Below, in pieces: positions 1 to 64,000 of a stretch of DNA of 64,000 bases. Made by a program: the position numbers and the translations under genes. The DNA lies in IMG/VR virus record IMGVR_UViG_3300028888_000049, one strand, 5' to 3'. The notes beneath the pieces were generated by a model that saw only the letters and a list, made by a program, of their open reading frames with translations, was not told the origin of the DNA and made no database searches. This stretch comes from a virus (Duplodnaviria; Caudoviricetes). Each line of letters opens with the position of its first letter. Within the stretch, counting starts at the first letter, position 1.

Positions 1-400
1 TTCTAGCAACTTCTTGATAATTTTCACCGTATATCTGTCCATTACAATAACCCATATCTTCACCCCATAAACAATACCAATCTTCTGGAATTCTTTCATC
101 TGTTATTGCAATAAACGGATATTTTTCATCTACTTGAAACATAGTAATTTCAACTTCATTGTCTAAAAGAAATCTACTTCTTGCTTCTCTAAAATTTTCA
201 CAATTAAAGTTACATACCATAAATCCTAGTCCCATTCCTTCTTCAATCATAGATTCATTTAAATTTGGAATTTGGTACTCTTTTTTTACATTCATTGAAA
301 AATAATTACCATATGGCAAAGGGTAATCTTCATTATGAATCCCAACTAAAGACATTGTAGCAATGTTTGCTGAAACTTTTGTTTTATGTGTTTTAATCAT
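1..400 (-). CDS. hypothetical protein, partial (runs off the window start)
   Basis: ATG at 400 overlapping the upstream stop, GGAG RBS; hand-translated open frame MIKTHKTKVSANIATMSLVG... with no stop to position 1; absent from the ORF track. Confidence 0.75.
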   Translation of the reverse strand, partial: MIKTHKTKVSANIATMSLVGIHNEDYPLPYGNYFSMNVKKEYQIPNLNESMIEEGMGLGFMVCNFNCENFREARSRFLLDNEVEITMFQVDEKYPFIAITDERIPEDWYCLWGEDMGYCNGQIYGENYQEVAR

Positions 401-690
401 TCTTCATTCTCCGTCTTGATTTCTAATTCGCCATAATCTTTTATGATTTTTCTTTTTAGATAACCGAAATCGTAGTATTTAACATAAAAATCACTCATAC
501 AAAGATATGGAAAATATACACTACCACAACTTTTTATACAAAGTGTATATTGTTCAAGTCCATTTTCATTTCTTTCAATCTTAAATTGGCTACTTATTGA
601 ATAAGTTTCTTTATTATTTTGTCTTATTTCAACCGTGTTAAACTTATACTCACCTCTTTTAAGAGTTTTAACATAATCTTTAACTTTCAT
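397..690 (-). CDS. hypothetical protein
   Basis: 97 aa ORF, GGAG RBS, tightly packed small-gene array. Confidence 0.75.
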   Translation of the reverse strand: MKVKDYVKTLKRGEYKFNTVEIRQNNKETYSISSQFKIERNENGLEQYTLCIKSCGSVYFPYLCMSDFYVKYYDFGYLKRKIIKDYGELEIKTENEE

Positions 691-693
691 TCT

Positions 694-900
694 TCATTCT
701 CCCTTAAATTCTTTGCTGTTTACAGCTTCTTGCAGACTTGAGTATTCGGTGATTAAAATACTGTGTTTATTAAAATATTCATGTGAAAAAACGCCTAAAC
801 CCTCTAAAAATAAGACATCTATATAAGGTAATTTTTTATTATAATTGTATATAATGCCTATATCATTATCTATTTTATAGATTTGTCCTACTTTTATCAT
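694..900 (-). CDS. small paralogous family protein (MIKVGQ...QEAVNSKEF)
   Basis: 68 aa; shares N-terminal MIKVGQ and C-terminal EYxxxQEAVNSKEFxGE with 904..1122. Confidence 0.8.
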   Translation of the reverse strand: MIKVGQIYKIDNDIGIIYNYNKKLPYIDVLFLEGLGVFSHEYFNKHSILITEYSSLQEAVNSKEFKGE

Positions 901-903
901 TCT

Positions 904-1122
904 TTATTCTCCATTAAATTCCTTACTGTTCACAGCTTCTTGCCAAGTTGGATATTCGGCAAGTAATTTACAAAATGTAAAAGTATTTCCTTCATAACTA
1001 TCTGTCGTGTATCCATCCATGTAAACAATACTAATTTGACCTACATAATCTTCTTCTTTAGTAGATGTTACAACAACTTTATATTCATTTGACGTTTGCC
1101 ATACTTGTCCAACTTTAATCAT
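904..1122 (-). CDS. small paralogous family protein (MIKVGQ...QEAVNSKEF)
   Basis: 72 aa paralog of 694..900. Confidence 0.8.
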   Translation of the reverse strand: MIKVGQVWQTSNEYKVVVTSTKEEDYVGQISIVYMDGYTTDSYEGNTFTFCKLLAEYPTWQEAVNSKEFNGE

Positions 1123-1138
1123 CGTTTATTTTCCTTTA

Positions 1139-1894
1139 TTATAATGCAAAAAATTCCCACTTCTTCTTTTTACAATATTCTAATGCACTATTATGTAAAT
1201 TGCAAGAAGAACAATTGTTACATGGTTTTTTATCAACACAACCTGGATATTGACAATATGAACAATATTTTAACAATTTATGTTCATGTAAATACCACAA
1301 AATATATTTCTTTTCTATCCATTCAAAGGGTAAATATAAAGTAGCATTAGCCTTACTCATTAAATTTATATTTTCGAAAATATTATTGAATTTATCTATA
1401 AAGTGCCATATATCATCATTTTTTATATATCCAAATGAGATTAAACGATTATTACCTCTAATAAAGTTAGCTATCGTACTTAAAAACAATTGTGGCTGAA
1501 CAATACCTCCATAATTACCATAATCATAATAATCACCATCTTCTTTAATTTCAAATATAATGTGGTTAACTGACATTTTTCGTTTTTTGAATATCTTAAG
1601 TAATTGTTTTTGAGCAATTATATCAACAGGATAGCTTCCAAATCTATCATAATGTATAGAAACAAGATTAATAGTTTTATGAAACTTTTCCCATAAATAT
1701 AATACCAAAGCTGTAGAATCACATCCACCACTCCATAAAACAAAAATATCCGAAATAGTTTCTGGGGTTTTTACATAATCACCATAATTATCATTTACCC
1801 AATTAAAAAACTCAGAACCAATTATGTCTTCTTGTGTATTCATAACTTTCCTATTCAATCTATATTTATTTTCCTTTAATGGTTTCAAATTCAA
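1139..1894 (-). CDS. queC: QueC-like PP-loop ATPase (7-cyano-7-deazaguanine synthase family)
   Basis: VLWSGGCDST PP-loop; C-terminal YC...PCNNCSSC zinc site; true start may be the downstream MNTQE. Confidence 0.75.
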   Translation of the reverse strand: MNLKPLKENKYRLNRKVMNTQEDIIGSEFFNWVNDNYGDYVKTPETISDIFVLWSGGCDSTALVLYLWEKFHKTINLVSIHYDRFGSYPVDIIAQKQLLKIFKKRKMSVNHIIFEIKEDGDYYDYGNYGGIVQPQLFLSTIANFIRGNNRLISFGYIKNDDIWHFIDKFNNIFENINLMSKANATLYLPFEWIEKKYILWYLHEHKLLKYCSYCQYPGCVDKKPCNNCSSCNLHNSALEYCKKKKWEFFAL

Positions 1895-2054
1895 TTACAC
1901 GTTCATCATAACTGGTTAAACAAAATTGTTTAATTTGAACTTCTTTTCCATCAACCTTAAAAATTAAGTCTATATCAAGGTTAGGATCCTCATTATTTAA
2001 TTTCTTTTCACCTGTAATGATATTTAATTTATCTAAGAATTCTAATCTTTTCAT
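1866..2054 (-). CDS. hypothetical protein
   Basis: 62 aa, strong AAGGAG RBS, first gene after an early-type promoter. Confidence 0.75.
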   Translation of the reverse strand: MKRLEFLDKLNIITGEKKLNNEDPNLDIDLIFKVDGKEVQIKQFCLTSYDERVIEFETIKGK

Positions 2055-2073
2055 ATTTTTTCTCCTTTTTAAA

Positions 2074-2102
2074 AATTTATTATGAAAAAAAATATTTGTA
2101 AA
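2074..2102 (-). promoter_or_regulatory. sigma70-type early promoter TTTACA-N17-TAAATT
   Basis: same TTTACA -35 with an AT-rich -10 about 17 nt away also at 10537-42(-), 10576-81(+), 19419-24(-), 46666-71(-), mostly ahead of non-structural genes. Confidence 0.65.
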
Positions 2103-2137
2103 GCAAAAAATTTTTTTAAAATACTGTTTTTAATACT

Positions 2138-2149
2138 GTTCTATAAAAA
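2138..2149 (+). promoter_or_regulatory. putative late promoter GTTCTA-N6
   Basis: one of at least 15 intergenic, gene-oriented copies (listed in findings). Confidence 0.65.
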
Positions 2150-2196
2150 TAGTTATTACTAATTTTTACTTCATTAACAATAAAGAGTTTCAATAA

Positions 2197-2598
2197 ATGA
2201 TCCGATCAAAATTAGATCCAGAAACTAAAATGGAATTATTAATTAAATTAGCTTTTGGAATTCCTTATGAACTTTTAGAAGCTGAATATGATATGACTAA
2301 AGCTAAAATTATCAATTTGCGTAAAAATAATTATGTAAAATACAATGAATTTTTTGATTATTGGAGAATTGATAAAGAAGTAGCAAATTTAGGATTAACA
2401 CCAAAAAATGAGAGAGCATTAAGTGTTATTAAAAAATTCTATAAAGATAAAGTACGTATTGTTTCAAGTGATGAGATATATTTCAACAATAAATTCTGTT
2501 CTTTTATAGATATTATCAATTTAGCAGATCAAGTTTTACAAAAAGATAATATATATTGTTTTAAACAATTATCAGTTTATATGAAAAATTATTACTAA
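2197..2598 (+). CDS. hypothetical protein, possible N-terminal helix-turn-helix
   Basis: 133 aa; GIPYELLEAEYDMTKAKIINLR resembles an HTH. Confidence 0.55.
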   Translation: MIRSKLDPETKMELLIKLAFGIPYELLEAEYDMTKAKIINLRKNNYVKYNEFFDYWRIDKEVANLGLTPKNERALSVIKKFYKDKVRIVSSDEIYFNNKFCSFIDIINLADQVLQKDNIYCFKQLSVYMKNYY

Positions 2599-2611
2599 AA
2601 AGGAGATATTA

Positions 2612-3016
2612 ATGTCAGTTACAAAAAAGAATATAGATATTTCTAAAGAAGAACTTACTAAGCAGCAATGGGCTTCTAAAACAAAAGGAGTATTTATGAA
2701 TATGCTATCTGGCGTATTCTATAATCCTCAAGATGGTAAATATCATATGCCTCCTATTCAATATTCAGATTGCAGTTTAGAAGGTGAAAAGATTAAATTT
2801 GCAAATGGACAAGAATTAACTGTTATTTTTTCTTGTTTAGCTGAAGAATTTGAACATAAACAGGAAGTTAAAGATCAATGGTGGGCAAAAGCTCGTGAAG
2901 TTAAAGAAAGTTACCTAAAACAAAAACAAATCGAAGAGCATGTTGCTTCTAATGACGTAGATCTTAAAAAATTACGTAAACAAGGTGCTTTGGAAGTAGA
3001 CGATGCCTCAAAATAG
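2612..3016 (+). CDS. hypothetical protein
   Basis: 134 aa, AAGGAG RBS. Confidence 0.75.
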   Translation: MSVTKKNIDISKEELTKQQWASKTKGVFMNMLSGVFYNPQDGKYHMPPIQYSDCSLEGEKIKFANGQELTVIFSCLAEEFEHKQEVKDQWWAKAREVKESYLKQKQIEEHVASNDVDLKKLRKQGALEVDDASK

Positions 3017-3290
3017 TACATATTCTAAAGTTAAAACTATTGCAGAAGATACCGGTCTTAATGAAATGGAAGTAGCATATGTTCTTTATGATTATTTAAC
3101 ATGGTGTCTTCAAGAAGTTTTGATTGACGGTGAATCTAAAACATTATTTGGTGTATTAAAACTTAATAAAGATGATGTTTTGGAATTACAGCATGATAAA
3201 GAAGGTCTTATTAAGCTATTAGATAAAAGTAGTAGAATTACATTATTAAAAATATGTGAAAAAGGACCTGAAGCTAGGATTTTTGATTAA
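3003..3290 (+). CDS. divergent HU/IHF-like DNA-binding protein
   Basis: IAEDTGLNEMEVAYVL...EVLIDGESKTLFGVL follows the HU pattern; 95 aa. Confidence 0.5.
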   Translation: MPQNSTYSKVKTIAEDTGLNEMEVAYVLYDYLTWCLQEVLIDGESKTLFGVLKLNKDDVLELQHDKEGLIKLLDKSSRITLLKICEKGPEARIFD

Positions 3291-3676
3291 TGCCATACTT
3301 TGTTAAAACCGAATTTCAATGTTTTGATGATCTTAATGATATTATTGAGGAATCTTTTAACGATTGTATATCTAATCGAGAAGAAATTGCATGGTTAATA
3401 TCATTAATAAGAAATTTATTAAATCTTAGAAACAGAAGATATGATTTTAATAAAGATAATATACGTATTAATTGGTGGCAAGATAATTTATATGAACCAT
3501 TAGAAAATTGGAAACGATATTATAATTTATCAACAAGCTTACCAAGACAAGAATGGATAAAACACGATGACTACCAAAGGCAAGACACTTCAATCACACG
3601 TAAGACAACATACAGACGCAAAAAGACCAAAAAACGCGATAGAAGCTTTATTAAACCAAGCGGAACTCTCTTTTGA
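3290..3676 (+). CDS. hypothetical protein
   Basis: 128 aa, TAATG coupling; basic tail overlaps the next ORF. Confidence 0.65.
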   Translation: MPYFVKTEFQCFDDLNDIIEESFNDCISNREEIAWLISLIRNLLNLRNRRYDFNKDNIRINWWQDNLYEPLENWKRYYNLSTSLPRQEWIKHDDYQRQDTSITRKTTYRRKKTKKRDRSFIKPSGTLF

Positions 3677-4139
3677 AGACTTATCATCAAGTGAAATGGT
3701 TCTTATTATGGCTACTATGTTAGAATCTAGAGGATATCATGGTATGCTTGAACTTATGTCGGCTCTAGAAAAACCAGAAATATTGATAAAAATCATTAGA
3801 TTATTCTACGGTATGACTATTCAAATACCACCTCTTAGAGATTGGATAGATACTATGAATACTATTGAATATATATTTCTTCGCTTTCATAAAGAAAAAA
3901 TGACTGATACACTTACTAGAGATTATATGGGTATTTCAGAATTCGATGAAGAAAGATATATTGAAATCTTTGATAACTGGGTTCAATATTTAGCAAATAA
4001 TAACTGTGACTTATCAGCTATAATGCATATGAATAGTAATGCTCTAACAAAACGTTATAAAAATGTCACAAAACGTCGTTTAAGAAGAAATATTAAGCGC
4101 ACAACTAAGCCAAAAATATACAAGCCTAAGGAATCTTAG
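3567..4139 (+). CDS. hypothetical protein, possible Mor-like regulator
   Basis: IRLFYGMTIQIP resembles the Mor dimerisation motif; basic C-terminus. Confidence 0.5.
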   Translation: MTTKGKTLQSHVRQHTDAKRPKNAIEALLNQAELSFEDLSSSEMVLIMATMLESRGYHGMLELMSALEKPEILIKIIRLFYGMTIQIPPLRDWIDTMNTIEYIFLRFHKEKMTDTLTRDYMGISEFDEERYIEIFDNWVQYLANNNCDLSAIMHMNSNALTKRYKNVTKRRLRRNIKRTTKPKIYKPKES

Positions 4140-4189
4140 ATTTTAAACTGTTCTAATTATATAGTATTTAACATTAAAGGATAACTTTT

Positions 4190-4858
4190 ATGGAAAACGA
4201 TACACCAAAAGTATGGAATAACGCTGCAGTAATGGTCCAAGACGAATATCCACAACAAGAAATGGTAGAAGTTCAAGAAGAAAAACCTCTTCCTTCTATT
4301 GAAGAACAACAAAGAGAACTTGAAAAGAGTGGTATTACTGGTATTAACTACAATATGGTTAATACTCTTATAGAAATGAATAAAGTTGCTCAACTTCTTC
4401 AAACAGTTCGTGCTACAGAATCTGAAGATGGTCGTAGAGCCGTATTAAGATCATTCTGTGAAGGTTTTGTACATGCAAGAATGCAAAATAATATCGTTGC
4501 AGAAACTCTTAAAGCTAAACTTCTTGCTAGATTACTTCAGAATATCGATAGATTAGACCTTTCTACAGCTGCTCAAATCTATATTGACTTAACACAAACT
4601 ATGGCAGTAGATACTCAAATGGCTATGTCTGCTATTAACGGAATGAATCCTAGTGCCACAACTCCTATTTCATCTGGTGTAACTGTAAACATTAGTAATG
4701 CATCGGGTGATACTCCTACTATTACTAATAATACTCTGAATACAGATCAAGGAGCTGCTCAACTAAAAGAAGTATCTCTCCTTAATAATAACGTTAAAGC
4801 CTGGAGTAATAATACTATTCCAACGCAAGCTTCTATTAAGAAAATTGGAAATAAATAA
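4190..4858 (+). CDS. candidate terminase small subunit
   Basis: helical 222 aa protein directly upstream of terL, behind the late promoter at 4150; positional inference. Confidence 0.45.
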   Translation: MENDTPKVWNNAAVMVQDEYPQQEMVEVQEEKPLPSIEEQQRELEKSGITGINYNMVNTLIEMNKVAQLLQTVRATESEDGRRAVLRSFCEGFVHARMQNNIVAETLKAKLLARLLQNIDRLDLSTAAQIYIDLTQTMAVDTQMAMSAINGMNPSATTPISSGVTVNISNASGDTPTITNNTLNTDQGAAQLKEVSLLNNNVKAWSNNTIPTQASIKKIGNK

Positions 4859-4885
4859 TCTAATACTAAAAAAAGAGGATACTTA

Positions 4886-7369
4886 ATGGAAACGTTACCT
4901 GAAGATATAGAACGTAAACTAGAAAACTTACCAGTTGTTTCATTTGATGCTAGTGATGAATTACCTCGAGTATTAGCTACTCAAGATTTTATTGATATAT
5001 TCAATTATTACAAAGAACACTTTTTACCAGATGTCCTTAAATCACAACCAGAAATATATCAAAAAGTAAGTCTATATCTAACATTAACCGGTCAAGATAC
5101 AGCATTTGCTAACCAAACAGATCAAGTTCTCTTTAGAAGACCTGTACCAACTATGGAAGAATTTCTAAATGATGACTTCTATCATGGCAAACTAACTGCT
5201 ACAATGTATCCATACTGGAAAGAACAGCTATGTAATATCTTCAGAGAAAATTCACCAGTACGAAAAGTAATCTTTGGAGGATCAATAGGATCGGGAAAAA
5301 GCACCATTGCTCGTAAAGCTATCGTATACTCTTTATACAGAGCATTATGTCTAAGATATCCTAGAGCTGCATTTAACGTCGATGAAGATACTACTCTTGC
5401 TAACTTCATTGTATCAGTTACTATTAAACAAGTATTTGATACTAACTTAATGCCATTCGTAAGTCTATTAAATAATATGCCTTGCTTTCAATCAGTACGT
5501 CATATCACTTCTTTCGATGGTTTTAATTTAGACGATCCTTACTGTCCAATACCATTCTGGGTTGAAAAATCTTCAGGTACTATATTCTTCCCAAATAACT
5601 TCATCTTATCAGCAGGATCACAAGTACAACATACTATTGGTTACTCTATCATTAACTCTTTCTGCTTTACTGAAAACACTAAAGTATATACAAACAAAGG
5701 TATCTTAACATTCAAAGAATTAGAAAACAGATTTAAAAACAATGAATCCTTTACAACAAAATCAATAACAAATACTAAAGAAATTATAGACTCTAACATA
5801 ACTAATGTACAAATAACAGGATATAAACAAGACTTTATAAAAATATATATCACAGACACAGATTATATTGAATGCACTCCCGAACATCCCTTTGTTATAG
5901 CTAATCCAAAAGAAAACGATCCATTCTTAATATACGAAAACGGAATACCATACAAATATACTAAAGACTTAACAGAAAAAGATGAACTAGAAGAAGGAAA
6001 TTCATCTATAAAAATTAAAAAGATCGAAAAAGTACATTATGATGAACCAAAACCAGTCTATGACTTAACAGTAGATAGTAAATACCATAATTTCCTCATC
6101 AATCGTGGTCTTAATATTTTTACCCACAATTGTGATGAAATTAATGAGCGTGGCGTTGAAACGGCTATTAATTTCCTTAACTCAATTGATAACCGCTTCA
6201 GTTCGAGATTCCAAGGCAGTCCGTTTGTCTTCCAAGCGGTTGTCTCTTCGGCTCGAACCACAAACAGTCCTATTGGTGAGTATATTAAGCATTTACCCAA
6301 GAATGATCCTAGTATTGAGATCTTGTCTCCTTGTTTGTGGGAAGTAAAGCCTGACCCGAACTTTATTGGAGATGGCACAACGTTTCCTGTTCTCGTTGGC
6401 AATGGTTCTATACCTTCTAGTATTATTACAGATGAAGCAACTTTAAAGGCTATAGATGAAGGTAAGTATGTCGAGCCAACAGGTTGTAGTTTAATTCACG
6501 TGCCAACAGTTTATAGATCAAAGTTCGAATTACAATTAGATCAGTCTATACAAGATATTGCTGGTATGACTACATCTGATAATAATATGGTATTTAGAGA
6601 TACGTCTAGATTAGAAGATACTGCATTATTACCAGAGTTATATATGGAAGCTAATATACGTGATAATATTAATTTATTAGATTTATTACCAGTAGATAGA
6701 ATATTTGAGAAAGGTCTTAATAATAGATGGTATTTTAAGAGAGCTCCTAATGCACCTAGGTTCTGTCATGTCGACTTAGGTGGATCAGGAGAACGAAATT
6801 GTGATACTGCATTATGTATTGGTCATAAAGAGTGGAAGAATAATACTGTAACTAACATGAGAGATACTATATATGTAGTAGATATGTTAATATTTGTTAC
6901 AGCACCAATTAAAGTAGATTTAAAAGCTATTGAAAACTTTCTTATAGGTCTTGTTAAAGTATATAATGCACCTATACATACTGTTTCTTTTGACCAATGG
7001 CAATCTCTTGTTATGACACAAAATCTAGAAGTATCTGGATGTTTTACTGAGGTTAAAAAAGTATCAGTAGATCTTAAACCAGAACCATATATGAATGCTG
7101 CTAGATTAATGGAATTAGGACAAGTTAAAATAGGCGCATGTCCAAAACTTAAAAAAGAATTAGAAGCTCTTATTTTTGAAAAAGGTAGAGTAACAAGAAC
7201 TACCGAACTTAAAGATGGCGCTGACGTATTAACTGGATTTATTTATGATGCTCAAATGTGTACTGAAGCCACTCCAATAGATAGATATAAAAACGCTGGA
7301 GCAGTTAAATTCGATAAAGGATATAAACTCTATATTAATAAAGATGAATACTTAACAGACTTGTTCTAA
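4886..7369 (+). CDS. terL: terminase large subunit with intein
   Basis: GSIGSGKS Walker A; IINSF/CDE Walker B split by the intein; VVSSA motif III; CHVDLG and KDGADVLTG RNase H-like nuclease motifs. Confidence 0.92.
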   Translation: METLPEDIERKLENLPVVSFDASDELPRVLATQDFIDIFNYYKEHFLPDVLKSQPEIYQKVSLYLTLTGQDTAFANQTDQVLFRRPVPTMEEFLNDDFYHGKLTATMYPYWKEQLCNIFRENSPVRKVIFGGSIGSGKSTIARKAIVYSLYRALCLRYPRAAFNVDEDTTLANFIVSVTIKQVFDTNLMPFVSLLNNMPCFQSVRHITSFDGFNLDDPYCPIPFWVEKSSGTIFFPNNFILSAGSQVQHTIGYSIINSFCFTENTKVYTNKGILTFKELENRFKNNESFTTKSITNTKEIIDSNITNVQITGYKQDFIKIYITDTDYIECTPEHPFVIANPKENDPFLIYENGIPYKYTKDLTEKDELEEGNSSIKIKKIEKVHYDEPKPVYDLTVDSKYHNFLINRGLNIFTHNCDEINERGVETAINFLNSIDNRFSSRFQGSPFVFQAVVSSARTTNSPIGEYIKHLPKNDPSIEILSPCLWEVKPDPNFIGDGTTFPVLVGNGSIPSSIITDEATLKAIDEGKYVEPTGCSLIHVPTVYRSKFELQLDQSIQDIAGMTTSDNNMVFRDTSRLEDTALLPELYMEANIRDNINLLDLLPVDRIFEKGLNNRWYFKRAPNAPRFCHVDLGGSGERNCDTALCIGHKEWKNNTVTNMRDTIYVVDMLIFVTAPIKVDLKAIENFLIGLVKVYNAPIHTVSFDQWQSLVMTQNLEVSGCFTEVKKVSVDLKPEPYMNAARLMELGQVKIGACPKLKKELEALIFEKGRVTRTTELKDGADVLTGFIYDAQMCTEATPIDRYKNAGAVKFDKGYKLYINKDEYLTDLF
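5663..6130 (+). mobile_element. mini-intein (156 aa, no endonuclease domain)
   Basis: starts CFTENTKV; block B ECTPEHPF; block F VYDLTV; ends THN followed by extein Cys. Confidence 0.93.
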
Positions 7370-8472
7370 GAAGCTATCAAACCAAATGTAAAACTCTTCT
7401 AATGTCCAAAACTCATACCAGTTAAGATTATTCTTCTCTGCACACATTCTCTTTTCTGGATCAGTTATAGTCCACACCTCAATACAACTCTCAAAAAAGG
7501 GATCATCTTCGTGACTCTTCCACTCTTCTAATAATTGACGATGATCTTCTCTCTTTTCATCATAAGGACCAAGTATTACATCACCAGACTTTCCATGACT
7601 CATAAAGCCTTGATATTCAATAAAAATATCATATGTTAGTAAATAAAAATCACATAAGTAAGGATAACGATCATCAACATGCTCATATTCTACAGCAATT
7701 CCGCACTTAAAAAACAATTATATATCTCTACTTCAGCATTAGAACGAACTTTAGTACCATCTAAACATTCTTTAGCTTTTACATAAGAACCAAATGTCAT
7801 CGTACCATTTTCTTTTTTTGTCTTATATATTTTAGCCATTCTTTTAGAATCTCTTTCTTTATCTTTAAAAATAGCTTTAAATTCATCTGTTTCTGGATAC
7901 GAATAGACTTTATACTTTTTAAATATACCATCTTTACGAGCTTGAGTTATTTTATCTTTTTCTTCTTGTGATTTATTATTCCAAGTTTCACTACACTTTT
8001 TAGAGTTACAATAATTTTTATCTCCATATCTTTCAAGTTTAGTTTGTTGCATTTTTTCTAATAATTTTTTACTTGCTCCACCATTACCACCGTATAATTC
8101 TACTGTTTTAGCTCTACCATTTAATTTAGGATCCTTTGAAGACCAATTATGTTTTACTCCATGTCGTTGTAACATAGTATTTTCATATTTTTCTTTTGCT
8201 TTTTTCTTATCTTCATCAGACATATTATGTTTTGCTTCAGATAACATTTTAGAATATTCTTCTGTCTTTTTAAAAGCACTATAACATTTCATACAACAAA
8301 AACTATATTTCCAATTTTTCTTTACTTTTTGATAAAATGATTTTCCACAAGTATGACATACTGCATTCGGTTTACGATTATCATAATACTCTTTCTGACA
8401 TTCTTTACAGCAAAACTTTTTAGTATTTTTTATAGTTTTACCACAGTTTAAACACGTTCTTGTAACTTTCAT
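7352..8472 (-). CDS. homing-endonuclease-like gene (Zn fingers, repeats, VSR/DUF559-like nuclease) split by a -1 frame change
   Basis: ORFs 7690..8472 and 7352..7717 join at T_TTT_TTA (7714-7708) into a product whose nuclease domain is collinear with paralog 47687..49141 (CDFY..IEYQG..HG..WT..DP.KR). Confidence 0.8.
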
Positions 8473-8506
8473 AAGATTTCACTCCTTTTTATTCTTTCTA
8501 TATACA

Positions 8507-8603
8507 GTGGCTATTCTCATCCGTACACGATTATTCTTCTGTTTCTAATAACAAAAAAGAGACCATATTTCAGATCTCTTTGTAATTGACTGAGAATAGC
8601 TAC
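8507..8603 (+). ncRNA. candidate ~97-nt structured small RNA
   Basis: 13-bp terminal stem GTGGCTATTCTCA/TGAGAATAGCTAC; starts N6 after TTTCTA. Confidence 0.5.
8553..8581 (-). terminator. intrinsic terminator after the tail tube gene
   Basis: GAGATC-loop-GGTCTC followed by TTTTTT on the minus strand. Confidence 0.65.
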
Positions 8604-8609
8604 CTCTTG

Positions 8610-9161
8610 TCAGTCAATTTCATCGCCCGCCAAGAAGTAGTTGTAACTGAAGCTTGCACTGATAGTTACTGGATCAGAACTAGAAGCACTGATAGTCGGG
8701 AAAGAAATCTCGTTAGGGAATACATCATACAGACGAATATCATAACGAGTCATACCTTCCGGTTTTGGCTCATATACATCAGGATTCAGAAGAGCAATAT
8801 TAACAGTCGCTGTATATTCATCTAACAGAGAAATAGTACCATTTTTGAAGTTATGGTAGGTATTGCACCAAACTTTCAGAGCTTCGGTAATCTCGGAGTC
8901 CCAAACCTCTGTAAATTCAACGGCCCAATCCCCTGCACGCGTCTGCTTGCCGGCGTAGCGCCTTTCGAAGCCACCCCATTGAACTACGGTCTTGTCGCCG
9001 GTGAATTTAGGAAAGCCGTAAGATTGGCAGCGTAGTTCGAGGTCTTTTGTTTTGATAAGTTGTGTAAGAGGAGAGCCAGGTTTAAAGCTGATGACCCAGG
9101 TAGATACGAACATCTTCAAAGGGTCTTTTAAATTTTGTACACTAGCTAAAGTATGTAACAT
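8610..9161 (-). CDS. tail tube protein (T4 gp19-like)
   Basis: LRCQSYGFP, YAGK, W.VEF.E, LYDVFPNEIS, FSYNYF pattern; 183 aa. Confidence 0.8.
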   Translation of the reverse strand: MLHTLASVQNLKDPLKMFVSTWVISFKPGSPLTQLIKTKDLELRCQSYGFPKFTGDKTVVQWGGFERRYAGKQTRAGDWAVEFTEVWDSEITEALKVWCNTYHNFKNGTISLLDEYTATVNIALLNPDVYEPKPEGMTRYDIRLYDVFPNEISFPTISASSSDPVTISASFSYNYFLAGDEID

Positions 9162-9262
9162 GTTTTATATTCCTTATTATAGCTATAATTAATGTAAATC
9201 GATTAACATATATTAGAACAAGGAAAGTGTAAGTTTTAGCTAGTGATATGAAATTTATGGAG

Positions 9263-9343
9263 TTAGAGAGGTATGATTAGTGTAATGATGAAGAGGATGA
9301 TGATTGTGAGTATGAAGAGAGGTGTTGTTATGTTTTGTTCCAT
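9263..9343 (-). CDS. putative 26-aa single-pass membrane peptide
   Basis: MEQNITTPLFILTIIILFIITLIIPL*; AGGGAG RBS 8 nt upstream; below the ORF-track cutoff. Confidence 0.4.
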   Translation of the reverse strand: MEQNITTPLFILTIIILFIITLIIPL

Positions 9344-9636
9344 GTTCGTATCTCCCTGGTATGTATGAAGTGGGGCAAAGATTTGTAGGTTTTGAGATTT
9401 GGAGGTATTATGGTTTGATCCTTGCCCCGTAAGTTTTATTTCTGAGATACATACTATATATACAGTCTATATTAGTTGTTTCTTTTATTATGCCAAAATA
9501 TGTTATTAAGTTTCTTATTTTTAAAAGTAAGCGTTTGGTTATATCACTATATTTTTATAGTCTTAATAATATATTATATTTTTATATAAATTTGAGATAT
9601 ATATGTATATATAAGTATGTATCTTTTTTTCAGAAA

Positions 9637-10449
9637 TTAAGTCCTTTGTTTAATAGAGATGGTAGCTTTATCTGAATGAAGATAAGCTAGTAGATCTCTA
9701 TATTCTTTATTATACCGTATAGCATATTTTGGATAATGTTTTTTACGGTATTGGTATATATTAGATAAGAATTCTTCTTTTGTTTTTGGGTTTATATTAT
9801 TCATAATATTACTTATTATTTTATAGGCGCCCCCAGAACCATGTTGGATGATAGTAGATTTTATTGCAGCTTGGATAGCATTATTTGTCGAACTCCATGA
9901 TGTTACTCTATCTAGTCTTTTGTTGTGACTTTTATCCATACGATAGTAAACTGGTTTTATCTGTGTATCGTGAATAAATTTGTCGTAAAGGTCCCTGAAA
10001 TCGGATTTTCGTGCAAGGGATTTCCAAGTATTAATAAAATGCTTATCACCTTTAAACGCAGCAGGTTGTCCACCGACCGAATTTAGTATATGATAAGTTT
10101 TGGGGGAATGTTCTTGAACGTATTTCATGAAAAAATCAAATGTGGAAGGTTTATTGTTTTTTCGCCAAGTAGATATTTGTAATTTACCATATGAATATCC
10201 ACCGTAACAATCTTTAGATATTGCACTATAACCTTTACCACCATTTTCATATTTTGCTATAATCTCATGATTAGTATTTAAAGCATCATAATTAGTTCTA
10301 GCAGTTGCGTTAATTGAATTTAAAATTAATGTTCCACTTATTACAGCAAATGTCGTCCAAGAGTTAATGTTTATATTTAACATATTCTCTGTCCTAGTTT
10401 GTTGTGCTTCTTTTAATGCTTTTGAAACTATTTCTTCGAATTTTGGCAT
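9637..10449 (-). CDS. lysozyme-fold peptidoglycan hydrolase (VgrG3 C-terminal-like)
   Basis: AKYENGG...SKDCYGGYSYGKLQ...QHG...RYNKE motif series. Confidence 0.7.
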   Translation of the reverse strand: MPKFEEIVSKALKEAQQTRTENMLNININSWTTFAVISGTLILNSINATARTNYDALNTNHEIIAKYENGGKGYSAISKDCYGGYSYGKLQISTWRKNNKPSTFDFFMKYVQEHSPKTYHILNSVGGQPAAFKGDKHFINTWKSLARKSDFRDLYDKFIHDTQIKPVYYRMDKSHNKRLDRVTSWSSTNNAIQAAIKSTIIQHGSGGAYKIISNIMNNINPKTKEEFLSNIYQYRKKHYPKYAIRYNKEYRDLLAYLHSDKATISIKQRT

Positions 10450-10642
10450 AAGATATAGAACAGTGTAATTTTATCAAAATGGATTTCTCCTCTGTTATTA
10501 AAACACAAAAGTTAATATATGTTATTGAAATTAAAGTGTAAAGCCAAAAATTCTTAAAAATTCATATTTTATGGTTTTACATCTGTGAATTAGAGTGATA
10601 TATATTATAATAAGAGTATAAACTTTATAAAGGATATAGTAT

Positions 10643-10879
10643 ATGGGTTTTGATCTTAATGATGTTTGGAGTATAGCTACTTCTCAATTAATTAAAAACT
10701 TAGTTTTAAATGAACTTAACGAAATAAATAAAGAATATGCTAAAAAATATGAATTGCTATGTAAAATATATTCTCCTTCAACCGCTTATGAAATGATACT
10801 TGAGCTTTTAACAGATGGAGAGAAAGCTAAGCTCAAACAGCTTGATAAATATTTAGCAATATACTCAGGAGATAAATAA
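10643..10879 (+). CDS. hypothetical protein
   Basis: 78 aa, RBS, downstream of early promoter 10576. Confidence 0.7.
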   Translation: MGFDLNDVWSIATSQLIKNLVLNELNEINKEYAKKYELLCKIYSPSTAYEMILELLTDGEKAKLKQLDKYLAIYSGDK

Positions 10880-11104
10880 ATGAAACACTTTTATTATGTA
10901 TACAATCGTAGTTGTGAAAAACCAGTTCATAGACATGGTACATTAGAAGAAGCTGTAGTAGAAGCTATCAGATTAGCAGAACAAGAACATAAAAGTTATT
11001 ATGTATTAGAATCTGTAGCTAAAATTGTTTATAATCATGATGACAGTTCTACTATATATGAAGGACGTCAATTAGAAATGAAAGAACAAAAACTGAATGA
11101 CTAA
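10880..11104 (+). CDS. small phage protein of unknown function
   Basis: P..RH.TLEEA..EA.RLA...YVLE pattern; AGGAG RBS. Confidence 0.65.
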   Translation: MKHFYYVYNRSCEKPVHRHGTLEEAVVEAIRLAEQEHKSYYVLESVAKIVYNHDDSSTIYEGRQLEMKEQKLND

Positions 11105-11696
11105 AGTAAGTATAATCGTACCAGTATATAATACAGAAAAATATTTATGTAGATGTTTAGATTCATTAGTTAAACAAACACTAAAAGATATTGAAATTAT
11201 TTGTATTGATGATGCTAGTACAGATAATAGTAAAAATATCATTAAAGAATATGAAAAGAAATATACAAATGTAAAAGGATATTATCTTACTATAAATAAA
11301 GGCGTTGCAAATGCTCGTAATATTGGACTAAATAAAAGTCAAGGTGAGTTTATAGGCTTTTGTGATTCTGATGATTTTGTTGATGAAGGTTATTTTGAGA
11401 ATTTATATAATCAATCTAAAACATATGATTTAATTAGAGGAATACGTTTAATAGATAAAAGACATGGTAAAAACGAATATGGATGTTTAGTACCTAGTAT
11501 AATAAGAAGAACTTTTTTAATACAAAATAATCTTAGATTTCCAAATAAAAATATCGGTGAAGATAGTACATTAAAAAGATGGATATATAATCATACTGAT
11601 AAAATTTTAGAAGTAGAAGATAATGGTCAATATTATCATTATATGAAAAGAGCAGGATCACTGTCTAATTATAATATAGAGGAGAAAAATGAGTAA
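11097..11696 (+). CDS. glycosyltransferase family 2
   Basis: VSIIVPVYN, IDDASTD, ARNIGL, FCDSDD, GED. Confidence 0.92.
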   Translation: MTKVSIIVPVYNTEKYLCRCLDSLVKQTLKDIEIICIDDASTDNSKNIIKEYEKKYTNVKGYYLTINKGVANARNIGLNKSQGEFIGFCDSDDFVDEGYFENLYNQSKTYDLIRGIRLIDKRHGKNEYGCLVPSIIRRTFLIQNNLRFPNKNIGEDSTLKRWIYNHTDKILEVEDNGQYYHYMKRAGSLSNYNIEEKNE

Positions 11697-12384
11697 ACCT
11701 TTAGTATCAATTATTTTAACATTATATGAAATTAAAAAAGAATATTTATTAGAATGTCTTGAATCTATATTAAATCAATCTTATGATAACATAGAAATAA
11801 TTGCGATAGATGATTGCTCTCCTACAGTTAAATATGATGATATAACAAAATTATCTCCAAAAATACATCTTTATCATAATAAAACTAATCTTAAAATGAA
11901 TAAGACAGTAAATAAAGGTTTTTCATTAGCTAAAGGTAAATATATAATAAGATTAGGTAGTGATGATATATTTGCTAAAACAATGATTGAAGAAGAAGTT
12001 AATTTTCTTGAAAAATTTCACGAATACGGAGCTGTTTGTTGTGAATTAGAAAGATTTGGAAGAAGAACTAACGTAATACATCGACCAAAAGAATGGAATC
12101 TTAATAAAATCATAAATGAAAGACAATTAGCTGGTACTGGTTATGCTGGTGGTATGATGTTCAGAAAAGATTTATTAAAAAATTGTTCTATCGATGAAAG
12201 TCTTAAAATATGTGAAGATTTTGATTTTCAACTACAGATATTACATCATATGCCTATCGCTAGTATTCATAAAGTACTTTATTACTATAGATCACATGAA
12301 ACAAACATTTGTAGATCAGTATCAACGAATGACCGACTTACCTTAATTGATAAAATCTTAGAAAAGCATAAATTACTTTTATAA
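11689..12384 (+). CDS. glycosyltransferase family 2
   Basis: VSII, IDDCS, LGSDD, EDFDF, LYYYRSH. Confidence 0.9.
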   Translation: MSKPLVSIILTLYEIKKEYLLECLESILNQSYDNIEIIAIDDCSPTVKYDDITKLSPKIHLYHNKTNLKMNKTVNKGFSLAKGKYIIRLGSDDIFAKTMIEEEVNFLEKFHEYGAVCCELERFGRRTNVIHRPKEWNLNKIINERQLAGTGYAGGMMFRKDLLKNCSIDESLKICEDFDFQLQILHHMPIASIHKVLYYYRSHETNICRSVSTNDRLTLIDKILEKHKLLL

Positions 12385-12402
12385 TTAATAGTTCTATATA
12401 AT

Positions 12403-12449
12403 GTGGCTAGGCTCGCTACCGAAAAGAGTACAACTCATACTCCTGCCAC
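12403..12449 (+). ncRNA. three-way-junction RNA element in the 5' leader of an endonuclease gene
   Basis: GTGGC-TA-GG(CTCGCTA)CC-GAAAA-GAGTA(CAACTCA)TACTC-CT-GCCAC; starts N6 after GTTCTA at 12391. Confidence 0.7.
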
Positions 12450-12487
12450 TCTCTTTTTAATTGAGTACTATATGGAGATATAGAATT

Positions 12488-13930
12488 ATGTCTAGTAAAT
12501 ATGATTGTATTTCAGATGAAATTTTAATAGAATTATATATTAACCAAAATTTACCAATATCAGTAGTAGCCAAAAAATTAAATGGCAGTAAAACACAAAT
12601 TAGACTCTTACTTATAAAAAGAGGTATTATAAAATCAAAAGAATTACGTCATCAACAATATACTAATACTTTAAATGAATTTTATGCAAATCGTACAGAA
12701 GAGCAATATCTTCATAAAAGTAGAGCTTGTAAAGATAGATGGAATAATTCTACAGAAGAAGAAAAAATAGAATGGATGAAGCCATTAAATAAAGTAAATG
12801 CTCATAGATCTCCTGAACATGAAGCTGCATTAATAAAATCATATAAAAATTTTTTAAAAAATGAATCAAAAGAAGATAGAGCTATACGTTTAGAAAATAT
12901 AAGAATTAGTACTACTAAAGCTATTAAAAATATGTCTCCTGAAACAAAAGCAAAAGCATCTGAAAAAAGAAAAAACACTTGGAATAATAAAACTGAAGAC
13001 GAAAAACGAAAAATTAAAGAAAAAAGACAAAAAACTATGTCTGCAAAATCATTAGAAGAAAAATCAAGTTATATAGAAAAAGGAAGACTTACAAAACTAA
13101 AAAACGGAACGCTTTTTACATCTAACGATGAAAATATATTTATAAACTATTTAAATGAATTAGGCTATAAAACTAGTAAATTTTATTTAAAAGAACATAT
13201 AAATACGACTACAAAATCCGAAATAGATATCTATATAGATGAACAAAAACTCGGGATTGAAATTAATGGAATATACTTTCATAGTATAAATGGAAAAAAT
13301 CATCGTGACAAATATTATCATTATAATAAAACAGAAGATGCAAGATTAAATAATTTCAGTTTAATTCACTTATGGGAAGATTGGATACATACAAATTTAG
13401 AAACATGTAAAAATATATTATTTAATAGACTAGATTTGTCTCATACAAAAACATTAGACACTCTTAATTATATACAAATAAATCAGAATGTATTTGAAGA
13501 TTTAAGAAAAAATTTTACACTAGATTATTCAAAAACTTATGCTAATATGTATAAAGTAATGAATAATACAGAATGTTATGCCATTCTAGGCTTGAATATT
13601 AAAGACAGAATCATAGAATTTAATTTATTCGAAAATCCTTTATACAAAATATCAAACTTAATACAAAGTACTATTAAATTCATAATAAATACTTTTAATC
13701 CAAATAAAATATATACATCATTAATGAGAGATATCTATATTGCTGATAATTATCTTAATAATAGCTTCGTCCTAGTAAATTATACAGAGCCAAATAGATT
13801 TTTAATAAAAGGCAATTACCAAAGATTTTATACAGATATCTCTGTTTCTGAATTAAAAAATCAAGAAAATACAAATAATATATTTGAATGTTATGGATCT
13901 GGATATATAAAATTAGAATATAAAGAATAG
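12488..13930 (+). CDS. homing-endonuclease-like protein (HTH, basic repeats, VSR/DUF559-like nuclease)
   Basis: EIDIYI...GIEINGIYFHS...HYNKT...LIHLWEDW; C-terminal CYGSG; ATG 12488 with GGAG RBS preferred over TTG 12461. Confidence 0.8.
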   Translation: MSSKYDCISDEILIELYINQNLPISVVAKKLNGSKTQIRLLLIKRGIIKSKELRHQQYTNTLNEFYANRTEEQYLHKSRACKDRWNNSTEEEKIEWMKPLNKVNAHRSPEHEAALIKSYKNFLKNESKEDRAIRLENIRISTTKAIKNMSPETKAKASEKRKNTWNNKTEDEKRKIKEKRQKTMSAKSLEEKSSYIEKGRLTKLKNGTLFTSNDENIFINYLNELGYKTSKFYLKEHINTTTKSEIDIYIDEQKLGIEINGIYFHSINGKNHRDKYYHYNKTEDARLNNFSLIHLWEDWIHTNLETCKNILFNRLDLSHTKTLDTLNYIQINQNVFEDLRKNFTLDYSKTYANMYKVMNNTECYAILGLNIKDRIIEFNLFENPLYKISNLIQSTIKFIINTFNPNKIYTSLMRDIYIADNYLNNSFVLVNYTEPNRFLIKGNYQRFYTDISVSELKNQENTNNIFECYGSGYIKLEYKE

Positions 13931-14013
13931 TTTTTATGACTTTTGACTAGTTCTATATAATCAGTTATATAATTTTATAAGTTTTATTTGCAAATCAAAC
14001 TAGGATTTTCTAA

Positions 14014-16818
14014 ATGTCAGATAAATTAAAGAAAGATCAAGCTTCAGGTAGATATTTTTTATATGAATCTACTGAATTTAATGTAAAACCAGTAATTTCT
14101 AAAGATTTAAAAGAATCTCTAAAGATTTCAAACGGAAAAGCCGGCACTCTTATCGTAAGAAACGTACCAGTCACAATTCTTAATAGAGAAAATATGAACG
14201 GGCGTATCTATACAACACAAGTTTTGGAAGAAGCTATTGCTGAATGTAAGCGTCTTAACAAATTTGCTGATAAGATGCTTTTATCGAAGCCGGATGAACA
14301 TCCGGAAGATTCGTTCATCCCTCCTTCAAAAGCATCACATGCTGTTATTAATTGTTATATTAAAAAGAATGTACCGATCGTAGTTGAAGGTAAAAAAGAA
14401 CGTCATGATGTTCTTTTCCAAGACTGGGAAATCTTTAATACAGCAAATGGTAAAGATATGCGTGCATTAGTAGAAGCTGGTGTATCATTTGGTGTTTCTA
14501 TTCGTGGTTTAGGCGATCTAGAAGGCAAATACGTAAAAAATTATAGTTTACTTGGAACTGATCTTGTAGGGAACCCAAGTTCTTCTACGTTTTCTGGTAT
14601 GCCCGTTGCTGAATCTGTTGTTGAATCTGTAAATGAAGATAAGTCTAAAAAGCCATTAAAAGAAGAGTTTGTTGTTTCTAGTTCTTCAACAACTGTTATG
14701 AAAGATATAGAACAAGCTTCTAAATTAGCTATGGAAATTGATGAACTTAATTATGGTACTGTTGTAAAGACATCTACAAAAGTTGATGATGAAACAGATC
14801 CTAAGACTGGTGTTTCTACAAGTTTAGTTACGTTTGAAGCTGAAACAGAAGATAAAGCAACTGATTTAGATACAGCTTTAATGTTAGCTAAAAGAGCTAT
14901 TTTAAATGGTAAAGTTGATATTGATTCTGTTACTATTGAAAACGTTAAAGAAGATCAACCGAAAGAATCTGCTGAAAATAATGACGCTTCTGTATTAAAA
15001 GAAGAAGAAAAAGATCCAATGTATTTAGCTTTGAAGAAAAGTAATTATTATCGTTTTAACACACCTGAAGAATATATGAAGTTTATAAATGATAATGTTA
15101 AATATCTTGATAATGGTTATTCATTACCAGAAGCTGAAGAAATTTTTGCTGAGTATACTGATGGTAAAATTAGTCCTGAATTAGCTTGTCATAAACTTGA
15201 AGGATTTGTTGGTAATATTATAAATAAAACTTTTAATAAAGATATTCCAGCATTAAATGAAGATGAGAACAATGATGATGCTGATGATACTGAGCGTTAT
15301 GGAGTATGTGGTTGGTGCGGTGAAAAATTGCCATTATCTGATTTAAAGAAAGAAAAAGATTTAGGATATGTATGCAATCATTGTGCTAAAGGTCTTGCAT
15401 CTCGTGAAGGTCCGCTTAATTTTGAAGATGAATATGTACCTGAATCTAAAATGAATAAAATGAGTACTGTAAAAGAAGCTAAAGAAGAAAAAGAAGAAGA
15501 TCCAAATACAGGTAAGAAATTTATCTTAAAAACTCCCCAAGGTTTTGTCGCTATGGATGGTAATGCATTGGTATTTAAACAAAATCCTAAAGAAGCATTA
15601 CATTTTATTGTTGGCAAAGAAGAAACGGGATTAGTACATCTTTCTAAAGTACAAGAAATTTTAGATACTATGGGTGTCTATGATGTAGAAAAGTACTATA
15701 AAAAAGATATCACAGATATTAGTGCTCCGGAAGAAGGTAACGGAATTGCTCCTAAGGGTGATTCTGAATTTGCTCCAAAAGAAGAATCTAGTGAAGAATT
15801 AACAGAAGATAATGGAAGCAATACAAGATTTTCTGCACAAGTTGCTTATGATAAAGGTAATGGTAATCTTGAGACAAATACTGTTCCTGTTTCTGGTGTT
15901 GAATTAGATAGTATTCTTGCCGAAGTAGGTAATTTATATGATATGAAATCGCAAAAAGCAGATGGTACTGTATCTATTAAAGTTACTGATACACAAACTG
16001 GACAAGTTTACCAATATAATAAACAAAATAATTCATTAGATCCTATACAAAGTGCTGATACAAATATGGCAGATGTTCAACAAGAACCACAACTCGATGC
16101 TCCTATTCAAGAAGCTAATGGTGAAATTGAACAAAAAGCTAATGAATTAAAAGTTGACTTAGATAAAGATCATTCAGTTACAAAGAAGTTTGATACTGTA
16201 GCTCAAGCTAGTATTGCAAAAGCTGGTATGGAACAAGGTAAATTGAATGGTGACGTCATGCTCAGTGAAGAAGATCAAAAATACGAAGATGCTCCTGATT
16301 ATGGTGAAGAAAATGTTGAATTTGGTTGGTATGCATTAAGTCCTAATACTGATGCTCAGGGTAGACCTGATTTAATTGGACCATTTGAAAGTGAAGAAGA
16401 AGCAAATAATGCTCTTGCTGAAGTAATTGATATGGTTGAAATCTTTGAAGTTACTCCAGATGGTATTCACCAAGGAAATGATATGGCATTAGCAGCAGAG
16501 TCTAATTTAGATGAAAAGATTTTCTCTAATCCTACGAACCCTTCTGATGAATTTGTATCTGTTCCATTAAAAGATAGTGATAATTTAAAATTTAGTTTAG
16601 ACAATATTGATTGGGATATTGATAGTGTTGTTAATAAACTTTATGATGGTGAATTTGTAGATATTGACAATTTACCAGATCATTTAGAAGTTGAATTAAC
16701 AGAAGATGAATTCAAAAATGTTGCTAATGTTGAAGAATTAATGAACGTTATCAAAAATAAAGCTTCAGAACAAATCGGTATTAAAATTAATAATGCCGTT
16801 TTAGATAGAATTGCTTAA
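14014..16818 (+). CDS. prohead protease (T4 gp21-like) with ~740 aa acidic extension
   Basis: NMNGRIY, HP, SH, GVSIRGLG, DLVGNPS; later CGWC..CNHC zinc ribbon. Confidence 0.88.
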   Translation: MSDKLKKDQASGRYFLYESTEFNVKPVISKDLKESLKISNGKAGTLIVRNVPVTILNRENMNGRIYTTQVLEEAIAECKRLNKFADKMLLSKPDEHPEDSFIPPSKASHAVINCYIKKNVPIVVEGKKERHDVLFQDWEIFNTANGKDMRALVEAGVSFGVSIRGLGDLEGKYVKNYSLLGTDLVGNPSSSTFSGMPVAESVVESVNEDKSKKPLKEEFVVSSSSTTVMKDIEQASKLAMEIDELNYGTVVKTSTKVDDETDPKTGVSTSLVTFEAETEDKATDLDTALMLAKRAILNGKVDIDSVTIENVKEDQPKESAENNDASVLKEEEKDPMYLALKKSNYYRFNTPEEYMKFINDNVKYLDNGYSLPEAEEIFAEYTDGKISPELACHKLEGFVGNIINKTFNKDIPALNEDENNDDADDTERYGVCGWCGEKLPLSDLKKEKDLGYVCNHCAKGLASREGPLNFEDEYVPESKMNKMSTVKEAKEEKEEDPNTGKKFILKTPQGFVAMDGNALVFKQNPKEALHFIVGKEETGLVHLSKVQEILDTMGVYDVEKYYKKDITDISAPEEGNGIAPKGDSEFAPKEESSEELTEDNGSNTRFSAQVAYDKGNGNLETNTVPVSGVELDSILAEVGNLYDMKSQKADGTVSIKVTDTQTGQVYQYNKQNNSLDPIQSADTNMADVQQEPQLDAPIQEANGEIEQKANELKVDLDKDHSVTKKFDTVAQASIAKAGMEQGKLNGDVMLSEEDQKYEDAPDYGEENVEFGWYALSPNTDAQGRPDLIGPFESEEEANNALAEVIDMVEIFEVTPDGIHQGNDMALAAESNLDEKIFSNPTNPSDEFVSVPLKDSDNLKFSLDNIDWDIDSVVNKLYDGEFVDIDNLPDHLEVELTEDEFKNVANVEELMNVIKNKASEQIGIKINNAVLDRIA

Positions 16819-16886
16819 AATAAACAGTTCTATATATCGTAAATAGTTTATACTAATTTTTATCAATATTTACTAGATTATATAAG

Positions 16887-17630
16887 GTGATTAGAAACAT
16901 GACAAAAGATGAAATCTTAAAAAGTATTAAAGCTTTGAAAGAATCTAATGCTTTGAACGTTAAAAAAGCAGAAGATACTTTGCAAAACATTGATGCAAAA
17001 GAAGTAAGTGATGCTAAAGTTGCTCAAGGTATCACAGGTTTGACATCAGAATTGCCGACGCAAAAAGATGTTGAAAAAGAAGTTAATAAAGACGAAGGAC
17101 CGATCGTTCCTGCTGATAAAGATGGCGTTTCAAAGAACGGTGGTGAGTCTGATAAACTTGAAGATGGTAAAGTAGAAGCAGAGCGTAAGAAAGAAGATAA
17201 TGGTATGAAAGACGTTATCAATGTTTCTGATCGCAAAGTTGAAGAAAATGCTGAATCTACAGCTGAATTGTTAAATCAATTGAAAGAAGCTGCAGCTCGT
17301 GAAGAAAAATATAAGAAAGAAGTTGCAACGATGAAAAAGCTGTGTGAAGAAGCTATCGAAATGCAAGGTAAAGCTTTAACAGAATTACATGCTAAGAAAA
17401 TGCATACAGTTTTTGAAGCTATTGTTGCTAAAGGTGAAGCTCTTGAAAAAGAAATGAACGAAGCCAAGATTAAAAATGAAAAATTGTATAAATCGGCTCA
17501 AAAATTGTACGAAGGTTCTACTCGTTTGAATAAAATCTTGTTAGAAGCTGTTAAGAAAGCTCAACCAGAAAAGAAGATGACACGTTATATGTCTGCTTCT
17601 GCTCGTGCTATGGCTGCTTTCAATAAGTAA
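16887..17630 (+). CDS. prohead scaffold/core protein candidate
   Basis: charged coiled-coil after the protease, own late promoter (16827), LKE motifs; start likely ATG 16899. Confidence 0.6.
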   Translation: MIRNMTKDEILKSIKALKESNALNVKKAEDTLQNIDAKEVSDAKVAQGITGLTSELPTQKDVEKEVNKDEGPIVPADKDGVSKNGGESDKLEDGKVEAERKKEDNGMKDVINVSDRKVEENAESTAELLNQLKEAAAREEKYKKEVATMKKLCEEAIEMQGKALTELHAKKMHTVFEAIVAKGEALEKEMNEAKIKNEKLYKSAQKLYEGSTRLNKILLEAVKKAQPEKKMTRYMSASARAMAAFNK

Positions 17631-17650
17631 TTTGCATTTTATAGTCATTA

Positions 17651-17685
17651 AGAGAGAGTTGGTATAAAAGCTGACTCTCTTTTTC
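17651..17685 (+). terminator. intrinsic terminator
   Basis: AGAGAGTTGG...CTGACTCTCT followed by a T run. Confidence 0.75.
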
Positions 17686-17703
17686 TATACAGTTCTAATA
17701 GTT

Positions 17704-18393
17704 ATGAATAGATTTATTGAAATACTATTAAATTTTATAAGTAAGCTTTTTAAATCTTCTAGCAACAGTATTGAGGAGAAACCTGTCATGAATAAATTCT
17801 TATCAGATCAAGATTTTAGAGACTTAGGTATTGAATTTGGTATAGAACCTGCTTGTATTAGAGCTATTTTTAAAGTAGAAGCAGGTGGAAAATCAGGTTT
17901 CTTACAAGCAGATCCTTCTAAACCAGTAACATTAGAAGAAGGACACATATTTTATAAGTACGGTAAACAAAAAGGACTAGATGTAGACAGTTTATGTGTT
18001 TCTTATCCTACAATATGCTATAAAAGTTGGACAAAACAATATTATAAGACTGGATTAGCTGAATATGCTAGATATGAATTAGCAGCAAGTGTCAATCAAG
18101 AAGTTGCTATGTTAGCTACAAGCTGGGGTTGTGGTCAAGTTATGGGATTTAATTATAAAGCTTGTGGATATAGTACTGTAAAAGCCTTTGTAAATGATAT
18201 GTATTTGTCTGAAAAGTTACAATTACGAGCTATGTGTATGTTTATAAAGTCTAATACTAAGATGTTTAATGCTTTAAAAACTAAAGACTGGAAAACTTTT
18301 GCCAGTTGTTATAATGGTCCTGGTTATGCGAGCAATAAATATGATAGTAAATTAGCTAAAGCTTATGAAGACTATTCAAAAATATACGTATAA
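17704..18393 (+). CDS. N-acetylmuramidase endolysin (DUF3380 family)
   Basis: VEAGG, EGHIF, SWGCGQVMGFNY, YNGPGY...YDSKL. Confidence 0.9.
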   Translation: MNRFIEILLNFISKLFKSSSNSIEEKPVMNKFLSDQDFRDLGIEFGIEPACIRAIFKVEAGGKSGFLQADPSKPVTLEEGHIFYKYGKQKGLDVDSLCVSYPTICYKSWTKQYYKTGLAEYARYELAASVNQEVAMLATSWGCGQVMGFNYKACGYSTVKAFVNDMYLSEKLQLRAMCMFIKSNTKMFNALKTKDWKTFASCYNGPGYASNKYDSKLAKAYEDYSKIYV

Positions 18394-18471
18394 CAGAAAA
18401 ATAATTTAAAAAATTCTAAAATTTTTGTAATTCTATAATATATAAGTAGTAATAAAAGTAATGGTGATAGT

Positions 18472-18930
18472 ATGGGTTATTTATTAAATGTCGACAATTT
18501 ACTTAATGGATATATTACAGATGAATTTAAAAGTAAAGTTTGTGATACTATTAGTTTTGCTATAGAACATTCTGCTAACCTTAATAAATCAAATGAAGAG
18601 ATAATTGGCGAAATACTTAATTATAATCTAGAATGTAAGTTACAAGAAGCTGCTAATGACTTATATCTAAAATTACCTGAGAAATATAGTTTAAAAAAGC
18701 ACAACTTTAACGAATGCGCTGATATTATTAGCGAATTTATAAGTCATTGTGCTATTTCTGAAACCTTTAAAAAAAGAAGTATTATATTTGAAATTGGTAA
18801 AAATAAAAGTAAATTTGATTTCATACAAACCATTCTTGAAATTATAGCAAAAGACGATGAAATGTTTAATTTCACATTAAAAACTAATAAAGAGCGCTCT
18901 GCAATTAAACTTACATTAACAGCTAAATAA
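18472..18930 (+). CDS. hypothetical protein
   Basis: 152 aa ORF, GGTGA RBS. Confidence 0.65.
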   Translation: MGYLLNVDNLLNGYITDEFKSKVCDTISFAIEHSANLNKSNEEIIGEILNYNLECKLQEAANDLYLKLPEKYSLKKHNFNECADIISEFISHCAISETFKKRSIIFEIGKNKSKFDFIQTILEIIAKDDEMFNFTLKTNKERSAIKLTLTAK

Positions 18931-19132
18931 AATAAGATGCTGGTAATGGAATAAATAATTGATCTAAACCTTCAGTATTACAAATTGTTCGAATTAAACC
19001 ACCTGGAATACGTGTATAAGTAACACTAAATCCATTCATGTTATATTTTCCATCAACAGATTCAAATAGTTTAAGCTTTTTAAGAACTTCTTCTTGTATT
19101 TCTGTATAAATTATATCCTTTTTCTTAAACAT
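18923..19132 (-). CDS. hypothetical protein
   Basis: 69 aa ORF. Confidence 0.6.
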   Translation of the reverse strand: MFKKKDIIYTEIQEEVLKKLKLFESVDGKYNMNGFSVTYTRIPGGLIRTICNTEGLDQLFIPLPASYFI

Positions 19133-19134
19133 AT

Positions 19135-19383
19135 CTAAAACCTTATTGTTTGTGAAATATAATCTATAATATTTGGCATTTCTGCTATATCACTATCTGT
19201 TAAGAGTAATGTCTTATTATTATAAGTAAGAACATTTTCGTTGATAACAAACTTATTATCAACAAAGTCTTTTAGTTCTTTTAATGACAGATACATCTGT
19301 TTCTTGTTTGCTGCAATTAGTTTAATACCTGTTTCATCAAGATTAATTACTCTCATTATATTAAATATCCTTTTATTAACCAA
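19135..19383 (-). CDS. hypothetical protein
   Basis: 82 aa; start may be the internal ATG; early promoter at 19419-24. Confidence 0.6.
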   Translation of the reverse strand: MVNKRIFNIMRVINLDETGIKLIAANKKQMYLSLKELKDFVDNKFVINENVLTYNNKTLLLTDSDIAEMPNIIDYISQTIRF

Positions 19384-19531
19384 ATATTACATTATTATAT
19401 ATAATAATAAACGTTATTTGTAAAGCAAAAAATATATTTTATTTTTAGTAGTAATGGAAAAATAGTTTAAAAGTTAGAAATTATATATAACTTCAAATAT
19501 ACATGATTAACGTACAACAAAGGATTTTTAT

Positions 19532-21751
19532 ATGCAGAAAAAGTTTACATTTGACCTATTATATGATATGAGCGTCGTCACAGAAGAACGTGAATGTACG
19601 AATTCTTGCTTTGAGTTTTCACTTCAATATAAAGAATATGAAAAATATCTTTTAATTAGATCTCTTTATAATTACATATATAAACCTTATGAAAGTGAAT
19701 ATCTTAATTCATATTTTTTTGAATGCTATATAAAATATTTAACATATTATCCTTTATCCTGTATTTTTAAGAATACTTATGTTAAGAGTATAGAAAATAA
19801 AATAAATAATTTACCAGAAATAAAAGAATTAATTAATTATAAATTAGAAAGAAATGCGCAAAGTTTAGAATTTGAGTATAAAGAGTTAAATCAAATAGAA
19901 TCTTTTCGTAAATTAATGAAGGATTTAAACAAAGATGTTAAAAATAGAATTAAAAACTTTCTAAAAAAAGAAGAGAAAAAATCTTTAGAAAAAACAGATA
20001 TAATAAATAATTATCACAAGTTTCTTAATACAATAGGTATTAAAACTAAAAAAGAATTAATTTTATCTGATGTATTTCTATTAAAACATACTTATTTATT
20101 TGAATCAGTATTTTCTAGATATAATTTTAATATTAGAGAAAACAAAATAAAAACACTTAATCATTGTTGTGGTTTCGATTGCTCAAAAGTAATCGATAGT
20201 AATTCATCATTTAAAGATTGTTTATTTTCTAAAGATAGATATGATGTTTTAGCTTTTCCATGGATTATACAAAAAACAATAATGGATTATACTGGTAATT
20301 TTGTAAAAGGTTTAACTCAAAGACTACCAACTACAGAATTAACAGAAAAAGACTTTAATCACATATCGCAATTAAGCTACCTTAAATCGCTCCTGGGTGA
20401 TGCTATTGCAAAAAAGAGTAAAGGTGTTAACATTTTATTATATGGCGCGCCAGGGACTGGAAAAACGGCCTTAGCGACTGTTTTAATAAATAGCTTAACA
20501 AATGAGGGTTATTCTGTACCAACAACAGATAAATATACGAGGAATATAAATATCTTTGAAAGTGATTCCTCTCTGGATAAAAACTTTAGACATCAATACT
20601 ATTCTATTCTTCAAAAAGTATTAGAAAAAACAAACAAAAGTGTATTATTATTTGATGAAGCAGAAGATATGTTTAGAGAAACTTTCACTAAAGAATGTTT
20701 TTCAAAATCTGTTATTAATGATATACTTGAAAATAATCCCGTTCCGACTATTTGGACAAGTAATGATCTTTACTGTATGCAATCTTCTTATTTTAGACGT
20801 TTTACTTATATCTTAAATATAGAAGAATTACCACAATCCGTATATAAAAATATTGTAAATAATCTTGCAAGCAAAAATGAAATAAAATTAGATGCTAATA
20901 TCGAAAATATGTTATCTCAATATAAACCTAGTATCGCAATTATAGAAAAAGCTATACAAACATTTAAAAGTACTGGTTTAACGGATCAAAAATACCTTGA
21001 AGAAAATATAAAAGATATATTACAGGGACAAAATTTTGGATATAAACTTCCAAAAGTAAAAAAGAATAACTTTATCTTTAATCCTGAATTAATCAATGCT
21101 TCAGTAGACTTAAACGATCTTACACAACGTATTAAAGCTTCTGGTAGATTAGACTTTAGTTTATTACTTTATGGTGTACCAGGAAGCTCTAAAACAAGTT
21201 ATGCTCGCTATCTGGCAGAAGAATTAGGTATGAAAACTCTTTGCAAAACATATCAAGATTTAGCATCCATGTGGGTTGGCGAAACAGAACATAACATTCA
21301 AGCATTATTCGATGAAGCAGAAAGGAATAAAGCCTTTATTATATTAGATGAAGCTGATGTATTATTACGTGATCGTTCTTCTGCATCAAGAAGTTGGGAA
21401 TTAAGTCAAGTCGAAGCAATGCTTACTTGTATGGAAGATCATCCTTATCCATTTGTTATGACAACTAATCTATTTGAATCTTTAGATCAAGCTGTTATGA
21501 GACGATTCTTGTATAAAGTACAACATAATTATTTATCACCAGTTCAAGTTAATAAAGCATTTAAATACTTTTTTAATATTGATATAACTGAAAATTTAGG
21601 TTTAAGTAAGATAACATCTGGCGATTTTGCAGTAATTAAAAAACAAGCAGAATTTCAATGCAAAATGAATGATAAAGATTGGTTAATTGAACAACTTAAA
21701 TTAGAACAAAATAACAAAAAAGATTTATCTACTGGTAAGATAATACTCTAA
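19532..21751 (+). CDS. tandem AAA+ ATPase
   Basis: GAPGTGKT/LLFDEAED/RRF and GVPGSSKT/IILDEAD/TTN/RRF. Confidence 0.9.
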   Translation: MQKKFTFDLLYDMSVVTEERECTNSCFEFSLQYKEYEKYLLIRSLYNYIYKPYESEYLNSYFFECYIKYLTYYPLSCIFKNTYVKSIENKINNLPEIKELINYKLERNAQSLEFEYKELNQIESFRKLMKDLNKDVKNRIKNFLKKEEKKSLEKTDIINNYHKFLNTIGIKTKKELILSDVFLLKHTYLFESVFSRYNFNIRENKIKTLNHCCGFDCSKVIDSNSSFKDCLFSKDRYDVLAFPWIIQKTIMDYTGNFVKGLTQRLPTTELTEKDFNHISQLSYLKSLLGDAIAKKSKGVNILLYGAPGTGKTALATVLINSLTNEGYSVPTTDKYTRNINIFESDSSLDKNFRHQYYSILQKVLEKTNKSVLLFDEAEDMFRETFTKECFSKSVINDILENNPVPTIWTSNDLYCMQSSYFRRFTYILNIEELPQSVYKNIVNNLASKNEIKLDANIENMLSQYKPSIAIIEKAIQTFKSTGLTDQKYLEENIKDILQGQNFGYKLPKVKKNNFIFNPELINASVDLNDLTQRIKASGRLDFSLLLYGVPGSSKTSYARYLAEELGMKTLCKTYQDLASMWVGETEHNIQALFDEAERNKAFIILDEADVLLRDRSSASRSWELSQVEAMLTCMEDHPYPFVMTTNLFESLDQAVMRRFLYKVQHNYLSPVQVNKAFKYFFNIDITENLGLSKITSGDFAVIKKQAEFQCKMNDKDWLIEQLKLEQNNKKDLSTGKIIL

Positions 21752-21757
21752 AAAATG

Positions 21758-21796
21758 AAAATGGTCTTAGACTTAAATATCTAGGACCATTCTTTT
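21758..21796. terminator. terminator between convergent genes
   Basis: ATGGTCTTAGA/TCTAGGACCAT stem with A and T flanks. Confidence 0.7.
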
Positions 21797-21813
21797 AACT
21801 TTAATAGTTATTA

Positions 21814-24800
21814 CTAGAATGAAAACTTAGTAACACATTTTACTAATTTAATATCTTCATTCAAGTTTTCTTCTAACGCAATAGCTATTACATTATCATT
21901 AAATGCATTTTTAACAGTACCAACACCTGCTATATCAGATAATTTAATTTTATCAAATTTACGAACCGCTCCTTTGACTTTTACGTTAACTTTACCAGCA
22001 AGAGCTATTGGTAAACCATGTGCTTCACTATTCAAGATAATAGCAGGTTTACTAGAAATAACAGCATTTACTTCAGCTGTAGCTTTTGTAATTTCTTTAC
22101 TACCACCGAAACAAACTAATGTACCTTCTTCATAATCTTCGTCAGCTTCATATAACTCAGCCAAGTCAGCAGTTCCAACTTCAATACCGTCAACAAACGT
22201 TTTAATACCGTTAATGGTTTCATCACCTGTAGTATGTACTAAGTTTGCACCACCACCGCCAGTGCCTCCAGTAATATCATCAAGCTGTCCTTGAATATCT
22301 GATGTTACATTAGAAAGATATCCTAATTGTGTACTTGTCACACCTGAAACAGCAACTTTACCAGAACCATTACTAATTAATGCTCTATTAGCAGTTAAGT
22401 TATTTGTAGTAATAGTAGTCGCAGCACCAGTAATATTGTTTTGTTTATTATTTGTTAATGATGTAATATTACTTTTATTTGTGTTAATTTGACTAACTAA
22501 TGTAGATGTAATACCAGAATTTAAAGCGGCTAATTGTGCAGCAGTCATAGGAGTTTCATTAACTTGATATTCAGGAATCCATCCAGCTTTACCGTCAGTT
22601 CCCCAAACACCTGTATACTTAAATCTCCATGTACCATCTAGTGTATCGCCAGTATAACCAGAAGCATCTTGTACAACCAAATAGTCATTAACTGTAGGTG
22701 TCCTACTTCCAGCATAATCTACAGGATAACTAGAAGCTGCAGTAGGAACAGAAGACCAATCTGCCCAATTTCCTCTAAAGTTAGCTGTATTTGTTTGAAT
22801 TGTAGAATTAACAAATGCTTTATCAGCTAATTGATTAGATGCGCTTGCTTGAGTAGGAATCTTACTATTAATTGTCGTAATATTACTTGTATTTGTGTCT
22901 GTATGTGCATCTACCTCATTAATAGCAGCGACTAAATTACCTTTAGCATCAGTTGTTAACGATGTAAGTGTACCAATATGATTTGTATTTGTATCAGTAT
23001 GACTATCTACTTCATTAATAGCACTCTGTAAAGATGTCTTACTATCAGTTGTTAAATTACTTAATGTACCAATTTGAGTTTGAATAGAACTTGTAACACC
23101 ATGTACATATCCTAACTCTGTAGATGTCGTATCACTAACAGCAATCTTTCCTGAATTATTACTGATAACAGCTCTATTTGTTGTTAAATTAGAAGTTTTA
23201 ATCGTTGATACTGCACCAGCAAGATTAGCTTGTACATACTTAGTAGTAGCTACCTTATAACTATTATCATTTGTAGCTAAATCACATTTATCAAATACAG
23301 CATAAGGATTATTGTTATTATAAACTAAATGTAAACCAGATCTTGTACCTGCCGGAATAGCTTGAGCAACACCTTCTTCATCTTCTGTATAAAATGATGT
23401 CGTATTATCTGCATATACATACAAAACTAATTCATTATTATTAGTAGCTATAGTACTCTCAACACTAGAAATAGGTGTATAACTAATTCTACTATTTAAA
23501 TCACTAGGATCAGATATAGTCGTTTTAGCTTTCATTAACATAGCAGAAGGTGTGATATCTGCGGTACTATATCTTACTGTTAAACCAGAACCAGTAGCTC
23601 CAGTAGTAACATTAGAAGTTCCAGCAGTAGTACCAGAAGGAGCATAGTTTGCAGAAACGATATTTGAAGTAACTACTAATGATGTAACAGCACCAGTCTC
23701 TTCATTAACACCTTGTACCATACACGTTACTTCACCACCAGTATTGGCAACTAAAACTGTATCACCAATTGCATACATACTTCCTGCATTACCAATACCA
23801 TTACCTGTTAATACTACTTTATAAGTCTTATCTGCATCAGACATAATAGGACGACTAAATGTCTTAACACCAACAACAGTCTCAGCATTCGTCTTATGTA
23901 AAAACGTATTATTAACATCATACGTCTTCTGCTTAGTATTAATATCTGTCTCTACATTATTAGCAACATCATTTAAAATCTCCCAAACTTGTCTTACTGT
24001 CGCTAATTGATACCGTTGTGTAGGTAATATATCTGTAGCAAATGGAGACGTAATAACTTCACTATTTCTAATACGCCACGGTAAATACTCACCACCATTA
24101 TATAACTCTACATAATCTGCACTACTAGGAATTACACCCTTCAAATTAATCAAATTATTATATAATCTACCATCAACTTCATCTTCTATTCGTGTCTCTA
24201 CATAATTACGTACAGCATTAGCAGTAGGATACTTACTAGCATCTATCGTTGTATCAGTTCCTGGTATAGTAGTAATCTTATTAGTAGTCTCTTCTAACCT
24301 ATATCCAGCATTAACAATTCTTCCATAAATAGCATTACCATCAACATTACTCATATTCTTCAAGGCTAACGCTGCATCACCCTTAGAAGCAGAACTTAAT
24401 TGAGCTACATCTAAATTACTCGTATCAGCATATGCTAAATTCTTTCCTGCATGTCCTGTCGAAGTCGCTAAATTTACAGTACTAACATTACTCATATCAG
24501 CATACGCTAAATTCTTACCACCATGACCTGTAGACGTAGCTAAATTAACTGTATTAACATTACTCATGTTAACTAATGCTCTACGATTAACCTCACTATC
24601 AACATAACTAGTCTTAGCTAAACCATATGTATTAAAAACCTTAACAATATTACTAGCTATCGCTGACGTACTCTCTAACTCTTCCAAATTACTAAGATCT
24701 GCATACGCCAAATTCTTATCACCAAGGAAACCACGATGCTCAGCCAAAGCCTCAGTAGAAACATTCAGAAAATCTGCACGTGCCATTGGTATGCCTCCAC

Positions 24801-24975
24801 GATTGATTGAATTGTGGAGGCGTATCGTGGCATTGCTATCGGTACCATACTGAATACCGTTATACTTATAACCTAAGTCTACAACAATTTCGCCTTGAAC
24901 ACCTAAAAAGTTAAGATTTGCTTGAGTATCGCCTTTCCTAAAGGACACAGCTCGAGTTTCTATAATGGAAGCCAT
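21814..24975 (-). CDS. tail fibre protein
   Basis: Mtd-like N-terminus (FRKG..GEIVVD..IRLH..GG), NLAYAD repeats, duplicated segments, C-terminal DLAELYEAD...PIALAGKV chaperone-like domain. Confidence 0.8.
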   Translation of the reverse strand: MASIIETRAVSFRKGDTQANLNFLGVQGEIVVDLGYKYNGIQYGTDSNATIRLHNSINRGGIPMARADFLNVSTEALAEHRGFLGDKNLAYADLSNLEELESTSAIASNIVKVFNTYGLAKTSYVDSEVNRRALVNMSNVNTVNLATSTGHGGKNLAYADMSNVSTVNLATSTGHAGKNLAYADTSNLDVAQLSSASKGDAALALKNMSNVDGNAIYGRIVNAGYRLEETTNKITTIPGTDTTIDASKYPTANAVRNYVETRIEDEVDGRLYNNLINLKGVIPSSADYVELYNGGEYLPWRIRNSEVITSPFATDILPTQRYQLATVRQVWEILNDVANNVETDINTKQKTYDVNNTFLHKTNAETVVGVKTFSRPIMSDADKTYKVVLTGNGIGNAGSMYAIGDTVLVANTGGEVTCMVQGVNEETGAVTSLVVTSNIVSANYAPSGTTAGTSNVTTGATGSGLTVRYSTADITPSAMLMKAKTTISDPSDLNSRISYTPISSVESTIATNNNELVLYVYADNTTSFYTEDEEGVAQAIPAGTRSGLHLVYNNNNPYAVFDKCDLATNDNSYKVATTKYVQANLAGAVSTIKTSNLTTNRAVISNNSGKIAVSDTTSTELGYVHGVTSSIQTQIGTLSNLTTDSKTSLQSAINEVDSHTDTNTNHIGTLTSLTTDAKGNLVAAINEVDAHTDTNTSNITTINSKIPTQASASNQLADKAFVNSTIQTNTANFRGNWADWSSVPTAASSYPVDYAGSRTPTVNDYLVVQDASGYTGDTLDGTWRFKYTGVWGTDGKAGWIPEYQVNETPMTAAQLAALNSGITSTLVSQINTNKSNITSLTNNKQNNITGAATTITTNNLTANRALISNGSGKVAVSGVTSTQLGYLSNVTSDIQGQLDDITGGTGGGGANLVHTTGDETINGIKTFVDGIEVGTADLAELYEADEDYEEGTLVCFGGSKEITKATAEVNAVISSKPAIILNSEAHGLPIALAGKVNVKVKGAVRKFDKIKLSDIAGVGTVKNAFNDNVIAIALEENLNEDIKLVKCVTKFSF

Positions 24976-25064
24976 TTTAAAATTTATCCTTGATTAAAAA
25001 CTACATGTTATTTATTAGAACTCTTGAATTTCGTAGATAAACTCACTTTCCTTCATATTTATTG

Positions 25065-25124
25065 AATAAAATGACTTCCGTAATAGAAAGCTTGAGCTCA
25101 ATTTCTATTAGGAAAGTCTTTATT
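25065..25124. other. long imperfect intergenic hairpin
   Basis: GACTTCC-G-TAATAGAAA / TTTCTATTA-GGAAAGTC, flanked by AATAAA/TTTATT. Confidence 0.55.
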
Positions 25125-25129
25125 TTCGT

Positions 25130-26389
25130 TCATCGTCTCTTTTTGTGTTTGAATTCTAATCTGCCTGGTTTATAGGTGTCATCTGGTTTTTCAAATCTAA
25201 AGACAGATTTTTCGCCGTTATTCCACCATTTTTTGCCTTTATTTTGATAACTTGTGATTTGTACAAAGCCTTCTGGAATTGGATCGTCTTTTTTGAGAAT
25301 TATGTTTTCTTTACCGTTTGTATAGATCGTTTTTCCGTACATTGGATTATTTTCGCCTTTAATCTTTTCAGAGGCAAATTTCTTCATTTCTTCTGTTTGT
25401 GCGTAGTTTTTAACACCATAATGTTCTAGATTATATTGTTCAATTTTCTGTAATTTTTGTTGTTTTTTATCTTCTGACAAAGGAAGAGCACCTTTTATCC
25501 AGCCTTCTGGTATAATGTCAGATTCACTAAAATAGCATTGAGTTATACCGTTATTGTATACTTTAGTATTTTTGTTTTTTGGAGATTTATGACGATTATC
25601 ATCTGATTTTACAGGTAATTGCCCTTTTATCCAATCATCACCAGGACATTCTTTTTGAAGTTTTTGTTCAATTCCATTATTCCACCAGTATTTACCATAA
25701 GCAGGATTATTTTCGCCTTTAAGTTCTTGTATAGTCATACCTTGTTTAAAGCCTTCTGGTATTTGATCATCCTTTTTTATTATAATGTTTGTAATTCCAT
25801 CAGTATACCAGTTTGTATTATACATTGGGTTATTTTCACCTTTTAATTTATCTCTAAATTCTTCAGATACAGGTAATTTTCCTAAATGCCATCCATCTCC
25901 GGGACATTCTGAACTTATACATTGTTCTATTCCATCAGTCCACCAATTACCACGACTTTTACAAGTACATCCTCTGTAATATCCTTCTGGTATTGTATCT
26001 TCTTCTTTTAAAAATAAATTATCTATCCCATTTGTATACCAATGTCTTCCTTCAGCAGGTTTTATTCCGTTATTATATTGAGAGAAATCTTGACTACCTC
26101 CTTGTGCTATATTATATCCTTTATCTTTTTCATTAGAGTGATACACTTCTGTTATAAAATACTTTTCTTGTTTTTCTATCTCATCTTTGAATTTTGTTTG
26201 TAATATAACAATATGCTGAATATTGTTCCAACCATATTTTTGTATTGCACTCCATAAATACGGCTGTGCTTTATAATTTACACCAGTATATCCCCAACGA
26301 ACTTTTGGCTTTTGTGATGTTATTCCTACATATACCTTATTATTCGGAAAGATATGTACGTATAAGCTGTAGATCTTCTCTTTTTTCAT
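25130..26389 (-). CDS. GIY-YIG homing endonuclease with seven WWNNG-type repeats
   Basis: SLYVH...VYVGIT...RW...E...GYN catalytic domain. Confidence 0.88.
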   Translation of the reverse strand: MKKEKIYSLYVHIFPNNKVYVGITSQKPKVRWGYTGVNYKAQPYLWSAIQKYGWNNIQHIVILQTKFKDEIEKQEKYFITEVYHSNEKDKGYNIAQGGSQDFSQYNNGIKPAEGRHWYTNGIDNLFLKEEDTIPEGYYRGCTCKSRGNWWTDGIEQCISSECPGDGWHLGKLPVSEEFRDKLKGENNPMYNTNWYTDGITNIIIKKDDQIPEGFKQGMTIQELKGENNPAYGKYWWNNGIEQKLQKECPGDDWIKGQLPVKSDDNRHKSPKNKNTKVYNNGITQCYFSESDIIPEGWIKGALPLSEDKKQQKLQKIEQYNLEHYGVKNYAQTEEMKKFASEKIKGENNPMYGKTIYTNGKENIILKKDDPIPEGFVQITSYQNKGKKWWNNGEKSVFRFEKPDDTYKPGRLEFKHKKRR

Positions 26390-26476
26390 ATAATCAATTT
26401 CCTTCTATTAATTCTTATGTTATATAGAAGTATTTAAAGTTTTCTAATTTGTAAACTTTTTTAGTTTATAGTTCTG

Positions 26477-28801
26477 TTAGAAGTCTATTCTTATTACGCA
26501 TTCCACTGGTTTGTTAGTAGCTATTTCGTGAGCTATAATTTTGCCGAGTGGTTTTCCGTTAGGTACTGTAGAGGCACGTCCTGGTTTGATTTTGGAGAGG
26601 TAGATTTTGTCACCGAATTTAGGTAAGCAGTTTCCGTCCATTAATACAGGTACACGTCCACAGAGAGCTACAGGTAGGTGTAATTGTGATTTCTTTTCAC
26701 CTAGAATATATCCTGGGTTTGTAGAAATAACACCATTACATTCTGTTACAGCTTCTGATATTTCTTTTAGACCTTTACCAAATGTAATTAATGTACCAGG
26801 AAGGTATAGTTTATCACTTTCGTATTCTTCTGCAATATCTCCGTAGTATGAGCGGTATGCTAAACCGTAAAAGCTGATATTTGAATCTGTTACGTGTGGA
26901 GATGTAGAAGATGTACCTTTACCTAAGACTATGTTATTAAATCTTACAAATGTATCGACGTTAATTGGATTTGATAGATCATGTCCAGGTTGTGCACTGT
27001 TACCGGGTCTTGTTGTTTGTAAATAGTTATTACGTAATTCTTTAGGAGTTACAGCTGTTTGTTCTTGAGCATCTGGGTTATTATAAACTTCTTTTACTTC
27101 ATCATTAGTAGCGTATCTTGTTGTACCATAAACTGTATAAGAAGCTTCATTACGTAGATCAAGTGCTAATCTAATTGAGTTAGAAGAAGTACACCATCCT
27201 AAAAATGAATCTGTTTGTGTAAGAGTTGGTCTTCCAGCATTTGTTTCAGAATCGCAGTAGAGTGGTTGATTTAACCAAGATGAAGGAAATGCCCATAATG
27301 CATTAGGTGTAGCAGTACTAGTAACTACAAATTTAGCAGATTGTCCAGAATGTGGTAATTGTGATCTGTAATCGTATTCTGCATTATATACTTTTTTACC
27401 GTTAGGAATAGTAATGTTACCTACTGTTGGTCCTTTAAGAGCAAATGTTTCAATAGCTCCTGATCCGTTAATAGAAGTTACTGTAAGTTTAAAGATAAGA
27501 CCGTGTTCAGCTGGTATTACTAATTCTTCACCTGCTGCATATCCAGTACCTGTAGGTGTATTATTTTCTAGTGTAACAGTATATTGATATGCCGTTGAAT
27601 TGTTTGTAATTTCACCAGAATATACGATACTATTACCTACTCTAATACCAATTGGCATTTTAGTATTAGGTGTTAAATCAGTACGAATATCACCATCTTC
27701 GTTTAATACACTTTTACCTTCAGCTCTTTCGTATTTACCTGTAGTAGCATTCCAATATACAAACATGTAGTTTGTAACATCAGAAGCAAAGTTATCAGCC
27801 TCTACATTTAAAAAGTTATCTGTAGGTTGAATAAATGACCATTCTGTATCTTCATACCATTCTGTATTTGTTTTTCTAGGTAATGCTAATGCTGGAATAC
27901 CTGTACCATATAGATTATCAATTACATAACAGTTATGAGGTCTTTTAGCAGCATTTTGAGGATATACGATCATAGATTCATTTGGTACTTCTGGAAGACT
28001 ATGCGCATCTTCCTCTTCGATAATTAAGTTTTCTACAAATGCTAAATTACCTAATAATGTATTGAAATATAATTTAAGAGCATTACCAATTCTTGATACT
28101 GAAGTTGCATACTTAGTTACTTCTTTTGGTAAAGATGCTACAGCAAATAATACATCAGTATAGCCATCATCTGGATTTTTAATATAAAGACCAATAGTAC
28201 CAAATGACCATTCTTCAGCACCATTATCTGCAAATGCACCAAATCCATCAGGTGGTAAGAGTAATTGATATTGTAATGCACCTGTTGCACTATTAATTTT
28301 CCAAGATAGAATATATTTTAAATATGGATCACCGTAATCTGTATATCCATAGGGATTATTAGCAGTAACATATAAGTTTGGAGAACCGACAGTACCAACA
28401 CTAAATACTACTTCACCAGCTTGTAAGAAATCTGTATCTGTCCAATTAACAAATGGAGTAGCTGGAGAAAGTACAGTATTTTTAAGCATTTTAATACCAC
28501 TGAATGTAAGACTTAATCCACCTCTTTGTACACTTGCTAATTTTTTAAGACCTTCAGTAGTAACAACAAGATTATAAGAATTATCTGGTAATTGAACAAC
28601 CCAGTTAATACCATTAAACTGTTCTAATTCCCAACCATTAGAATCATCACCGATAGCACAATATATACTAGCAATCAATTCTGAAGGATTGTCTATAAAA
28701 TACTGATCTCTACTAATAGGATCACCAGAACCAGTACGTCTAGAAAACCAATAATTATTATTAATAGAATATGATATTAATTGTTCTCTTGTTACTAACA
28801 T
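26477..28801 (-). CDS. baseplate/tail fibre protein
   Basis: VTTEGL...IGLY...LFAVA fibre-attachment-like N-terminus; C-terminal DIAEEYE...PVALCGRVPV domain as in 21814..24975. Confidence 0.7.
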   Translation of the reverse strand: MLVTREQLISYSINNNYWFSRRTGSGDPISRDQYFIDNPSELIASIYCAIGDDSNGWELEQFNGINWVVQLPDNSYNLVVTTEGLKKLASVQRGGLSLTFSGIKMLKNTVLSPATPFVNWTDTDFLQAGEVVFSVGTVGSPNLYVTANNPYGYTDYGDPYLKYILSWKINSATGALQYQLLLPPDGFGAFADNGAEEWSFGTIGLYIKNPDDGYTDVLFAVASLPKEVTKYATSVSRIGNALKLYFNTLLGNLAFVENLIIEEEDAHSLPEVPNESMIVYPQNAAKRPHNCYVIDNLYGTGIPALALPRKTNTEWYEDTEWSFIQPTDNFLNVEADNFASDVTNYMFVYWNATTGKYERAEGKSVLNEDGDIRTDLTPNTKMPIGIRVGNSIVYSGEITNNSTAYQYTVTLENNTPTGTGYAAGEELVIPAEHGLIFKLTVTSINGSGAIETFALKGPTVGNITIPNGKKVYNAEYDYRSQLPHSGQSAKFVVTSTATPNALWAFPSSWLNQPLYCDSETNAGRPTLTQTDSFLGWCTSSNSIRLALDLRNEASYTVYGTTRYATNDEVKEVYNNPDAQEQTAVTPKELRNNYLQTTRPGNSAQPGHDLSNPINVDTFVRFNNIVLGKGTSSTSPHVTDSNISFYGLAYRSYYGDIAEEYESDKLYLPGTLITFGKGLKEISEAVTECNGVISTNPGYILGEKKSQLHLPVALCGRVPVLMDGNCLPKFGDKIYLSKIKPGRASTVPNGKPLGKIIAHEIATNKPVECVIRIDF

Positions 28802-28815
28802 ATTTTATAAACCTT

Positions 28816-30981
28816 TTACTCTAAAACATTACTACTTATTTGTCGTCTTGGATCATTAGTAAATGTATAATCAGACGATTCATATAAAGGAGCTCTTACA
28901 AAATCCATCTTCATACCGCCATTACTTCCGGTACTACCTGAACCACCTTGTCCATTACCACCAAAAGAATACACTTCAATGATTTCATGTATATATAGAA
29001 CTGTGCTGGCAATATTATAAAAAGTATTTTTAAACTCTTCCATAAATGTATCATAGTCTACATCTGGTGGTACTTCAACTGCTACATTACAGTGATTTGT
29101 CGGATACCAGTTAGTAGGACGATCCCATTCAAACCATTCAATCCACTGACCTTTAATTTCATCTGTAACTAATCCATAATCATAATAATCTGTTATTTGA
29201 CTTTCTGTTATAGATCCATAATCTTCTGTAGGCTTATTTGGTCCAGGTTGTGGAACTGCAATATAACCATTATATTGAATATTCAAATTGTTTTCTATAT
29301 TTATTTTTCTTCTAATACCTGCAATTGTAACATAAGGTATTGTAGGATCTGCTGACAACTCTTCATCCGTTACTATTTCTTCAGTCAATACAGAAGTTGT
29401 TCTATAGTCTTTATTATTATCATCTTTTACAAAACACGGTTGAATATAAAAGCCATCTTCATTATGATTTTGACTTGATACTTGACTATAATCATAATGT
29501 TCTTGAATTTCTAATAAACCTTCATAAACTGGTGTATTTGTTAAAATATCATCATTATTAGCTAAAGCACCTACTTGACCATAATCATCTACAGGAAATA
29601 CATATTCCTTTTTATATTCCGCACCTAAATCTTCAGCAGTTCTGAATGTAACATATCTTTGAATAATATCATTAGCATCATTAATATCTTCAATAGGTGT
29701 AAATAATTGTTCAAGTTTTACGATATGAGAATTATTAGCTAATAAATTATATTGGTTATATGAAGCTTTTGTACCTACTTTTTTATAAAAGCTTGTTAAT
29801 TCTTCTAATACTTCATGTCTTTTTTCTAAAGAATAATCATTAATTTTAAATTTAAGACCCATAAACTCTAAAGCTTTATTAATTTCAGTAGAGCTTACGT
29901 TATATAAACTTCTAATATTATTTAATCTTTGTATTTCATCATACGCTTCATCTAATACTACAGTTTGAAATCCTTGTAATAATTCAGGAAGCAATGTATT
30001 ATTCAAATCAAATTGTGATAAATATCTGAGTATAGACCTTGCACTCGGTACTTGACAATACCATTCTGAAGATGCATATAATGTTGTAGAAAATGGATAA
30101 ATGGTCATACATTTAAGATCATATGTTTCAAAATCATCATCTACAACCATTAAACAACCATCTTTATCGACTTCTCTAATAAAAAATCCTTTTCGTAAAT
30201 CATCAATAGCTAATCTAGCGATCGTTTGAAATGTACATATTGTATCATATAATATCGGTAACTTATTTCCAAAATCATCTAATGGACCATATGTAAAATA
30301 ACCTGGAGTTTCTTCAAATTCGTAATTTGTGATATTATTCGGTAATCTATAATATTGAATTACTGTTGAACTATGATCTATTGCAAGATTTATACGAACT
30401 TTATCATCTTCTTTTGTAAGATATTTACGATCTAATAACTTATTATTCATAAAGAATAAATATTTTGTATAATCATAATCAGCTAATGTAAATGTATTAT
30501 TGTAGTAATCATAATTTAAGTCAGCAGTTGTTACTAAACCTTTATATTCTAATTCTGGTGATGTTATAATTATTACATCACTAATTGATTTTTCTGAATA
30601 AATAGATTTTATCAAAATAGAATTATCATTAACAACAGTATATGAAGATGGATCAACATGATAACCATTTATAAACAATAGTATACCAGAAGTTTGCAAT
30701 CCTGATAACGTTTGGTTATGTGTATCCATTCCAGTTATAATAGTATTTGCATTTTTAAGACTTATTTTGTATTCATAGTAATTAAATACATTATTTGCAA
30801 TATATAATACTAATGATTCTTCAATGTCATTTGAAACAGTAACAGTATTTGCATTTAATACATATTGATTTCGCATCATTGCTTTGTTATTATTAAATGC
30901 AAGAGTAGTAACATTTACGTTAGTTACTGTCATTTGCTGATTTGTAAAAATTTTATTTAAGTCAGTTACTGTTTGTACCAT
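28816..30981 (-). CDS. baseplate wedge subunit (gp7-like)
   Basis: follows the gp6-like gene; SFYKKVGT motif. Confidence 0.55.
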   Translation of the reverse strand: MVQTVTDLNKIFTNQQMTVTNVNVTTLAFNNNKAMMRNQYVLNANTVTVSNDIEESLVLYIANNVFNYYEYKISLKNANTIITGMDTHNQTLSGLQTSGILLFINGYHVDPSSYTVVNDNSILIKSIYSEKSISDVIIITSPELEYKGLVTTADLNYDYYNNTFTLADYDYTKYLFFMNNKLLDRKYLTKEDDKVRINLAIDHSSTVIQYYRLPNNITNYEFEETPGYFTYGPLDDFGNKLPILYDTICTFQTIARLAIDDLRKGFFIREVDKDGCLMVVDDDFETYDLKCMTIYPFSTTLYASSEWYCQVPSARSILRYLSQFDLNNTLLPELLQGFQTVVLDEAYDEIQRLNNIRSLYNVSSTEINKALEFMGLKFKINDYSLEKRHEVLEELTSFYKKVGTKASYNQYNLLANNSHIVKLEQLFTPIEDINDANDIIQRYVTFRTAEDLGAEYKKEYVFPVDDYGQVGALANNDDILTNTPVYEGLLEIQEHYDYSQVSSQNHNEDGFYIQPCFVKDDNNKDYRTTSVLTEEIVTDEELSADPTIPYVTIAGIRRKINIENNLNIQYNGYIAVPQPGPNKPTEDYGSITESQITDYYDYGLVTDEIKGQWIEWFEWDRPTNWYPTNHCNVAVEVPPDVDYDTFMEEFKNTFYNIASTVLYIHEIIEVYSFGGNGQGGSGSTGSNGGMKMDFVRAPLYESSDYTFTNDPRRQISSNVLE

Positions 30982-30983
30982 TT

Positions 30984-33900
30984 TTAATACTCTGCTACTG
31001 TTTCAATAACATCAATGTATGAAGAAATTAGTAATCCATTCATTGGAATGTCAACATTATCATTTGGAACAATTACCTTACACCAATTAACATTTGGAGT
31101 AGACATAACAGCTGTATAAATATCAGAAAGCTTGAGTCCTTTACCAATATAATCAGAAGTTACTTCAAATAACTTTGCAACATTGTTTTTAATATTCTGA
31201 ATAATAATACCTGATGTCATAGCAGCTGTCGTATTTAATTCAGCTTTGATTGTAATACCAACTTGAATAATCTCAGGTTGTTTATATTCTAAGAATGTTG
31301 TAAAGTGATTAAATTGTTCGATAATTGGTTGATCAGCTCTATTAATATTTTGTGTATCAATTCTGTTACCAACAAAAGATGCACTCATTTGTAAATTATA
31401 ATTTGGAGTAATAATTATACTTGCACCATTACCAAGTCTCCATTCACCATTTGATAAATAACCAGACATAGGTGTATTTTTAAGACGTAATTTAAGACCA
31501 GCGCCAAGTAATAATCCACCACCGTTTGGACTTGAAACTAATTCTGTCTCATATACTGTATTACCACCAAGTGCAAGACCTAAAGTTTTATTATAATCTG
31601 ATAAAATAACAACAGATGTGACATTACCAAGATTATCTGAAGAAACACCTGTTACTCTAAATCTAATACCAGTATATTCAGTCTCACCATTTTGTTTTAA
31701 AACTACTTCTACAATATCATTTTGTTTATATTTTGTACCTTGAACTTCACCAATAGTAGTATCAATTCGTCCAGTTGTAGAAGAACCAGTTTCATAATGA
31801 TCTATTCTATAAACGATAGTACTATCTAACGATACAGGTGCTGTAGTTCTGATCATTTCTGTACCAGTTAAAGCGGTATTATCTTCACCAATTCTTACAT
31901 TAAATATACCATTATCGACGTTTACTAAATCAACATAAAATGGAATTTTTGTATTTTCATTTTCGAATACATAAGCTAAAATATTACCATCTCTATATCC
32001 ATTTTCTTTAGTAATACCACTTAATTGAGTTGTATAATAATACATAGGTAATTTATCTGTATTAATAAGTTTTTCACTTATTTTTGTATCTACAGCCATA
32101 CCTGCATTATCACCAGCAGCTTCTGTATCTGGATATCTTTCGTTACTTGGACCAATATCTCCTTCTTGTGGAAAGATAATTCTAAATTTACTATTATCTG
32201 CATAATATAAAACAGAAGCATCTTCAGAATACATAACTTTCATTTTATTTAATGTTACAAATTTTAATCCTTTAAGATTATCCTCTGTTGAATAAAATTC
32301 AATTACATAATATCTATAACTATCAAATTCAGGATTACCTTCACTGTCCATTGTACCTCTAAAACAACTTGTAGGATACCAATCTGACCAGTTATCATTT
32401 GTATTATTATAAGGACTTACTAAATCTTCTCTTTCTGATAATTTTACCCAGTCTTTACTATTACGGATATTACTTAAAGATGGCATTGGTGTAACATTAG
32501 TACCAAAAATACACATTGTAGAAGGATAAGGACCTTCTGAAGGATTTTCTGCTCTAAATTTAACGCCTGCTATTGATATATTTCTATTTGAAAATGTAGA
32601 GAAATCAAATATAATTTGAACAGGTTGTAATAACGTTGGTTCTCTTAAGCTCTGATAATATTTTAAGTAGCTCATATCTGAGCGAGCATTCTGAATAGGA
32701 TCTGGGAATGCTTCTGTAATATTAGAATCTGTAATATCATTTGTATAAACTACTGGAGAACCATCCATCTCTGTCATAGCTATTTTAACAGTTAATCCTG
32801 TACCATTTCTTGAACCAGACGAATATGTTGTTGCATATTCATTACCGGTAGGATATTCCATTCTAGCTCTATATTTTACAAGTTTAGCTTCAGTAACTGA
32901 ACCATTCAAATCTACATTGATAACACTAACGTATAAGTCGTTGTTAGTTCCAGTTAAGATTAAAACATCACCAATTTGATAGTTTTGTCCTGGATTTACT
33001 ATACTTGCTAATCTTGCATAATACATCTTCATCATAGTATTCTTCCAATCTTCTAGAATACTATCTCTAGGATCTTGGCTATTATCATTTATAAATAAAT
33101 ATCCTTTAGCACCAGTATCCTGAATTAATACATTAGCAGTAGTATCTTTTAAATTTTGAATTCTGAATGAAAATGATCCATAAAAGCCTCTTTCACTATA
33201 AAGACCACTATCTAAAACATCTTCTTCCATAATTTCATTAATTGCAAAATATGGATATTCTTGGAATGATTTAATACCTGTATAATAAACCATATTCATC
33301 ATTAAAGCATCATAAGCACCTATCTTATCAGCTTCTTCGTATTCTCCCCAAACAGAAGATGTAATGTAACCACACTTATTCTGTAAAAGAGCATTGTAAT
33401 CTTGTCTACGAACAGCTCTATGACCAGATGCAAAAATATATGGTGAAGTCTGACTTAATACATCTAATGACTGTCTTCCAAAACCACCATAAGCAGTTGT
33501 AATTGTTTCAATATCTACATTTAATACATCTTGATTACCATAGTTATCAGAAAATACTAATTCTGAAGCCAATGCACCTGATATATTCTTTTCTTGTATA
33601 TTACCATCTGTACCTTCATTAGATACATATTTAATTCTTACAGCACTTCCAGACGTTGGTAAACTTGCAAGCTGATTATCACCAAATTTAATATAGCTAC
33701 GACCATCAGAATCTGTTCGTAATACAACAGTCTTCATTACTGAAGAATCTAATACATAATTCTTATCATATTCTAAGAAAGAATCATCAACATTCCATTC
33801 TTCACCATTTACATATACTTTAATATAGTTATGATTACATTTCCAATTTGAACTAAAATAAATCTTTTCGTTTGGAATACCAGATGTATATTTATTAACC

Positions 33901-34343
33901 TCTATCATTTCACCTTGTACTAATACAATCTCACTCATTGTAGATACATTAGCCGGTAACATAATAGCAGAAGGGTTAAAGAAATTCTTATTTTGAATAA
34001 TAAATTGAGTTTCCGCAGGAATGGTTGTTGCAATACCTATAAAATTATTTTTAGTAATCTTAACTTGTACTTGAGAAGAAACATTACCATGTAAACTATT
34101 TCCTAAAGTCTCAGCTAATTGATAAATAGCAGCTTCAGAAAATGCAGTTGGACAGTATACATTTGCTAAAGACGAAACGATGGTATATTGTAGCATCGCT
34201 CCGTATGCAGCAAATACGTTTAATAATGCTTGACCTGTATCTGAAGGAAATAATGCTTGAAATGAAGGAGCATCCGCATTCCATTGCTCTGTCAAAGCAC
34301 TCTTTAAACTGCCAACATCATATATAATATTATCTAATTTCAT
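30984..34343 (-). CDS. baseplate wedge protein (T4 gp6/baseplate J-like) with large insertion
   Basis: TA...AIYQLAETLG, IKFGD, Y.SNEG..GN, RAV...DY motifs. Confidence 0.85.
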   Translation of the reverse strand: MKLDNIIYDVGSLKSALTEQWNADAPSFQALFPSDTGQALLNVFAAYGAMLQYTIVSSLANVYCPTAFSEAAIYQLAETLGNSLHGNVSSQVQVKITKNNFIGIATTIPAETQFIIQNKNFFNPSAIMLPANVSTMSEIVLVQGEMIEVNKYTSGIPNEKIYFSSNWKCNHNYIKVYVNGEEWNVDDSFLEYDKNYVLDSSVMKTVVLRTDSDGRSYIKFGDNQLASLPTSGSAVRIKYVSNEGTDGNIQEKNISGALASELVFSDNYGNQDVLNVDIETITTAYGGFGRQSLDVLSQTSPYIFASGHRAVRRQDYNALLQNKCGYITSSVWGEYEEADKIGAYDALMMNMVYYTGIKSFQEYPYFAINEIMEEDVLDSGLYSERGFYGSFSFRIQNLKDTTANVLIQDTGAKGYLFINDNSQDPRDSILEDWKNTMMKMYYARLASIVNPGQNYQIGDVLILTGTNNDLYVSVINVDLNGSVTEAKLVKYRARMEYPTGNEYATTYSSGSRNGTGLTVKIAMTEMDGSPVVYTNDITDSNITEAFPDPIQNARSDMSYLKYYQSLREPTLLQPVQIIFDFSTFSNRNISIAGVKFRAENPSEGPYPSTMCIFGTNVTPMPSLSNIRNSKDWVKLSEREDLVSPYNNTNDNWSDWYPTSCFRGTMDSEGNPEFDSYRYYVIEFYSTEDNLKGLKFVTLNKMKVMYSEDASVLYYADNSKFRIIFPQEGDIGPSNERYPDTEAAGDNAGMAVDTKISEKLINTDKLPMYYYTTQLSGITKENGYRDGNILAYVFENENTKIPFYVDLVNVDNGIFNVRIGEDNTALTGTEMIRTTAPVSLDSTIVYRIDHYETGSSTTGRIDTTIGEVQGTKYKQNDIVEVVLKQNGETEYTGIRFRVTGVSSDNLGNVTSVVILSDYNKTLGLALGGNTVYETELVSSPNGGGLLLGAGLKLRLKNTPMSGYLSNGEWRLGNGASIIITPNYNLQMSASFVGNRIDTQNINRADQPIIEQFNHFTTFLEYKQPEIIQVGITIKAELNTTAAMTSGIIIQNIKNNVAKLFEVTSDYIGKGLKLSDIYTAVMSTPNVNWCKVIVPNDNVDIPMNGLLISSYIDVIETVAEY

Positions 34344-34355
34344 ATTCTATTCTCA

Positions 34356-34730
34356 CTAACTATTTTGTATAACAGCAGAAGTTGTAGAAGATACATCATT
34401 CAATGCTGGTACACTAAATGTACAATTTACTAAAAATGTATTGTAATCTGTCTGTACTACACTTATATTAGATGGACTTATAGAAATTCTAGGTTCCCAC
34501 TTAACAATATCTTGATATAAAAATGTAATAACATCAGCAGGATCAAGCTTTAATTCAAAAAGAAGAGCTGTAAGTGAAGTTCCATATTCTCTATTAAAAG
34601 GTACAGATCCTTTAGGTGTAGTTAATAATCTCATTAAATCGCGTTTTATAGCGATAAGATCTGTTACAACACTGTCAGTTTCATCTTCAGTAGTCCAAAA
34701 ATATGGATTTAAATCTCTAAAAGTACTCAT
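34356..34730 (-). CDS. baseplate wedge gp25-like protein
   Basis: LLTTPKGSVPFNREYGTSL...WEPRI. Confidence 0.92.
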   Translation of the reverse strand: MSTFRDLNPYFWTTEDETDSVVTDLIAIKRDLMRLLTTPKGSVPFNREYGTSLTALLFELKLDPADVITFLYQDIVKWEPRISISPSNISVVQTDYNTFLVNCTFSVPALNDVSSTTSAVIQNS

Positions 34731-34821
34731 TTATAAAATCATACAAGGAAAGTTAATATTTATATCACTTTCTTATTAGAACTTATAATATTCTCAATGA
34801 GTTTTATAAAAAGAATTAAAA

Positions 34822-35790
34822 TTATTCAACACCTGTTATAATACCATTTGTTATCTTAATTCCATTAATATCTCTATTATTAAAAGTTAAGTTATATGTA
34901 AAATAGTAATAATTTTTACCATCTACTCTATAAGTATTATATGTTGATTTTAAACCAAAAGTTCCAGTCATTCCATTTTCTTGTGCTGCTGACATAGCGT
35001 CTGCACCTTCTACTAAAGCTTCTGCTTGTGCTGGTGTAGGAGATGAACCACCACCGCCTCCGCCTCCTCCAGCTCCGACAATTATACCATCTACAATATT
35101 TAAGGCACCAGAAGTTCCAGGAAATGTATCTATAAATACTCCTGTATAACCATTAGTAGAATGTAATTCTGCCGTAGCTTTAGCTTGTCCAGTAATATCT
35201 TTTGATACATTTAATGTACCTGTAACTGATGTTGAAGAGGAATCTATTGTCGTTGTACTAGCTTTAAAAGTATTAGATGTAGCAGAACTTATTGTTGTTG
35301 AATTACCTGTATTTATTGTTGTATTATTTCCTATATTTGCAGATAAATTATTTACTTTATCTACTTGAATATCTCCAGAAAATAGCATTTTAAAAACGCT
35401 ATTAATCTTATCTACACCAATAAATTGACCATCTGCCCTATAAATACCATAACTTCCTGTATAATCGCCAGATGTAGGAGTTACTGATGTCTTTTTATAT
35501 AATGTTCCAAGATATAATAATGAATTAATATTATTTCCAACCGCTAAACAGAGTACTTTACTTCCTATTTCTGGTATACTATGAGATATATCTGATCCAT
35601 CCATGCCCATAAAAGATGAATCTAACTTTCCTGCCCAAGGTAAATTAGAATCAGTAATAGTATCATGTATTACTTGTATTCTTACTTTAACACGATAGTT
35701 ATACGTAGGATCTCTATTATCAACTACAGTAGCTACAAAAAATGGATTTGTAAAATCATCTGTTACTGGAAAAAATGTTTGCATAGTCAA
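34822..35790 (-). CDS. central spike gp5/gpV-like protein
   Basis: VVDNRDP...RVKVRI...LPWA...IPEIGS OB-fold followed by beta-helix repeats; no lysozyme domain. Confidence 0.85.
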   Translation of the reverse strand: MTMQTFFPVTDDFTNPFFVATVVDNRDPTYNYRVKVRIQVIHDTITDSNLPWAGKLDSSFMGMDGSDISHSIPEIGSKVLCLAVGNNINSLLYLGTLYKKTSVTPTSGDYTGSYGIYRADGQFIGVDKINSVFKMLFSGDIQVDKVNNLSANIGNNTTINTGNSTTISSATSNTFKASTTTIDSSSTSVTGTLNVSKDITGQAKATAELHSTNGYTGVFIDTFPGTSGALNIVDGIIVGAGGGGGGGGSSPTPAQAEALVEGADAMSAAQENGMTGTFGLKSTYNTYRVDGKNYYYFTYNLTFNNRDINGIKITNGIITGVE

Positions 35791-35863
35791 TATTCTCTTA
35801 TTATAAATTCTTATTATTTAGAACTTTAAAATATTCATTTCTAGACATTTTAACTTTCCTCTT

Positions 35864-37012
35864 TTAATAAGTCTCTTGTACTGATGTAAATCCATTTAAT
35901 CCTTGCATTACTAGTTCTATGTTCGATTTAATTGCAGCTGTTGTAATAATAACGTGGATAGCATCTATCATAAATGTTCCAGATAGAGCTTTTAATTTAT
36001 TTTTGCTATCCATAGAATCTGTATATTCAAAACTTACAATTTGTCCTAATCTATAAGCCTGTAAAAATTCTGTTCTTAATATTAAGTATGAAGAATATGT
36101 TGCTAAAATACGTTTATTTTGCTTATATGCAGTGTAATAATTCTTATGAAAATTGCCTATATCAAAAGGAAAGAATTGTTGTGCCAATCCTTGTGATAAT
36201 TCTTTAGAAATATTAAGAATTTTACTTTCTGCAACTACTTTTTTAGCTGAAAAATCAACATTTTTATAATCTATTAAACTGAAATAGCTATCAGATCCAC
36301 CATAACCTTCATTTCGAATGTTATTAGTACCAGATTGTAATGAACCTTGAACAGTAGAATATGAAAATTCTCGTTTTTCAACAGATGGTAATGATGTTTG
36401 AACAAATTTCCATATTTTATCTGATCTATTTCTAAAAAGAGCTGTTAAATTCTTATATAAAAGTCTTTTTTGTCGATCAAAACACCAGAACATAGCCGAA
36501 GTTTCATCTGCCCATGCATATTGTGACATACTTGTCATAAAATTGTATAAACTATTCTCTCCAGCAACCCATAATTGTGTATCATTTGTATTATCTATAT
36601 CACTTTTTAATCCATTTTGGTCTGCAATAGTCTTAAAAATATGTGAAGTTTGAGAACATGAATTATATATATTACCAGATCTATATCCTGGATAAAAATC
36701 AAGTACTCCATCAACTAATACATGAACAAATTCTTGAGCTAATGTTAATTTTTCTATATTAAAGACTCTAAAAAGATATGATTCATCAAAATTATAATCT
36801 TTTGACTTTAAATGTATTTTAATTAATGATCCATCTACTAACGATCTATCATCAATCCAACCAATTGGAACTGTCATTTCAAGCTTACACGTAGGAATTG
36901 GATTATTTATTGCTTCCCATATATCAGCTTTCATCAAAACACATCCAGGTGTCTCGAATAAGTTCAAATTATCAACAAATATATCCAAATCATATTTATT
37001 CTGTATACGCAT
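35864..37012 (-). CDS. baseplate hub (gp27-like)
   Basis: size, position upstream of gp5, LSGTFMIDAIH C-terminal motif. Confidence 0.65.
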   Translation of the reverse strand: MRIQNKYDLDIFVDNLNLFETPGCVLMKADIWEAINNPIPTCKLEMTVPIGWIDDRSLVDGSLIKIHLKSKDYNFDESYLFRVFNIEKLTLAQEFVHVLVDGVLDFYPGYRSGNIYNSCSQTSHIFKTIADQNGLKSDIDNTNDTQLWVAGENSLYNFMTSMSQYAWADETSAMFWCFDRQKRLLYKNLTALFRNRSDKIWKFVQTSLPSVEKREFSYSTVQGSLQSGTNNIRNEGYGGSDSYFSLIDYKNVDFSAKKVVAESKILNISKELSQGLAQQFFPFDIGNFHKNYYTAYKQNKRILATYSSYLILRTEFLQAYRLGQIVSFEYTDSMDSKNKLKALSGTFMIDAIHVIITTAAIKSNIELVMQGLNGFTSVQETY

Positions 37013-37013
37013 A

Positions 37014-37436
37014 TTAGTTCAGCTCTATTACACTTCCAATTCTACTATCGTTTTCCATTTCAATATTACTATCTACATTATTATTAGAATTGTTATTATT
37101 AGATGTTTCTACAAAGTTTTTAATAGTATTGATTGAATCTATTGTATATACCCAATTTGCTTTAATACCTTCTAATGCATCAGCTTGTCTATTAAATAGT
37201 AATAACCACCACCAATACAATTGTGAACCATAAGATGACTTTAAAGCAACTAAATCTGGAAAACCTGCTTCTTCTTCTGAAACCAAATATTTTTGAATAC
37301 CAGTATTGTCTAATTGATAGTCTTTAAATACTTTATGTAATTTATTTAATCCAACATTTATATCTGTTACAGATACTCCATTATTATCAATAACACGATC
37401 TTCAAAAAATGAATCAAAACTTACACCAGCTGTCAT
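37014..37436 (-). CDS. gp53/LysM-like baseplate protein
   Basis: PDLVA...YGSQLYWWWLLLFN. Confidence 0.7.
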   Translation of the reverse strand: MTAGVSFDSFFEDRVIDNNGVSVTDINVGLNKLHKVFKDYQLDNTGIQKYLVSEEEAGFPDLVALKSSYGSQLYWWWLLLFNRQADALEGIKANWVYTIDSINTIKNFVETSNNNNSNNNVDSNIEMENDSRIGSVIELN

Positions 37437-37447
37437 TTTACTATCCT

Positions 37448-39022
37448 TTATTCATTTGGTTTTATTTTAACACTTACATTTGAAGCAACATTTTGTACTG
37501 TTTCAGTAGCTAAAACACTTACTTTATCTGCAGCTAAACCGGTAACTTTACAAACTAATGCATTACCACCCATATTTTTTGTAACTGCGTTATTAATAGC
37601 ACTACTAATAGCTCCTGAAGCAGCATCTGCACCAAAACTTAATCCATCTTGAACACATGACTTTAATGTACCTTTTGTATCACCATCTGCTCCAAAATAA
37701 TCTGCTACTTTATCAATACCACTATCAAGATGTTCACCTAACCAACTAGAAGATGATTGAATAGCATCAGAAGCTGTTGAACTTGCTTTTCCATACCATT
37801 CTTTAGTAGTACTTACTGCAGAACTAGCCCAACCACCAACAGTGTCACTCGCTTTAGAAATAGCACCTCCTGTTAATCTATCTGCAGCTGATATTCCACC
37901 TCTTATTAAATTTTTTGCACTATTAAGTGCTGTCACTGGATTTTCTACGTTAACAGAACCTTGTCCTTGATCTTTTTTAATCCAAAGCATTTTTGAATAT
38001 GATTCAGATGTAAGATTTTCAATAGTAGATACGTTAATTACTAAATAAGCTAACAAAGGTGTTAAATGATCTGTACCTATATCACCCGCAGCAATAGCTT
38101 TATTATAACTATGTCTTATCTGTCCCTTGGTATTAGGATATTCAACATTTACACTTTCTACAATAATATCTTCTACCATTAACATACCACCTAATTGTAA
38201 GGTAATATGTCCAGGTTCTGTTGAAAAATTCCAATCTTTAGAAAGGAAATCTAAACCTTTTTTAAGTAAACCACTTTCAAACTGAGATTTAGCCTTTTCA
38301 TCTAAACCAGCTGCGTATTCTTCACTCATATGACTCCAGTTTCCCTGAAAGTTTAAAGGTGAAGGTGGAGGATTATAAAAACCCATTGTTCCTACAGAAC
38401 TAGGTAAACATAAACAACTTAAAAATTCTAAAGCTTCAGCTAAGTTAGTATAAAGTCCAGTTTTTCTATCTTCTACGTTATAACCATCATCTATAACTGG
38501 TATTCTTAAACTTAATTGTAAAGGAGTAGATCCATTCCATACTTTTAATGAAGACACTCTGTTAACACCTGAAGTAACAGAACCAAACGCACTTTTACCT
38601 AATGTTTGCATAGCTAAGTTAAAAGATGCATCTCCAAAAGACAAAGGTTGTTCCCAACTAGATCCTATTCTATAACTTACACTTTCTGGTAAATTTGCGG
38701 AAATAATATGTAAATTTCTATCACTTGATAAACCATTCGTAACTTTAGTATGATGTCTCATTTTATAAAAATCACGAACATATATTCTAGTCTGATGAAA
38801 TTGACGTAGCCACTTATCATTACAATCACGCTTATCCATAACTAAACCAACGTTAGATAAATCTAAGCATTTATGATAATAAATACTATTTGTATTAATA
38901 GATTGCTGAAAAACTGCCGAATTTTTAGTATTTACACTATTATTAATATCATTCGGATGAGCTGGATCGCGTCTATTGTTAGCTGCTCCACTTGTATATT
39001 CATATTCAACAGTAACTGGCAT
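37448..39022 (-). CDS. tail tube initiator (gp48-like)
   Basis: LPESVSY, PPP...LQLG...IVESVNVEY; position after the tape measure-like gene. Confidence 0.55.
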   Translation of the reverse strand: MPVTVEYEYTSGAANNRRDPAHPNDINNSVNTKNSAVFQQSINTNSIYYHKCLDLSNVGLVMDKRDCNDKWLRQFHQTRIYVRDFYKMRHHTKVTNGLSSDRNLHIISANLPESVSYRIGSSWEQPLSFGDASFNLAMQTLGKSAFGSVTSGVNRVSSLKVWNGSTPLQLSLRIPVIDDGYNVEDRKTGLYTNLAEALEFLSCLCLPSSVGTMGFYNPPPSPLNFQGNWSHMSEEYAAGLDEKAKSQFESGLLKKGLDFLSKDWNFSTEPGHITLQLGGMLMVEDIIVESVNVEYPNTKGQIRHSYNKAIAAGDIGTDHLTPLLAYLVINVSTIENLTSESYSKMLWIKKDQGQGSVNVENPVTALNSAKNLIRGGISAADRLTGGAISKASDTVGGWASSAVSTTKEWYGKASSTASDAIQSSSSWLGEHLDSGIDKVADYFGADGDTKGTLKSCVQDGLSFGADAASGAISSAINNAVTKNMGGNALVCKVTGLAADKVSVLATETVQNVASNVSVKIKPNE

Positions 39023-39119
39023 TTACTTTAACCGCTTATAAATTTTATAAATAATTGAAAACTTTCTTATTATTTAGAACTAAAATCTTAAGTACATATT
39101 ATAGATATATCAGCTTAAT

Positions 39120-41633
39120 CTAAACTGCTGGACCTTGATAACCTAATACCAAAGTTCTAGCAAAATCACCATAAGCGTATACATCAGGATTAGAATCAGA
39201 AGTTCCCGCATTTCCACCACTTGCAACACTACCTAAAGCAGATATTAAAGATTTTATATCACCAGAACTAGAACCAGTATTAGAAGGTAATCCTCCAAAT
39301 CCACCAATCATAGAAGCTTCACTAGTACCGCCTGTAGCACTACCACCACTATATGTATCGCCTGGAGTTGTATTACTAGCAGTCTGAGCAGTCATTCCTT
39401 CAATATTACCTAATTGTTCAGATGTAGTAGCTTCAATAGAAGGTGTAGAAGAAGCCGTACTCATTGCAACCTTACCAATATCTGGAGTACCTAAATTCTT
39501 ATTACCAGGATCTACCATAGAATATTTACCAGTTCTAGCATCCATTTTGGCAATAGTTCCAAAATGATTTCCAGAACGATCATATTCAACATGTAACCAT
39601 TTTGTATTACCACTAGTTTCCATAATAGCTCTATCAAATGGAATATTATTTTGTTGCATAAAAGCTATTACTTCATTAGGATTCATACCAGAAACTTGAA
39701 TATCTGCAGCTCTACCAGTTAAATGTTTAGATCTAGAAACACCACCAACTTGCTGATTATATCTAGGATTTCTATATGAAGATGTAACTGTAACTTTATT
39801 ACCTTTTCCAGTTTTGTCTAAAGCGCTCTGTAATGGATCAATTAAATCACTTCTTACTGCTTGTACATTATCTAAAATGTATTCTGGAGTATTTGATAAA
39901 TCATTTCTTGTATAAAATGATCTATTTAAAGGTACATGACCGTTTGTAAGATTAGCTTTGATAGAAAAACTACTCGGAGCATCATTTTGAGCAACTGAAT
40001 CTTTTTCTAATGGAATATAATCACCAACATCTCTTGTATACGGAGTGTAATTCTGAGTATTTTGTTTTATTTGAGTATAATTCTGATTAAGACCAATAGC
40101 TTTTGTATCTATTCCTGAATCTTTTAATGTATTTATACTGTTATTATATAATTGTTGCTTTTCTTGGATTTCTTCTAATCTTTTTTGGTTGTCAAATCTA
40201 TTATTATCTAATCCTAATTTTTCAACAATCCATGGTCCTAACTTTGGCCATTCTGATAATAAATACGTCTTTAAACCTAATTTTATAGCATCTACAATAA
40301 AACCCATACCTTCTGTAATTATAGGAGTTATCTTTTGCATTGCTGATGTTATTACCGGTTTAGCTAATTCTACAGCTTTATCAACAAATGGTTTTATTTT
40401 ATCCCAATTCTTTGAAAGAAAATATCCAATAACACTTGTAGCGGCAACTAATCCAGCAATTTGTACAAAACTCTTTAACTTACTGAATAATTTAGTAATA
40501 AAACTATCTTCTTTATTTTTATCTTTATCTTCGTCACTTTTCTTTACTAATTTATTTAAACTTTCACGTATTGACTCTAATATACCTCTAGTTTTTCTAA
40601 TTTCTGTCTCTTCAATAGCAGATGCATTCTGTTTACTTTTCTTTTTATTACCAAATAACTTATTACCTAGCCAACCAAGTCCTTTACCAAGTAAACCACC
40701 ACCGAGTACTCCAGCTAAACCCCATAATGGACCACCGAAATAAGCACCAGTAGCTGCTCCAGCTAAAGCTCCTCCTAAAGGATTAGAAATAGCTCCAAGA
40801 GTTGAACCAACTAAACCAGCTCCAGTCTCACCAAGTCCCCAAAGTCCTTTAATACCAGCTATACTAGCTTTTGTAGCACTAATTCCAGCTTTAGTAATAC
40901 CTTTTGTTGCACCCCATAATCCAGTTAAAGCTTTATTAACACCTAATGCTTGTAAAAGTACAGGATTAATTACACCACCAGTTAATGCTGATAATACAGT
41001 ATTTGTTAAAACACCCTTTGTTGTTATCTGTGCTCCAACAGGACCCATCGCTGCATTTACAAGACTTGAACCAGCTCCATATAAATTATTAAAAGTAGAA
41101 AGTGTATTATTAACTACACCGTTAACACCACTTAATGTAGTTTTTATTCCAGATCTTGTTGTTTTTAAAGAACGTCCTAATAAAGTATTATTAAAAGCTT
41201 TTGTTAAAGCATCAACTTTAGATCCATATGATAATAATTGTTTAATTCTTTTTTTACGAAGTTCTGCTTCTTCACCAGCTCTCCGTAATTGATATCTTGC
41301 TAATTGTTTTTTAATTTCACTTGTATCTTTTAATAAACTATTTTGTTCAGCTAAATGTTCTTTTCTTAATTTAACAATTTCATTCTGTAGAGCTTTATTA
41401 GCATTTATTAATTCTTTATTTTCATTTGATAAGCGTTTTGTCTTCAAATCTTCGCGTTTTGAAGAATTATCTATTTTTTTACTATTAGTTTCTAGCTTTC
41501 TTAATATATTCTCATAACGTGCCGCTTCTACTTGTTCTGTATCCCAAGCTTTCTGCTCATTAGTTCTTCTTTTATATTCTCCACCAGGACGTTGAGAAGG
41601 AGGTACATTTATTTTGCCAGTATTTTGAGTCAT
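39120..41633 (-). CDS. tape-measure/hub protein with peptidase M15 domain
   Basis: coiled-coil N-terminus, Gly/Ala-rich hydrophobic middle, TSSYR...N..VGG...SKHLTGRAADI...WLHV. Confidence 0.75.
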   Translation of the reverse strand: MTQNTGKINVPPSQRPGGEYKRRTNEQKAWDTEQVEAARYENILRKLETNSKKIDNSSKREDLKTKRLSNENKELINANKALQNEIVKLRKEHLAEQNSLLKDTSEIKKQLARYQLRRAGEEAELRKKRIKQLLSYGSKVDALTKAFNNTLLGRSLKTTRSGIKTTLSGVNGVVNNTLSTFNNLYGAGSSLVNAAMGPVGAQITTKGVLTNTVLSALTGGVINPVLLQALGVNKALTGLWGATKGITKAGISATKASIAGIKGLWGLGETGAGLVGSTLGAISNPLGGALAGAATGAYFGGPLWGLAGVLGGGLLGKGLGWLGNKLFGNKKKSKQNASAIEETEIRKTRGILESIRESLNKLVKKSDEDKDKNKEDSFITKLFSKLKSFVQIAGLVAATSVIGYFLSKNWDKIKPFVDKAVELAKPVITSAMQKITPIITEGMGFIVDAIKLGLKTYLLSEWPKLGPWIVEKLGLDNNRFDNQKRLEEIQEKQQLYNNSINTLKDSGIDTKAIGLNQNYTQIKQNTQNYTPYTRDVGDYIPLEKDSVAQNDAPSSFSIKANLTNGHVPLNRSFYTRNDLSNTPEYILDNVQAVRSDLIDPLQSALDKTGKGNKVTVTSSYRNPRYNQQVGGVSRSKHLTGRAADIQVSGMNPNEVIAFMQQNNIPFDRAIMETSGNTKWLHVEYDRSGNHFGTIAKMDARTGKYSMVDPGNKNLGTPDIGKVAMSTASSTPSIEATTSEQLGNIEGMTAQTASNTTPGDTYSGGSATGGTSEASMIGGFGGLPSNTGSSSGDIKSLISALGSVASGGNAGTSDSNPDVYAYGDFARTLVLGYQGPAV

Positions 41634-41635
41634 CT

Positions 41636-41825
41636 TTAAATAAACTTATTCTGTTGTTCATCACGCTCTTTTTGAAGATCAATTAGATGTTGATTATGGC
41701 GATTATAAAACCATTCAAACTGATCAAATGGCATGTTGCATATATCCATAAAAGATACATGCAACCGATCCATTAACCACCATTCTCTTTCTAAGATGTC
41801 ATTTAAATCAAAATACGGAAAAAAA
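41636..41825 (-). CDS. tail-assembly chaperone extension frame (gp51/GT-like), probably reached by frameshift
   Basis: FFPYFDLNDILEREWWLMDRLHVSFMDICNMPFDQFEWFYNRHNQHLIDLQKERDEQQNKFI*; fills the gap before the tape measure gene; not in the ORF track. Confidence 0.7.
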
Positions 41826-42533
41826 GGCTTCTAGAGGTAGCGTGAATTCTCTAGTTTCCTCCTTTCCACATTTCGGACATCTTACTAATATCTCCTCTTT
41901 AACACCCCATACATTCTTTACAAACCACTCTTCAATAGTCATAATATCTTGTGGTGTGATTGTTCCATCTTCTGCTAATTTCCAAAGATCCATTAAATAT
42001 TTACCATCAGAAATTAAACATAAGTCTAACAATAATAATCTTGTATAAGGATCATCGTCTAAATGTAATTTTCTAATAATTTCATCAATCTCAAGATCAT
42101 CTCTCATAATTTTATTACGAATATGTACTTCACCAAGATTATCTAATGTAATTGTATCAGTACGTCCTTCAATATCAGTAGGTTCGAGAATATTTAAACT
42201 ACTCATATCTAATTCAACTTTAATTTTTTCACCACACTCTGAACAATCAAAATTTAATTTTAAAGGATAACGAGTATATGTTAAAAATCTAATACGATAA
42301 AGAATATACTGTACATCAAACCAATACAATTCTTCAAATGTCATCTCAGGATTAGAAAAAATAACTAATCTCTTAAGAAAATTAATATAATCTTTATTAT
42401 CCTTCTGCTGTTTATTAGCTAAAGAAATAATATACTTAACTTCTACAGGTGTAATCGCTCTTAAACTTACTGAAAACTCTTTTGTATATGCACTCTTTCC
42501 AGGTAAATCAATCGCTTGTGTATGTATTGGCAT
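41808..42533 (-). CDS. baseplate hub assembly chaperone (T4 gp26-like)
   Basis: LP...R.IT..E, D..YIL..IR, two CxxC pairs, terminal FF. Confidence 0.8.
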   Translation of the reverse strand: MPIHTQAIDLPGKSAYTKEFSVSLRAITPVEVKYIISLANKQQKDNKDYINFLKRLVIFSNPEMTFEELYWFDVQYILYRIRFLTYTRYPLKLNFDCSECGEKIKVELDMSSLNILEPTDIEGRTDTITLDNLGEVHIRNKIMRDDLEIDEIIRKLHLDDDPYTRLLLLDLCLISDGKYLMDLWKLAEDGTITPQDIMTIEEWFVKNVWGVKEEILVRCPKCGKEETREFTLPLEAFFSVF

Positions 42534-42551
42534 TAAAAAATCTCCTTTTAT

Positions 42552-43262
42552 TTAACTATATGTCTTTGTTACATTATAATCACTATTCGGTGAAATTGTA
42601 TTGGTCAAACTACTAATAGCATTATCAACAATACTAGAAGGAGCTGTAACCATCTCTTTAATAATAGAACTAGTTTTATAAGACTTATCTATAACTATTT
42701 TATCACACTTAAAAATCTGCAATATGCGTAATCTCTTAGGGTTATCATCATAACTCAATTTATAACTATCTTGAGTACTAGGCCAGCATCCTACAAGTGT
42801 ATAATGAGCAATTGGTGATAAAGCTACTCCGATATTGGCTGTTCCATAAAAGTAAACTTCGATATTCTTCTTATAATATGCCATTGTATTATAATATTCG
42901 CCTTCGTCATTAAAGACTAAACTCTTCCAAGTATCAAGATAATACTGTGTAAGCATACCAGAAGAACAAAACATTGTAATAGAGACATCCTGATAATTTT
43001 CTATATCACTAGGTACATTACACCAACCAGTACGAACACGTCTTGTATCTGACTTAAAGTTACGTACACCAAAAGTAATTTCTTCTACAATAGGAGTATA
43101 AGAACCACCAGAAAGATTATTAGCTAATCCTGCTAAAGAAGTCCAACTTGTTTCTTGATTCGACGTCAATTGAAGTGTAGGCATAATGACTTCCCATTGA
43201 TCCGTTGACTGCGAATCAGGAATCAAGTCGATTGCGAGTTGACTCTGAAATCTCAAACTCAT
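42552..43262 (-). CDS. tail-tube-fold protein (gp54/gp19-like)
   Basis: YLDTWKSLV...YKKNI...YTLVGCWPS. Confidence 0.65.
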   Translation of the reverse strand: MSLRFQSQLAIDLIPDSQSTDQWEVIMPTLQLTSNQETSWTSLAGLANNLSGGSYTPIVEEITFGVRNFKSDTRRVRTGWCNVPSDIENYQDVSITMFCSSGMLTQYYLDTWKSLVFNDEGEYYNTMAYYKKNIEVYFYGTANIGVALSPIAHYTLVGCWPSTQDSYKLSYDDNPKRLRILQIFKCDKIVIDKSYKTSSIIKEMVTAPSSIVDNAISSLTNTISPNSDYNVTKTYS

Positions 43263-44071
43263 TCTTCACCTCCATGCTTTTTAAGCATACCTTTAACAAA
43301 ACCCTCCGGTATAGGATCACCATCTTTCACTAAAATTGTTACTATTCCATTATTATATTTTTTCTTACCTAATGCTGTTTTTAATGAAGATTTATCTTTA
43401 ACAAATCTTCCTTTAACGAAGCCTTCTGGAATTGGATCACCACACTTAACACGAATATTAATTATACCATTATTATAATATTCTGTATGTTTTGTAGCAT
43501 TACTTCTTTGTAAATATGCTTCTTCACTAAGTAACATACCGTTAATAAATCCTTCTGGACAAGTCTTAGCTTTTATTTGTATTACTCCATTATTATACCA
43601 TTTATAATCTTTATTAGCTATAGAGATTTTCGATAAGCTTTCAGTATTAAATTTTCTTCCAATTAAAGATTTTCTGATCTTTTCTATACGACTTTTTTCT
43701 AATTTTTTACCAGATAAAGACTTAGATATTTTGCGTTTTGTTTCTTCTGTTAATTTACCTCTATAATTACCACCATTTTGAATATTATAGCCTTTATCAA
43801 CTTCATTAGAATGGTATATTTCTGTTATATAATATCTTTCTAATCTTTCAGCCTCTTCTTTTGTTTCAACTTCATTTAAAATATCATGTTGAACATTTTT
43901 CCATCCATATTTTTGTATTGCACGCCAAACTAGTGGTTGTCCTAATATATTATTTTTAATACGATAATATCCACTTCCGTCTTTTCTCCATCTTCTTTCT
44001 GGTTTTTGACAGGTAATACCAATATAGACTTTATTATTTGGAAAAGTATGTTTATAAACTGTATATACCAT
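43259..44071 (-). CDS. GIY-YIG homing endonuclease with NUMOD3 and YNNG repeats
   Basis: TVYKH...VYIGIT...RW; TEETKRKIS. Confidence 0.9.
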   Translation of the reverse strand: MVYTVYKHTFPNNKVYIGITCQKPERRWRKDGSGYYRIKNNILGQPLVWRAIQKYGWKNVQHDILNEVETKEEAERLERYYITEIYHSNEVDKGYNIQNGGNYRGKLTEETKRKISKSLSGKKLEKSRIEKIRKSLIGRKFNTESLSKISIANKDYKWYNNGVIQIKAKTCPEGFINGMLLSEEAYLQRSNATKHTEYYNNGIINIRVKCGDPIPEGFVKGRFVKDKSSLKTALGKKKYNNGIVTILVKDGDPIPEGFVKGMLKKHGGEE

Positions 44072-44082
44072 TTTTCTTCCTT

Positions 44083-44691
44083 TTAATTAGTAAATGACCA
44101 TAACGAATATGAATTATCTGCATAATAGTCATAATTAAATTCTACTTCGATTTCTACAGCTTCAGAACTAGAAGGATCAATATCTGGTAGTTTAAGTGAG
44201 ATAGGATAAACCCCTCTGAGCCATAAAATTTTTTTGTCAAGCTTAGTAGATACATTGCCTCCTTCGTCGCTTCCTCCTATCACAACTTTAACTGTTGTTA
44301 CAAATGCATTTTGTGGAGTACGATTCCCTAACAATGGAGCATTAATTATATCTAACCAAGCCTGTAATATATTATGAACAGAGCCATTAAAGTCTTCGGT
44401 AATCTTTAATTTCCATGTACCAGATCTATCTTGCCAAGTTGGTCTTGTTCTTTTATGTCCAAAAAGTATAAGTTCATGAGTCTTCATTTTAGAAGATGGC
44501 AATGAATATGATGTACAGCGTAGACGTAATTCTTTTGATGTAGCTAATGTAGTATTACCAGATATACGACCTGCTACTTTTTGAGTAAGTTTAGATAATA
44601 AGAGAGCTGGATTCTCTTGTAAATAAAATTCAATTTGACTTTTTTTGAGCGGATCTTTTAACGCTCTTATTTCATCTAAAATTCTAAGCAT
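44083..44691 (-). CDS. tail-tube-fold protein (gp19-like paralog)
   Basis: LKDPL, LRCTSYSLP, W...ED, LRGVYP, FNYDY; clearly paralogous to 8610..9161. Confidence 0.75.
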   Translation of the reverse strand: MLRILDEIRALKDPLKKSQIEFYLQENPALLLSKLTQKVAGRISGNTTLATSKELRLRCTSYSLPSSKMKTHELILFGHKRTRPTWQDRSGTWKLKITEDFNGSVHNILQAWLDIINAPLLGNRTPQNAFVTTVKVVIGGSDEGGNVSTKLDKKILWLRGVYPISLKLPDIDPSSSEAVEIEVEFNYDYYADNSYSLWSFTN

Positions 44692-44786
44692 ATAAATAAC
44701 TTTTTGTATAATGGAATATAAGTACTAGTTATTTATATAGAACTTATTTAAAGATATTGATTTTCTTAGGTGTGAATTGAGTGTTT

Positions 44787-46013
44787 TTATTTAATGTATT
44801 TGTGTAACGTATCCATTAAGTTTATACCATTTTTTATAGCTTCTGGTATAGTTTTATTATAATTCATTAAATTTATTTTATGATCGTATATATAATTGTT
44901 ATTTTCATGGACATTATCACCCATTGCACTTATAATTAAATCAGCCTTGATAAAATCTATAGGATCATCTAATTTTGGACTAGAATGTGTTGAAGTATCA
45001 GTGAGTCTCATAACACCTCTATTTATATAAACAGTTCTATTACGTGCATTTGGATCACCGACAATTTCTACAATAGAAGAAGTAGGTAATATTCTTACCT
45101 TTTTCCTATATAATTCTAATAGTGTATCTTCTGAAATTTTCATATCACAAATATGTCTTCTTACAATCATATAAACATTACAATCTGATTCTAATATTAC
45201 CTCTTTTGCAGCTAAAGCACAGTCTGCAGCTATCTCTCCTCCACCGACTATTAGTATATTATGCATAATAGATCTAATTGAAGTCTTTAAACGTTCTAAA
45301 TAATCTTTATTTAAAAACTGATCATATGTTAATATATTTTTATTTCCTACAACGTCTACCTTTTTAGGATTACTTTTCATTGTACTATTAATTACATAAT
45401 CTTCATTTGCAAAATCACTAAAATTTAACTTCTTTTCAGAATTAAGATATACTGCAACTCTATCTGTATCTAATATACGATAAACTTCTTTTCTAAAAAT
45501 ATCTAAATTAAATCTGAAATCTGGTATTAAATTCATTTTACCGCCTAGCTTATCAGAGCTTTCATATATATTAACTTTATATCCTAACATTAAAGCTCTC
45601 CAAGCAGCAGATAGTCCACAAACACCTCCGCCTATAATATTTATTGTTTCAGATCTTAATGGAATATTCTCATAACCATTATAACTAAATGTATTATCTT
45701 TTAAGATTTTAGCTTGTATAGCTCTTATATCAATACTACCACTACCGAGCATTTCTTTATTTTGTATGCAACTTCTCATACAAAAAGTTTTAGGGCATAA
45801 ATACCCACAGGTTTCAGCAAATGGATTAATACTATATAAATAATTAACAGCTTCTTCTATTTTACCGTCTTTATATAAAGCAATAAATCTTTTAGGCTCT
45901 AATCCTACAATACAATCTTCACTACAACGATCTACTTTACAATTAAAGCATCTATTAACTTCATTTTTTATATAGCTATCATTAATATCAATCATTTCTA
46001 ATTCCATATGCAA
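44787..46013 (-). CDS. GltD/PreT-like Fe-S flavoprotein oxidoreductase
   Basis: RCFNC...C...C, NPF..TCGYLCP...C...C, IIGGGVCGLSAA, IPDFR, IVGGGEIAADCA. Confidence 0.88.
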   Translation of the reverse strand: MHMELEMIDINDSYIKNEVNRCFNCKVDRCSEDCIVGLEPKRFIALYKDGKIEEAVNYLYSINPFAETCGYLCPKTFCMRSCIQNKEMLGSGSIDIRAIQAKILKDNTFSYNGYENIPLRSETINIIGGGVCGLSAAWRALMLGYKVNIYESSDKLGGKMNLIPDFRFNLDIFRKEVYRILDTDRVAVYLNSEKKLNFSDFANEDYVINSTMKSNPKKVDVVGNKNILTYDQFLNKDYLERLKTSIRSIMHNILIVGGGEIAADCALAAKEVILESDCNVYMIVRRHICDMKISEDTLLELYRKKVRILPTSSIVEIVGDPNARNRTVYINRGVMRLTDTSTHSSPKLDDPIDFIKADLIISAMGDNVHENNNYIYDHKINLMNYNKTIPEAIKNGINLMDTLHKYIK

Positions 46014-46404
46014 TATTTAACAGATCTTCATTTTTCCTAACAAATTTAAAAACATCATAAACTCTTTTTATTTTAACTAAGCGAGATTCTAATTCTTTCT
46101 TTATTTTACTTTTATTATAATATAGATAAACATTAGTATCATCAGTTATATTTAAACGCATTAATGCAAAACTAAATGAATATCTTTTAACATAATACTT
46201 TTTAATATCACAAATGAGTGTACTAATATAAATTGATTCATCATCTGATTCTTCTAATACAGTATTCTTATCTAAACCAAGTTTTTCTGATTTATCAAAT
46301 ACTCTATAACCGACGTCAGATGACTCTTGATGAAAATCTTTTTCAAACACTATAAATTTTTCACCAGTTTCTTTATGTGTTAATAATACATACCTATTGT
46401 TCAT
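45988..46404 (-). CDS. hypothetical protein
   Basis: 138 aa ORF in operon. Confidence 0.65.
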   Translation of the reverse strand: MNNRYVLLTHKETGEKFIVFEKDFHQESSDVGYRVFDKSEKLGLDKNTVLEESDDESIYISTLICDIKKYYVKRYSFSFALMRLNITDDTNVYLYYNKSKIKKELESRLVKIKRVYDVFKFVRKNEDLLNIAYGIRND

Positions 46405-46654
46405 ATCTCTTAATCTCTAATAACAGCTTACAAACTAAACAAATAGCATATAAAGAATATCCAATAAATAAAAGACCTAATATCCCAAATATTATACTAC
46501 CATAAATAAAATCTACTACTGTTAAAATAGATAACACGATCAACAAAATCATATTTAAACACAACTGAAATGTTAAATTAGATTTATATTCGCCAAAATC
46601 TCTTTTCATATATTTTATTCTCCTTTTATCAAATTTTATATATTCATAACACAT
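46394..46654 (-). CDS. small two-TM membrane protein
   Basis: two hydrophobic segments; likely start MKRDFG at 46609 after AAGGAG. Confidence 0.65.
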   Translation of the reverse strand: MCYEYIKFDKRRIKYMKRDFGEYKSNLTFQLCLNMILLIVLSILTVVDFIYGSIIFGILGLLFIGYSLYAICLVCKLLLEIKRYEQ

Positions 46655-46731
46655 CTTATCACGATTGTAAAGTCAAAAATAAGCAGTTCTAATATATAAA
46701 TAATCCCTATTAAAATAAAAAGAGTATATCT

Positions 46732-47697
46732 ATGCCTACAATAAACTTAAATATTCCAACAAATAGTCGTTTTCATTCAAGCCTTAATGAAGTTGATCTA
46801 GCAGTAAGAGAAGCACTTATACATTGTATGAGAACAGCCGATCCAAGAGATAAATCTGGAAAACAAGATAACATTACTAAAAATGAAAATGAATTTTTAT
46901 GGGATCATTCAAGAATATTCTTAACTGATGATTTAAGTACTAAAGAAATAATGGATACATTCCTCTTACGTAAAAAAATAAATAATGAAGAAAATACAGA
47001 CTTTTCATTCCCAGTACTCGCATTTAAAGAAGAATCAATAGAAACAGTATTCTGGGGAACAGGTAATAGATACGCTCAAAATTATATAGAAATACCATCA
47101 GAAACAAAAGACTTTGAAATAGGTGATGAAGTAATAATAAAAAGATACGGTCCATACTATGGTCAAACCGCTACAATACAAAACATAACAACATCCCTAA
47201 CAGAACAATTATATAACTTATCAATAAATGGTAAAATAATTCAAGAAAGACTACCTAACCTAAAATACAAAAATACAGACTTTCACCAACAAGACTTAAA
47301 ACTAGCAGGACCAAAACTAGCTAAAGTCTATAAAGCTAAAGGCATAAAATCTACATACGAATGCGCAATACTAGCAGATAATAAAGATGAACTGCAATAT
47401 ATTAGAGACAGATACTTGTTGAAAATAGCTGACTCTAAAATATGGTTCATCTATTATTCTCCAACTATCAAGTCTAATAACCAAATATATACAGTCTTCG
47501 AAATACCAAATATAGACAAATATCCATCTGGTGAAGATAGACTAAATGGAGAAGGATGGATTTACGGATCAGCTTTCAAAATTAACGTCTGGGCAGCTCT
47601 TACTGATGAACCTATTGATGCTAACTATATCGAGCAAATCAGACTTACTATCGAAGACGAAGCTAAGAGTTTCTATAATAGAAATATTATAAGCTAG
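46732..47697 (+). CDS. tail terminator/neck protein candidate (gp15-like) with KOW-like insert
   Basis: late promoter 46686; FSFPVLAF...Y..AIL pattern; FEIGDEVII...GPYYGQTATI. Confidence 0.45.
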   Translation: MPTINLNIPTNSRFHSSLNEVDLAVREALIHCMRTADPRDKSGKQDNITKNENEFLWDHSRIFLTDDLSTKEIMDTFLLRKKINNEENTDFSFPVLAFKEESIETVFWGTGNRYAQNYIEIPSETKDFEIGDEVIIKRYGPYYGQTATIQNITTSLTEQLYNLSINGKIIQERLPNLKYKNTDFHQQDLKLAGPKLAKVYKAKGIKSTYECAILADNKDELQYIRDRYLLKIADSKIWFIYYSPTIKSNNQIYTVFEIPNIDKYPSGEDRLNGEGWIYGSAFKINVWAALTDEPIDANYIEQIRLTIEDEAKSFYNRNIIS

Positions 47698-49141
47698 GTA
47701 AAGTTTCATACCACTTCATAAATTCGTCAATTGTAAAAAATTCCATCCAATTTAGATTATTCTTTTTGGCAGTTTCTCTTTTCAAAGGATCGCGAACCGT
47801 CCATGTATTAATAGCGGATATATACCAATTTTCATAATTTTCTAATAGAACACTTTTTTCTTTCCACTTTGAAACAAGTTGTTGATGTTCTAATAAATTC
47901 TCATTATATGGACCTAAAATATTTTTACCATCTTTTCCATGAACAGGATAACCTTGATATTCAATATATAAATCCAATTCATTAATGTAAAAATCACAAT
48001 AAAAAGGATAAACTTTAGATTTATATTGTCTTTCTACAGTATATCCTTTATTAATTAGCAATTCATACATTTTATCCTCTTCTATAGAACTAAATATACC
48101 ATTATGCTGTTTTTTACTTTCTAACATCTTTTTTATGACTTCAGGATTTTGAGCTGGACTCTTATAACTTGTTTTTTCTTCATATGTATTTTGTCTTTTT
48201 ATTTTAATATTAATAAGTTCTTCTGGTGTTTTATCTTGCCATGTTTGTTTTACACTTTGTACCCATTCTTTTGTCTGTGAATTATATGGAACACCGCTAC
48301 GTTCTATCATTGTTTGTTTAGATTTTTCTTTTATTTCTTCTATTTGAAAAGCATTTATAACACCGTGCTTATCTAACCATTCTTTATTTTTTTGCTTATA
48401 ATCATCAGAATTTAAATAATATTCTGTACCCCAATGTTCTTTATTAGTCTGCTTAATCTTTTTTTGAACTTCTGGTAAACCACCTGGATTTGTTACTCCA
48501 TATGTATTCATACAACTTTCTTTTCTTTTAGCTTCTCTTAATTCTATCGGTTTAATAATATTAAATTTTAATGCATATTTTTTAAACTCACCTATACTCA
48601 TATAAAAATGAGTAGCAGTTTCATACCTTGTATGATTTTGATTGATATAATATTCTATAACTTCTTCTTTTGTAGGCTTTTTAAATGTTTTTTCTAATTT
48701 ATATTTATCTACATATACTTCCAGTGTAGATTTATTCATATCTTTTAGAAATGCTATTACTCTTAATGGTATTTTATTATCTACATATAAAGTTCTTAAT
48801 TCTTCTTCACTTATATAAGTATTATACTTTAATTTTATATAATCTTTTATAAAACCATATTCTTTTAATTTTTTATATATTGTACTCTGATCATAATATA
48901 ACAAATGTGCTATTTCTAATATAGATTTATTTTGAATTACATATAATTGTTCTAAATTATCTTTATTTAAAGAAAGTATCTTTTTCTTAAGTTCAATAGG
49001 CTTTTTAAAACCATAATCTTTTAATAGCCTATCGATAACATCAAACTCAGTATTTGTAAATCTTGCTAATTCTTCTTGTGTAAAATTATATAATATGAAT
49101 AACTCATATATATTTTCTTTAGATAGTTCTTTAGAAAGCAT
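47687..49141 (-). CDS. homing-endonuclease-like protein (tandem HTH, YGV repeats, VSR/DUF559-like nuclease)
   Basis: repeated L..LY...N....IA HTH units; CDFY...YIEYQG..HG. Confidence 0.82.
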   Translation of the reverse strand: MLSKELSKENIYELFILYNFTQEELARFTNTEFDVIDRLLKDYGFKKPIELKKKILSLNKDNLEQLYVIQNKSILEIAHLLYYDQSTIYKKLKEYGFIKDYIKLKYNTYISEEELRTLYVDNKIPLRVIAFLKDMNKSTLEVYVDKYKLEKTFKKPTKEEVIEYYINQNHTRYETATHFYMSIGEFKKYALKFNIIKPIELREAKRKESCMNTYGVTNPGGLPEVQKKIKQTNKEHWGTEYYLNSDDYKQKNKEWLDKHGVINAFQIEEIKEKSKQTMIERSGVPYNSQTKEWVQSVKQTWQDKTPEELINIKIKRQNTYEEKTSYKSPAQNPEVIKKMLESKKQHNGIFSSIEEDKMYELLINKGYTVERQYKSKVYPFYCDFYINELDLYIEYQGYPVHGKDGKNILGPYNENLLEHQQLVSKWKEKSVLLENYENWYISAINTWTVRDPLKRETAKKNNLNWMEFFTIDEFMKWYETLPSL

Positions 49142-49216
49142 TTTATAATCTCCTTTTTAAGTACTCTATTTATTAGAACCCTATGGATTACAAAATACTT
49201 ACAAAAAATTAAAAAA

Positions 49217-50014
49217 TTATGACCAACCTAAGTGTCCATGTAAAACAGAATCATTCTTCAGTGAGTCAGTTTCTTCTTTTAACTTTTCTAATCTTCTTTG
49301 TAATGCGTCAGTAGAAATCGTAAAATCGGCTTCTAACTGTAAAGATTCACGAGCTGTGATAATTGATTCAATAAAGCGGTAAGAAACGAACTTACACAAC
49401 CAATCAAACTTACTCATATCTACATATTCTGGAGTAGTAAAACCAAGAGCACTAATAATAGAAATTTGACCTAAACCGAATGGTGAGATCAAATGAATTC
49501 TATTCTTAGTGCGATCAATCCAATACTCAGCTTGACCAGTACTAAGTTCGTCATAGCTGTTTTGAACTAGTTGTGATGTGATATCGACATTAGTACTAGA
49601 ACTACCATATACAAATCCAAACATCTGAGTCGACCATACCGAAGGATTCTGCAAATTAGAAAACGGAGGTCTCTGAACAGATAAGAGACCTAGCACATAG
49701 GCGTTTTCTAATTGCTCCTGCGGTATTGCCGGCTGTCCTCCAGTTAGTAGGTCTTTAAAGTCTATATACATGCCGTTATCGTCTTTCATTGGAGCTGTAC
49801 CTGGCCATACTACGTTTTCTCCTGAAGTTGAAGAGTTGTAGGTAGTGATGTATACAGATTTCATAGGGAAGCATCTGTAGTAGTCTAGAGTACCTAAGGT
49901 GATAGCTTGTTCGCGTATATTACGTTCTAAGTTAGAAATTGTTCCGTTAGGATTACCTAGATCAAGAGAGAGAGCTTGTTCTAGAAGAGGTCTTATTTTA
50001 GGAAAGTTTGCCAT
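49217..50014 (-). CDS. neck/head-completion protein candidate (gp13-like)
   Basis: LDYY..FP near the N-terminus, W..K...E...E.L helical C-terminus; size and context. Confidence 0.5.
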   Translation of the reverse strand: MANFPKIRPLLEQALSLDLGNPNGTISNLERNIREQAITLGTLDYYRCFPMKSVYITTYNSSTSGENVVWPGTAPMKDDNGMYIDFKDLLTGGQPAIPQEQLENAYVLGLLSVQRPPFSNLQNPSVWSTQMFGFVYGSSSTNVDITSQLVQNSYDELSTGQAEYWIDRTKNRIHLISPFGLGQISIISALGFTTPEYVDMSKFDWLCKFVSYRFIESIITARESLQLEADFTISTDALQRRLEKLKEETDSLKNDSVLHGHLGWS

Positions 50015-50049
50015 GGATTTATTTCCTTATTTTCTTGGTTATTTTTTTA

Positions 50050-50499
50050 TTAGTAACCGTATTTGTCTTCTTTATAATCTTCGTAAGTCCAAATTTTTTC
50101 AGGATCATCATCCCAGATATTCATATCTTTTGTGAATACCTTTACTACTTTTGCTTGTTTATTTGGATTTTGTTGTAAGTATTCATTAGCAATAGCTTGT
50201 GCTTCTTCTTCCGTATCCCATAGATTCTTAATTTCTGGTTCATAGTCTGTTGTTAAATTATTATTAACTTCTAGTGTACGGTTTCCATCTTCTGTATTTA
50301 AGTCTATATATTCTTTACCAAACTTTGGAACTATCTCTACGAATACTGCATACTTTGTTGCTGCTGGTTCTTGTGCATCTAACCAATCTTCGTATGCACC
50401 ATCTTCTTCATAATCAGGATTTGTAGTTCTCCAATAATCGTAAGATCTTGGCAACTCTTCTTTTAATATGCTTTCTACAATTTCTCTTATTTTAGACAT
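50050..50499 (-). CDS. acidic putative internal virion protein
   Basis: N-terminal IREIVESILKEE motif; late promoter 50557-62. Confidence 0.55.
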   Translation of the reverse strand: MSKIREIVESILKEELPRSYDYWRTTNPDYEEDGAYEDWLDAQEPAATKYAVFVEIVPKFGKEYIDLNTEDGNRTLEVNNNLTTDYEPEIKNLWDTEEEAQAIANEYLQQNPNKQAKVVKVFTKDMNIWDDDPEKIWTYEDYKEDKYGY

Positions 50500-50635
50500 G
50501 ATGATTTAATTCCCTTTATAAATGTTTGTAATGGATAATAGCTAATATTTAATATTTAGAACTTAAAAAGTAAAGCAAAATATAATGAGATCAACATATC
50601 TACTATAAAATCAATAATATAAAAATTAGATTTAT

Positions 50636-50689
50636 GAGGCTAGTTTTAAAGTATAGGTTTAAAACAGGATCCGTCGATCTTTTCGCCTC
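50636..50689 (-). ncRNA. three-way-junction RNA, circular permutation of 12403..12449
   Basis: GAGGC-GAAAA-GATC(GACG)GATC-CT-GTTTTAAA(CCTATAC)TTTAAAAC-TA-GCCTC; starts N6 after GTTCTA at 50701-50696. Confidence 0.7.
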
Positions 50690-50707
50690 AAATAATAGAA
50701 CTAAAAA

Positions 50708-52201
50708 TTAATTACCAGTAGAATCATTTCCGTAAATATTGTAACCAAGCTCTTTATTTGCAAAATATTCATCAGAATCATATTGCATAGATTCTGGAGC
50801 AGTTTTATATTCTTCATAAGTTAAGTCAGGATTATTATACCATTTTTCAAATTCTATCAAATTAAACCATTCAATTAACTTTAATCCAGCTTCTTTAGCA
50901 ACTTTCCTTTTTAATGGTTCTAATTCTGTCCAAGTATGTAAGACTTTTTCATAATAATTACCTGGTTTAGCTTTAGATTTTAACCATAACAAATCTTTCT
51001 GACATCCTGGATCTGTTGGATCATACTTTCTCCTACCATGTCGCCAATTTTTGTTATAGTTAAAAGCTGTATCTGAGTCAGGATCGTAGAAATCGATTTG
51101 CCAATGTCTATGAGTTTCAGGAGATATAAAACGATCATCTGTATATGACATTATAATATTAGGATATTTCTTCTTTAAGAGATCAAAAATATAAAGTTCG
51201 TCTGAAGAACTGTTATATCCAGTTTTCTTATCAAATATCTTTTCATCGCCTTCATCTAAAATACTCTCATTAGAAGCCATTTTTTGGTTCGTGGTGAGCT
51301 TTTTCGTTTCTTTAGTATAAGTTATAGGCAATTCTGGATATAGCTCCTTAAACAAGTTTTTACCGCGTTCTAGAACGTCTTGTGGAGTATTTAATGATGC
51401 TATATCACTAAGATTTAATGTTTTATCCCAATCTTTATTATTTACAAAATCTGAATTTATTATTAGACCTGTTAGATATTTGCTAACATTTTGTAAAGTA
51501 TGTACTTCATCATCATTTATTAAGTCTAAATCTGTATTACCTTTATTTAATCTATCTGTAAAGTTTACTTTATTCTTTTTATTAGGAATAACAACAGTTT
51601 CATACTCTGAATGTTTTTTTATTGTATTCTGTGAAAAAGGAGCATAGTCAAAAGGTTTAGTTATGTTATTTTCTGATATTTTATCACCATCAAATACTAA
51701 AATAAAAGGATTATTATCATATATAAAGTTTTTATTTCTTGTAAATGATATACCTGGTTCTAAGTGAGATTTCAAAGTATTTGTTCTTAAGATATTAGTT
51801 AAACCTTTTAATGTAGTAGTGTGATATAAAGGACCTACTTGTTTAGCTTCATTCATTAAAGATTCTTTTACATCATCATTAAGTTTTTCTAATATATCCT
51901 CTAATTTATCTTGATTTGTTACTTTTACTTGATTGAATAGAGAATCATTAGACATCATGATGATAGGTTCTTGTAAGTCTTTTATGATTCTTTGTAATGT
52001 ATCTAATTGTTGTGGAGTTATATCTTCAATAGCTGGTAGCATAATAGTTTTAGTAATAGTATCATAGATTATGTTATTGTTATCATAGAGATCTTCATCA
52101 ACATAATCATCTTCTATTGTTTCTTGACCATTTTGACCTATAATAACTAATTCAATACTATTTTCAGCAAGATCAAAAAATTCATCTAACAAAGTAGACA
52201 T
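50708..52201 (-). CDS. multidomain putative virion protein: ART-like domain plus degenerate VSR-like nuclease
   Basis: LYHTT...ISFTR...EYE; IDFY...WRHG...WT...PLKR; domains separated by ESLMNE and ESILDE. Confidence 0.6.
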   Translation of the reverse strand: MSTLLDEFFDLAENSIELVIIGQNGQETIEDDYVDEDLYDNNNIIYDTITKTIMLPAIEDITPQQLDTLQRIIKDLQEPIIMMSNDSLFNQVKVTNQDKLEDILEKLNDDVKESLMNEAKQVGPLYHTTTLKGLTNILRTNTLKSHLEPGISFTRNKNFIYDNNPFILVFDGDKISENNITKPFDYAPFSQNTIKKHSEYETVVIPNKKNKVNFTDRLNKGNTDLDLINDDEVHTLQNVSKYLTGLIINSDFVNNKDWDKTLNLSDIASLNTPQDVLERGKNLFKELYPELPITYTKETKKLTTNQKMASNESILDEGDEKIFDKKTGYNSSSDELYIFDLLKKKYPNIIMSYTDDRFISPETHRHWQIDFYDPDSDTAFNYNKNWRHGRRKYDPTDPGCQKDLLWLKSKAKPGNYYEKVLHTWTELEPLKRKVAKEAGLKLIEWFNLIEFEKWYNNPDLTYEEYKTAPESMQYDSDEYFANKELGYNIYGNDSTGN

Positions 52202-52210
52202 TAATTACTC

Positions 52211-55102
52211 CTAATAACCAAATGTTTGCATAATTCTACGATATGGATTAGAACCTGTCATTTTAGCTTTTGCGTTATCATAAGAATGCCAAATTTTAAA
52301 TACACCCTTTCTAGAATCATATCTAACTTGTTGATCTGGATCATAAAATTTAACAGCATCTACTACAAATCCTGGTAAGTCTAAACCATTTTCTACAGCT
52401 CTTTTATAACTTAAAATTAAATTTGTATCTGCAAATTGTGGTGTTTGAGCTTGTCTTATAATAACATCTTCTATTGCTTTTTGTGGTATAGCTAACCATT
52501 CGCCTCTAGGAGTTGTATCTTTACGACGTAACCAAGCTTTTGGAGAAGATGCTTGTTCCCAAATATCTGGCATAGTTCCAGCGCCATCTAATGTATCTAT
52601 ATCTTCTGGATTAGCAAAGCGTTGTGAATCTTTTTCTGCAGTTTGCTGTTGAACTTTATCTAATTCTCCAGTAAATTTTTTCGTATTTCCTTCAGGTGAT
52701 ATAGATGTTAAAAATACTTTATTCATCTTAATTATATCATCGATGGGTGCATCTGGTAAACCTGAAATGAAAACATTCTCAACTTCATTTCTATATTGTT
52801 GATCTTTATCACCAGCAAATAAACCTGCAAAACCACCATTTATTTTTGTAACATTATATGGAAATGTTTGGTGCATATATACTGGATTAATTCCAAGTTG
52901 TCTTAATAATTTACCAAGTGCAACAGAATCCTTAGCATATGTAATTTGCTTATCTTCTAACAATGTTTTAAAGAAACCTACTTCTTCGTTAGATTCTTTT
53001 TTAGTATCAACAGTTCTATTTTTAACATGTATTAAAGCAGATTTCATATCCATGTCACGATTAAACCACAGATAGAAAATTTCTGCAATTTGATCGGCAT
53101 CATATCCTTTTAGATCTTCGCTATTATCTTCATACCATTGAAAATATATATTCTTCATATTTTCTTCGGCTTGTTCAAAACCTTTTAACATTTTTGGATA
53201 ATTGTTACCATGCTTTGATTCTACTGCATCTAACCAAAGTTTATTTAAAGGACTATGCATAATATCATAGAATTCTTTAAATGTCAAATCACGATTATTT
53301 TTAGTTTCAATTTTCCAATGATATACTCCAGAATTATCTTTCCATGGTGTATATCCTAAATCAGAAGCTATAATACCATCACCTTTCTTATTAACTCTTG
53401 CATAAAATACTTGTTTAGAATTACCATGTTCTTCTCTCCAAGGAATGGTATATAATGCATTTGGATTGATTCCTAATTGTAATAAAGTCTTAATTTTACC
53501 AAAATCACCATAATAATCATGCCAAGTTTTATACGCTTCCTCTACTCTATCATAATCATTATTAGTTCTTTTATCTCTTATTGCTTTTTCTGTAGAAATT
53601 TTATGTAATCTATTTTCTATTTCATCTTTTTCTTTATCTGAAACATTAGGATCGGCTAATTGTTTCTTTAAATCTGCAATTTCATTCTTTTCATCATCTG
53701 CCCATGTATCAGCCCTTTCAATATCAGACGGTAATTTATAATCATATTGCTTTTGAAGTTCTTCAGGAGTAATATCATATTCTACAGTTTGTTTTTCTTT
53801 ATCTTTATTTAAAAACTTATCTAATAATTTTTGTTTATCAAAATAAGCATTATATTCATCTGTTAGTTTTTCTACGTCTGCATCATTATTTGAATTATAT
53901 AATTTATCTATTTTGATTTCCATTTTTCTCAAATGATTATTCAATAATGAATTTATTTTATCAATATAAGCCACATCCTCTTTAGACGGTTTGCCTTTAA
54001 TTAATTCCAAAGCTTTATCAAGCTGTTGATCTATACTTAAGTCTTTATCTGAAATTTCTATTTCTGGTACATTAGAATTATTAGCATTAGTTAACTGTAT
54101 CTTTTTGTCAAAAGTTTCTATCTGTTTATCAATATCTTCTAAATCTTTATTTAACTTCTCAATATTAACACTTTGTTTATCTAAATCATTTTTAAGTTGT
54201 CTACGAGTTGCTACTAATTCTGCATAATTTATAAATTGTTTATCCTTATCAAAATTGTTTAAAGAATTACTTTGTTGTTTATTAATATTTTCTAAATTTT
54301 TATTTAACTTTTTAAAATAAGTATTTTGCTTATCTAAATCATTTTTAATTTGTTCACGAGTCTTTAATAATTTTTCATAATCCAAAAGTTGTTTAGTATT
54401 TTCTATCTGTTTATTAATATCTTCTAAGTCTTTATTTAACTTTTCAGTATCAGCATCAGGTTTATTTAAATCTTTTTTAATTTGTTCACTAGTCGCTAAT
54501 AATTTCTTTAATTTTTCATCGTTATCTAACTTATCAATATCAGCATCAGATTTATCTGAATCATTTTTAATTTGTGCATTTGTTGTTAACAATTTTTCAG
54601 TATCAGCTGGTTGCCTATTTTTATTAAAATCTTTAATTTGTTTATTAATATCTTCTAAATCTTTGTTTAATTTTTCAATATCGGCATCTGGTTCATTTAA
54701 ATCTTTTTTAATTTGTCTACGAGTTGCTAATAATTTTTCAAACTCCGGATCACGTTCTTCTTGAAATGTAGTAAAGGTTTCATTAAAGACTTTTGCCAAT
54801 TCTTTACGATATTTTGACATTCCTTCGACTATTTCGATTACATCAGAATTTTCATTAAAACTTAATACATTTTTAGATTCAATCATTTTATTTAATTCCT
54901 TAACTACATCTGAATTCCAAGTTGTTCCATCACTTCCAGTATAATTTTGAAATACCCGTAAAGCTAATTCTTCATCACCATTACAATCTTTTACCAAGCC
55001 ATCAGCAAAACTTTTAGGATCTAATTTAAATAAATCTTTAGATATTTCATGATTAAGATTATCTCTAGATTTAAAATTATCTTCTTTAATATCTAACTCC
55101 AT
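52211..55102 (-). CDS. large coiled-coil repeat protein, putative internal virion protein
   Basis: 963 aa with about five KLLATRRQIKKDL...EKLNKDLEDINKQI repeats. Confidence 0.7.
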   Translation of the reverse strand: MELDIKEDNFKSRDNLNHEISKDLFKLDPKSFADGLVKDCNGDEELALRVFQNYTGSDGTTWNSDVVKELNKMIESKNVLSFNENSDVIEIVEGMSKYRKELAKVFNETFTTFQEERDPEFEKLLATRRQIKKDLNEPDADIEKLNKDLEDINKQIKDFNKNRQPADTEKLLTTNAQIKNDSDKSDADIDKLDNDEKLKKLLATSEQIKKDLNKPDADTEKLNKDLEDINKQIENTKQLLDYEKLLKTREQIKNDLDKQNTYFKKLNKNLENINKQQSNSLNNFDKDKQFINYAELVATRRQLKNDLDKQSVNIEKLNKDLEDIDKQIETFDKKIQLTNANNSNVPEIEISDKDLSIDQQLDKALELIKGKPSKEDVAYIDKINSLLNNHLRKMEIKIDKLYNSNNDADVEKLTDEYNAYFDKQKLLDKFLNKDKEKQTVEYDITPEELQKQYDYKLPSDIERADTWADDEKNEIADLKKQLADPNVSDKEKDEIENRLHKISTEKAIRDKRTNNDYDRVEEAYKTWHDYYGDFGKIKTLLQLGINPNALYTIPWREEHGNSKQVFYARVNKKGDGIIASDLGYTPWKDNSGVYHWKIETKNNRDLTFKEFYDIMHSPLNKLWLDAVESKHGNNYPKMLKGFEQAEENMKNIYFQWYEDNSEDLKGYDADQIAEIFYLWFNRDMDMKSALIHVKNRTVDTKKESNEEVGFFKTLLEDKQITYAKDSVALGKLLRQLGINPVYMHQTFPYNVTKINGGFAGLFAGDKDQQYRNEVENVFISGLPDAPIDDIIKMNKVFLTSISPEGNTKKFTGELDKVQQQTAEKDSQRFANPEDIDTLDGAGTMPDIWEQASSPKAWLRRKDTTPRGEWLAIPQKAIEDVIIRQAQTPQFADTNLILSYKRAVENGLDLPGFVVDAVKFYDPDQQVRYDSRKGVFKIWHSYDNAKAKMTGSNPYRRIMQTFGY
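54110..54740 (-). repeat. intragenic tandem repeats (about five, ~35-aa core)
   Basis: DNA-level near identity, e.g. tgtttattaatatcttctaa and variants recurring. Confidence 0.8.
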
Positions 55103-58100
55103 TATTCCATGCCTTCTAATGATAGTTCTTTACTTGATAATTGATAATAAGCATCCTTTAATCTATCTAAGAACTTATTAGCTCTTAATTTTTTGAAAAG
55201 TAAATTTCCAATACCAAATTCACCTTCCGATTTAAGACTTTCTCTACGAATTGCACCAAAAGCTTGCCATAAAGCTTCAATAGTACTCAAATCTTGACTT
55301 TGAATAGCATCTTCAATAGTTTTTACAATATTTTCATAATATGGCAAATTAACATCATTATATTCTTTTTCTTTATATTCTGGTAATTTAATCCATTGAT
55401 CATCTTTTACTGAATAAATACCAGTTGTAACTAATGGTTCACTTGTTAATTCTGCACCAACTTCTACAGGAATACCTTTAATCATAATGTTATATTTACT
55501 ATTAAATACTGTTTTGGCACTTTGTAAATATCTTTTAAAAATTTCAGCATTAACACCTGCATTTTCTACATCAAAAACTAAATGTAAATCAATGTCTGAA
55601 TCTTCATTATAGTTATAATTAGCACAACTACCTGTGAAATAAATATCTTCTGGATCAAACTGAATGTTTAAATTATCCAAAAACTTATAAGCAATTTCTA
55701 ACATCGCCGCTCTTACATCTTTTTTGAGTTTTTCGTTTTCAAAAAGATTCGGATTTAATCGACTGTTTGTAATACCTTCTGTAATTTGTCCATATTGATT
55801 CAAACCTGCTTCTGCTGATTGTAAATTCAAAAAATCTGCACCTTTATTTACATAAGATTCTTCAACTTGATTTTCATCATTCATTAAATTTTCAAAAGCT
55901 TTAGCAAATAATGTATCATCAATGTCAGCAAGAGTTTTACCATCTTGTTTTAACAACTTACGAACTTCATTCTTAACTTCATTTTCTTTTTCATTGATTT
56001 TAGCATCTATTTCAGGTTTATATTTATTAATCAAAAATTCTTTACGATCATTAATATTTTCAGGATTACGAATACCTGCTTGTTCATATTCTTGAATAAC
56101 TTTATCTTTATTTTCGTCTTTAAACTGATTAGCAAGTGCTTCTAATTCTTCAGCTGTCTTAGAATTTTGAAACTTCTTTAGATATTGTTGTGTTTGCATA
56201 TCTAAAGCTTTATTAATAGTTGCTTGAATTTCAGATTCAATTTGATTATCTACTTTATTTTCTACTTCACTATTAACTTCATTTTTAATTTCATCACTAA
56301 TATTTTGAGGTAATGCAATAGAAGCATTAATATCAGAAACTTCATGATTTTGTATATCTGGATTATAACCTGTCATAAGACTTCTATATTCATCTTGAGA
56401 TAATGGTTTTCCATCACTAGTAAAGTATTGATAACTGTTGTTAGAAACACCTTGAGGATTTCTATCTGGATTTTCAACAGTCTTACCTAATTTATTTAAT
56501 AAACTCTTTTCTAAATCTTTATCTGAATACTTTTTATTCAAAATATCAACAAACTGTCCTTCCATATCACCTTCACCACGCATATTTTTAGGATCAACAG
56601 TCTTGTTCTTATTATATTCGTATTCTTCAGGATCACTTAGCATTTTATGAAGATAAGCTTTTTCTTTAGGTGTAAGAATGTCTTTACGTAACTGATCACT
56701 TAAAGCATAAATCTTTTCTTGTCTTTCTTTCTGAAATCTTTGATAATCATTAAGACCATCTTCACCAATTAAAGGATCATCAGCTTTATATGGATTTTGT
56801 TTTACATTTAATTCATCAATTTTATGCATAATAGCATCATTTTTGGCTTTTTGACGTTCTTGATATTTTGAATTGTCTAAATAATTTACATATCTAGTCT
56901 CAATATCTTTTTTACGCTTATAATCCATATAATTTAAATATAAAGTTTCCAATATTTGTAAAAGTTCTTTTCTTTCATCAATTAATTCTTTACCACGAGT
57001 ATCATAAATATTTTTTAATCTACTATAAAATTCTAAAGAAGTTTCATCTGGCTCTTTTTTAGTAGCGTTTATATTAGATAACTCGGCATTAATCTCATCT
57101 ATTCTTTTTGTAGCACTGTTAATACTTTTAAGCATTTCTGGACTAGCATCTTTCCAGTAATTCATATTTTTATAGTTTTCATTAACAATAGGTACTAATG
57201 CTACTAAACTACCTCTCTGAGACTGTAAATTGCGTAGATTCGTAACAAACTTATTATCTTTCTCTAAAGACGGTTTTTTAGCTAAAGCCGCTTGATATGC
57301 TTGAATTGCAGTATTTGTCTTGTCTAACTGAGATCTAAGATTATTACGTCTTTGTTTTTTATATTTATATTCATCTCTATTTGAAGAAAATAACTTTCTG
57401 ACAATACTATTAATAACATCATTTTTAGAAGCAATAAATGTTATATTACCATCTTCGTCTTTTATGTACTTCCTACTTAATTGAACAGGTTTTCCATTAT
57501 CAGTAACAGTAAAAGAAGCATTATTACCGAATTCACCATCTAATTCTTTTAATACTTCAACAGAAAAGTTCTTATTAGAGAAAACATCATTGTTATAATT
57601 AGGTGTCTCAATATCATCAAATGTTTTAGTCTCTACAACATTACCATCAGCATCTAAACCACGAATTACAACATCATGCTGATCCATATATTGCCAATCA
57701 CCATCTGGATCATACTGAGCATCCCTCTCTCTTTGAACATCATTTCTCTTAGCAACCTTTACAACTCTTTGACCAGGTTTTAAATCTAAATCACGATGTT
57801 GTGTTGTAACATAATTATTTTTAGGAGCGTCTTTACCTAAAGACATCTTCATAAGATCAGATTTATTTAATTCAGTTAATAAAGATTCTGTAACAGATTC
57901 ATACTTTTTCATTAGTTTACCTTGTCCAATAGAGTTAGGATCGCCTTTTAGTCTTTCACGATTTAATTTAGGAATTTCATTTAAGATCTTTACATAGTAT
58001 TCGCCAAGAATATTGTTATTTTTCCATTTGCTGACTGAAGTGCTAAGCATCAAATATGCATCAAAGGAGCTTTTAGCAAACTTTTGAATAAATTCATAAA

Positions 58101-58320
58101 CACCAGTTTCATAACATTTACGCAAAATAAGACCTCTTTTACGCATTTTTGTATAAAAGTCTTTTTTATCGTAAAATCTTCCTTTAACTACAGAAAATTT
58201 ATTCTTATCTGGATCAAGAACGATACCAGTATAATTTTCCATAGTAGCATCTTCAGAACCTGCTTTAGCATATTCATCTAGAGTAATATGTTCTAAATTT
58301 TCAAAAATATCGATTGACAT
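55102..58320 (-). CDS. large putative virion protein with C-terminal Pol-beta-family nucleotidyltransferase
   Basis: YFTGSCANYNY..DSDIDLH...IPVEV...GIYS...W...GNLLFKKLR. Confidence 0.78.
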   Translation of the reverse strand: MSIDIFENLEHITLDEYAKAGSEDATMENYTGIVLDPDKNKFSVVKGRFYDKKDFYTKMRKRGLILRKCYETGVYEFIQKFAKSSFDAYLMLSTSVSKWKNNNILGEYYVKILNEIPKLNRERLKGDPNSIGQGKLMKKYESVTESLLTELNKSDLMKMSLGKDAPKNNYVTTQHRDLDLKPGQRVVKVAKRNDVQRERDAQYDPDGDWQYMDQHDVVIRGLDADGNVVETKTFDDIETPNYNNDVFSNKNFSVEVLKELDGEFGNNASFTVTDNGKPVQLSRKYIKDEDGNITFIASKNDVINSIVRKLFSSNRDEYKYKKQRRNNLRSQLDKTNTAIQAYQAALAKKPSLEKDNKFVTNLRNLQSQRGSLVALVPIVNENYKNMNYWKDASPEMLKSINSATKRIDEINAELSNINATKKEPDETSLEFYSRLKNIYDTRGKELIDERKELLQILETLYLNYMDYKRKKDIETRYVNYLDNSKYQERQKAKNDAIMHKIDELNVKQNPYKADDPLIGEDGLNDYQRFQKERQEKIYALSDQLRKDILTPKEKAYLHKMLSDPEEYEYNKNKTVDPKNMRGEGDMEGQFVDILNKKYSDKDLEKSLLNKLGKTVENPDRNPQGVSNNSYQYFTSDGKPLSQDEYRSLMTGYNPDIQNHEVSDINASIALPQNISDEIKNEVNSEVENKVDNQIESEIQATINKALDMQTQQYLKKFQNSKTAEELEALANQFKDENKDKVIQEYEQAGIRNPENINDRKEFLINKYKPEIDAKINEKENEVKNEVRKLLKQDGKTLADIDDTLFAKAFENLMNDENQVEESYVNKGADFLNLQSAEAGLNQYGQITEGITNSRLNPNLFENEKLKKDVRAAMLEIAYKFLDNLNIQFDPEDIYFTGSCANYNYNEDSDIDLHLVFDVENAGVNAEIFKRYLQSAKTVFNSKYNIMIKGIPVEVGAELTSEPLVTTGIYSVKDDQWIKLPEYKEKEYNDVNLPYYENIVKTIEDAIQSQDLSTIEALWQAFGAIRRESLKSEGEFGIGNLLFKKLRANKFLDRLKDAYYQLSSKELSLEGME

Positions 58321-58347
58321 AAAATAAAAGTCCTAAATAAACATTTA

Positions 58348-59250
58348 TTATTTAGAACTCTTTCGTTTCTGTAATTTACTGTTCCACCATCCTTCACCTG
58401 GACAATCTTTTTGAAATTTCTGCTCTACTCCATTTGTCCACCATTTTCTTCCATATGCTGGATTACCAGAACCAGAATGTTTTTCTTTCATTACTTGCTT
58501 TTGATGCTCTGTTTGAGGTTTATGTTTAACTTTCTTTTGTGCTTCAGACATATGTTTTTTCATATCATCTGTGATTACTTTCTTTTTAAAAACTTTATAA
58601 CCAGGTTCAAATCCTTCAGGCTGTTCAAATCTAAAGACATTTTTCACATCATTATGATACCATTTTCTGCCTTTTTGACATCTTCCTTTCTTTTTATTAA
58701 CTTCTTTAGACCATTTCTTTCCAGTGTTTATTTTCCTTAAAAGTTCTTTAGTTTCATTTGATCGTTTAGTTCCTTTAGCATATTGATTACCTTTTTGAGC
58801 TTCTGATATATGCTTGCAATGTTCTTTTGTCTTTTTATATTTTTTAAGAGCATCACTAATAGCTTTTTTATGTTCTTTAGTCTTTTTCAAATTTTTAAGA
58901 TTATTACCGTTAATATATGAGATATTACCACCTTCTGTAATATTCCAGCAATAGTCTTTTCCAAGATGTTCATGGATTATTTCATATTCTTTAATATTTA
59001 ATTCTTCATGAGTTTCACACCAAGCTAATATTTCACATTTTATTAGATCTTTAACTTTATCCTTAATTCTTCTATAAGACTTTGATCCAGTATACTTAAA
59101 CAACCAAGCTTTTATTTTAGAGCTACTACCTATATAGTTTGGATCAATGTTCGGATAATTATTATAGATATGCTGTCCCCAATAATATCTTTCACCTTTA
59201 GAGGTAATTATTGTGGTTTTGTAGATATAACCTATGTATTGTTTATTCAT
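58348..59250 (-). CDS. Seg-like GIY-YIG homing endonuclease
   Basis: GYIYKT...YWGQH...YIGSS...E...WNITEGG; NUMOD3 and WWTNG repeats. Confidence 0.85.
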   Translation of the reverse strand: MNKQYIGYIYKTTIITSKGERYYWGQHIYNNYPNIDPNYIGSSSKIKAWLFKYTGSKSYRRIKDKVKDLIKCEILAWCETHEELNIKEYEIIHEHLGKDYCWNITEGGNISYINGNNLKNLKKTKEHKKAISDALKKYKKTKEHCKHISEAQKGNQYAKGTKRSNETKELLRKINTGKKWSKEVNKKKGRCQKGRKWYHNDVKNVFRFEQPEGFEPGYKVFKKKVITDDMKKHMSEAQKKVKHKPQTEHQKQVMKEKHSGSGNPAYGRKWWTNGVEQKFQKDCPGEGWWNSKLQKRKSSK

Positions 59251-59613
59251 TTAGTCTTTATTACTCAGGTCTTGTAATTTATCGTAAGGAATATGTAAGA
59301 GTGTAATAATAAATGCTTTTACATCGGTAGTTAAACGTTTATTAAATAAATCTTTAATTTTAGATATATATTCTAAGTCTTCTTCAGTTAAATATTGTTT
59401 AATGGAAGCTAAAGTAATTTTTGACATATTTAATTTACGAATAGCATTTACTGAAATAAAATCCAATTTAGTTCTAGGTTTTTTCATTAAATATCCAAAG
59501 AATTTATTCCAGTTAATATTTTCTTTAGCAGATTTTGTATTAACTCTTACTTTTACATTTACTGAAATTCTAGGGGTTTTTCTACCATCACCAAAAATAT
59601 CAATTTTAGACAT
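59251..59613 (-). CDS. hypothetical basic protein
   Basis: 120 aa, AAGGAG RBS. Confidence 0.7.
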   Translation of the reverse strand: MSKIDIFGDGRKTPRISVNVKVRVNTKSAKENINWNKFFGYLMKKPRTKLDFISVNAIRKLNMSKITLASIKQYLTEEDLEYISKIKDLFNKRLTTDVKAFIITLLHIPYDKLQDLSNKD

Positions 59614-59638
59614 AACAAATAGTCTCCTTTTTAAATTA

Positions 59639-60001
59639 TTATAAAAACCAGTATGGATATGTACTTACAGAATCAGGCATTTCTTGATCATCTTTCCAGC
59701 TTTGAGCTGCTTGTGCCGTCATATAACTACTCATATACTCTTCAAAACTAGGTTCTTTCTTTTCAACTAACTTTACAGTATTTGTATCAAAGTCTATAAG
59801 TAATCTTTTTTCTGAGTTTAAGGCTTCTTCTATTTTATTTACAATATCAATATCAAAATTTTGTAATAAAAAGATATGTAACTTATCACCTTTTATAGAT
59901 TCTCGTACTTTATTTAATCTATTCTCTAAGGTATATCTATCATTTAATCTATAAACGATATATATACCAGTAATAAGTTTTTCACCTTGTGTATTAAGCA
60001 T
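59639..60001 (-). CDS. hypothetical protein
   Basis: 120 aa, overlaps the portal stop. Confidence 0.65.
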   Translation of the reverse strand: MLNTQGEKLITGIYIVYRLNDRYTLENRLNKVRESIKGDKLHIFLLQNFDIDIVNKIEEALNSEKRLLIDFDTNTVKLVEKKEPSFEEYMSSYMTAQAAQSWKDDQEMPDSVSTYPYWFL

Positions 60002-61790
60002 CTTCTGTTAATACCTTTCTTCCTCTTAAAAGTTGTGTTTTAGCATTTATATCTTCTTTTAAATATAAAGTATCACGTACACTCTTCAATTTTAACGCCA
60101 AATCACGATTCTCAGCTAAAAATTGTTTAGAAGTATATTTCATACTTTTACTTTCTCCAATAAGAGGTCCATTTTCATCATCTTGAGAAGCAGGTAAAGC
60201 TTGTTGATTAACAGTCTTTTGATTAATTAAGAATTTGCCTAATTCATCATTACTAATTGTACCAGTTAATGGAGCTTTAGAAACAGCTAATGCTGCAATA
60301 TCTGATGGCATACCCATCTTTACTAAGAATTGAAATTTATTGATAGTTGGCATTGCATTATTCATTTCTAAGAAACCGCCTAACAATTCAATAATATCAG
60401 CATACTTACTAATAATATCTGCAGGTACTTGAATAGGTTCATTAAGATTTACTTCTATCTCTAACTTATTAACGTCATATCCAGCATGTGTGAGAATATT
60501 TTCTACCAAATGCATAATACCAGTTAATAACCCTTGCTTTAATGGAAGTAAAGTTCTCTTTAACTTAAGATCTTGTGCTTCAAGAGTTTGAGCAGTTGTA
60601 ATTGTATCTTCACCAACTAAATATCCTTTAGGAAGTGCTGAATTTCTCAAAACTTTATCTAAGAAATAATCAACATCTTCTACAGAACTTAAATCAATAT
60701 TAGATTCAATATGATCAACTTCTACTTTTTTACCATCATGAGACATAGGTAATGTAAGAATTGACATAGCACCTGGAATTTTTCTAGCAGCTTTTGCATT
60801 TCCTGAATCTGTAAAGATAGAATTTAAATATCTTGCTCTAAAATCATTCATAAAATCATAAGAGTCTACTAAATTAATTCCATTTGGCATTGGTACATAA
60901 AAAACTAATCTTTGAATTTTAGATGCACGTGATAAAGCTAATAGAGCTTCTAAGTTTGTTAACTGATCAAAAGCAGAACGCATTGACCATAACATAGATT
61001 TACCATAAGGGTCGGTAGTCATGTCAGGTAACAAAAAATGTACAAATTGCCATGGCTGCCAGACTGTATATTGCTGTTTACTAGTAGCCACACTTCTTAA
61101 TGGATCATTTCTCATAATAACTTCATAGTTAACTGGACGATTATATTCATCAGCATTAACTTTAAAGTCTTCTGCTTTAACAAAAGAAATTACTAAATCT
61201 TCTAATATATCTAATCTTGGAAAGTCAACATGATCATCTTTCATCCATTCTTCTAAATAAGGATAAGATAACAACAATCCAAAATTACCATATTTTGCTA
61301 ATTCTCTTGTAATATTAGGAAGTCTTTGGTAAATTCTATTCTTATATAATACTTTTTGTACTAAAGTCTCTGCAGATTTACTTGAAATTTTAATACTTAA
61401 TGGATTATCTACAAAGCCTTGTGATAATACTTCAGCAACGTAAGTATCAAGCATTAATGAAATTTCACCTTGGTTTTCATCTAACAGTTTAAATGTTTGA
61501 TATGCTTTTAATAATGTATCATAGTTATTATTATAATAAGTATATGAAGCCATAAAATCATCATATAAAGAGATTTCATCTTCATATTTCATTCTTGTAG
61601 GAATACTTACATATTCATGATCTGCAAGAGTACCAATAGTGAAATTTCTCTTTTTACTTAATGATTTTAATACATCAAAGCTAATACCAGGATTTGATAA
61701 AAATAATGTTTCTGTATCATTATCATATAAAGCATTTTCTGAAATATACTTCGCTGCTTTTGTAAATTTACCACTAGTTTTTGCAACCAT
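59994..61790 (-). CDS. portal protein (T4 gp20-like)
   Basis: KYG, FVHF..PYGKSML...QL..LE.L...R...RLVFYV, VEDVDYF..K....LPK.YL. Confidence 0.85.
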   Translation of the reverse strand: MVAKTSGKFTKAAKYISENALYDNDTETLFLSNPGISFDVLKSLSKKRNFTIGTLADHEYVSIPTRMKYEDEISLYDDFMASYTYYNNNYDTLLKAYQTFKLLDENQGEISLMLDTYVAEVLSQGFVDNPLSIKISSKSAETLVQKVLYKNRIYQRLPNITRELAKYGNFGLLLSYPYLEEWMKDDHVDFPRLDILEDLVISFVKAEDFKVNADEYNRPVNYEVIMRNDPLRSVATSKQQYTVWQPWQFVHFLLPDMTTDPYGKSMLWSMRSAFDQLTNLEALLALSRASKIQRLVFYVPMPNGINLVDSYDFMNDFRARYLNSIFTDSGNAKAARKIPGAMSILTLPMSHDGKKVEVDHIESNIDLSSVEDVDYFLDKVLRNSALPKGYLVGEDTITTAQTLEAQDLKLKRTLLPLKQGLLTGIMHLVENILTHAGYDVNKLEIEVNLNEPIQVPADIISKYADIIELLGGFLEMNNAMPTINKFQFLVKMGMPSDIAALAVSKAPLTGTISNDELGKFLINQKTVNQQALPASQDDENGPLIGESKSMKYTSKQFLAENRDLALKLKSVRDTLYLKEDINAKTQLLRGRKVLTEDA

Positions 61791-61796
61791 AATTTA

Positions 61797-62264
61797 TTAT
61801 TCCCAACTTAAATTAATAAAGACTTCAAATTCATTTTTAGAGACTTTATCTTTACATAATATTTTACCAGATTGATATGTCAATACAATAAAACCTATAG
61901 AATAATTATCTGAAAGTACCTGTTCTATTGTTTTTAATACTACAATACCATCAGAACATTCATATTCAAAATCAGCCCATTTATTATATACTAGTCTACC
62001 ACTTATGAAATTAAGTACAGGATATTCTTCTTCCCATTCATCAACTAGAGTAGTATCAATAAAAATTCCATTTTGATTATCTTGTATAGATTTAATTTCA
62101 AGAACATCACCTCTAGAAAAAGGTTTATTACAAATAATTCTTGTTAATTTACCTCTACACCAGAATTCATAACTTTGTTTTCCATCTAAAGGTGACTTAT
62201 CACTAGCATAATAAGAAATGCACCTAAAAGGAAAAGTGATTTTACCATCAAGATTAGTAACCAT
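61797..62264 (-). CDS. hypothetical protein
   Basis: 155 aa ORF in operon. Confidence 0.7.
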   Translation of the reverse strand: MVTNLDGKITFPFRCISYYASDKSPLDGKQSYEFWCRGKLTRIICNKPFSRGDVLEIKSIQDNQNGIFIDTTLVDEWEEEYPVLNFISGRLVYNKWADFEYECSDGIVVLKTIEQVLSDNYSIGFIVLTYQSGKILCKDKVSKNEFEVFINLSWE

Positions 62265-62270
62265 GTCTTT

Positions 62271-62453
62271 TTATCCATTTAATGACTGCCGAATTTGTGT
62301 TTTACCAGATTCTGTTTTAGTAGCAACTACTTTAGAAGACTCTTGTACTTTTTTAAGTAATTCTTCTTCAGATAATTCTTCTACATCTTCTCCTAATTCA
62401 GTTTTTAAAACTTCCATAGTAGATTCAGAGATCAAAACTTTCGTATCTTCCAT
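62271..62453 (-). CDS. small acidic protein
   Basis: 60 aa, AAGGAG RBS. Confidence 0.7.
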   Translation of the reverse strand: MEDTKVLISESTMEVLKTELGEDVEELSEEELLKKVQESSKVVATKTESGKTQIRQSLNG

Positions 62454-62464
62454 ATGTTTCTCCT

Positions 62465-62914
62465 TTATCTATTAGATAATTTTACTTGAATAGAATATGG
62501 ATTCAATACAACTTTTTCACTAATATTTACTACTTCTTCAGGTACAAGTGGTAATACAACCATAAGTTGGTATTGTGGTTCTCCATTACTCTCTTCAGGT
62601 AGTTTATAATATAATCCTATATATCTAATAGGATCGGTTGTTGTAGACCAAGGTTGTTTAGCTTTTGGCCATTCTAAAGCTTCTATATTTCTAATATAAC
62701 CATAAGTAGGTGTTTCAAATGCAACTGGATTTGGAAGAATAGTAAAACCTTCTTTTACAGGTTCTTTAGTAAATGTAAAAGATTCTTCATCAAATTCAAT
62801 TCCTAAACCAACATAAATATCACTCGATAAATAATCTGTTGTAGGTATACCAAAATTATTATCTAAAATAGCATTTATAAGTTTTGGTGAAATGTAAATA
62901 CTGTTATTAGACAT
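62465..62914 (-). CDS. putative virion structural protein, paralog of 63114..63599
   Basis: IYVGLG...N...WP.A..PW...IGLY...V.PL. Confidence 0.6.
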   Translation of the reverse strand: MSNNSIYISPKLINAILDNNFGIPTTDYLSSDIYVGLGIEFDEESFTFTKEPVKEGFTILPNPVAFETPTYGYIRNIEALEWPKAKQPWSTTTDPIRYIGLYYKLPEESNGEPQYQLMVVLPLVPEEVVNISEKVVLNPYSIQVKLSNR

Positions 62915-62915
62915 A

Positions 62916-63104
62916 TTATTTTCCTATGATATATGTTTTTCCTGATGTCATTGAAATTCTATAATATTTTTTACCAGATTCTTCTTCTAAAAGTTCCTGT
63001 GTTTCTATATTGTTATCATTGATTTCAATTTCTTTAATTTCTACATATTTATTCTTATTATCAATGATTGAATATTTTAATTTATATATTTTGTAACTTG
63101 TCAT
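62916..63104 (-). CDS. hypothetical protein
   Basis: 62 aa ORF. Confidence 0.6.
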   Translation of the reverse strand: MTSYKIYKLKYSIIDNKNKYVEIKEIEINDNNIETQELLEEESGKKYYRISMTSGKTYIIGK

Positions 63105-63113
63105 AATGATTTC

Positions 63114-63599
63114 CTATAAATCTGTTAGGCTAAGTCTAATAGCCTCCGGCGCCAAAATTATTGTCTCACCTTTTAGAACTGTCTCTGTTCTAGGTAATTT
63201 TAAAACAATTAAAGGTTTTATTAATTTTTTTGTTTCTTCATCCTCATAGTCTACAGTATCAAATAATCCAAGCATTTCTATTTTACTTGAATTAGAAGTC
63301 CAATCTTCAGATGCTGTGTTAAACACTACTTCATTAACATTTGATATAACACAATCTTCAGCTTTACCAAAGATAACACGAGATCTTTTATAATTACCTA
63401 AAGGTCTACCTTCAAAAACTTCAGTAAAATCTTCAGTATTAGTGTGTGCACCTTGTTGTGTAACGCCTAAACCAATATAAATTTCTTTTGGAGTAATATT
63501 AGGTTGTGTTATTCCAAAATATTCAGATAAAAGTAAATTCATAAAATCTGTTTGTAATCCAAAAATAGCCATCAATAAACTCCTATAAAAATTAGCCAT
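63114..63599 (-). CDS. putative virion structural protein
   Basis: IYIGLG...YKR...F...SN..EV.F..A..DW...LGLFD beta-rich phage structural pattern. Confidence 0.6.
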   Translation of the reverse strand: MANFYRSLLMAIFGLQTDFMNLLLSEYFGITQPNITPKEIYIGLGVTQQGAHTNTEDFTEVFEGRPLGNYKRSRVIFGKAEDCVISNVNEVVFNTASEDWTSNSSKIEMLGLFDTVDYEDEETKKLIKPLIVLKLPRTETVLKGETIILAPEAIRLSLTDL

Positions 63600-64000
63600 T
63601 TAAAACTTTCATGAAACAATCATATACAATAAATGAAAAACTATTCTCTTTTAATTGAGAACTTATATAATTTAGTATATATTCTGTAATTTCATCTAAA
63701 ATATCATTTAACTCTTCTTTAGAAAAACTTCTTAAAAATGCAGAATAAGCATGATCATCTCTATTGACTATTTCTGCTATCATCTTATGAATATTCGTTA
63801 TTATACCATTTGTATCTAAAAATTTTTGTTGTTGGGCTTTTGTAAGTGACGAATATATATTTATTACTTGATTTGACAAATAAAATACTAATTCATTTAA
63901 ATATGCTAATTTTTCTTCCTTATTTTTATAAGGATTAGTTATATCTGTTATATCATTTATTTTGTTTAATCTTATATCTTTATTATAATCTTTTAAACTT
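63592..64000 (-). CDS. hypothetical protein, partial (starts beyond the window)
   Basis: frame of the 63592..63879 ORF stays open to the window edge (SLKDYNKDIRLNK...). Confidence 0.7.
   Translation of the reverse strand, partial: SLKDYNKDIRLNKINDITDITNPYKNKEEKLAYLNELVFYLSNQVINIYSSLTKAQQQKFLDTNGIITNIHKMIAEIVNRDDHAYSAFLRSFSKEELNDILDEITEYILNYISSQLKENSFSFIVYDCFMKVLNG

Follow-up and report, generated by a model that had tools for sequence, protein, structure and literature searches.

The structural module and its endonuclease genes

The window analysed here, a stretch of 64,000 nt, contains the structural module of a jumbo myophage with approximately 29 % GC. The source phage is uncultured and is represented by a 263-kb parent contig; its relatives are gut and rumen phages of 227–249 kb. 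Free-standing homing endonuclease genes, recognized as stand-alone intergenic genes that encode a nuclease domain, lie next to conserved genes (Table 1). Nuclease calls were based on matches to GIY-YIG (PF01541), phrog_314 and phrog_3339, and the PD-(D/E)XK type was assigned by similarity within the clade.

Table 1. Endonuclease genes, cores and flanks in the window
Feature	Position	Strand	Remarks
terL centre, left flank	4900–6100		+ strand short of T, with excess C and A; intein lies inside
terL mini-intein	5663–6133	+	
terL overlap core	6100–6400		GC3 0.39; cut predicted here
PD-(D/E)XK-type endonuclease gene	7352–8472	-	Frameshift near 7700 in the window
Tube-gene overlap core	8610–9050		GC3 0.53 at 8900–9050
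Tube centre, right flank	9050–10200		G/T-rich; takes in non-coding 9241–9339
Free-standing endonuclease gene	12461–13930	+	phrog_3339; absent in L159 and L155
Co-conversion tract	13914–15450		~84 % identity to L159 vs ~95 % elsewhere
Protease core	14180–14330		Moderate
Fibre centre, left flank	22900–24775		T loss on +
Fibre overlap core	24775–24955		Predicted cut window; hairpin ~24781–24835
GIY-YIG/NUMOD3 endonuclease gene	25130–26389	-	Right-flank bias in part
Fibre right flank, past endonuclease gene	26477–27400		A loss, G/T excess
Tube-like gene, left flank and core	42000–43260		Core 43150–43260; hairpin ~43141–43230
GIY-YIG endonuclease gene	43259–44071	-	L161 lacks it; L166 allele 62 % identical
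Neck far left flank, past endonuclease gene	46750–47697		T loss greatest here
PD-(D/E)XK-type endonuclease gene	47687–49141	-	Compositionally neutral
Neck overlap core	49265–49760		Predicted cut near 49650–49760
Neck right flank	49760–50450		A loss, G/T excess
Weak one-sided candidate	57200–58170		Switch z ~3.1; GC core and hairpin both lacking
GIY-YIG-type endonuclease gene	58348–59250	-	phrog_314

The endonuclease genes vary between related genomes, copies being lacking in L159, L161 and L155 and other alleles being present in L156, L158 and L166; the PD-(D/E)XK-type gene beside the neck gene, for example, is absent in L161 and replaced by another allele in L156, L158 and L166. In L159 and L163 the gene at 7352–8472 corresponds to a single ORF of 383 aa whose N-terminal part differs. 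In L163 the terL intein is split at ~5993–6003 around a 338-aa GIY-YIG gene, of which the L159 intein retains a 48-aa remnant that the window copy has lost. Flanking host sequence has been co-converted, in the protease region (relative to L159) and in L158, where a divergent tract runs from the insertion (~49200) to ~49755.

Strand-skew switches and endonuclease insertions

An earlier note, made by eye, had described GC-rich cores inside conserved genes, with a + strand rich in A/C to their left and in G/T to their right. The statistic was the third-position residual after correction for codon family and strand of the gene, and significance was assessed by within-family permutation (95 % null maximum 3.8–3.9). 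The skew switches are real. Peaks of the A/C-left, G/T-right type were found at ~6100 (z 7.2), 14225 (5.4), 24775 (8.9), 43325 (4.6), 47600–47950 (5.5) and 49725 (5.5), giving significant switches at approximately 6.2, 14.2, 24.8, 43.3 and 49.7 kb; their survival after correction rules out gene orientation and amino-acid bias as the cause. The same cores were present in independent assemblies at ~95 % identity and are therefore not an assembly artefact.

The individual flanks described earlier were also recovered, both A/C-rich (5660–6050, 47000–47400 and 23900–24700; keto z -6.3, -7.9 and -6.8) and G/T-rich (49750–50050 and 26480–26700; +5.0 and +5.7), the count of 32 G and no C at 9241–9339 was exact, and the pattern did occur in genes of both orientations. 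Segments 47000–47400 and 26480–26700 belong, as far flanks, to the neck and the fibre centre respectively, and endonuclease genes must be excised before distances to cores become meaningful. In terL, fibre and neck the switch falls within a single ORF. At the coordinates proposed for the GC-rich cores, GC3 z was 8.2 in terL, 8.8 in tube, 3.8 in protease, 4.8 in fibre, 5.0 in tube-like, 6.2 in neck and 1.2 at 58020–58170, the last being not significant. The tube gene had the top GC3 peak (z 11), yet only a modest switch (z 3.5). The proposed fade over ~1 kb was too short, as the G excess extends for ~1.2–2 kb and the C deficit until ~2.5 kb. A further peak at 39788 was one-sided and had no endonuclease nearby.

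The signal is a loss of A (A>G and A>T) on the strand leaving the centre, greatest where A or T is next, and the asymmetry flips at a symmetric centre over 1–2 kb. The outward-reading strand is G/T-rich, a polarity of origin type. The two one-sided tracts overlap by 180–480 bp (P 0.97–1.0 at the four strong sites), and this overlap forms the GC core. At the neck the fitted edge of T loss (49745, CI 49730–49805) coincides with the end of the L158 tract.

The claimed proximity to endonuclease genes held within the window: five of the seven top peaks lay ≤600 bp from an insertion (0.9 expected, p = 6e-4), or six of seven if the terL-intein GIY-YIG site of L163 is counted (p = 1e-4). The stacked z of the endonuclease-linked switch was 10.3, and all six endonuclease junctions outranked 96 % of other gene junctions. 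The GIY-YIG gene that the intein has lost, rather than the gene lying 1 kb away, is the likely partner of the terL core; in L155 the tube-side endonuclease is present, but the GC core is absent from both tube and terL. The distant lineage G001/G008 (53 % aa identity) shows the neck footprint too, with a different endonuclease 73 bp downstream of neck in G008; the footprint was absent in orthologues without an endonuclease just downstream; no neck segment was nearer to G001/G008 than to other sequences.

The genome-wide test covered the relatives' genomes only, where several seeming switches were traced to a one-sided codon bias in the gene for the major capsid protein and were masked. With capsid and tube codons masked the stacked z was 3.9 (p ~0.001) across these mutually non-independent genomes, most single endonuclease junctions being flat. 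The scar is not universal: none of 15 endonuclease loci in T4, taken as a positive control, had a genome-wide significant switch, the td exon (z 3.8) and oriF (z 3.9, same polarity) giving weak hints. Given T4 and most of the relatives' loci, composition alone is no general predictor of targets, contrary to what had been proposed.

Hairpins and substitution patterns

Imperfect hairpins, overlooked in the earlier sequence-only description, were found in five of the seven cores (0.27 expected, p ≤ 1e-5). The excess persisted against a null preserving amino acids and local composition, which rules out a by-product of complementary flank composition, and the mRNA strand was not consistently preferred, which rules out mRNA-only structures. 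The terL hairpin (~6200–6258) has a compensatory change in L163, and the two protease hairpins (~14248–14324) differ from the L159 allele, which is endonuclease-free, by compensatory non-synonymous changes. At the neck (~49631–49731 and ~49436–49521) three alleles form hairpins in different registers. These differences in neck, protease and terL amount to clustered changes that build or lengthen inverted repeats; in the tube-like gene substitutions relative to the endonuclease-free L161 are clustered at ~43215–43245. Hairpins with allele-specific compensatory changes are a new observation. No significant hairpin was detected in the tube core (p 0.057). Another hairpin, at 16601, has no switch. 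No 7–8-mer was enriched in five or more cores and a promoter scan was at chance level, ruling out a shared promoter or origin motif.

Among outward-strand singletons, A>G (115/2904) exceeded T>C (63/4168). The outward G/A odds ratio was 3.56, reaching 4.7 before A/T and 1.15 before C/G, as in a next-nucleotide effect (PMC4770217); this context was not found at the G001 neck site, where n was small. The G/A ratio of 3.56, a C/T odds ratio of 0.67 and an A>G/T>C ratio of 2–2.6 together imply a net GC-ward shift. At fourfold sites T was favoured over A (OR 1.5). Outward A>G was above background, raised 1.0- to 1.8-fold, and T>C below it, in estimates that assume equilibrium and reversibility, are confounded by sweeps and use three-sequence parsimony, which may mis-polarise changes. 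Apparent G>A flux was low near the centres, and G>A was not raised on the outward strand. Total divergence was flat: the anticipated peaks of synonymous divergence did not appear (pairwise 0.09–0.11 in flanks vs 0.09 in the background), so a shallower genealogy would have to offset any extra mutation.

Probable break repair, rival explanations and known systems

The switches probably represent accumulated scars of endonuclease-initiated break repair (probability approximately 0.6). The link to endonucleases, the outward polarity and, from gene presence/absence and co-conversion tracts, a break-repair origin, all part of the earlier reading, are retained; its origin-like polarised replication is not, since a mixture of directions predicts a background centre and G and C are instead both tripled there (piG = piC = 0.33 vs 0.117), with the skew faded by ~2–2.5 kb. 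Resection or trimming of broken ends with priming from 3′ ends is a known pathway, and here each 3′ end would prime outward synthesis after a neighbouring homing endonuclease had cut inside the conserved gene, some hundreds of bases from the point where its own gene is inserted. In T4, seg and mob endonucleases have distant cut sites with gap processing (PMC2988022) and co-conversion reaches up to 2 kb (PMC2790892). On the strand running 5′–3′ away from the presumed break, A is lost to G and less often to T, as composition and strand-biased polymorphism show. The most plausible cause is misinsertion opposite template T that is extended when A/T is next; alternatively, a displaced single strand may have been deaminated. 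The retained 3′ overhang was rejected as the site of damage, the polarity being wrong: that strand gains C and A. Pfam searches in three relatives gave no match to a polymerase of family A, B or C. Where the observed outward tracts overlap, both A and T would be lost, leaving the GC-rich core. Template switching near broken ends may have produced the allele-specific hairpins and clustered changes, which may also confer resistance to recutting; quasipalindrome mutation occurs during break repair (10.1101/2023.08.09.552703). Gain, loss and exchange of endonuclease genes, evident among the relatives, would outpace scar formation, leaving endonuclease genes often unscarred and endonuclease-free alleles still scarred.

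It is unlikely that hairpin-marked fragile or priming sites came first, with breaks, fork stalls and short bidirectional synthesis, and gathered endonuclease genes secondarily. The hairpins with compensatory changes, the skew retained in endonuclease-free alleles (G001, L161) and the weak oriF switch of T4 would fit such an order of events, but skew without a hairpin occurs in the tube core and at the neck of G001/G008, the 16601 hairpin lacks a switch, the neck registers differ, the cores share no motif and the L158 tract edge coincides with the centre. Resident endonucleases might instead cut or nick their own genome, at hairpin-marked, partly immune sites, so frequently as to provide routine primers for recombination-dependent replication with a low-fidelity start; this is quite unlikely, and if true the skew would chart domesticated break-origins in readable form.

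Distinctly unlikely is a biased resolution without mutation, in which heteroduplex repair during homing and selection for cleavage resistance fix G/C strand-dependently near the cut. Flat divergence, low apparent G>A flux near centres and substitution clusters relative to endonuclease-free alleles agree with it, but the one-sided G excess would need a strand- and base-specific repair bias, the excess of T over A at fourfold sites and the A/T-next context would also have to be explained, and escape selection cannot act 1–2 kb from the site. Ordinary local origins, whose bidirectional forks reveal normal leading/lagging asymmetry, are very unlikely: they account for the polarity and for the opposite departures of outward T>C and A>G from background, but not for the enriched centre or the net GC-ward shift, nor for a signal that is gone within ~2 kb, inside coding sequence and without a common motif. 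Imported segments or gene-specific codon bias are hardly credible, for although co-converted divergent alleles and one-sidedly codon-biased capsid and tube genes in relatives exist, the mirror symmetry is strand-defined, spans gene borders and non-coding DNA, flips within single ORFs and is missing from most orthologues.

Free-standing homing endonucleases cut at a distance from their own genes, which makes their targets difficult to locate. If the switches are break-repair scars, the sequence itself narrows predicted targets in this phage's lineage to windows of 100–500 bp, and the scars also record vanished genes (the terL GIY-YIG gene and the G001 neck site). Outward A>G with A/T next, an overlap core and hairpins would together be a natural signature, in three parts, of break repair in prokaryotes, making the error-prone strand and polymerase step in homing testable, and selfish elements would be altering codon usage across kilobases in genes for essential virion proteins. 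A literature search of incomplete coverage found no such scar described in phages.

At replication origins, too, the G/T-rich strand reads away from the centre, but the phage switches are local (<2.5 kb), repeated every 3–15 kb and raised in GC at the centre. Intronless homing in T4-like phages (PMC2988022, PMC2790892) likewise involves genes for GIY-YIG and other nucleases in intergenic positions next to conserved genes, with a patchy distribution, flank co-conversion and a reported tract limit of ~2 kb that matches the fade; a strand-asymmetric composition scar is not described in the text available. Mobile introns of fungal mitochondria (Repar and Warnecke 2017, PMC5378118) raise adjacent SNP density and likewise mould host genes via mutagenic repair or co-conversion, but with a diversity gradient of ~70 nt, whereas the phage signal is strand-specific and extends over kilobases with overall divergence flat. 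Quasipalindrome template switching (10.1101/2023.08.09.552703) similarly alters imperfect inverted repeats by multi-nucleotide events at repair sites; it is experimental in yeast, whereas in the phage allele comparisons suggest it and selection for structure is possible. Human meiotic break hot spots (Hinch et al. 2023, PMC7615360) share the symmetric centre, strand-asymmetric ~2 kb flanks and A>G changes, with error-prone repair and template switching invoked, but they report de novo mutations and the phage a long-term compositional record. The single-stranded 3′ overhang left of a hot-spot break is on the forward strand, which in the phage gains C and A, placing the bias on the outward, newly made strand.

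Skew switches and endonuclease insertions

Synonymous third positions were scored against codon-family expectation, with permutation within families. At about 6.1, 14.2, 24.8, 43.3, 47.6–47.9 and 49.7 kb the + strand turned from A/C-rich to G/T-rich, with switch scores above the genome-wide null. These composition switches are real, and the switch statistic was more dispersed in the window (sd 1.7) than in ten related genomes (1.0–1.3). Five of the seven sites listed in an earlier note were recovered (~6.1, 14.2, 24.8, 43.3 and 49.7 kb), whereas the tube gene, with the top GC3 peak, had only a modest switch and the 58 kb site a weak one; the skewed stretches it quoted were confirmed (9241–9339 has 32 G and no C). 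A one-sided T-to-A bias at ~39800 (z 3.6), with neither a GC core nor an endonuclease gene close by, is possibly an old site or a gene-specific bias. An A/C-rich patch with raised GC3 lies at 3500–3750, at the overlap of two ORFs.

The window is a virion module of a jumbo myophage (~29 % GC) on a 263 kb contig; its relatives are gut and rumen phages of 227–249 kb. It carries six free-standing endonuclease genes, a far higher density than in the relatives.

Free-standing endonuclease genes of the window
Position (nt)	Observation
7352–8472	Frameshift near 7700; in the counterpart of relatives L159/L163 the ORF is intact, the nuclease end shared and the N-terminal part swapped
12461–13930	
25130–26389	
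43259–44071	
47687–49141	
58348–59250	

The 497-aa gene at 50708–52201 has at its end a PD-(D/E)XK-like domain; in all relatives this domain is a conserved ~200-aa protein. The gene product is probably a head-completion-type protein, not a mobile endonuclease.

With endonuclease genes excised, five of the seven top peaks lay <600 bp from an endonuclease insertion (p 6e-4), in support of the link to endonuclease genes proposed in the earlier note, and the biased flanks continued past these genes on the far side. The genes at 12.5, 43.3 and 47.7 kb are mostly neutral in composition because they are absent or replaced in other relatives. Co-conversion tracts were detectable among relatives; in L158 the tract began at the insertion and reached ~49755, the edge fitted at the neck gene being 49745. 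The neck footprint recurred in the distant lineage of genomes G001 and G008, with a different endonuclease gene downstream in G008, and was absent where the orthologue had none downstream. The signal stacked over relatives was weak yet present (z 3.9, p ~0.001). On this sequence evidence the switches are, with a probability of about 0.62, scars of endonuclease-initiated break repair at predicted cut sites: an endonuclease would cut the neighbouring gene, and repair of the break would leave a strand-asymmetric scar.

terL and hairpins in the cores

The terL gene of the window contains a mini-intein (5663–6133). Among 95 %-identity relatives, L163 has a GIY-YIG gene within a split intein at ~6000 and L159 a 48-aa remnant, the window having none, which probably explains the terL peak. 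The split intein of the fractured terL (L163:1371–5306) is re-fused in the window; terL is also in two pieces in G001 and G006, the C-piece of G006 beginning in the intein end. In L159/L163:1024–2936 the P-loop of terL holds a further intein, which is lacking in the window (~5290–5303).

The GC-rich cores were listed in the earlier note, the hairpins in them going unnoticed. An unbiased folding scan of coding windows (n=1324) placed 11 below the cut-off of z −2.6, matching five of the seven cores against 0.27 expected, and this excess held under a null preserving amino acids and local left/right composition. Three neck alleles each had a different fold register, and protease and terL alleles showed compensatory differences, part of them non-synonymous; no consistent mRNA-strand preference of the hairpins was found. 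The main rival explanation makes the hairpins the cause of the switches, not their product. Hairpins were not necessary for skew, the tube and G001 neck genes being skewed without one, nor sufficient (16601). We read them as putative products of template switching in the course of break repair, a process demonstrated in yeast (10.1101/2023.08.09.552703); they were possibly retained through resistance to cutting.

The strong hairpin without a switch (16600–16710) lies in the 3' part of the protease gene. The G001 neck gene (L069, 116583–117389) has a complete footprint and no adjoining endonuclease gene; its near relative G008 has one. An 18-nt inverted repeat (94 %, 9096–9113/9342–9359) between the early coding region of the tube gene and its own upstream leader offers possible long-range RNA pairing.

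Strand polarity and its sources

Counted base by base, T was lost from the left flank and replaced by C and A, and A was lost from the right flank and replaced by G and T. Read outward, on the strand running 5'–3' away from the centre, both flanks are one single process (odds for G/A 3.56, fourfold T/A 1.52, C/T 0.67). The G excess was 3.75-fold, decaying to near background by 1.2–2 kb. In a two-breakpoint fit the left and right tracts overlapped by 180–480 bp at four strong sites; the GC core is therefore this overlap and no separate feature. The G excess was 4.7 where the next outward base was A/T and 1.15 where it was C/G, matching the next-nucleotide effect on a growing strand (PMC4770217), from which we infer such an effect during strand growth. 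Misincorporation on the outward-growing strand would then yield the G excess.

Deamination of the displaced strand is a possible alternative source, since C is also depleted outward. Ordinary replication origins, with mixed normal fork directions, are disfavoured: G and C at twofold sites were each 0.33 in cores (background 0.117), which such a mixture cannot yield. Damage to a retained 3' overhang was rejected, the predicted polarity being opposite.

Outward singletons among strains numbered 39.6 per 1000 for A>G and 15.1 for T>C (background ~30). Pairwise divergence did not rise, giving none of the synonymous peaks that the earlier note had offered as a check, so the extra A>G would have to be cancelled by sweeps.

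A QueC-like gene (1139–1894) and two family-2 glycosyltransferases (11097–12384) suggest that the phage may modify its own DNA, which could touch the mutation spectrum. Polymerases A, B and C had no Pfam match in three near-complete relatives (G001–G003), whose replicative polymerase is divergent or was overlooked by the Pfam search.

Comparison with known systems

Phage T4 (NC_000866) showed zero switches at genome-wide significance at 15 endonuclease loci, with hints of the same polarity, sub-significant genome-wide, at oriF (~115500) and at td near the intron (~144800); the relative L155 has the tube-side endonuclease gene without the cores. The earlier proposal that composition alone marks endonuclease targets is thus narrowed to a prediction for this lineage and is not general. 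A literature search of limited coverage found no phage precedent for such a footprint. Human meiotic breaks likewise have strand-asymmetric flanks (PMC7615360), whereas the phage footprint lies on the other strand; it is also unlike the SNP gradients flanking fungal introns, which are short (PMC5378118). The setting itself is that of known intronless homing (PMC2988022, PMC2790892).

What the first reader, a model, noticed from the sequence alone, without database searches (positions are those of the whole stretch)
12403..50689. Circularly permuted three-way-junction RNA present twice, each at a late +1 and next to a VSR-like nuclease domain
Seen: element A (12403-12449,+) GTGGC-TA-GG..CC-GAAAA-GAGTA..TACTC-CT-GCCAC and element B (50689-50636,-) GAGGC-GAAAA-GATC..GATC-CT-GTTTTAAA..TTTAAAAC-TA-GCCTC. 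Helix sequences differ, but the three junction strands and their closing bases are identical (C-GAAAA-G, C-CT-G, C-TA-G) in the same cyclic order; only the open helix differs. Both start exactly 6 nt after GTTCTA. A leads an endonuclease gene; B follows the gene ending in a degenerate nuclease domain, and a second promoter lies between B and the next gene, so B may be a free RNA. Established: natural circular permutation with an invariant core is typical of autonomous functional RNAs (hammerhead, twister); this core is not a hammerhead. Inference: an RNA module I cannot assign to a named family (ribozyme, protein-binding site or decoy, or 5'-end protector) tied to these nucleases.
Basis: partly seen in the sequence, partly recalled or inferred. 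Interest (0 to 1): 0.88.

Follow-up and report, generated by a model that had tools for sequence, protein, structure and literature searches.

The report
Permuted leader RNAs of homing-endonuclease genes
The two look-alike RNA folds are real: one belongs to a catalogued RNA family of unknown function (Rfam int-alpA), and the other to a widespread uncatalogued sister family with the same three-way core turned by one arm. Both head selfish DNA-cutting-enzyme genes in phages and most likely limit how much enzyme is made.

Summary
A (12403-12449,+) and B (50689-50636,-) have identical junction strands (UA, GAAAA, CU) and G-C closings in the same cyclic order. Both start 6 nt after a GTTCTA promoter-like motif. 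A strict descriptor hit only A and B in the window, nothing in 300 shuffles, and only family members in about 2.7 Mb of other phage DNA.

A is a member of Rfam RF02996 (int-alpA; 34.8 bits against a cut-off of 35.8), so the family is named but its function is unknown.

B belongs to a sister class absent from Rfam 15. A strict pattern found 115 stretches in IMG/VR. Helices P1 and P3 covary strongly, and the P3 loop is complementary to the ribosome-binding site, 6 nt or more in 80 of 88 copies.

Both classes sit at the 5' end of cassettes for homing endonucleases of many unrelated folds, not Vsr-like ones in particular. In close relatives B is followed by such a gene; in this window the gene is missing, so B is an orphan leader rather than a shown free RNA.

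The likely role is damping translation through a loop-RBS pseudoknot (inferred). This scan has reported int-alpA-type endonuclease leaders before on other DNA. What is new here is the permutation link between the two classes.

The parts
12391..12402 (+). GTTCTA promoter-like motif plus TATAAT spacer, directly before element A
   Evidence: GTTCTA followed by A/T-rich sequence recurs upstream of about 18 genes in the window, and in relatives L004, L005, L007 and L055.
12403..12449 (+). Element A, an int-alpA-type three-way junction. P1 is 12403-07 with 12445-49, UA 12408-09, first hairpin 12410-20, GAAAA 12421-25, second hairpin 12426-42 (loop 12431-37), CU 12443-44.
   Evidence: Rfam RF02996 at 34.8 bits, E 4e-6 locally and 0.002 over the whole window. 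Descriptor result.
12450..12466 (+). U-rich tract (12450-61) and the site TGAGT (12462-66), which is complementary to ACTCA in the second hairpin loop (pseudoknot partner)
   Evidence: Lies within the Rfam match 12400-12466. Loop-site pairing is a family feature: mean 5.5 nt against 3.64 +/- 0.17 in controls.
12474..13930 (+). Shine-Dalgarno GGAG (12474-77) and the homing-endonuclease gene (ATG at 12488), Hef-like/Vsr-like
   Evidence: phrog_3339 and phrog_559; tblastn hits to F-LimX and Hef-like endonucleases; distant homologues carry Pfam Vsr, MTES_1575 and DUF7487.
50690..50701 (-). GTTCTA (50701-50696) plus the spacer TTATTT, directly before element B
   Evidence: The same promoter and spacing occur in L002 and L053, and GTTCTA plus 6 nt also in L055.
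50636..50689 (-). Element B, the permuted three-way junction. P1 is 50689-85 with 50640-36, GAAAA 50684-80, P2 50679-68, CU 50667-66, P3 50665-43 (loop 50657-51), UA 50642-41.
   Evidence: Folds as stated, z -2.8. Copies upstream of homologous genes in L002, L053, L055, L056-60 and L061, plus an independent copy before an unrelated HNH gene in L135/L136. Large sister family in IMG/VR. No Rfam match.
50603..50607 (-). Degenerate remnant (TATAG, 5 of 7) of the site that pairs with the P3 loop. The 95%-identical homology with L053 and L002 ends at 50604.
   Evidence: L053 has the perfect 7-nt site GTATAGG followed by the endonuclease gene.
50557..50562 (-). Second GTTCTA motif, serving the next gene (50050-50499)
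50708..51316 (-). C-terminal ~200-aa domain of the 497-aa gene upstream of B. It is conserved in at least 25 proteins with different N-termini and has a Vsr-like/PD-(D/E)XK-like predicted fold.
   Evidence: AlphaFold model pLDDT 76.9. VIA-align Z 6.6 to Vsr (1cw0) and 6.5 to I-Bth0305I. No Pfam or PDB sequence hit.

Best explanation
A and B are 5'-terminal structured leaders of mobile homing-endonuclease gene cassettes (own promoter, folded leader, nuclease gene). A is an int-alpA-class RNA (Rfam RF02996), laid out as P1 - UA - small hairpin - GAAAA - hairpin - CU - P1'. B belongs to an uncatalogued sister class with the same 15-nt core (three G-C closing pairs plus the strands GAAAA, CU and UA). 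In B the core is turned by one arm: P1 - GAAAA - small hairpin - CU - hairpin - UA - P1'. In both classes the loop of the hairpin just before the 3' strand of P1 pairs with a downstream site. In the B class, and in many A-class copies, that site is the Shine-Dalgarno region. In the window's own A it lies 7 nt upstream of it. The resulting pseudoknot most likely restricts ribosome access and keeps nuclease output low. The junction core acts as a rigid scaffold or recognition module. The copy of B in this window has lost its endonuclease gene and is an orphan leader. Shown: family membership, covariation, loop-site complementarity, gene association. Inferred: translational repression, the transcription start, and loss of the gene rather than its never having been there.
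For: - A matches RF02996 with the same junction strands as the Rfam consensus. It is the only sub-threshold Rfam match in the whole window.
- An A-type pattern found 71 IMG/VR loci, against a rough own estimate of about 2 by chance. Several of these pass Rfam's gathering score.
- In 52 distinct A-type copies, loop-to-downstream-site complementarity averages 5.5 nt, against 3.64 +/- 0.17 in controls.
- B-type copies sit upstream of homologues of one endonuclease at 98-44% identity. The junction is invariant and P1, P2 and P3 covary. Loop and site change together: CCTGTAT/ATACAGG, CCTATAC/GTATAGG, TTGCGT/ACGCAA, TCGCAT/ATGCGA, TCACGT/ACGTGA and CCTTGAT/ATCAAGG.
- A B-type pattern found 115 IMG/VR stretches, against about 6 by the same rough estimate. 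In 88 distinct copies the site is 6 nt or more in 80, with mean 5.98 against 3.76 +/- 0.11 in controls. The site ends a median of 8 nt before the ATG.
- On 45 B-type sequences, 96.4% of cells are paired, 10 of 15 pairs show double changes, and the covariation score is 0.58 against 0.20 when shuffled (0 of 500) and about 0.08 when slid.
- Downstream genes are nucleases of many folds.
- A -10-like box lies 4-10 nt before P1 in 25 of 49 A-type and 45 of 85 B-type copies, against 7 and 8 in control windows.
- Precedent: RBS-sequestering structures limit T4 homing endonucleases (PMC2988022).
Against:
- In the window's own A the loop-complementary site (12462-66) lies 7 nt upstream of GGAG rather than on it, and is only 5 nt long.
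- A's fold is not the minimum-energy fold of the isolated sequence.
- A constitutive pseudoknot does not by itself explain why 15 core nucleotides are invariant across unrelated phages and hosts.
- About 9 of 20 A-type copies examined precede replication or terminase genes rather than nucleases.
Confidence: 0.7

Rival explanations
1. The conserved core is a sensor: an aptamer for a metabolite, or a binding site for a shared host factor such as the ribosome, an RNase or a chaperone. The loop-RBS pseudoknot would be its expression platform, so nuclease translation is switched rather than merely damped.
For: Fifteen core nucleotides are invariant across two permuted classes, many hosts and many unrelated downstream proteins. 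That pattern argues for recognition of the RNA itself by something common to all. Natural circular permutation is typical of self-contained folds. A third rotation was not found, so the core is not freely interchangeable.
Against: No ligand or factor is indicated by gene context, since the downstream genes are selfish nucleases rather than a metabolic regulon. The core is small (9 unpaired nucleotides). No alternative switch structure was demonstrated.
Confidence: 0.13
2. The element is a stand-alone small RNA or a transcription attenuator. Transcription starts at P1 and mostly stops at the U-rich tract after P1. This would give a ~55-nt RNA that acts in trans or simply limits read-through into the nuclease gene.
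For: Rfam types int-alpA as an sRNA, and its consensus carries a U-run after P1. A has TCTCTTTTT right after P1. The 8 nt after P1 contain on average 3.6-3.8 T. B in this window has no gene of its own.
Against: The simple terminator scan calls neither element. P1 is only 5 bp and closes a multiloop. In rumen B-type copies the T-run starts about 11 nt after P1, and L135 has none. The covarying pairing partner lies beyond the U-tract, so the functional RNA extends to the RBS.
Confidence: 0.11
3. A and B resemble each other by chance: unrelated hairpin clusters parsed to look alike.
For: A's parse needs a 2-bp helix, and the isolated sequence prefers another fold.
Against: No descriptor hits in 300 shuffles. 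No false positives in about 2.7 Mb of phage DNA. Each element belongs to a large covarying family with the same core.
Confidence: 0.02
4. The element is a self-cleaving ribozyme or a processing signal that generates a defined RNA end.
For: The core is permuted and invariant, as in hammerhead and twister ribozymes (established knowledge).
Against: No ribozyme family matches, even at E up to 1. The hammerhead core CUGANGA is absent. A -10-like box 4-10 nt before P1 already places the 5' end at the base of P1 in about half the copies.
Confidence: 0.02
5. The conserved sequence acts at the DNA level, as an operator, a recombination site or a homing site of the cassettes.
For: T4 I-TevI represses its own promoter through a DNA operator (PMC2988022). 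The elements abut promoters.
Against: The helices vary by compensatory changes that keep RNA pairing, including G-U pairs. The loop-RBS complementarity is strand-specific. The downstream nucleases are unrelated, so no common DNA-binding protein exists.
Confidence: 0.02

Closest known systems
int-alpA RNA motif (Rfam RF02996; Weinberg et al. 2017, PMC5737381)
   Same: A has the same architecture and the same junction strands as the Rfam consensus: P1-UA-hairpin-GAAAA-hairpin-CU-P1', then a U-run and a partner for the second loop. B shares the 15-nt core and even the small-hairpin sequence: GGGTAGCTCCC and GGGTCGCTCCC occur in both classes.
   Different: A scores 1 bit under the gathering cut-off. 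B has the junction strands rotated by one arm relative to P1 and is invisible to the Rfam model. Rfam lists the motif as an sRNA of unknown function. The papers I could search give no link to homing endonucleases, no RBS pseudoknot and no permuted form.
RBS-sequestering hairpins of T-even homing endonuclease genes (I-TevI, I-TevII, I-TevIII, segB, Aeh1 mobE; PMC2988022)
   Same: An RNA structure in the leader of a selfish nuclease gene pairs with the ribosome-binding site and limits translation, next to a phage late-type promoter.
   Different: In T4 a simple hairpin forms only on read-through transcripts, and the late promoter lies inside it. Here the promoter precedes the whole structure. 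The mask is a long-range loop-to-RBS pseudoknot held by a conserved three-way junction. The module is portable across unrelated nuclease families.
Naturally circularly permuted RNAs (hammerhead types I-III, twister P1/P3/P5 types; established knowledge)
   Same: One invariant core occurs with different helices left open.
   Different: No catalytic core or ribozyme match here. Only two of the three rotations were found. The decorated arms (small hairpin, RBS-pairing hairpin) keep their linear order while the junction strands shift, so this is not a simple cut-and-rejoin of one ancestor.
SD-sequestering pseudoknot riboswitches (preQ1-II, SAM-II/V; established knowledge)
   Same: A loop or junction pairs with the Shine-Dalgarno region to form a pseudoknot that controls initiation.
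   Different: No ligand is known or indicated. The gene context is selfish nucleases rather than a metabolic pathway.

Membership tests
Rfam RF02996 int-alpA (element A) | Score at or above the curated gathering cut-off (35.8 bits) | tested here: inconclusive
   34.8 bits, with E 4e-6 on 131 nt and 0.002 over the whole window against all 4227 families. This is 1 bit short. A is AT-rich, whereas the Rfam consensus is GC-rich.
Rfam RF02996 int-alpA (element A) | Three-way junction with strands UA, GAAAA and CU in that linear order, and G-C closing pairs | tested here: met
   The strands align to the invariant consensus columns.
Rfam RF02996 int-alpA (element A) | U-rich tract after P1 and a downstream partner for the second hairpin loop | tested here: met
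   TCTCTTTTT at 12450-58. The loop's ACTCA pairs with TGAGT at 12462-66, inside the Rfam match. The same feature is seen in 52 relatives.
Rfam RF02996 int-alpA (element B) | Linear order UA, GAAAA, CU relative to the open helix; a match to the covariance model | tested here: not met
   The order in B is GAAAA, CU, UA. There is no RF02996 match at E up to 1 in the window or at E up to 10 on a canonical B-type copy. B is a sister class, not a member.
B-type permuted leader class (defined here) | P1-GAAAA-small hairpin-CU-hairpin-UA-P1', with covarying P1 and P3 and the P3 loop complementary to the RBS | tested here: met
   The fold is met in window B. The RBS partner is only 5 of 7 nt there because the gene is missing. 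The class is supported.
T4-type RBS-sequestering homing-endonuclease hairpin | A hairpin that contains the SD, with a late promoter inside it so that late transcripts escape | tested here: not met
   The promoter motif lies wholly upstream of both elements. Masking is by a distant loop, not a local hairpin arm.
Hammerhead and other small self-cleaving ribozymes | Conserved catalytic core (for example CUGANGA ... GAAA ... UH) or a match to the Rfam model | tested here: not met
   The junction strands are only UA, GAAAA and CU. No ribozyme family matched.
Intrinsic terminator | G+C-rich stem followed directly by a T-run | tested here: inconclusive
   The simple scan finds none, but it cannot model a branched stem. 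A has a T-run right after P1; B has one only after about 11 nt.
Vsr-like / PD-(D/E)XK nuclease fold (C-terminal domain of the gene upstream of B) | Structural similarity to Vsr or I-Bth0305I | tested here: inconclusive
   VIA-align Z 6.6 (1cw0, 116 aligned, rmsd 4.1), 6.5 (3r3p_B, 89 aligned, rmsd 3.5) and 6.2 (1vsr, 106 aligned, rmsd 4.0). The rows below are mostly other PD-(D/E)XK nucleases. Foldseek E is 0.2 or worse, and there is no sequence-profile hit.

The most novel reading that the evidence does not exclude
The 15-nt three-way core shared by int-alpA and its permuted sister class is an autonomous recognition module: an aptamer for a small molecule, or a docking site for a universal host factor. 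Selfish nuclease cassettes would carry it to time or gate their own translation. That would make this a new riboswitch-like class which exists naturally in two circular permutations.
Probability: 0.13. Interest if true: 0.85.

Novelty: new variant of a known kind. Interest (0 to 1): 0.6.

Why it matters
int-alpA has been an orphan RNA motif since 2017. This window holds one int-alpA copy and one copy of a sister class that is not in Rfam. Under comparably strict patterns the sister class is at least as common in IMG/VR (115 against 71 stretches). The two share one invariant junction core rotated by one arm.

That link joins two sets of phage leader RNAs into a single structural family. It ties the family to homing-endonuclease cassettes of many nuclease folds. 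It also gives a directly testable mechanism, a covarying loop-RBS pseudoknot. A natural circular permutation in a cis-regulatory RNA that is not a ribozyme is unusual, and it suggests that the core is a self-contained fold worth solving. In practice, the two models would help annotate selfish cassettes and their promoters in uncultured phage genomes.

Tried and rejected
- **Own genome:** not held. The window's own proteins are not on record for context look-up.
- **Nucleotide searches:** both loci against GenBank phages gave nothing.
- **Close relatives of the flanking genes:** single-protein searches of viral contigs found none.
- **Exact B 25-mer:** absent from viral contigs.
- **Related jumbo phages:** thirteen contigs that carry the conserved C-terminal domain gene lack B. 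Five related genomes have no excess of 'GTTCTA...CGAAAAG' and no RF02996 match; in that run the 14 control genomes also had no match, so this negative is weak. The B model R1 finds no further copy in three related genomes and parts of others.
- **Distant homologues of A's endonuclease:** L062, L063 and the G001 copy have unrelated upstream regions.
- **Third rotation (P1-CU-hairpin-UA-hairpin-GAAAA-P1'):** 0 hits with the common small hairpin and none in 2.7 Mb by the descriptor.
- **Self-complementary tetramers in the small hairpin:** only weakly enriched, 18 of 25 against 13 +/- 2.4.
- **L137:** a chance match to the metagenome pattern.
- **Literature:** no paper found on int-alpA function, its link to homing endonucleases, or a permuted form. 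The supplement of Weinberg 2017 is not held.
Full report
**What is in the window**

The window is part of a 263-kb uncultured, AT-rich (about 29% G+C) jumbo myovirus-like phage. Its nearest GenBank relatives are the Lak Prevotella phages, and those are remote. Related IMG/VR genomes share 40-65% protein identity.

The motif GTTCTA followed by A/T-rich sequence lies just upstream of about 18 genes in the window, on the coding strand. It also occurs in relatives, so it is a plausible phage promoter element. A and B each start 6 nt after it.

**Is the resemblance more than chance?**

I wrote a descriptor for all three circular permutations. It required the junction strands GAAAA, CU and UA, G-C closing pairs, hairpins of at least 2 bp and an open helix of at least 4 bp.
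- It found only A and B in the window.
- It found nothing in 300 dinucleotide-preserving shuffles.
- In about 2.7 Mb of other phage DNA fetched later it hit only genuine family members.

Folded alone, B adopts the stated fold (z -2.8). A's minimum-energy fold is different and not significant (z -1.45). A's 2-bp helix is therefore credible only through comparison with its family.

**Element A is an int-alpA RNA**

A pattern taken from A (CTAGG N5-9 CCGAAAAGAG N9-17 CTCCTG) matched 71 IMG/VR stretches, against a rough own estimate of about 2 by chance. Several of these pass the gathering score of Rfam RF02996, int-alpA.

A itself scores 34.8 bits against a cut-off of 35.8. It is the only match with E of 1 or less to any of the 4227 Rfam families in the whole window. 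The Rfam consensus is P1 - UA - hairpin - GAAAA - hairpin - CU - P1', then a U-run and a partner for the second loop.

In 52 distinct copies, the second hairpin loop is complementary to a site 5-20 nt after P1. The mean is 5.5 nt, against 3.64 +/- 0.17 in cross-controls. Nineteen of 42 leaders carry two or more such sites, the last ending a median of 8 nt before the ATG. In A the pairing is ACTCA with TGAGT (12462-66), 7 nt upstream of the GGAG.

**Element B belongs to a permuted sister class**

B recurs, nearly identical, in two close relatives, L002 and L053. There it is followed 46 nt later by a homing-endonuclease gene (phrog_314). Homologues of that gene at 61-44% identity (L055, L056-60, L061) carry the same leader.
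- The junction strands are invariant.
- P1 covaries (GAGGC/GCCTC, GAGAC/GTCTC, GAGAT/GTCTC).
- P2 covaries (GATC..GATC or GGG..CCC).
- P3 covaries.

An independent copy precedes an unrelated HNH/NUMOD3 gene in JGI metagenomes (L135/136).

In every gene-linked copy the P3 loop is a perfect 6-7-nt complement of the sequence at the Shine-Dalgarno site, and the two change together: CCTGTAT/ATACAGG, CCTATAC/GTATAGG, TTGCGT/ACGCAA, TCGCAT/ATGCGA, TCACGT/ACGTGA and CCTTGAT/ATCAAGG. For a shuffled tail the chance of 6 nt or more is about 0.02 per sequence.

A pattern for this layout (GAAAA + GGGTNGCNCCC + (C)TG + N16-32 + CTAG) matched 115 IMG/VR stretches, against about 6 by the same rough estimate. 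Among 88 distinct copies:
- there are 35 P1 variants, 42 P3 stems and 48 loops;
- the loop-site complement is 6 nt or more in 80, with a mean of 5.98 against 3.76 +/- 0.11 in controls;
- there is usually a single site, ending 7-8 nt before the ATG.

On a gap-free alignment of 45 sequences, 96.4% of cells pair and 10 of 15 pairs show changes on both sides. The covariation score is 0.58, against 0.20 when shuffled (0 of 500) and about 0.08 when the partners are slid.

Neither window B nor a canonical member matches any Rfam 15 family.

**How the two classes relate**

The 15 core nucleotides (three G-C closings plus UA, GAAAA and CU) are identical and in the same cyclic order.

The arms, however, keep their linear order. 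The small hairpin comes first and the RBS-pairing hairpin second in both classes. The small hairpin can even be identical in sequence: GGGTAGCTCCC and GGGTCGCTCCC occur in both. Window B's GATCGACGGATC resembles the Rfam consensus GccCgAcguGggC.

So the junction strands are rotated by one step relative to the decorated arms. A simple duplicate-and-truncate permutation would not predict this. The third rotation was not found.

**Gene context**

Genes behind A-type copies:
- 11 of 20 sampled have nuclease or homing-endonuclease domains: GIY-YIG, HNH, HNH_3, endonuclease VII, DUF559, MTES_1575 or NUMOD.
- Five of the rest had replication, ParB or terminase domains, and the others had no informative hit.

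Genes behind B-type copies: of 10 sampled, 6 had nuclease-domain hits (endonuclease VII, HNH_3, GIY-YIG, LAGLIDADG) and 4 had no Pfam hit. The L135 copy precedes an HNH gene.

A's own gene is a Hef-like/Vsr-like homing endonuclease. The module is therefore a portable leader of selfish nuclease cassettes and is not specific to Vsr-like enzymes.

A -10-like hexamer ends 4-10 nt before P1 in about half of the copies of both classes. In a control window the figure is about 10-15%.

**Status of B in this window**

The window is 95% identical to L053 and L002 from inside the upstream gene, through the promoter, B and the linker, as far as 50604. Homology then stops, exactly where the pairing site and the endonuclease gene begin in the relatives. 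The window keeps only 5 of 7 nt of the site, and a second GTTCTA motif serves the next gene. B here is an orphan leader.

**The upstream gene's C-terminal domain**

The last ~200 aa of the upstream gene are conserved in at least 25 proteins with different N-termini. The predicted fold gives Z 6.2-6.6 to Vsr and to the I-Bth0305I catalytic domain, with other PD-(D/E)XK nucleases below. It has no bearing on the RNA.

**Mechanism**

The best-supported reading is a translation-damping leader. The three-way junction presents a hairpin loop that closes a pseudoknot on the ribosome-binding region, which keeps a potentially harmful nuclease at a low level. This is analogous in effect to the RBS-sequestering hairpins of T4 I-TevI, I-TevII, I-TevIII, segB and Aeh1 mobE (PMC2988022), but differently built.

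The pairing is shown by covariation; the repression is inferred. The invariance of the core across unrelated hosts and proteins is not explained by this reading alone. It keeps open a sensor or host-factor reading (about 13%) and an sRNA/attenuator reading (about 11%).

**Earlier notes of this scan**

Several earlier reports describe int-alpA or 'not-in-Rfam' three-way-junction leaders before homing-endonuclease genes on other DNA: e1-3544836, e1-3035393, e1-2001750, e1-5411217, e1-5344468, e1-5409343, e1-5390125 and e1-5659537. None that I could retrieve mentions the permutation link.

I re-derived family membership, the loop-RBS pairing and the gene association here from primary searches.

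Noticed in passing
window 17692-17706 (+): The ATG of gene 17704-18393 starts exactly 6 nt after a GTTCTA motif, the same spacing as the first base of A and B. If transcription starts there, this gene would be made from a leaderless mRNA.
   Followed up: no
window 50708-51316 (-); alignment A1: A ~200-aa C-terminal domain (invariant D, E, K, H and W positions) is fused to different N-terminal parts in at least 25 proteins of related gut phages. The predicted fold resembles Vsr/I-Bth0305I (Z 6.2-6.6), but there is no Pfam or PDB sequence match.
   Followed up: partly
L064, L093, L110, L115 and other A-type loci: Many int-alpA-type leaders carry two copies of the loop-complementary site, one soon after P1 and one on the Shine-Dalgarno region or start (19 of 42 leaders). 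This suggests a decoy/RBS competition. B-type leaders almost always have a single site at the RBS.
   Followed up: partly
L055 2424-2434; L135; L074, L097, L101 and others: The small hairpin is identical in sequence (GGGTAGCTCCC or GGGTCGCTCCC) in A-type and B-type RNAs, although it sits between different junction strands (UA/GAAAA against GAAAA/CU). A simple circular permutation does not predict this.
   Followed up: partly
window 58348-59250 (-), 47687-49141 (-), 25130-26389 (-): There are three more homing-endonuclease-like genes in the window: one with similarity to the L002 endonuclease, one with DUF7487 and one with NUMOD3. None has an A- or B-type leader.
   Followed up: partly
L139 6319-6377 (+); L150 5181-5242 (-): Contigs with B-type leaders also carry the Rfam DUF2815 RNA (RF03084), another orphan phage motif, directly before a gene start.
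   Followed up: no
L053 about 1600-1989: The 3' end of this ENA contig turns abruptly GC-rich and repetitive. It is probably a chimeric assembly, so the right-hand border of the endonuclease cassette could not be defined.
   Followed up: no
L056-L060, L061 upstream of the B-type leader: In these relatives the leader is not 6 nt after GTTCTA: ATTCTA lies 16 nt before P1 in one case and 1 nt before it in the other. The fixed spacing seen in the window is not universal within the B class.
   Followed up: no
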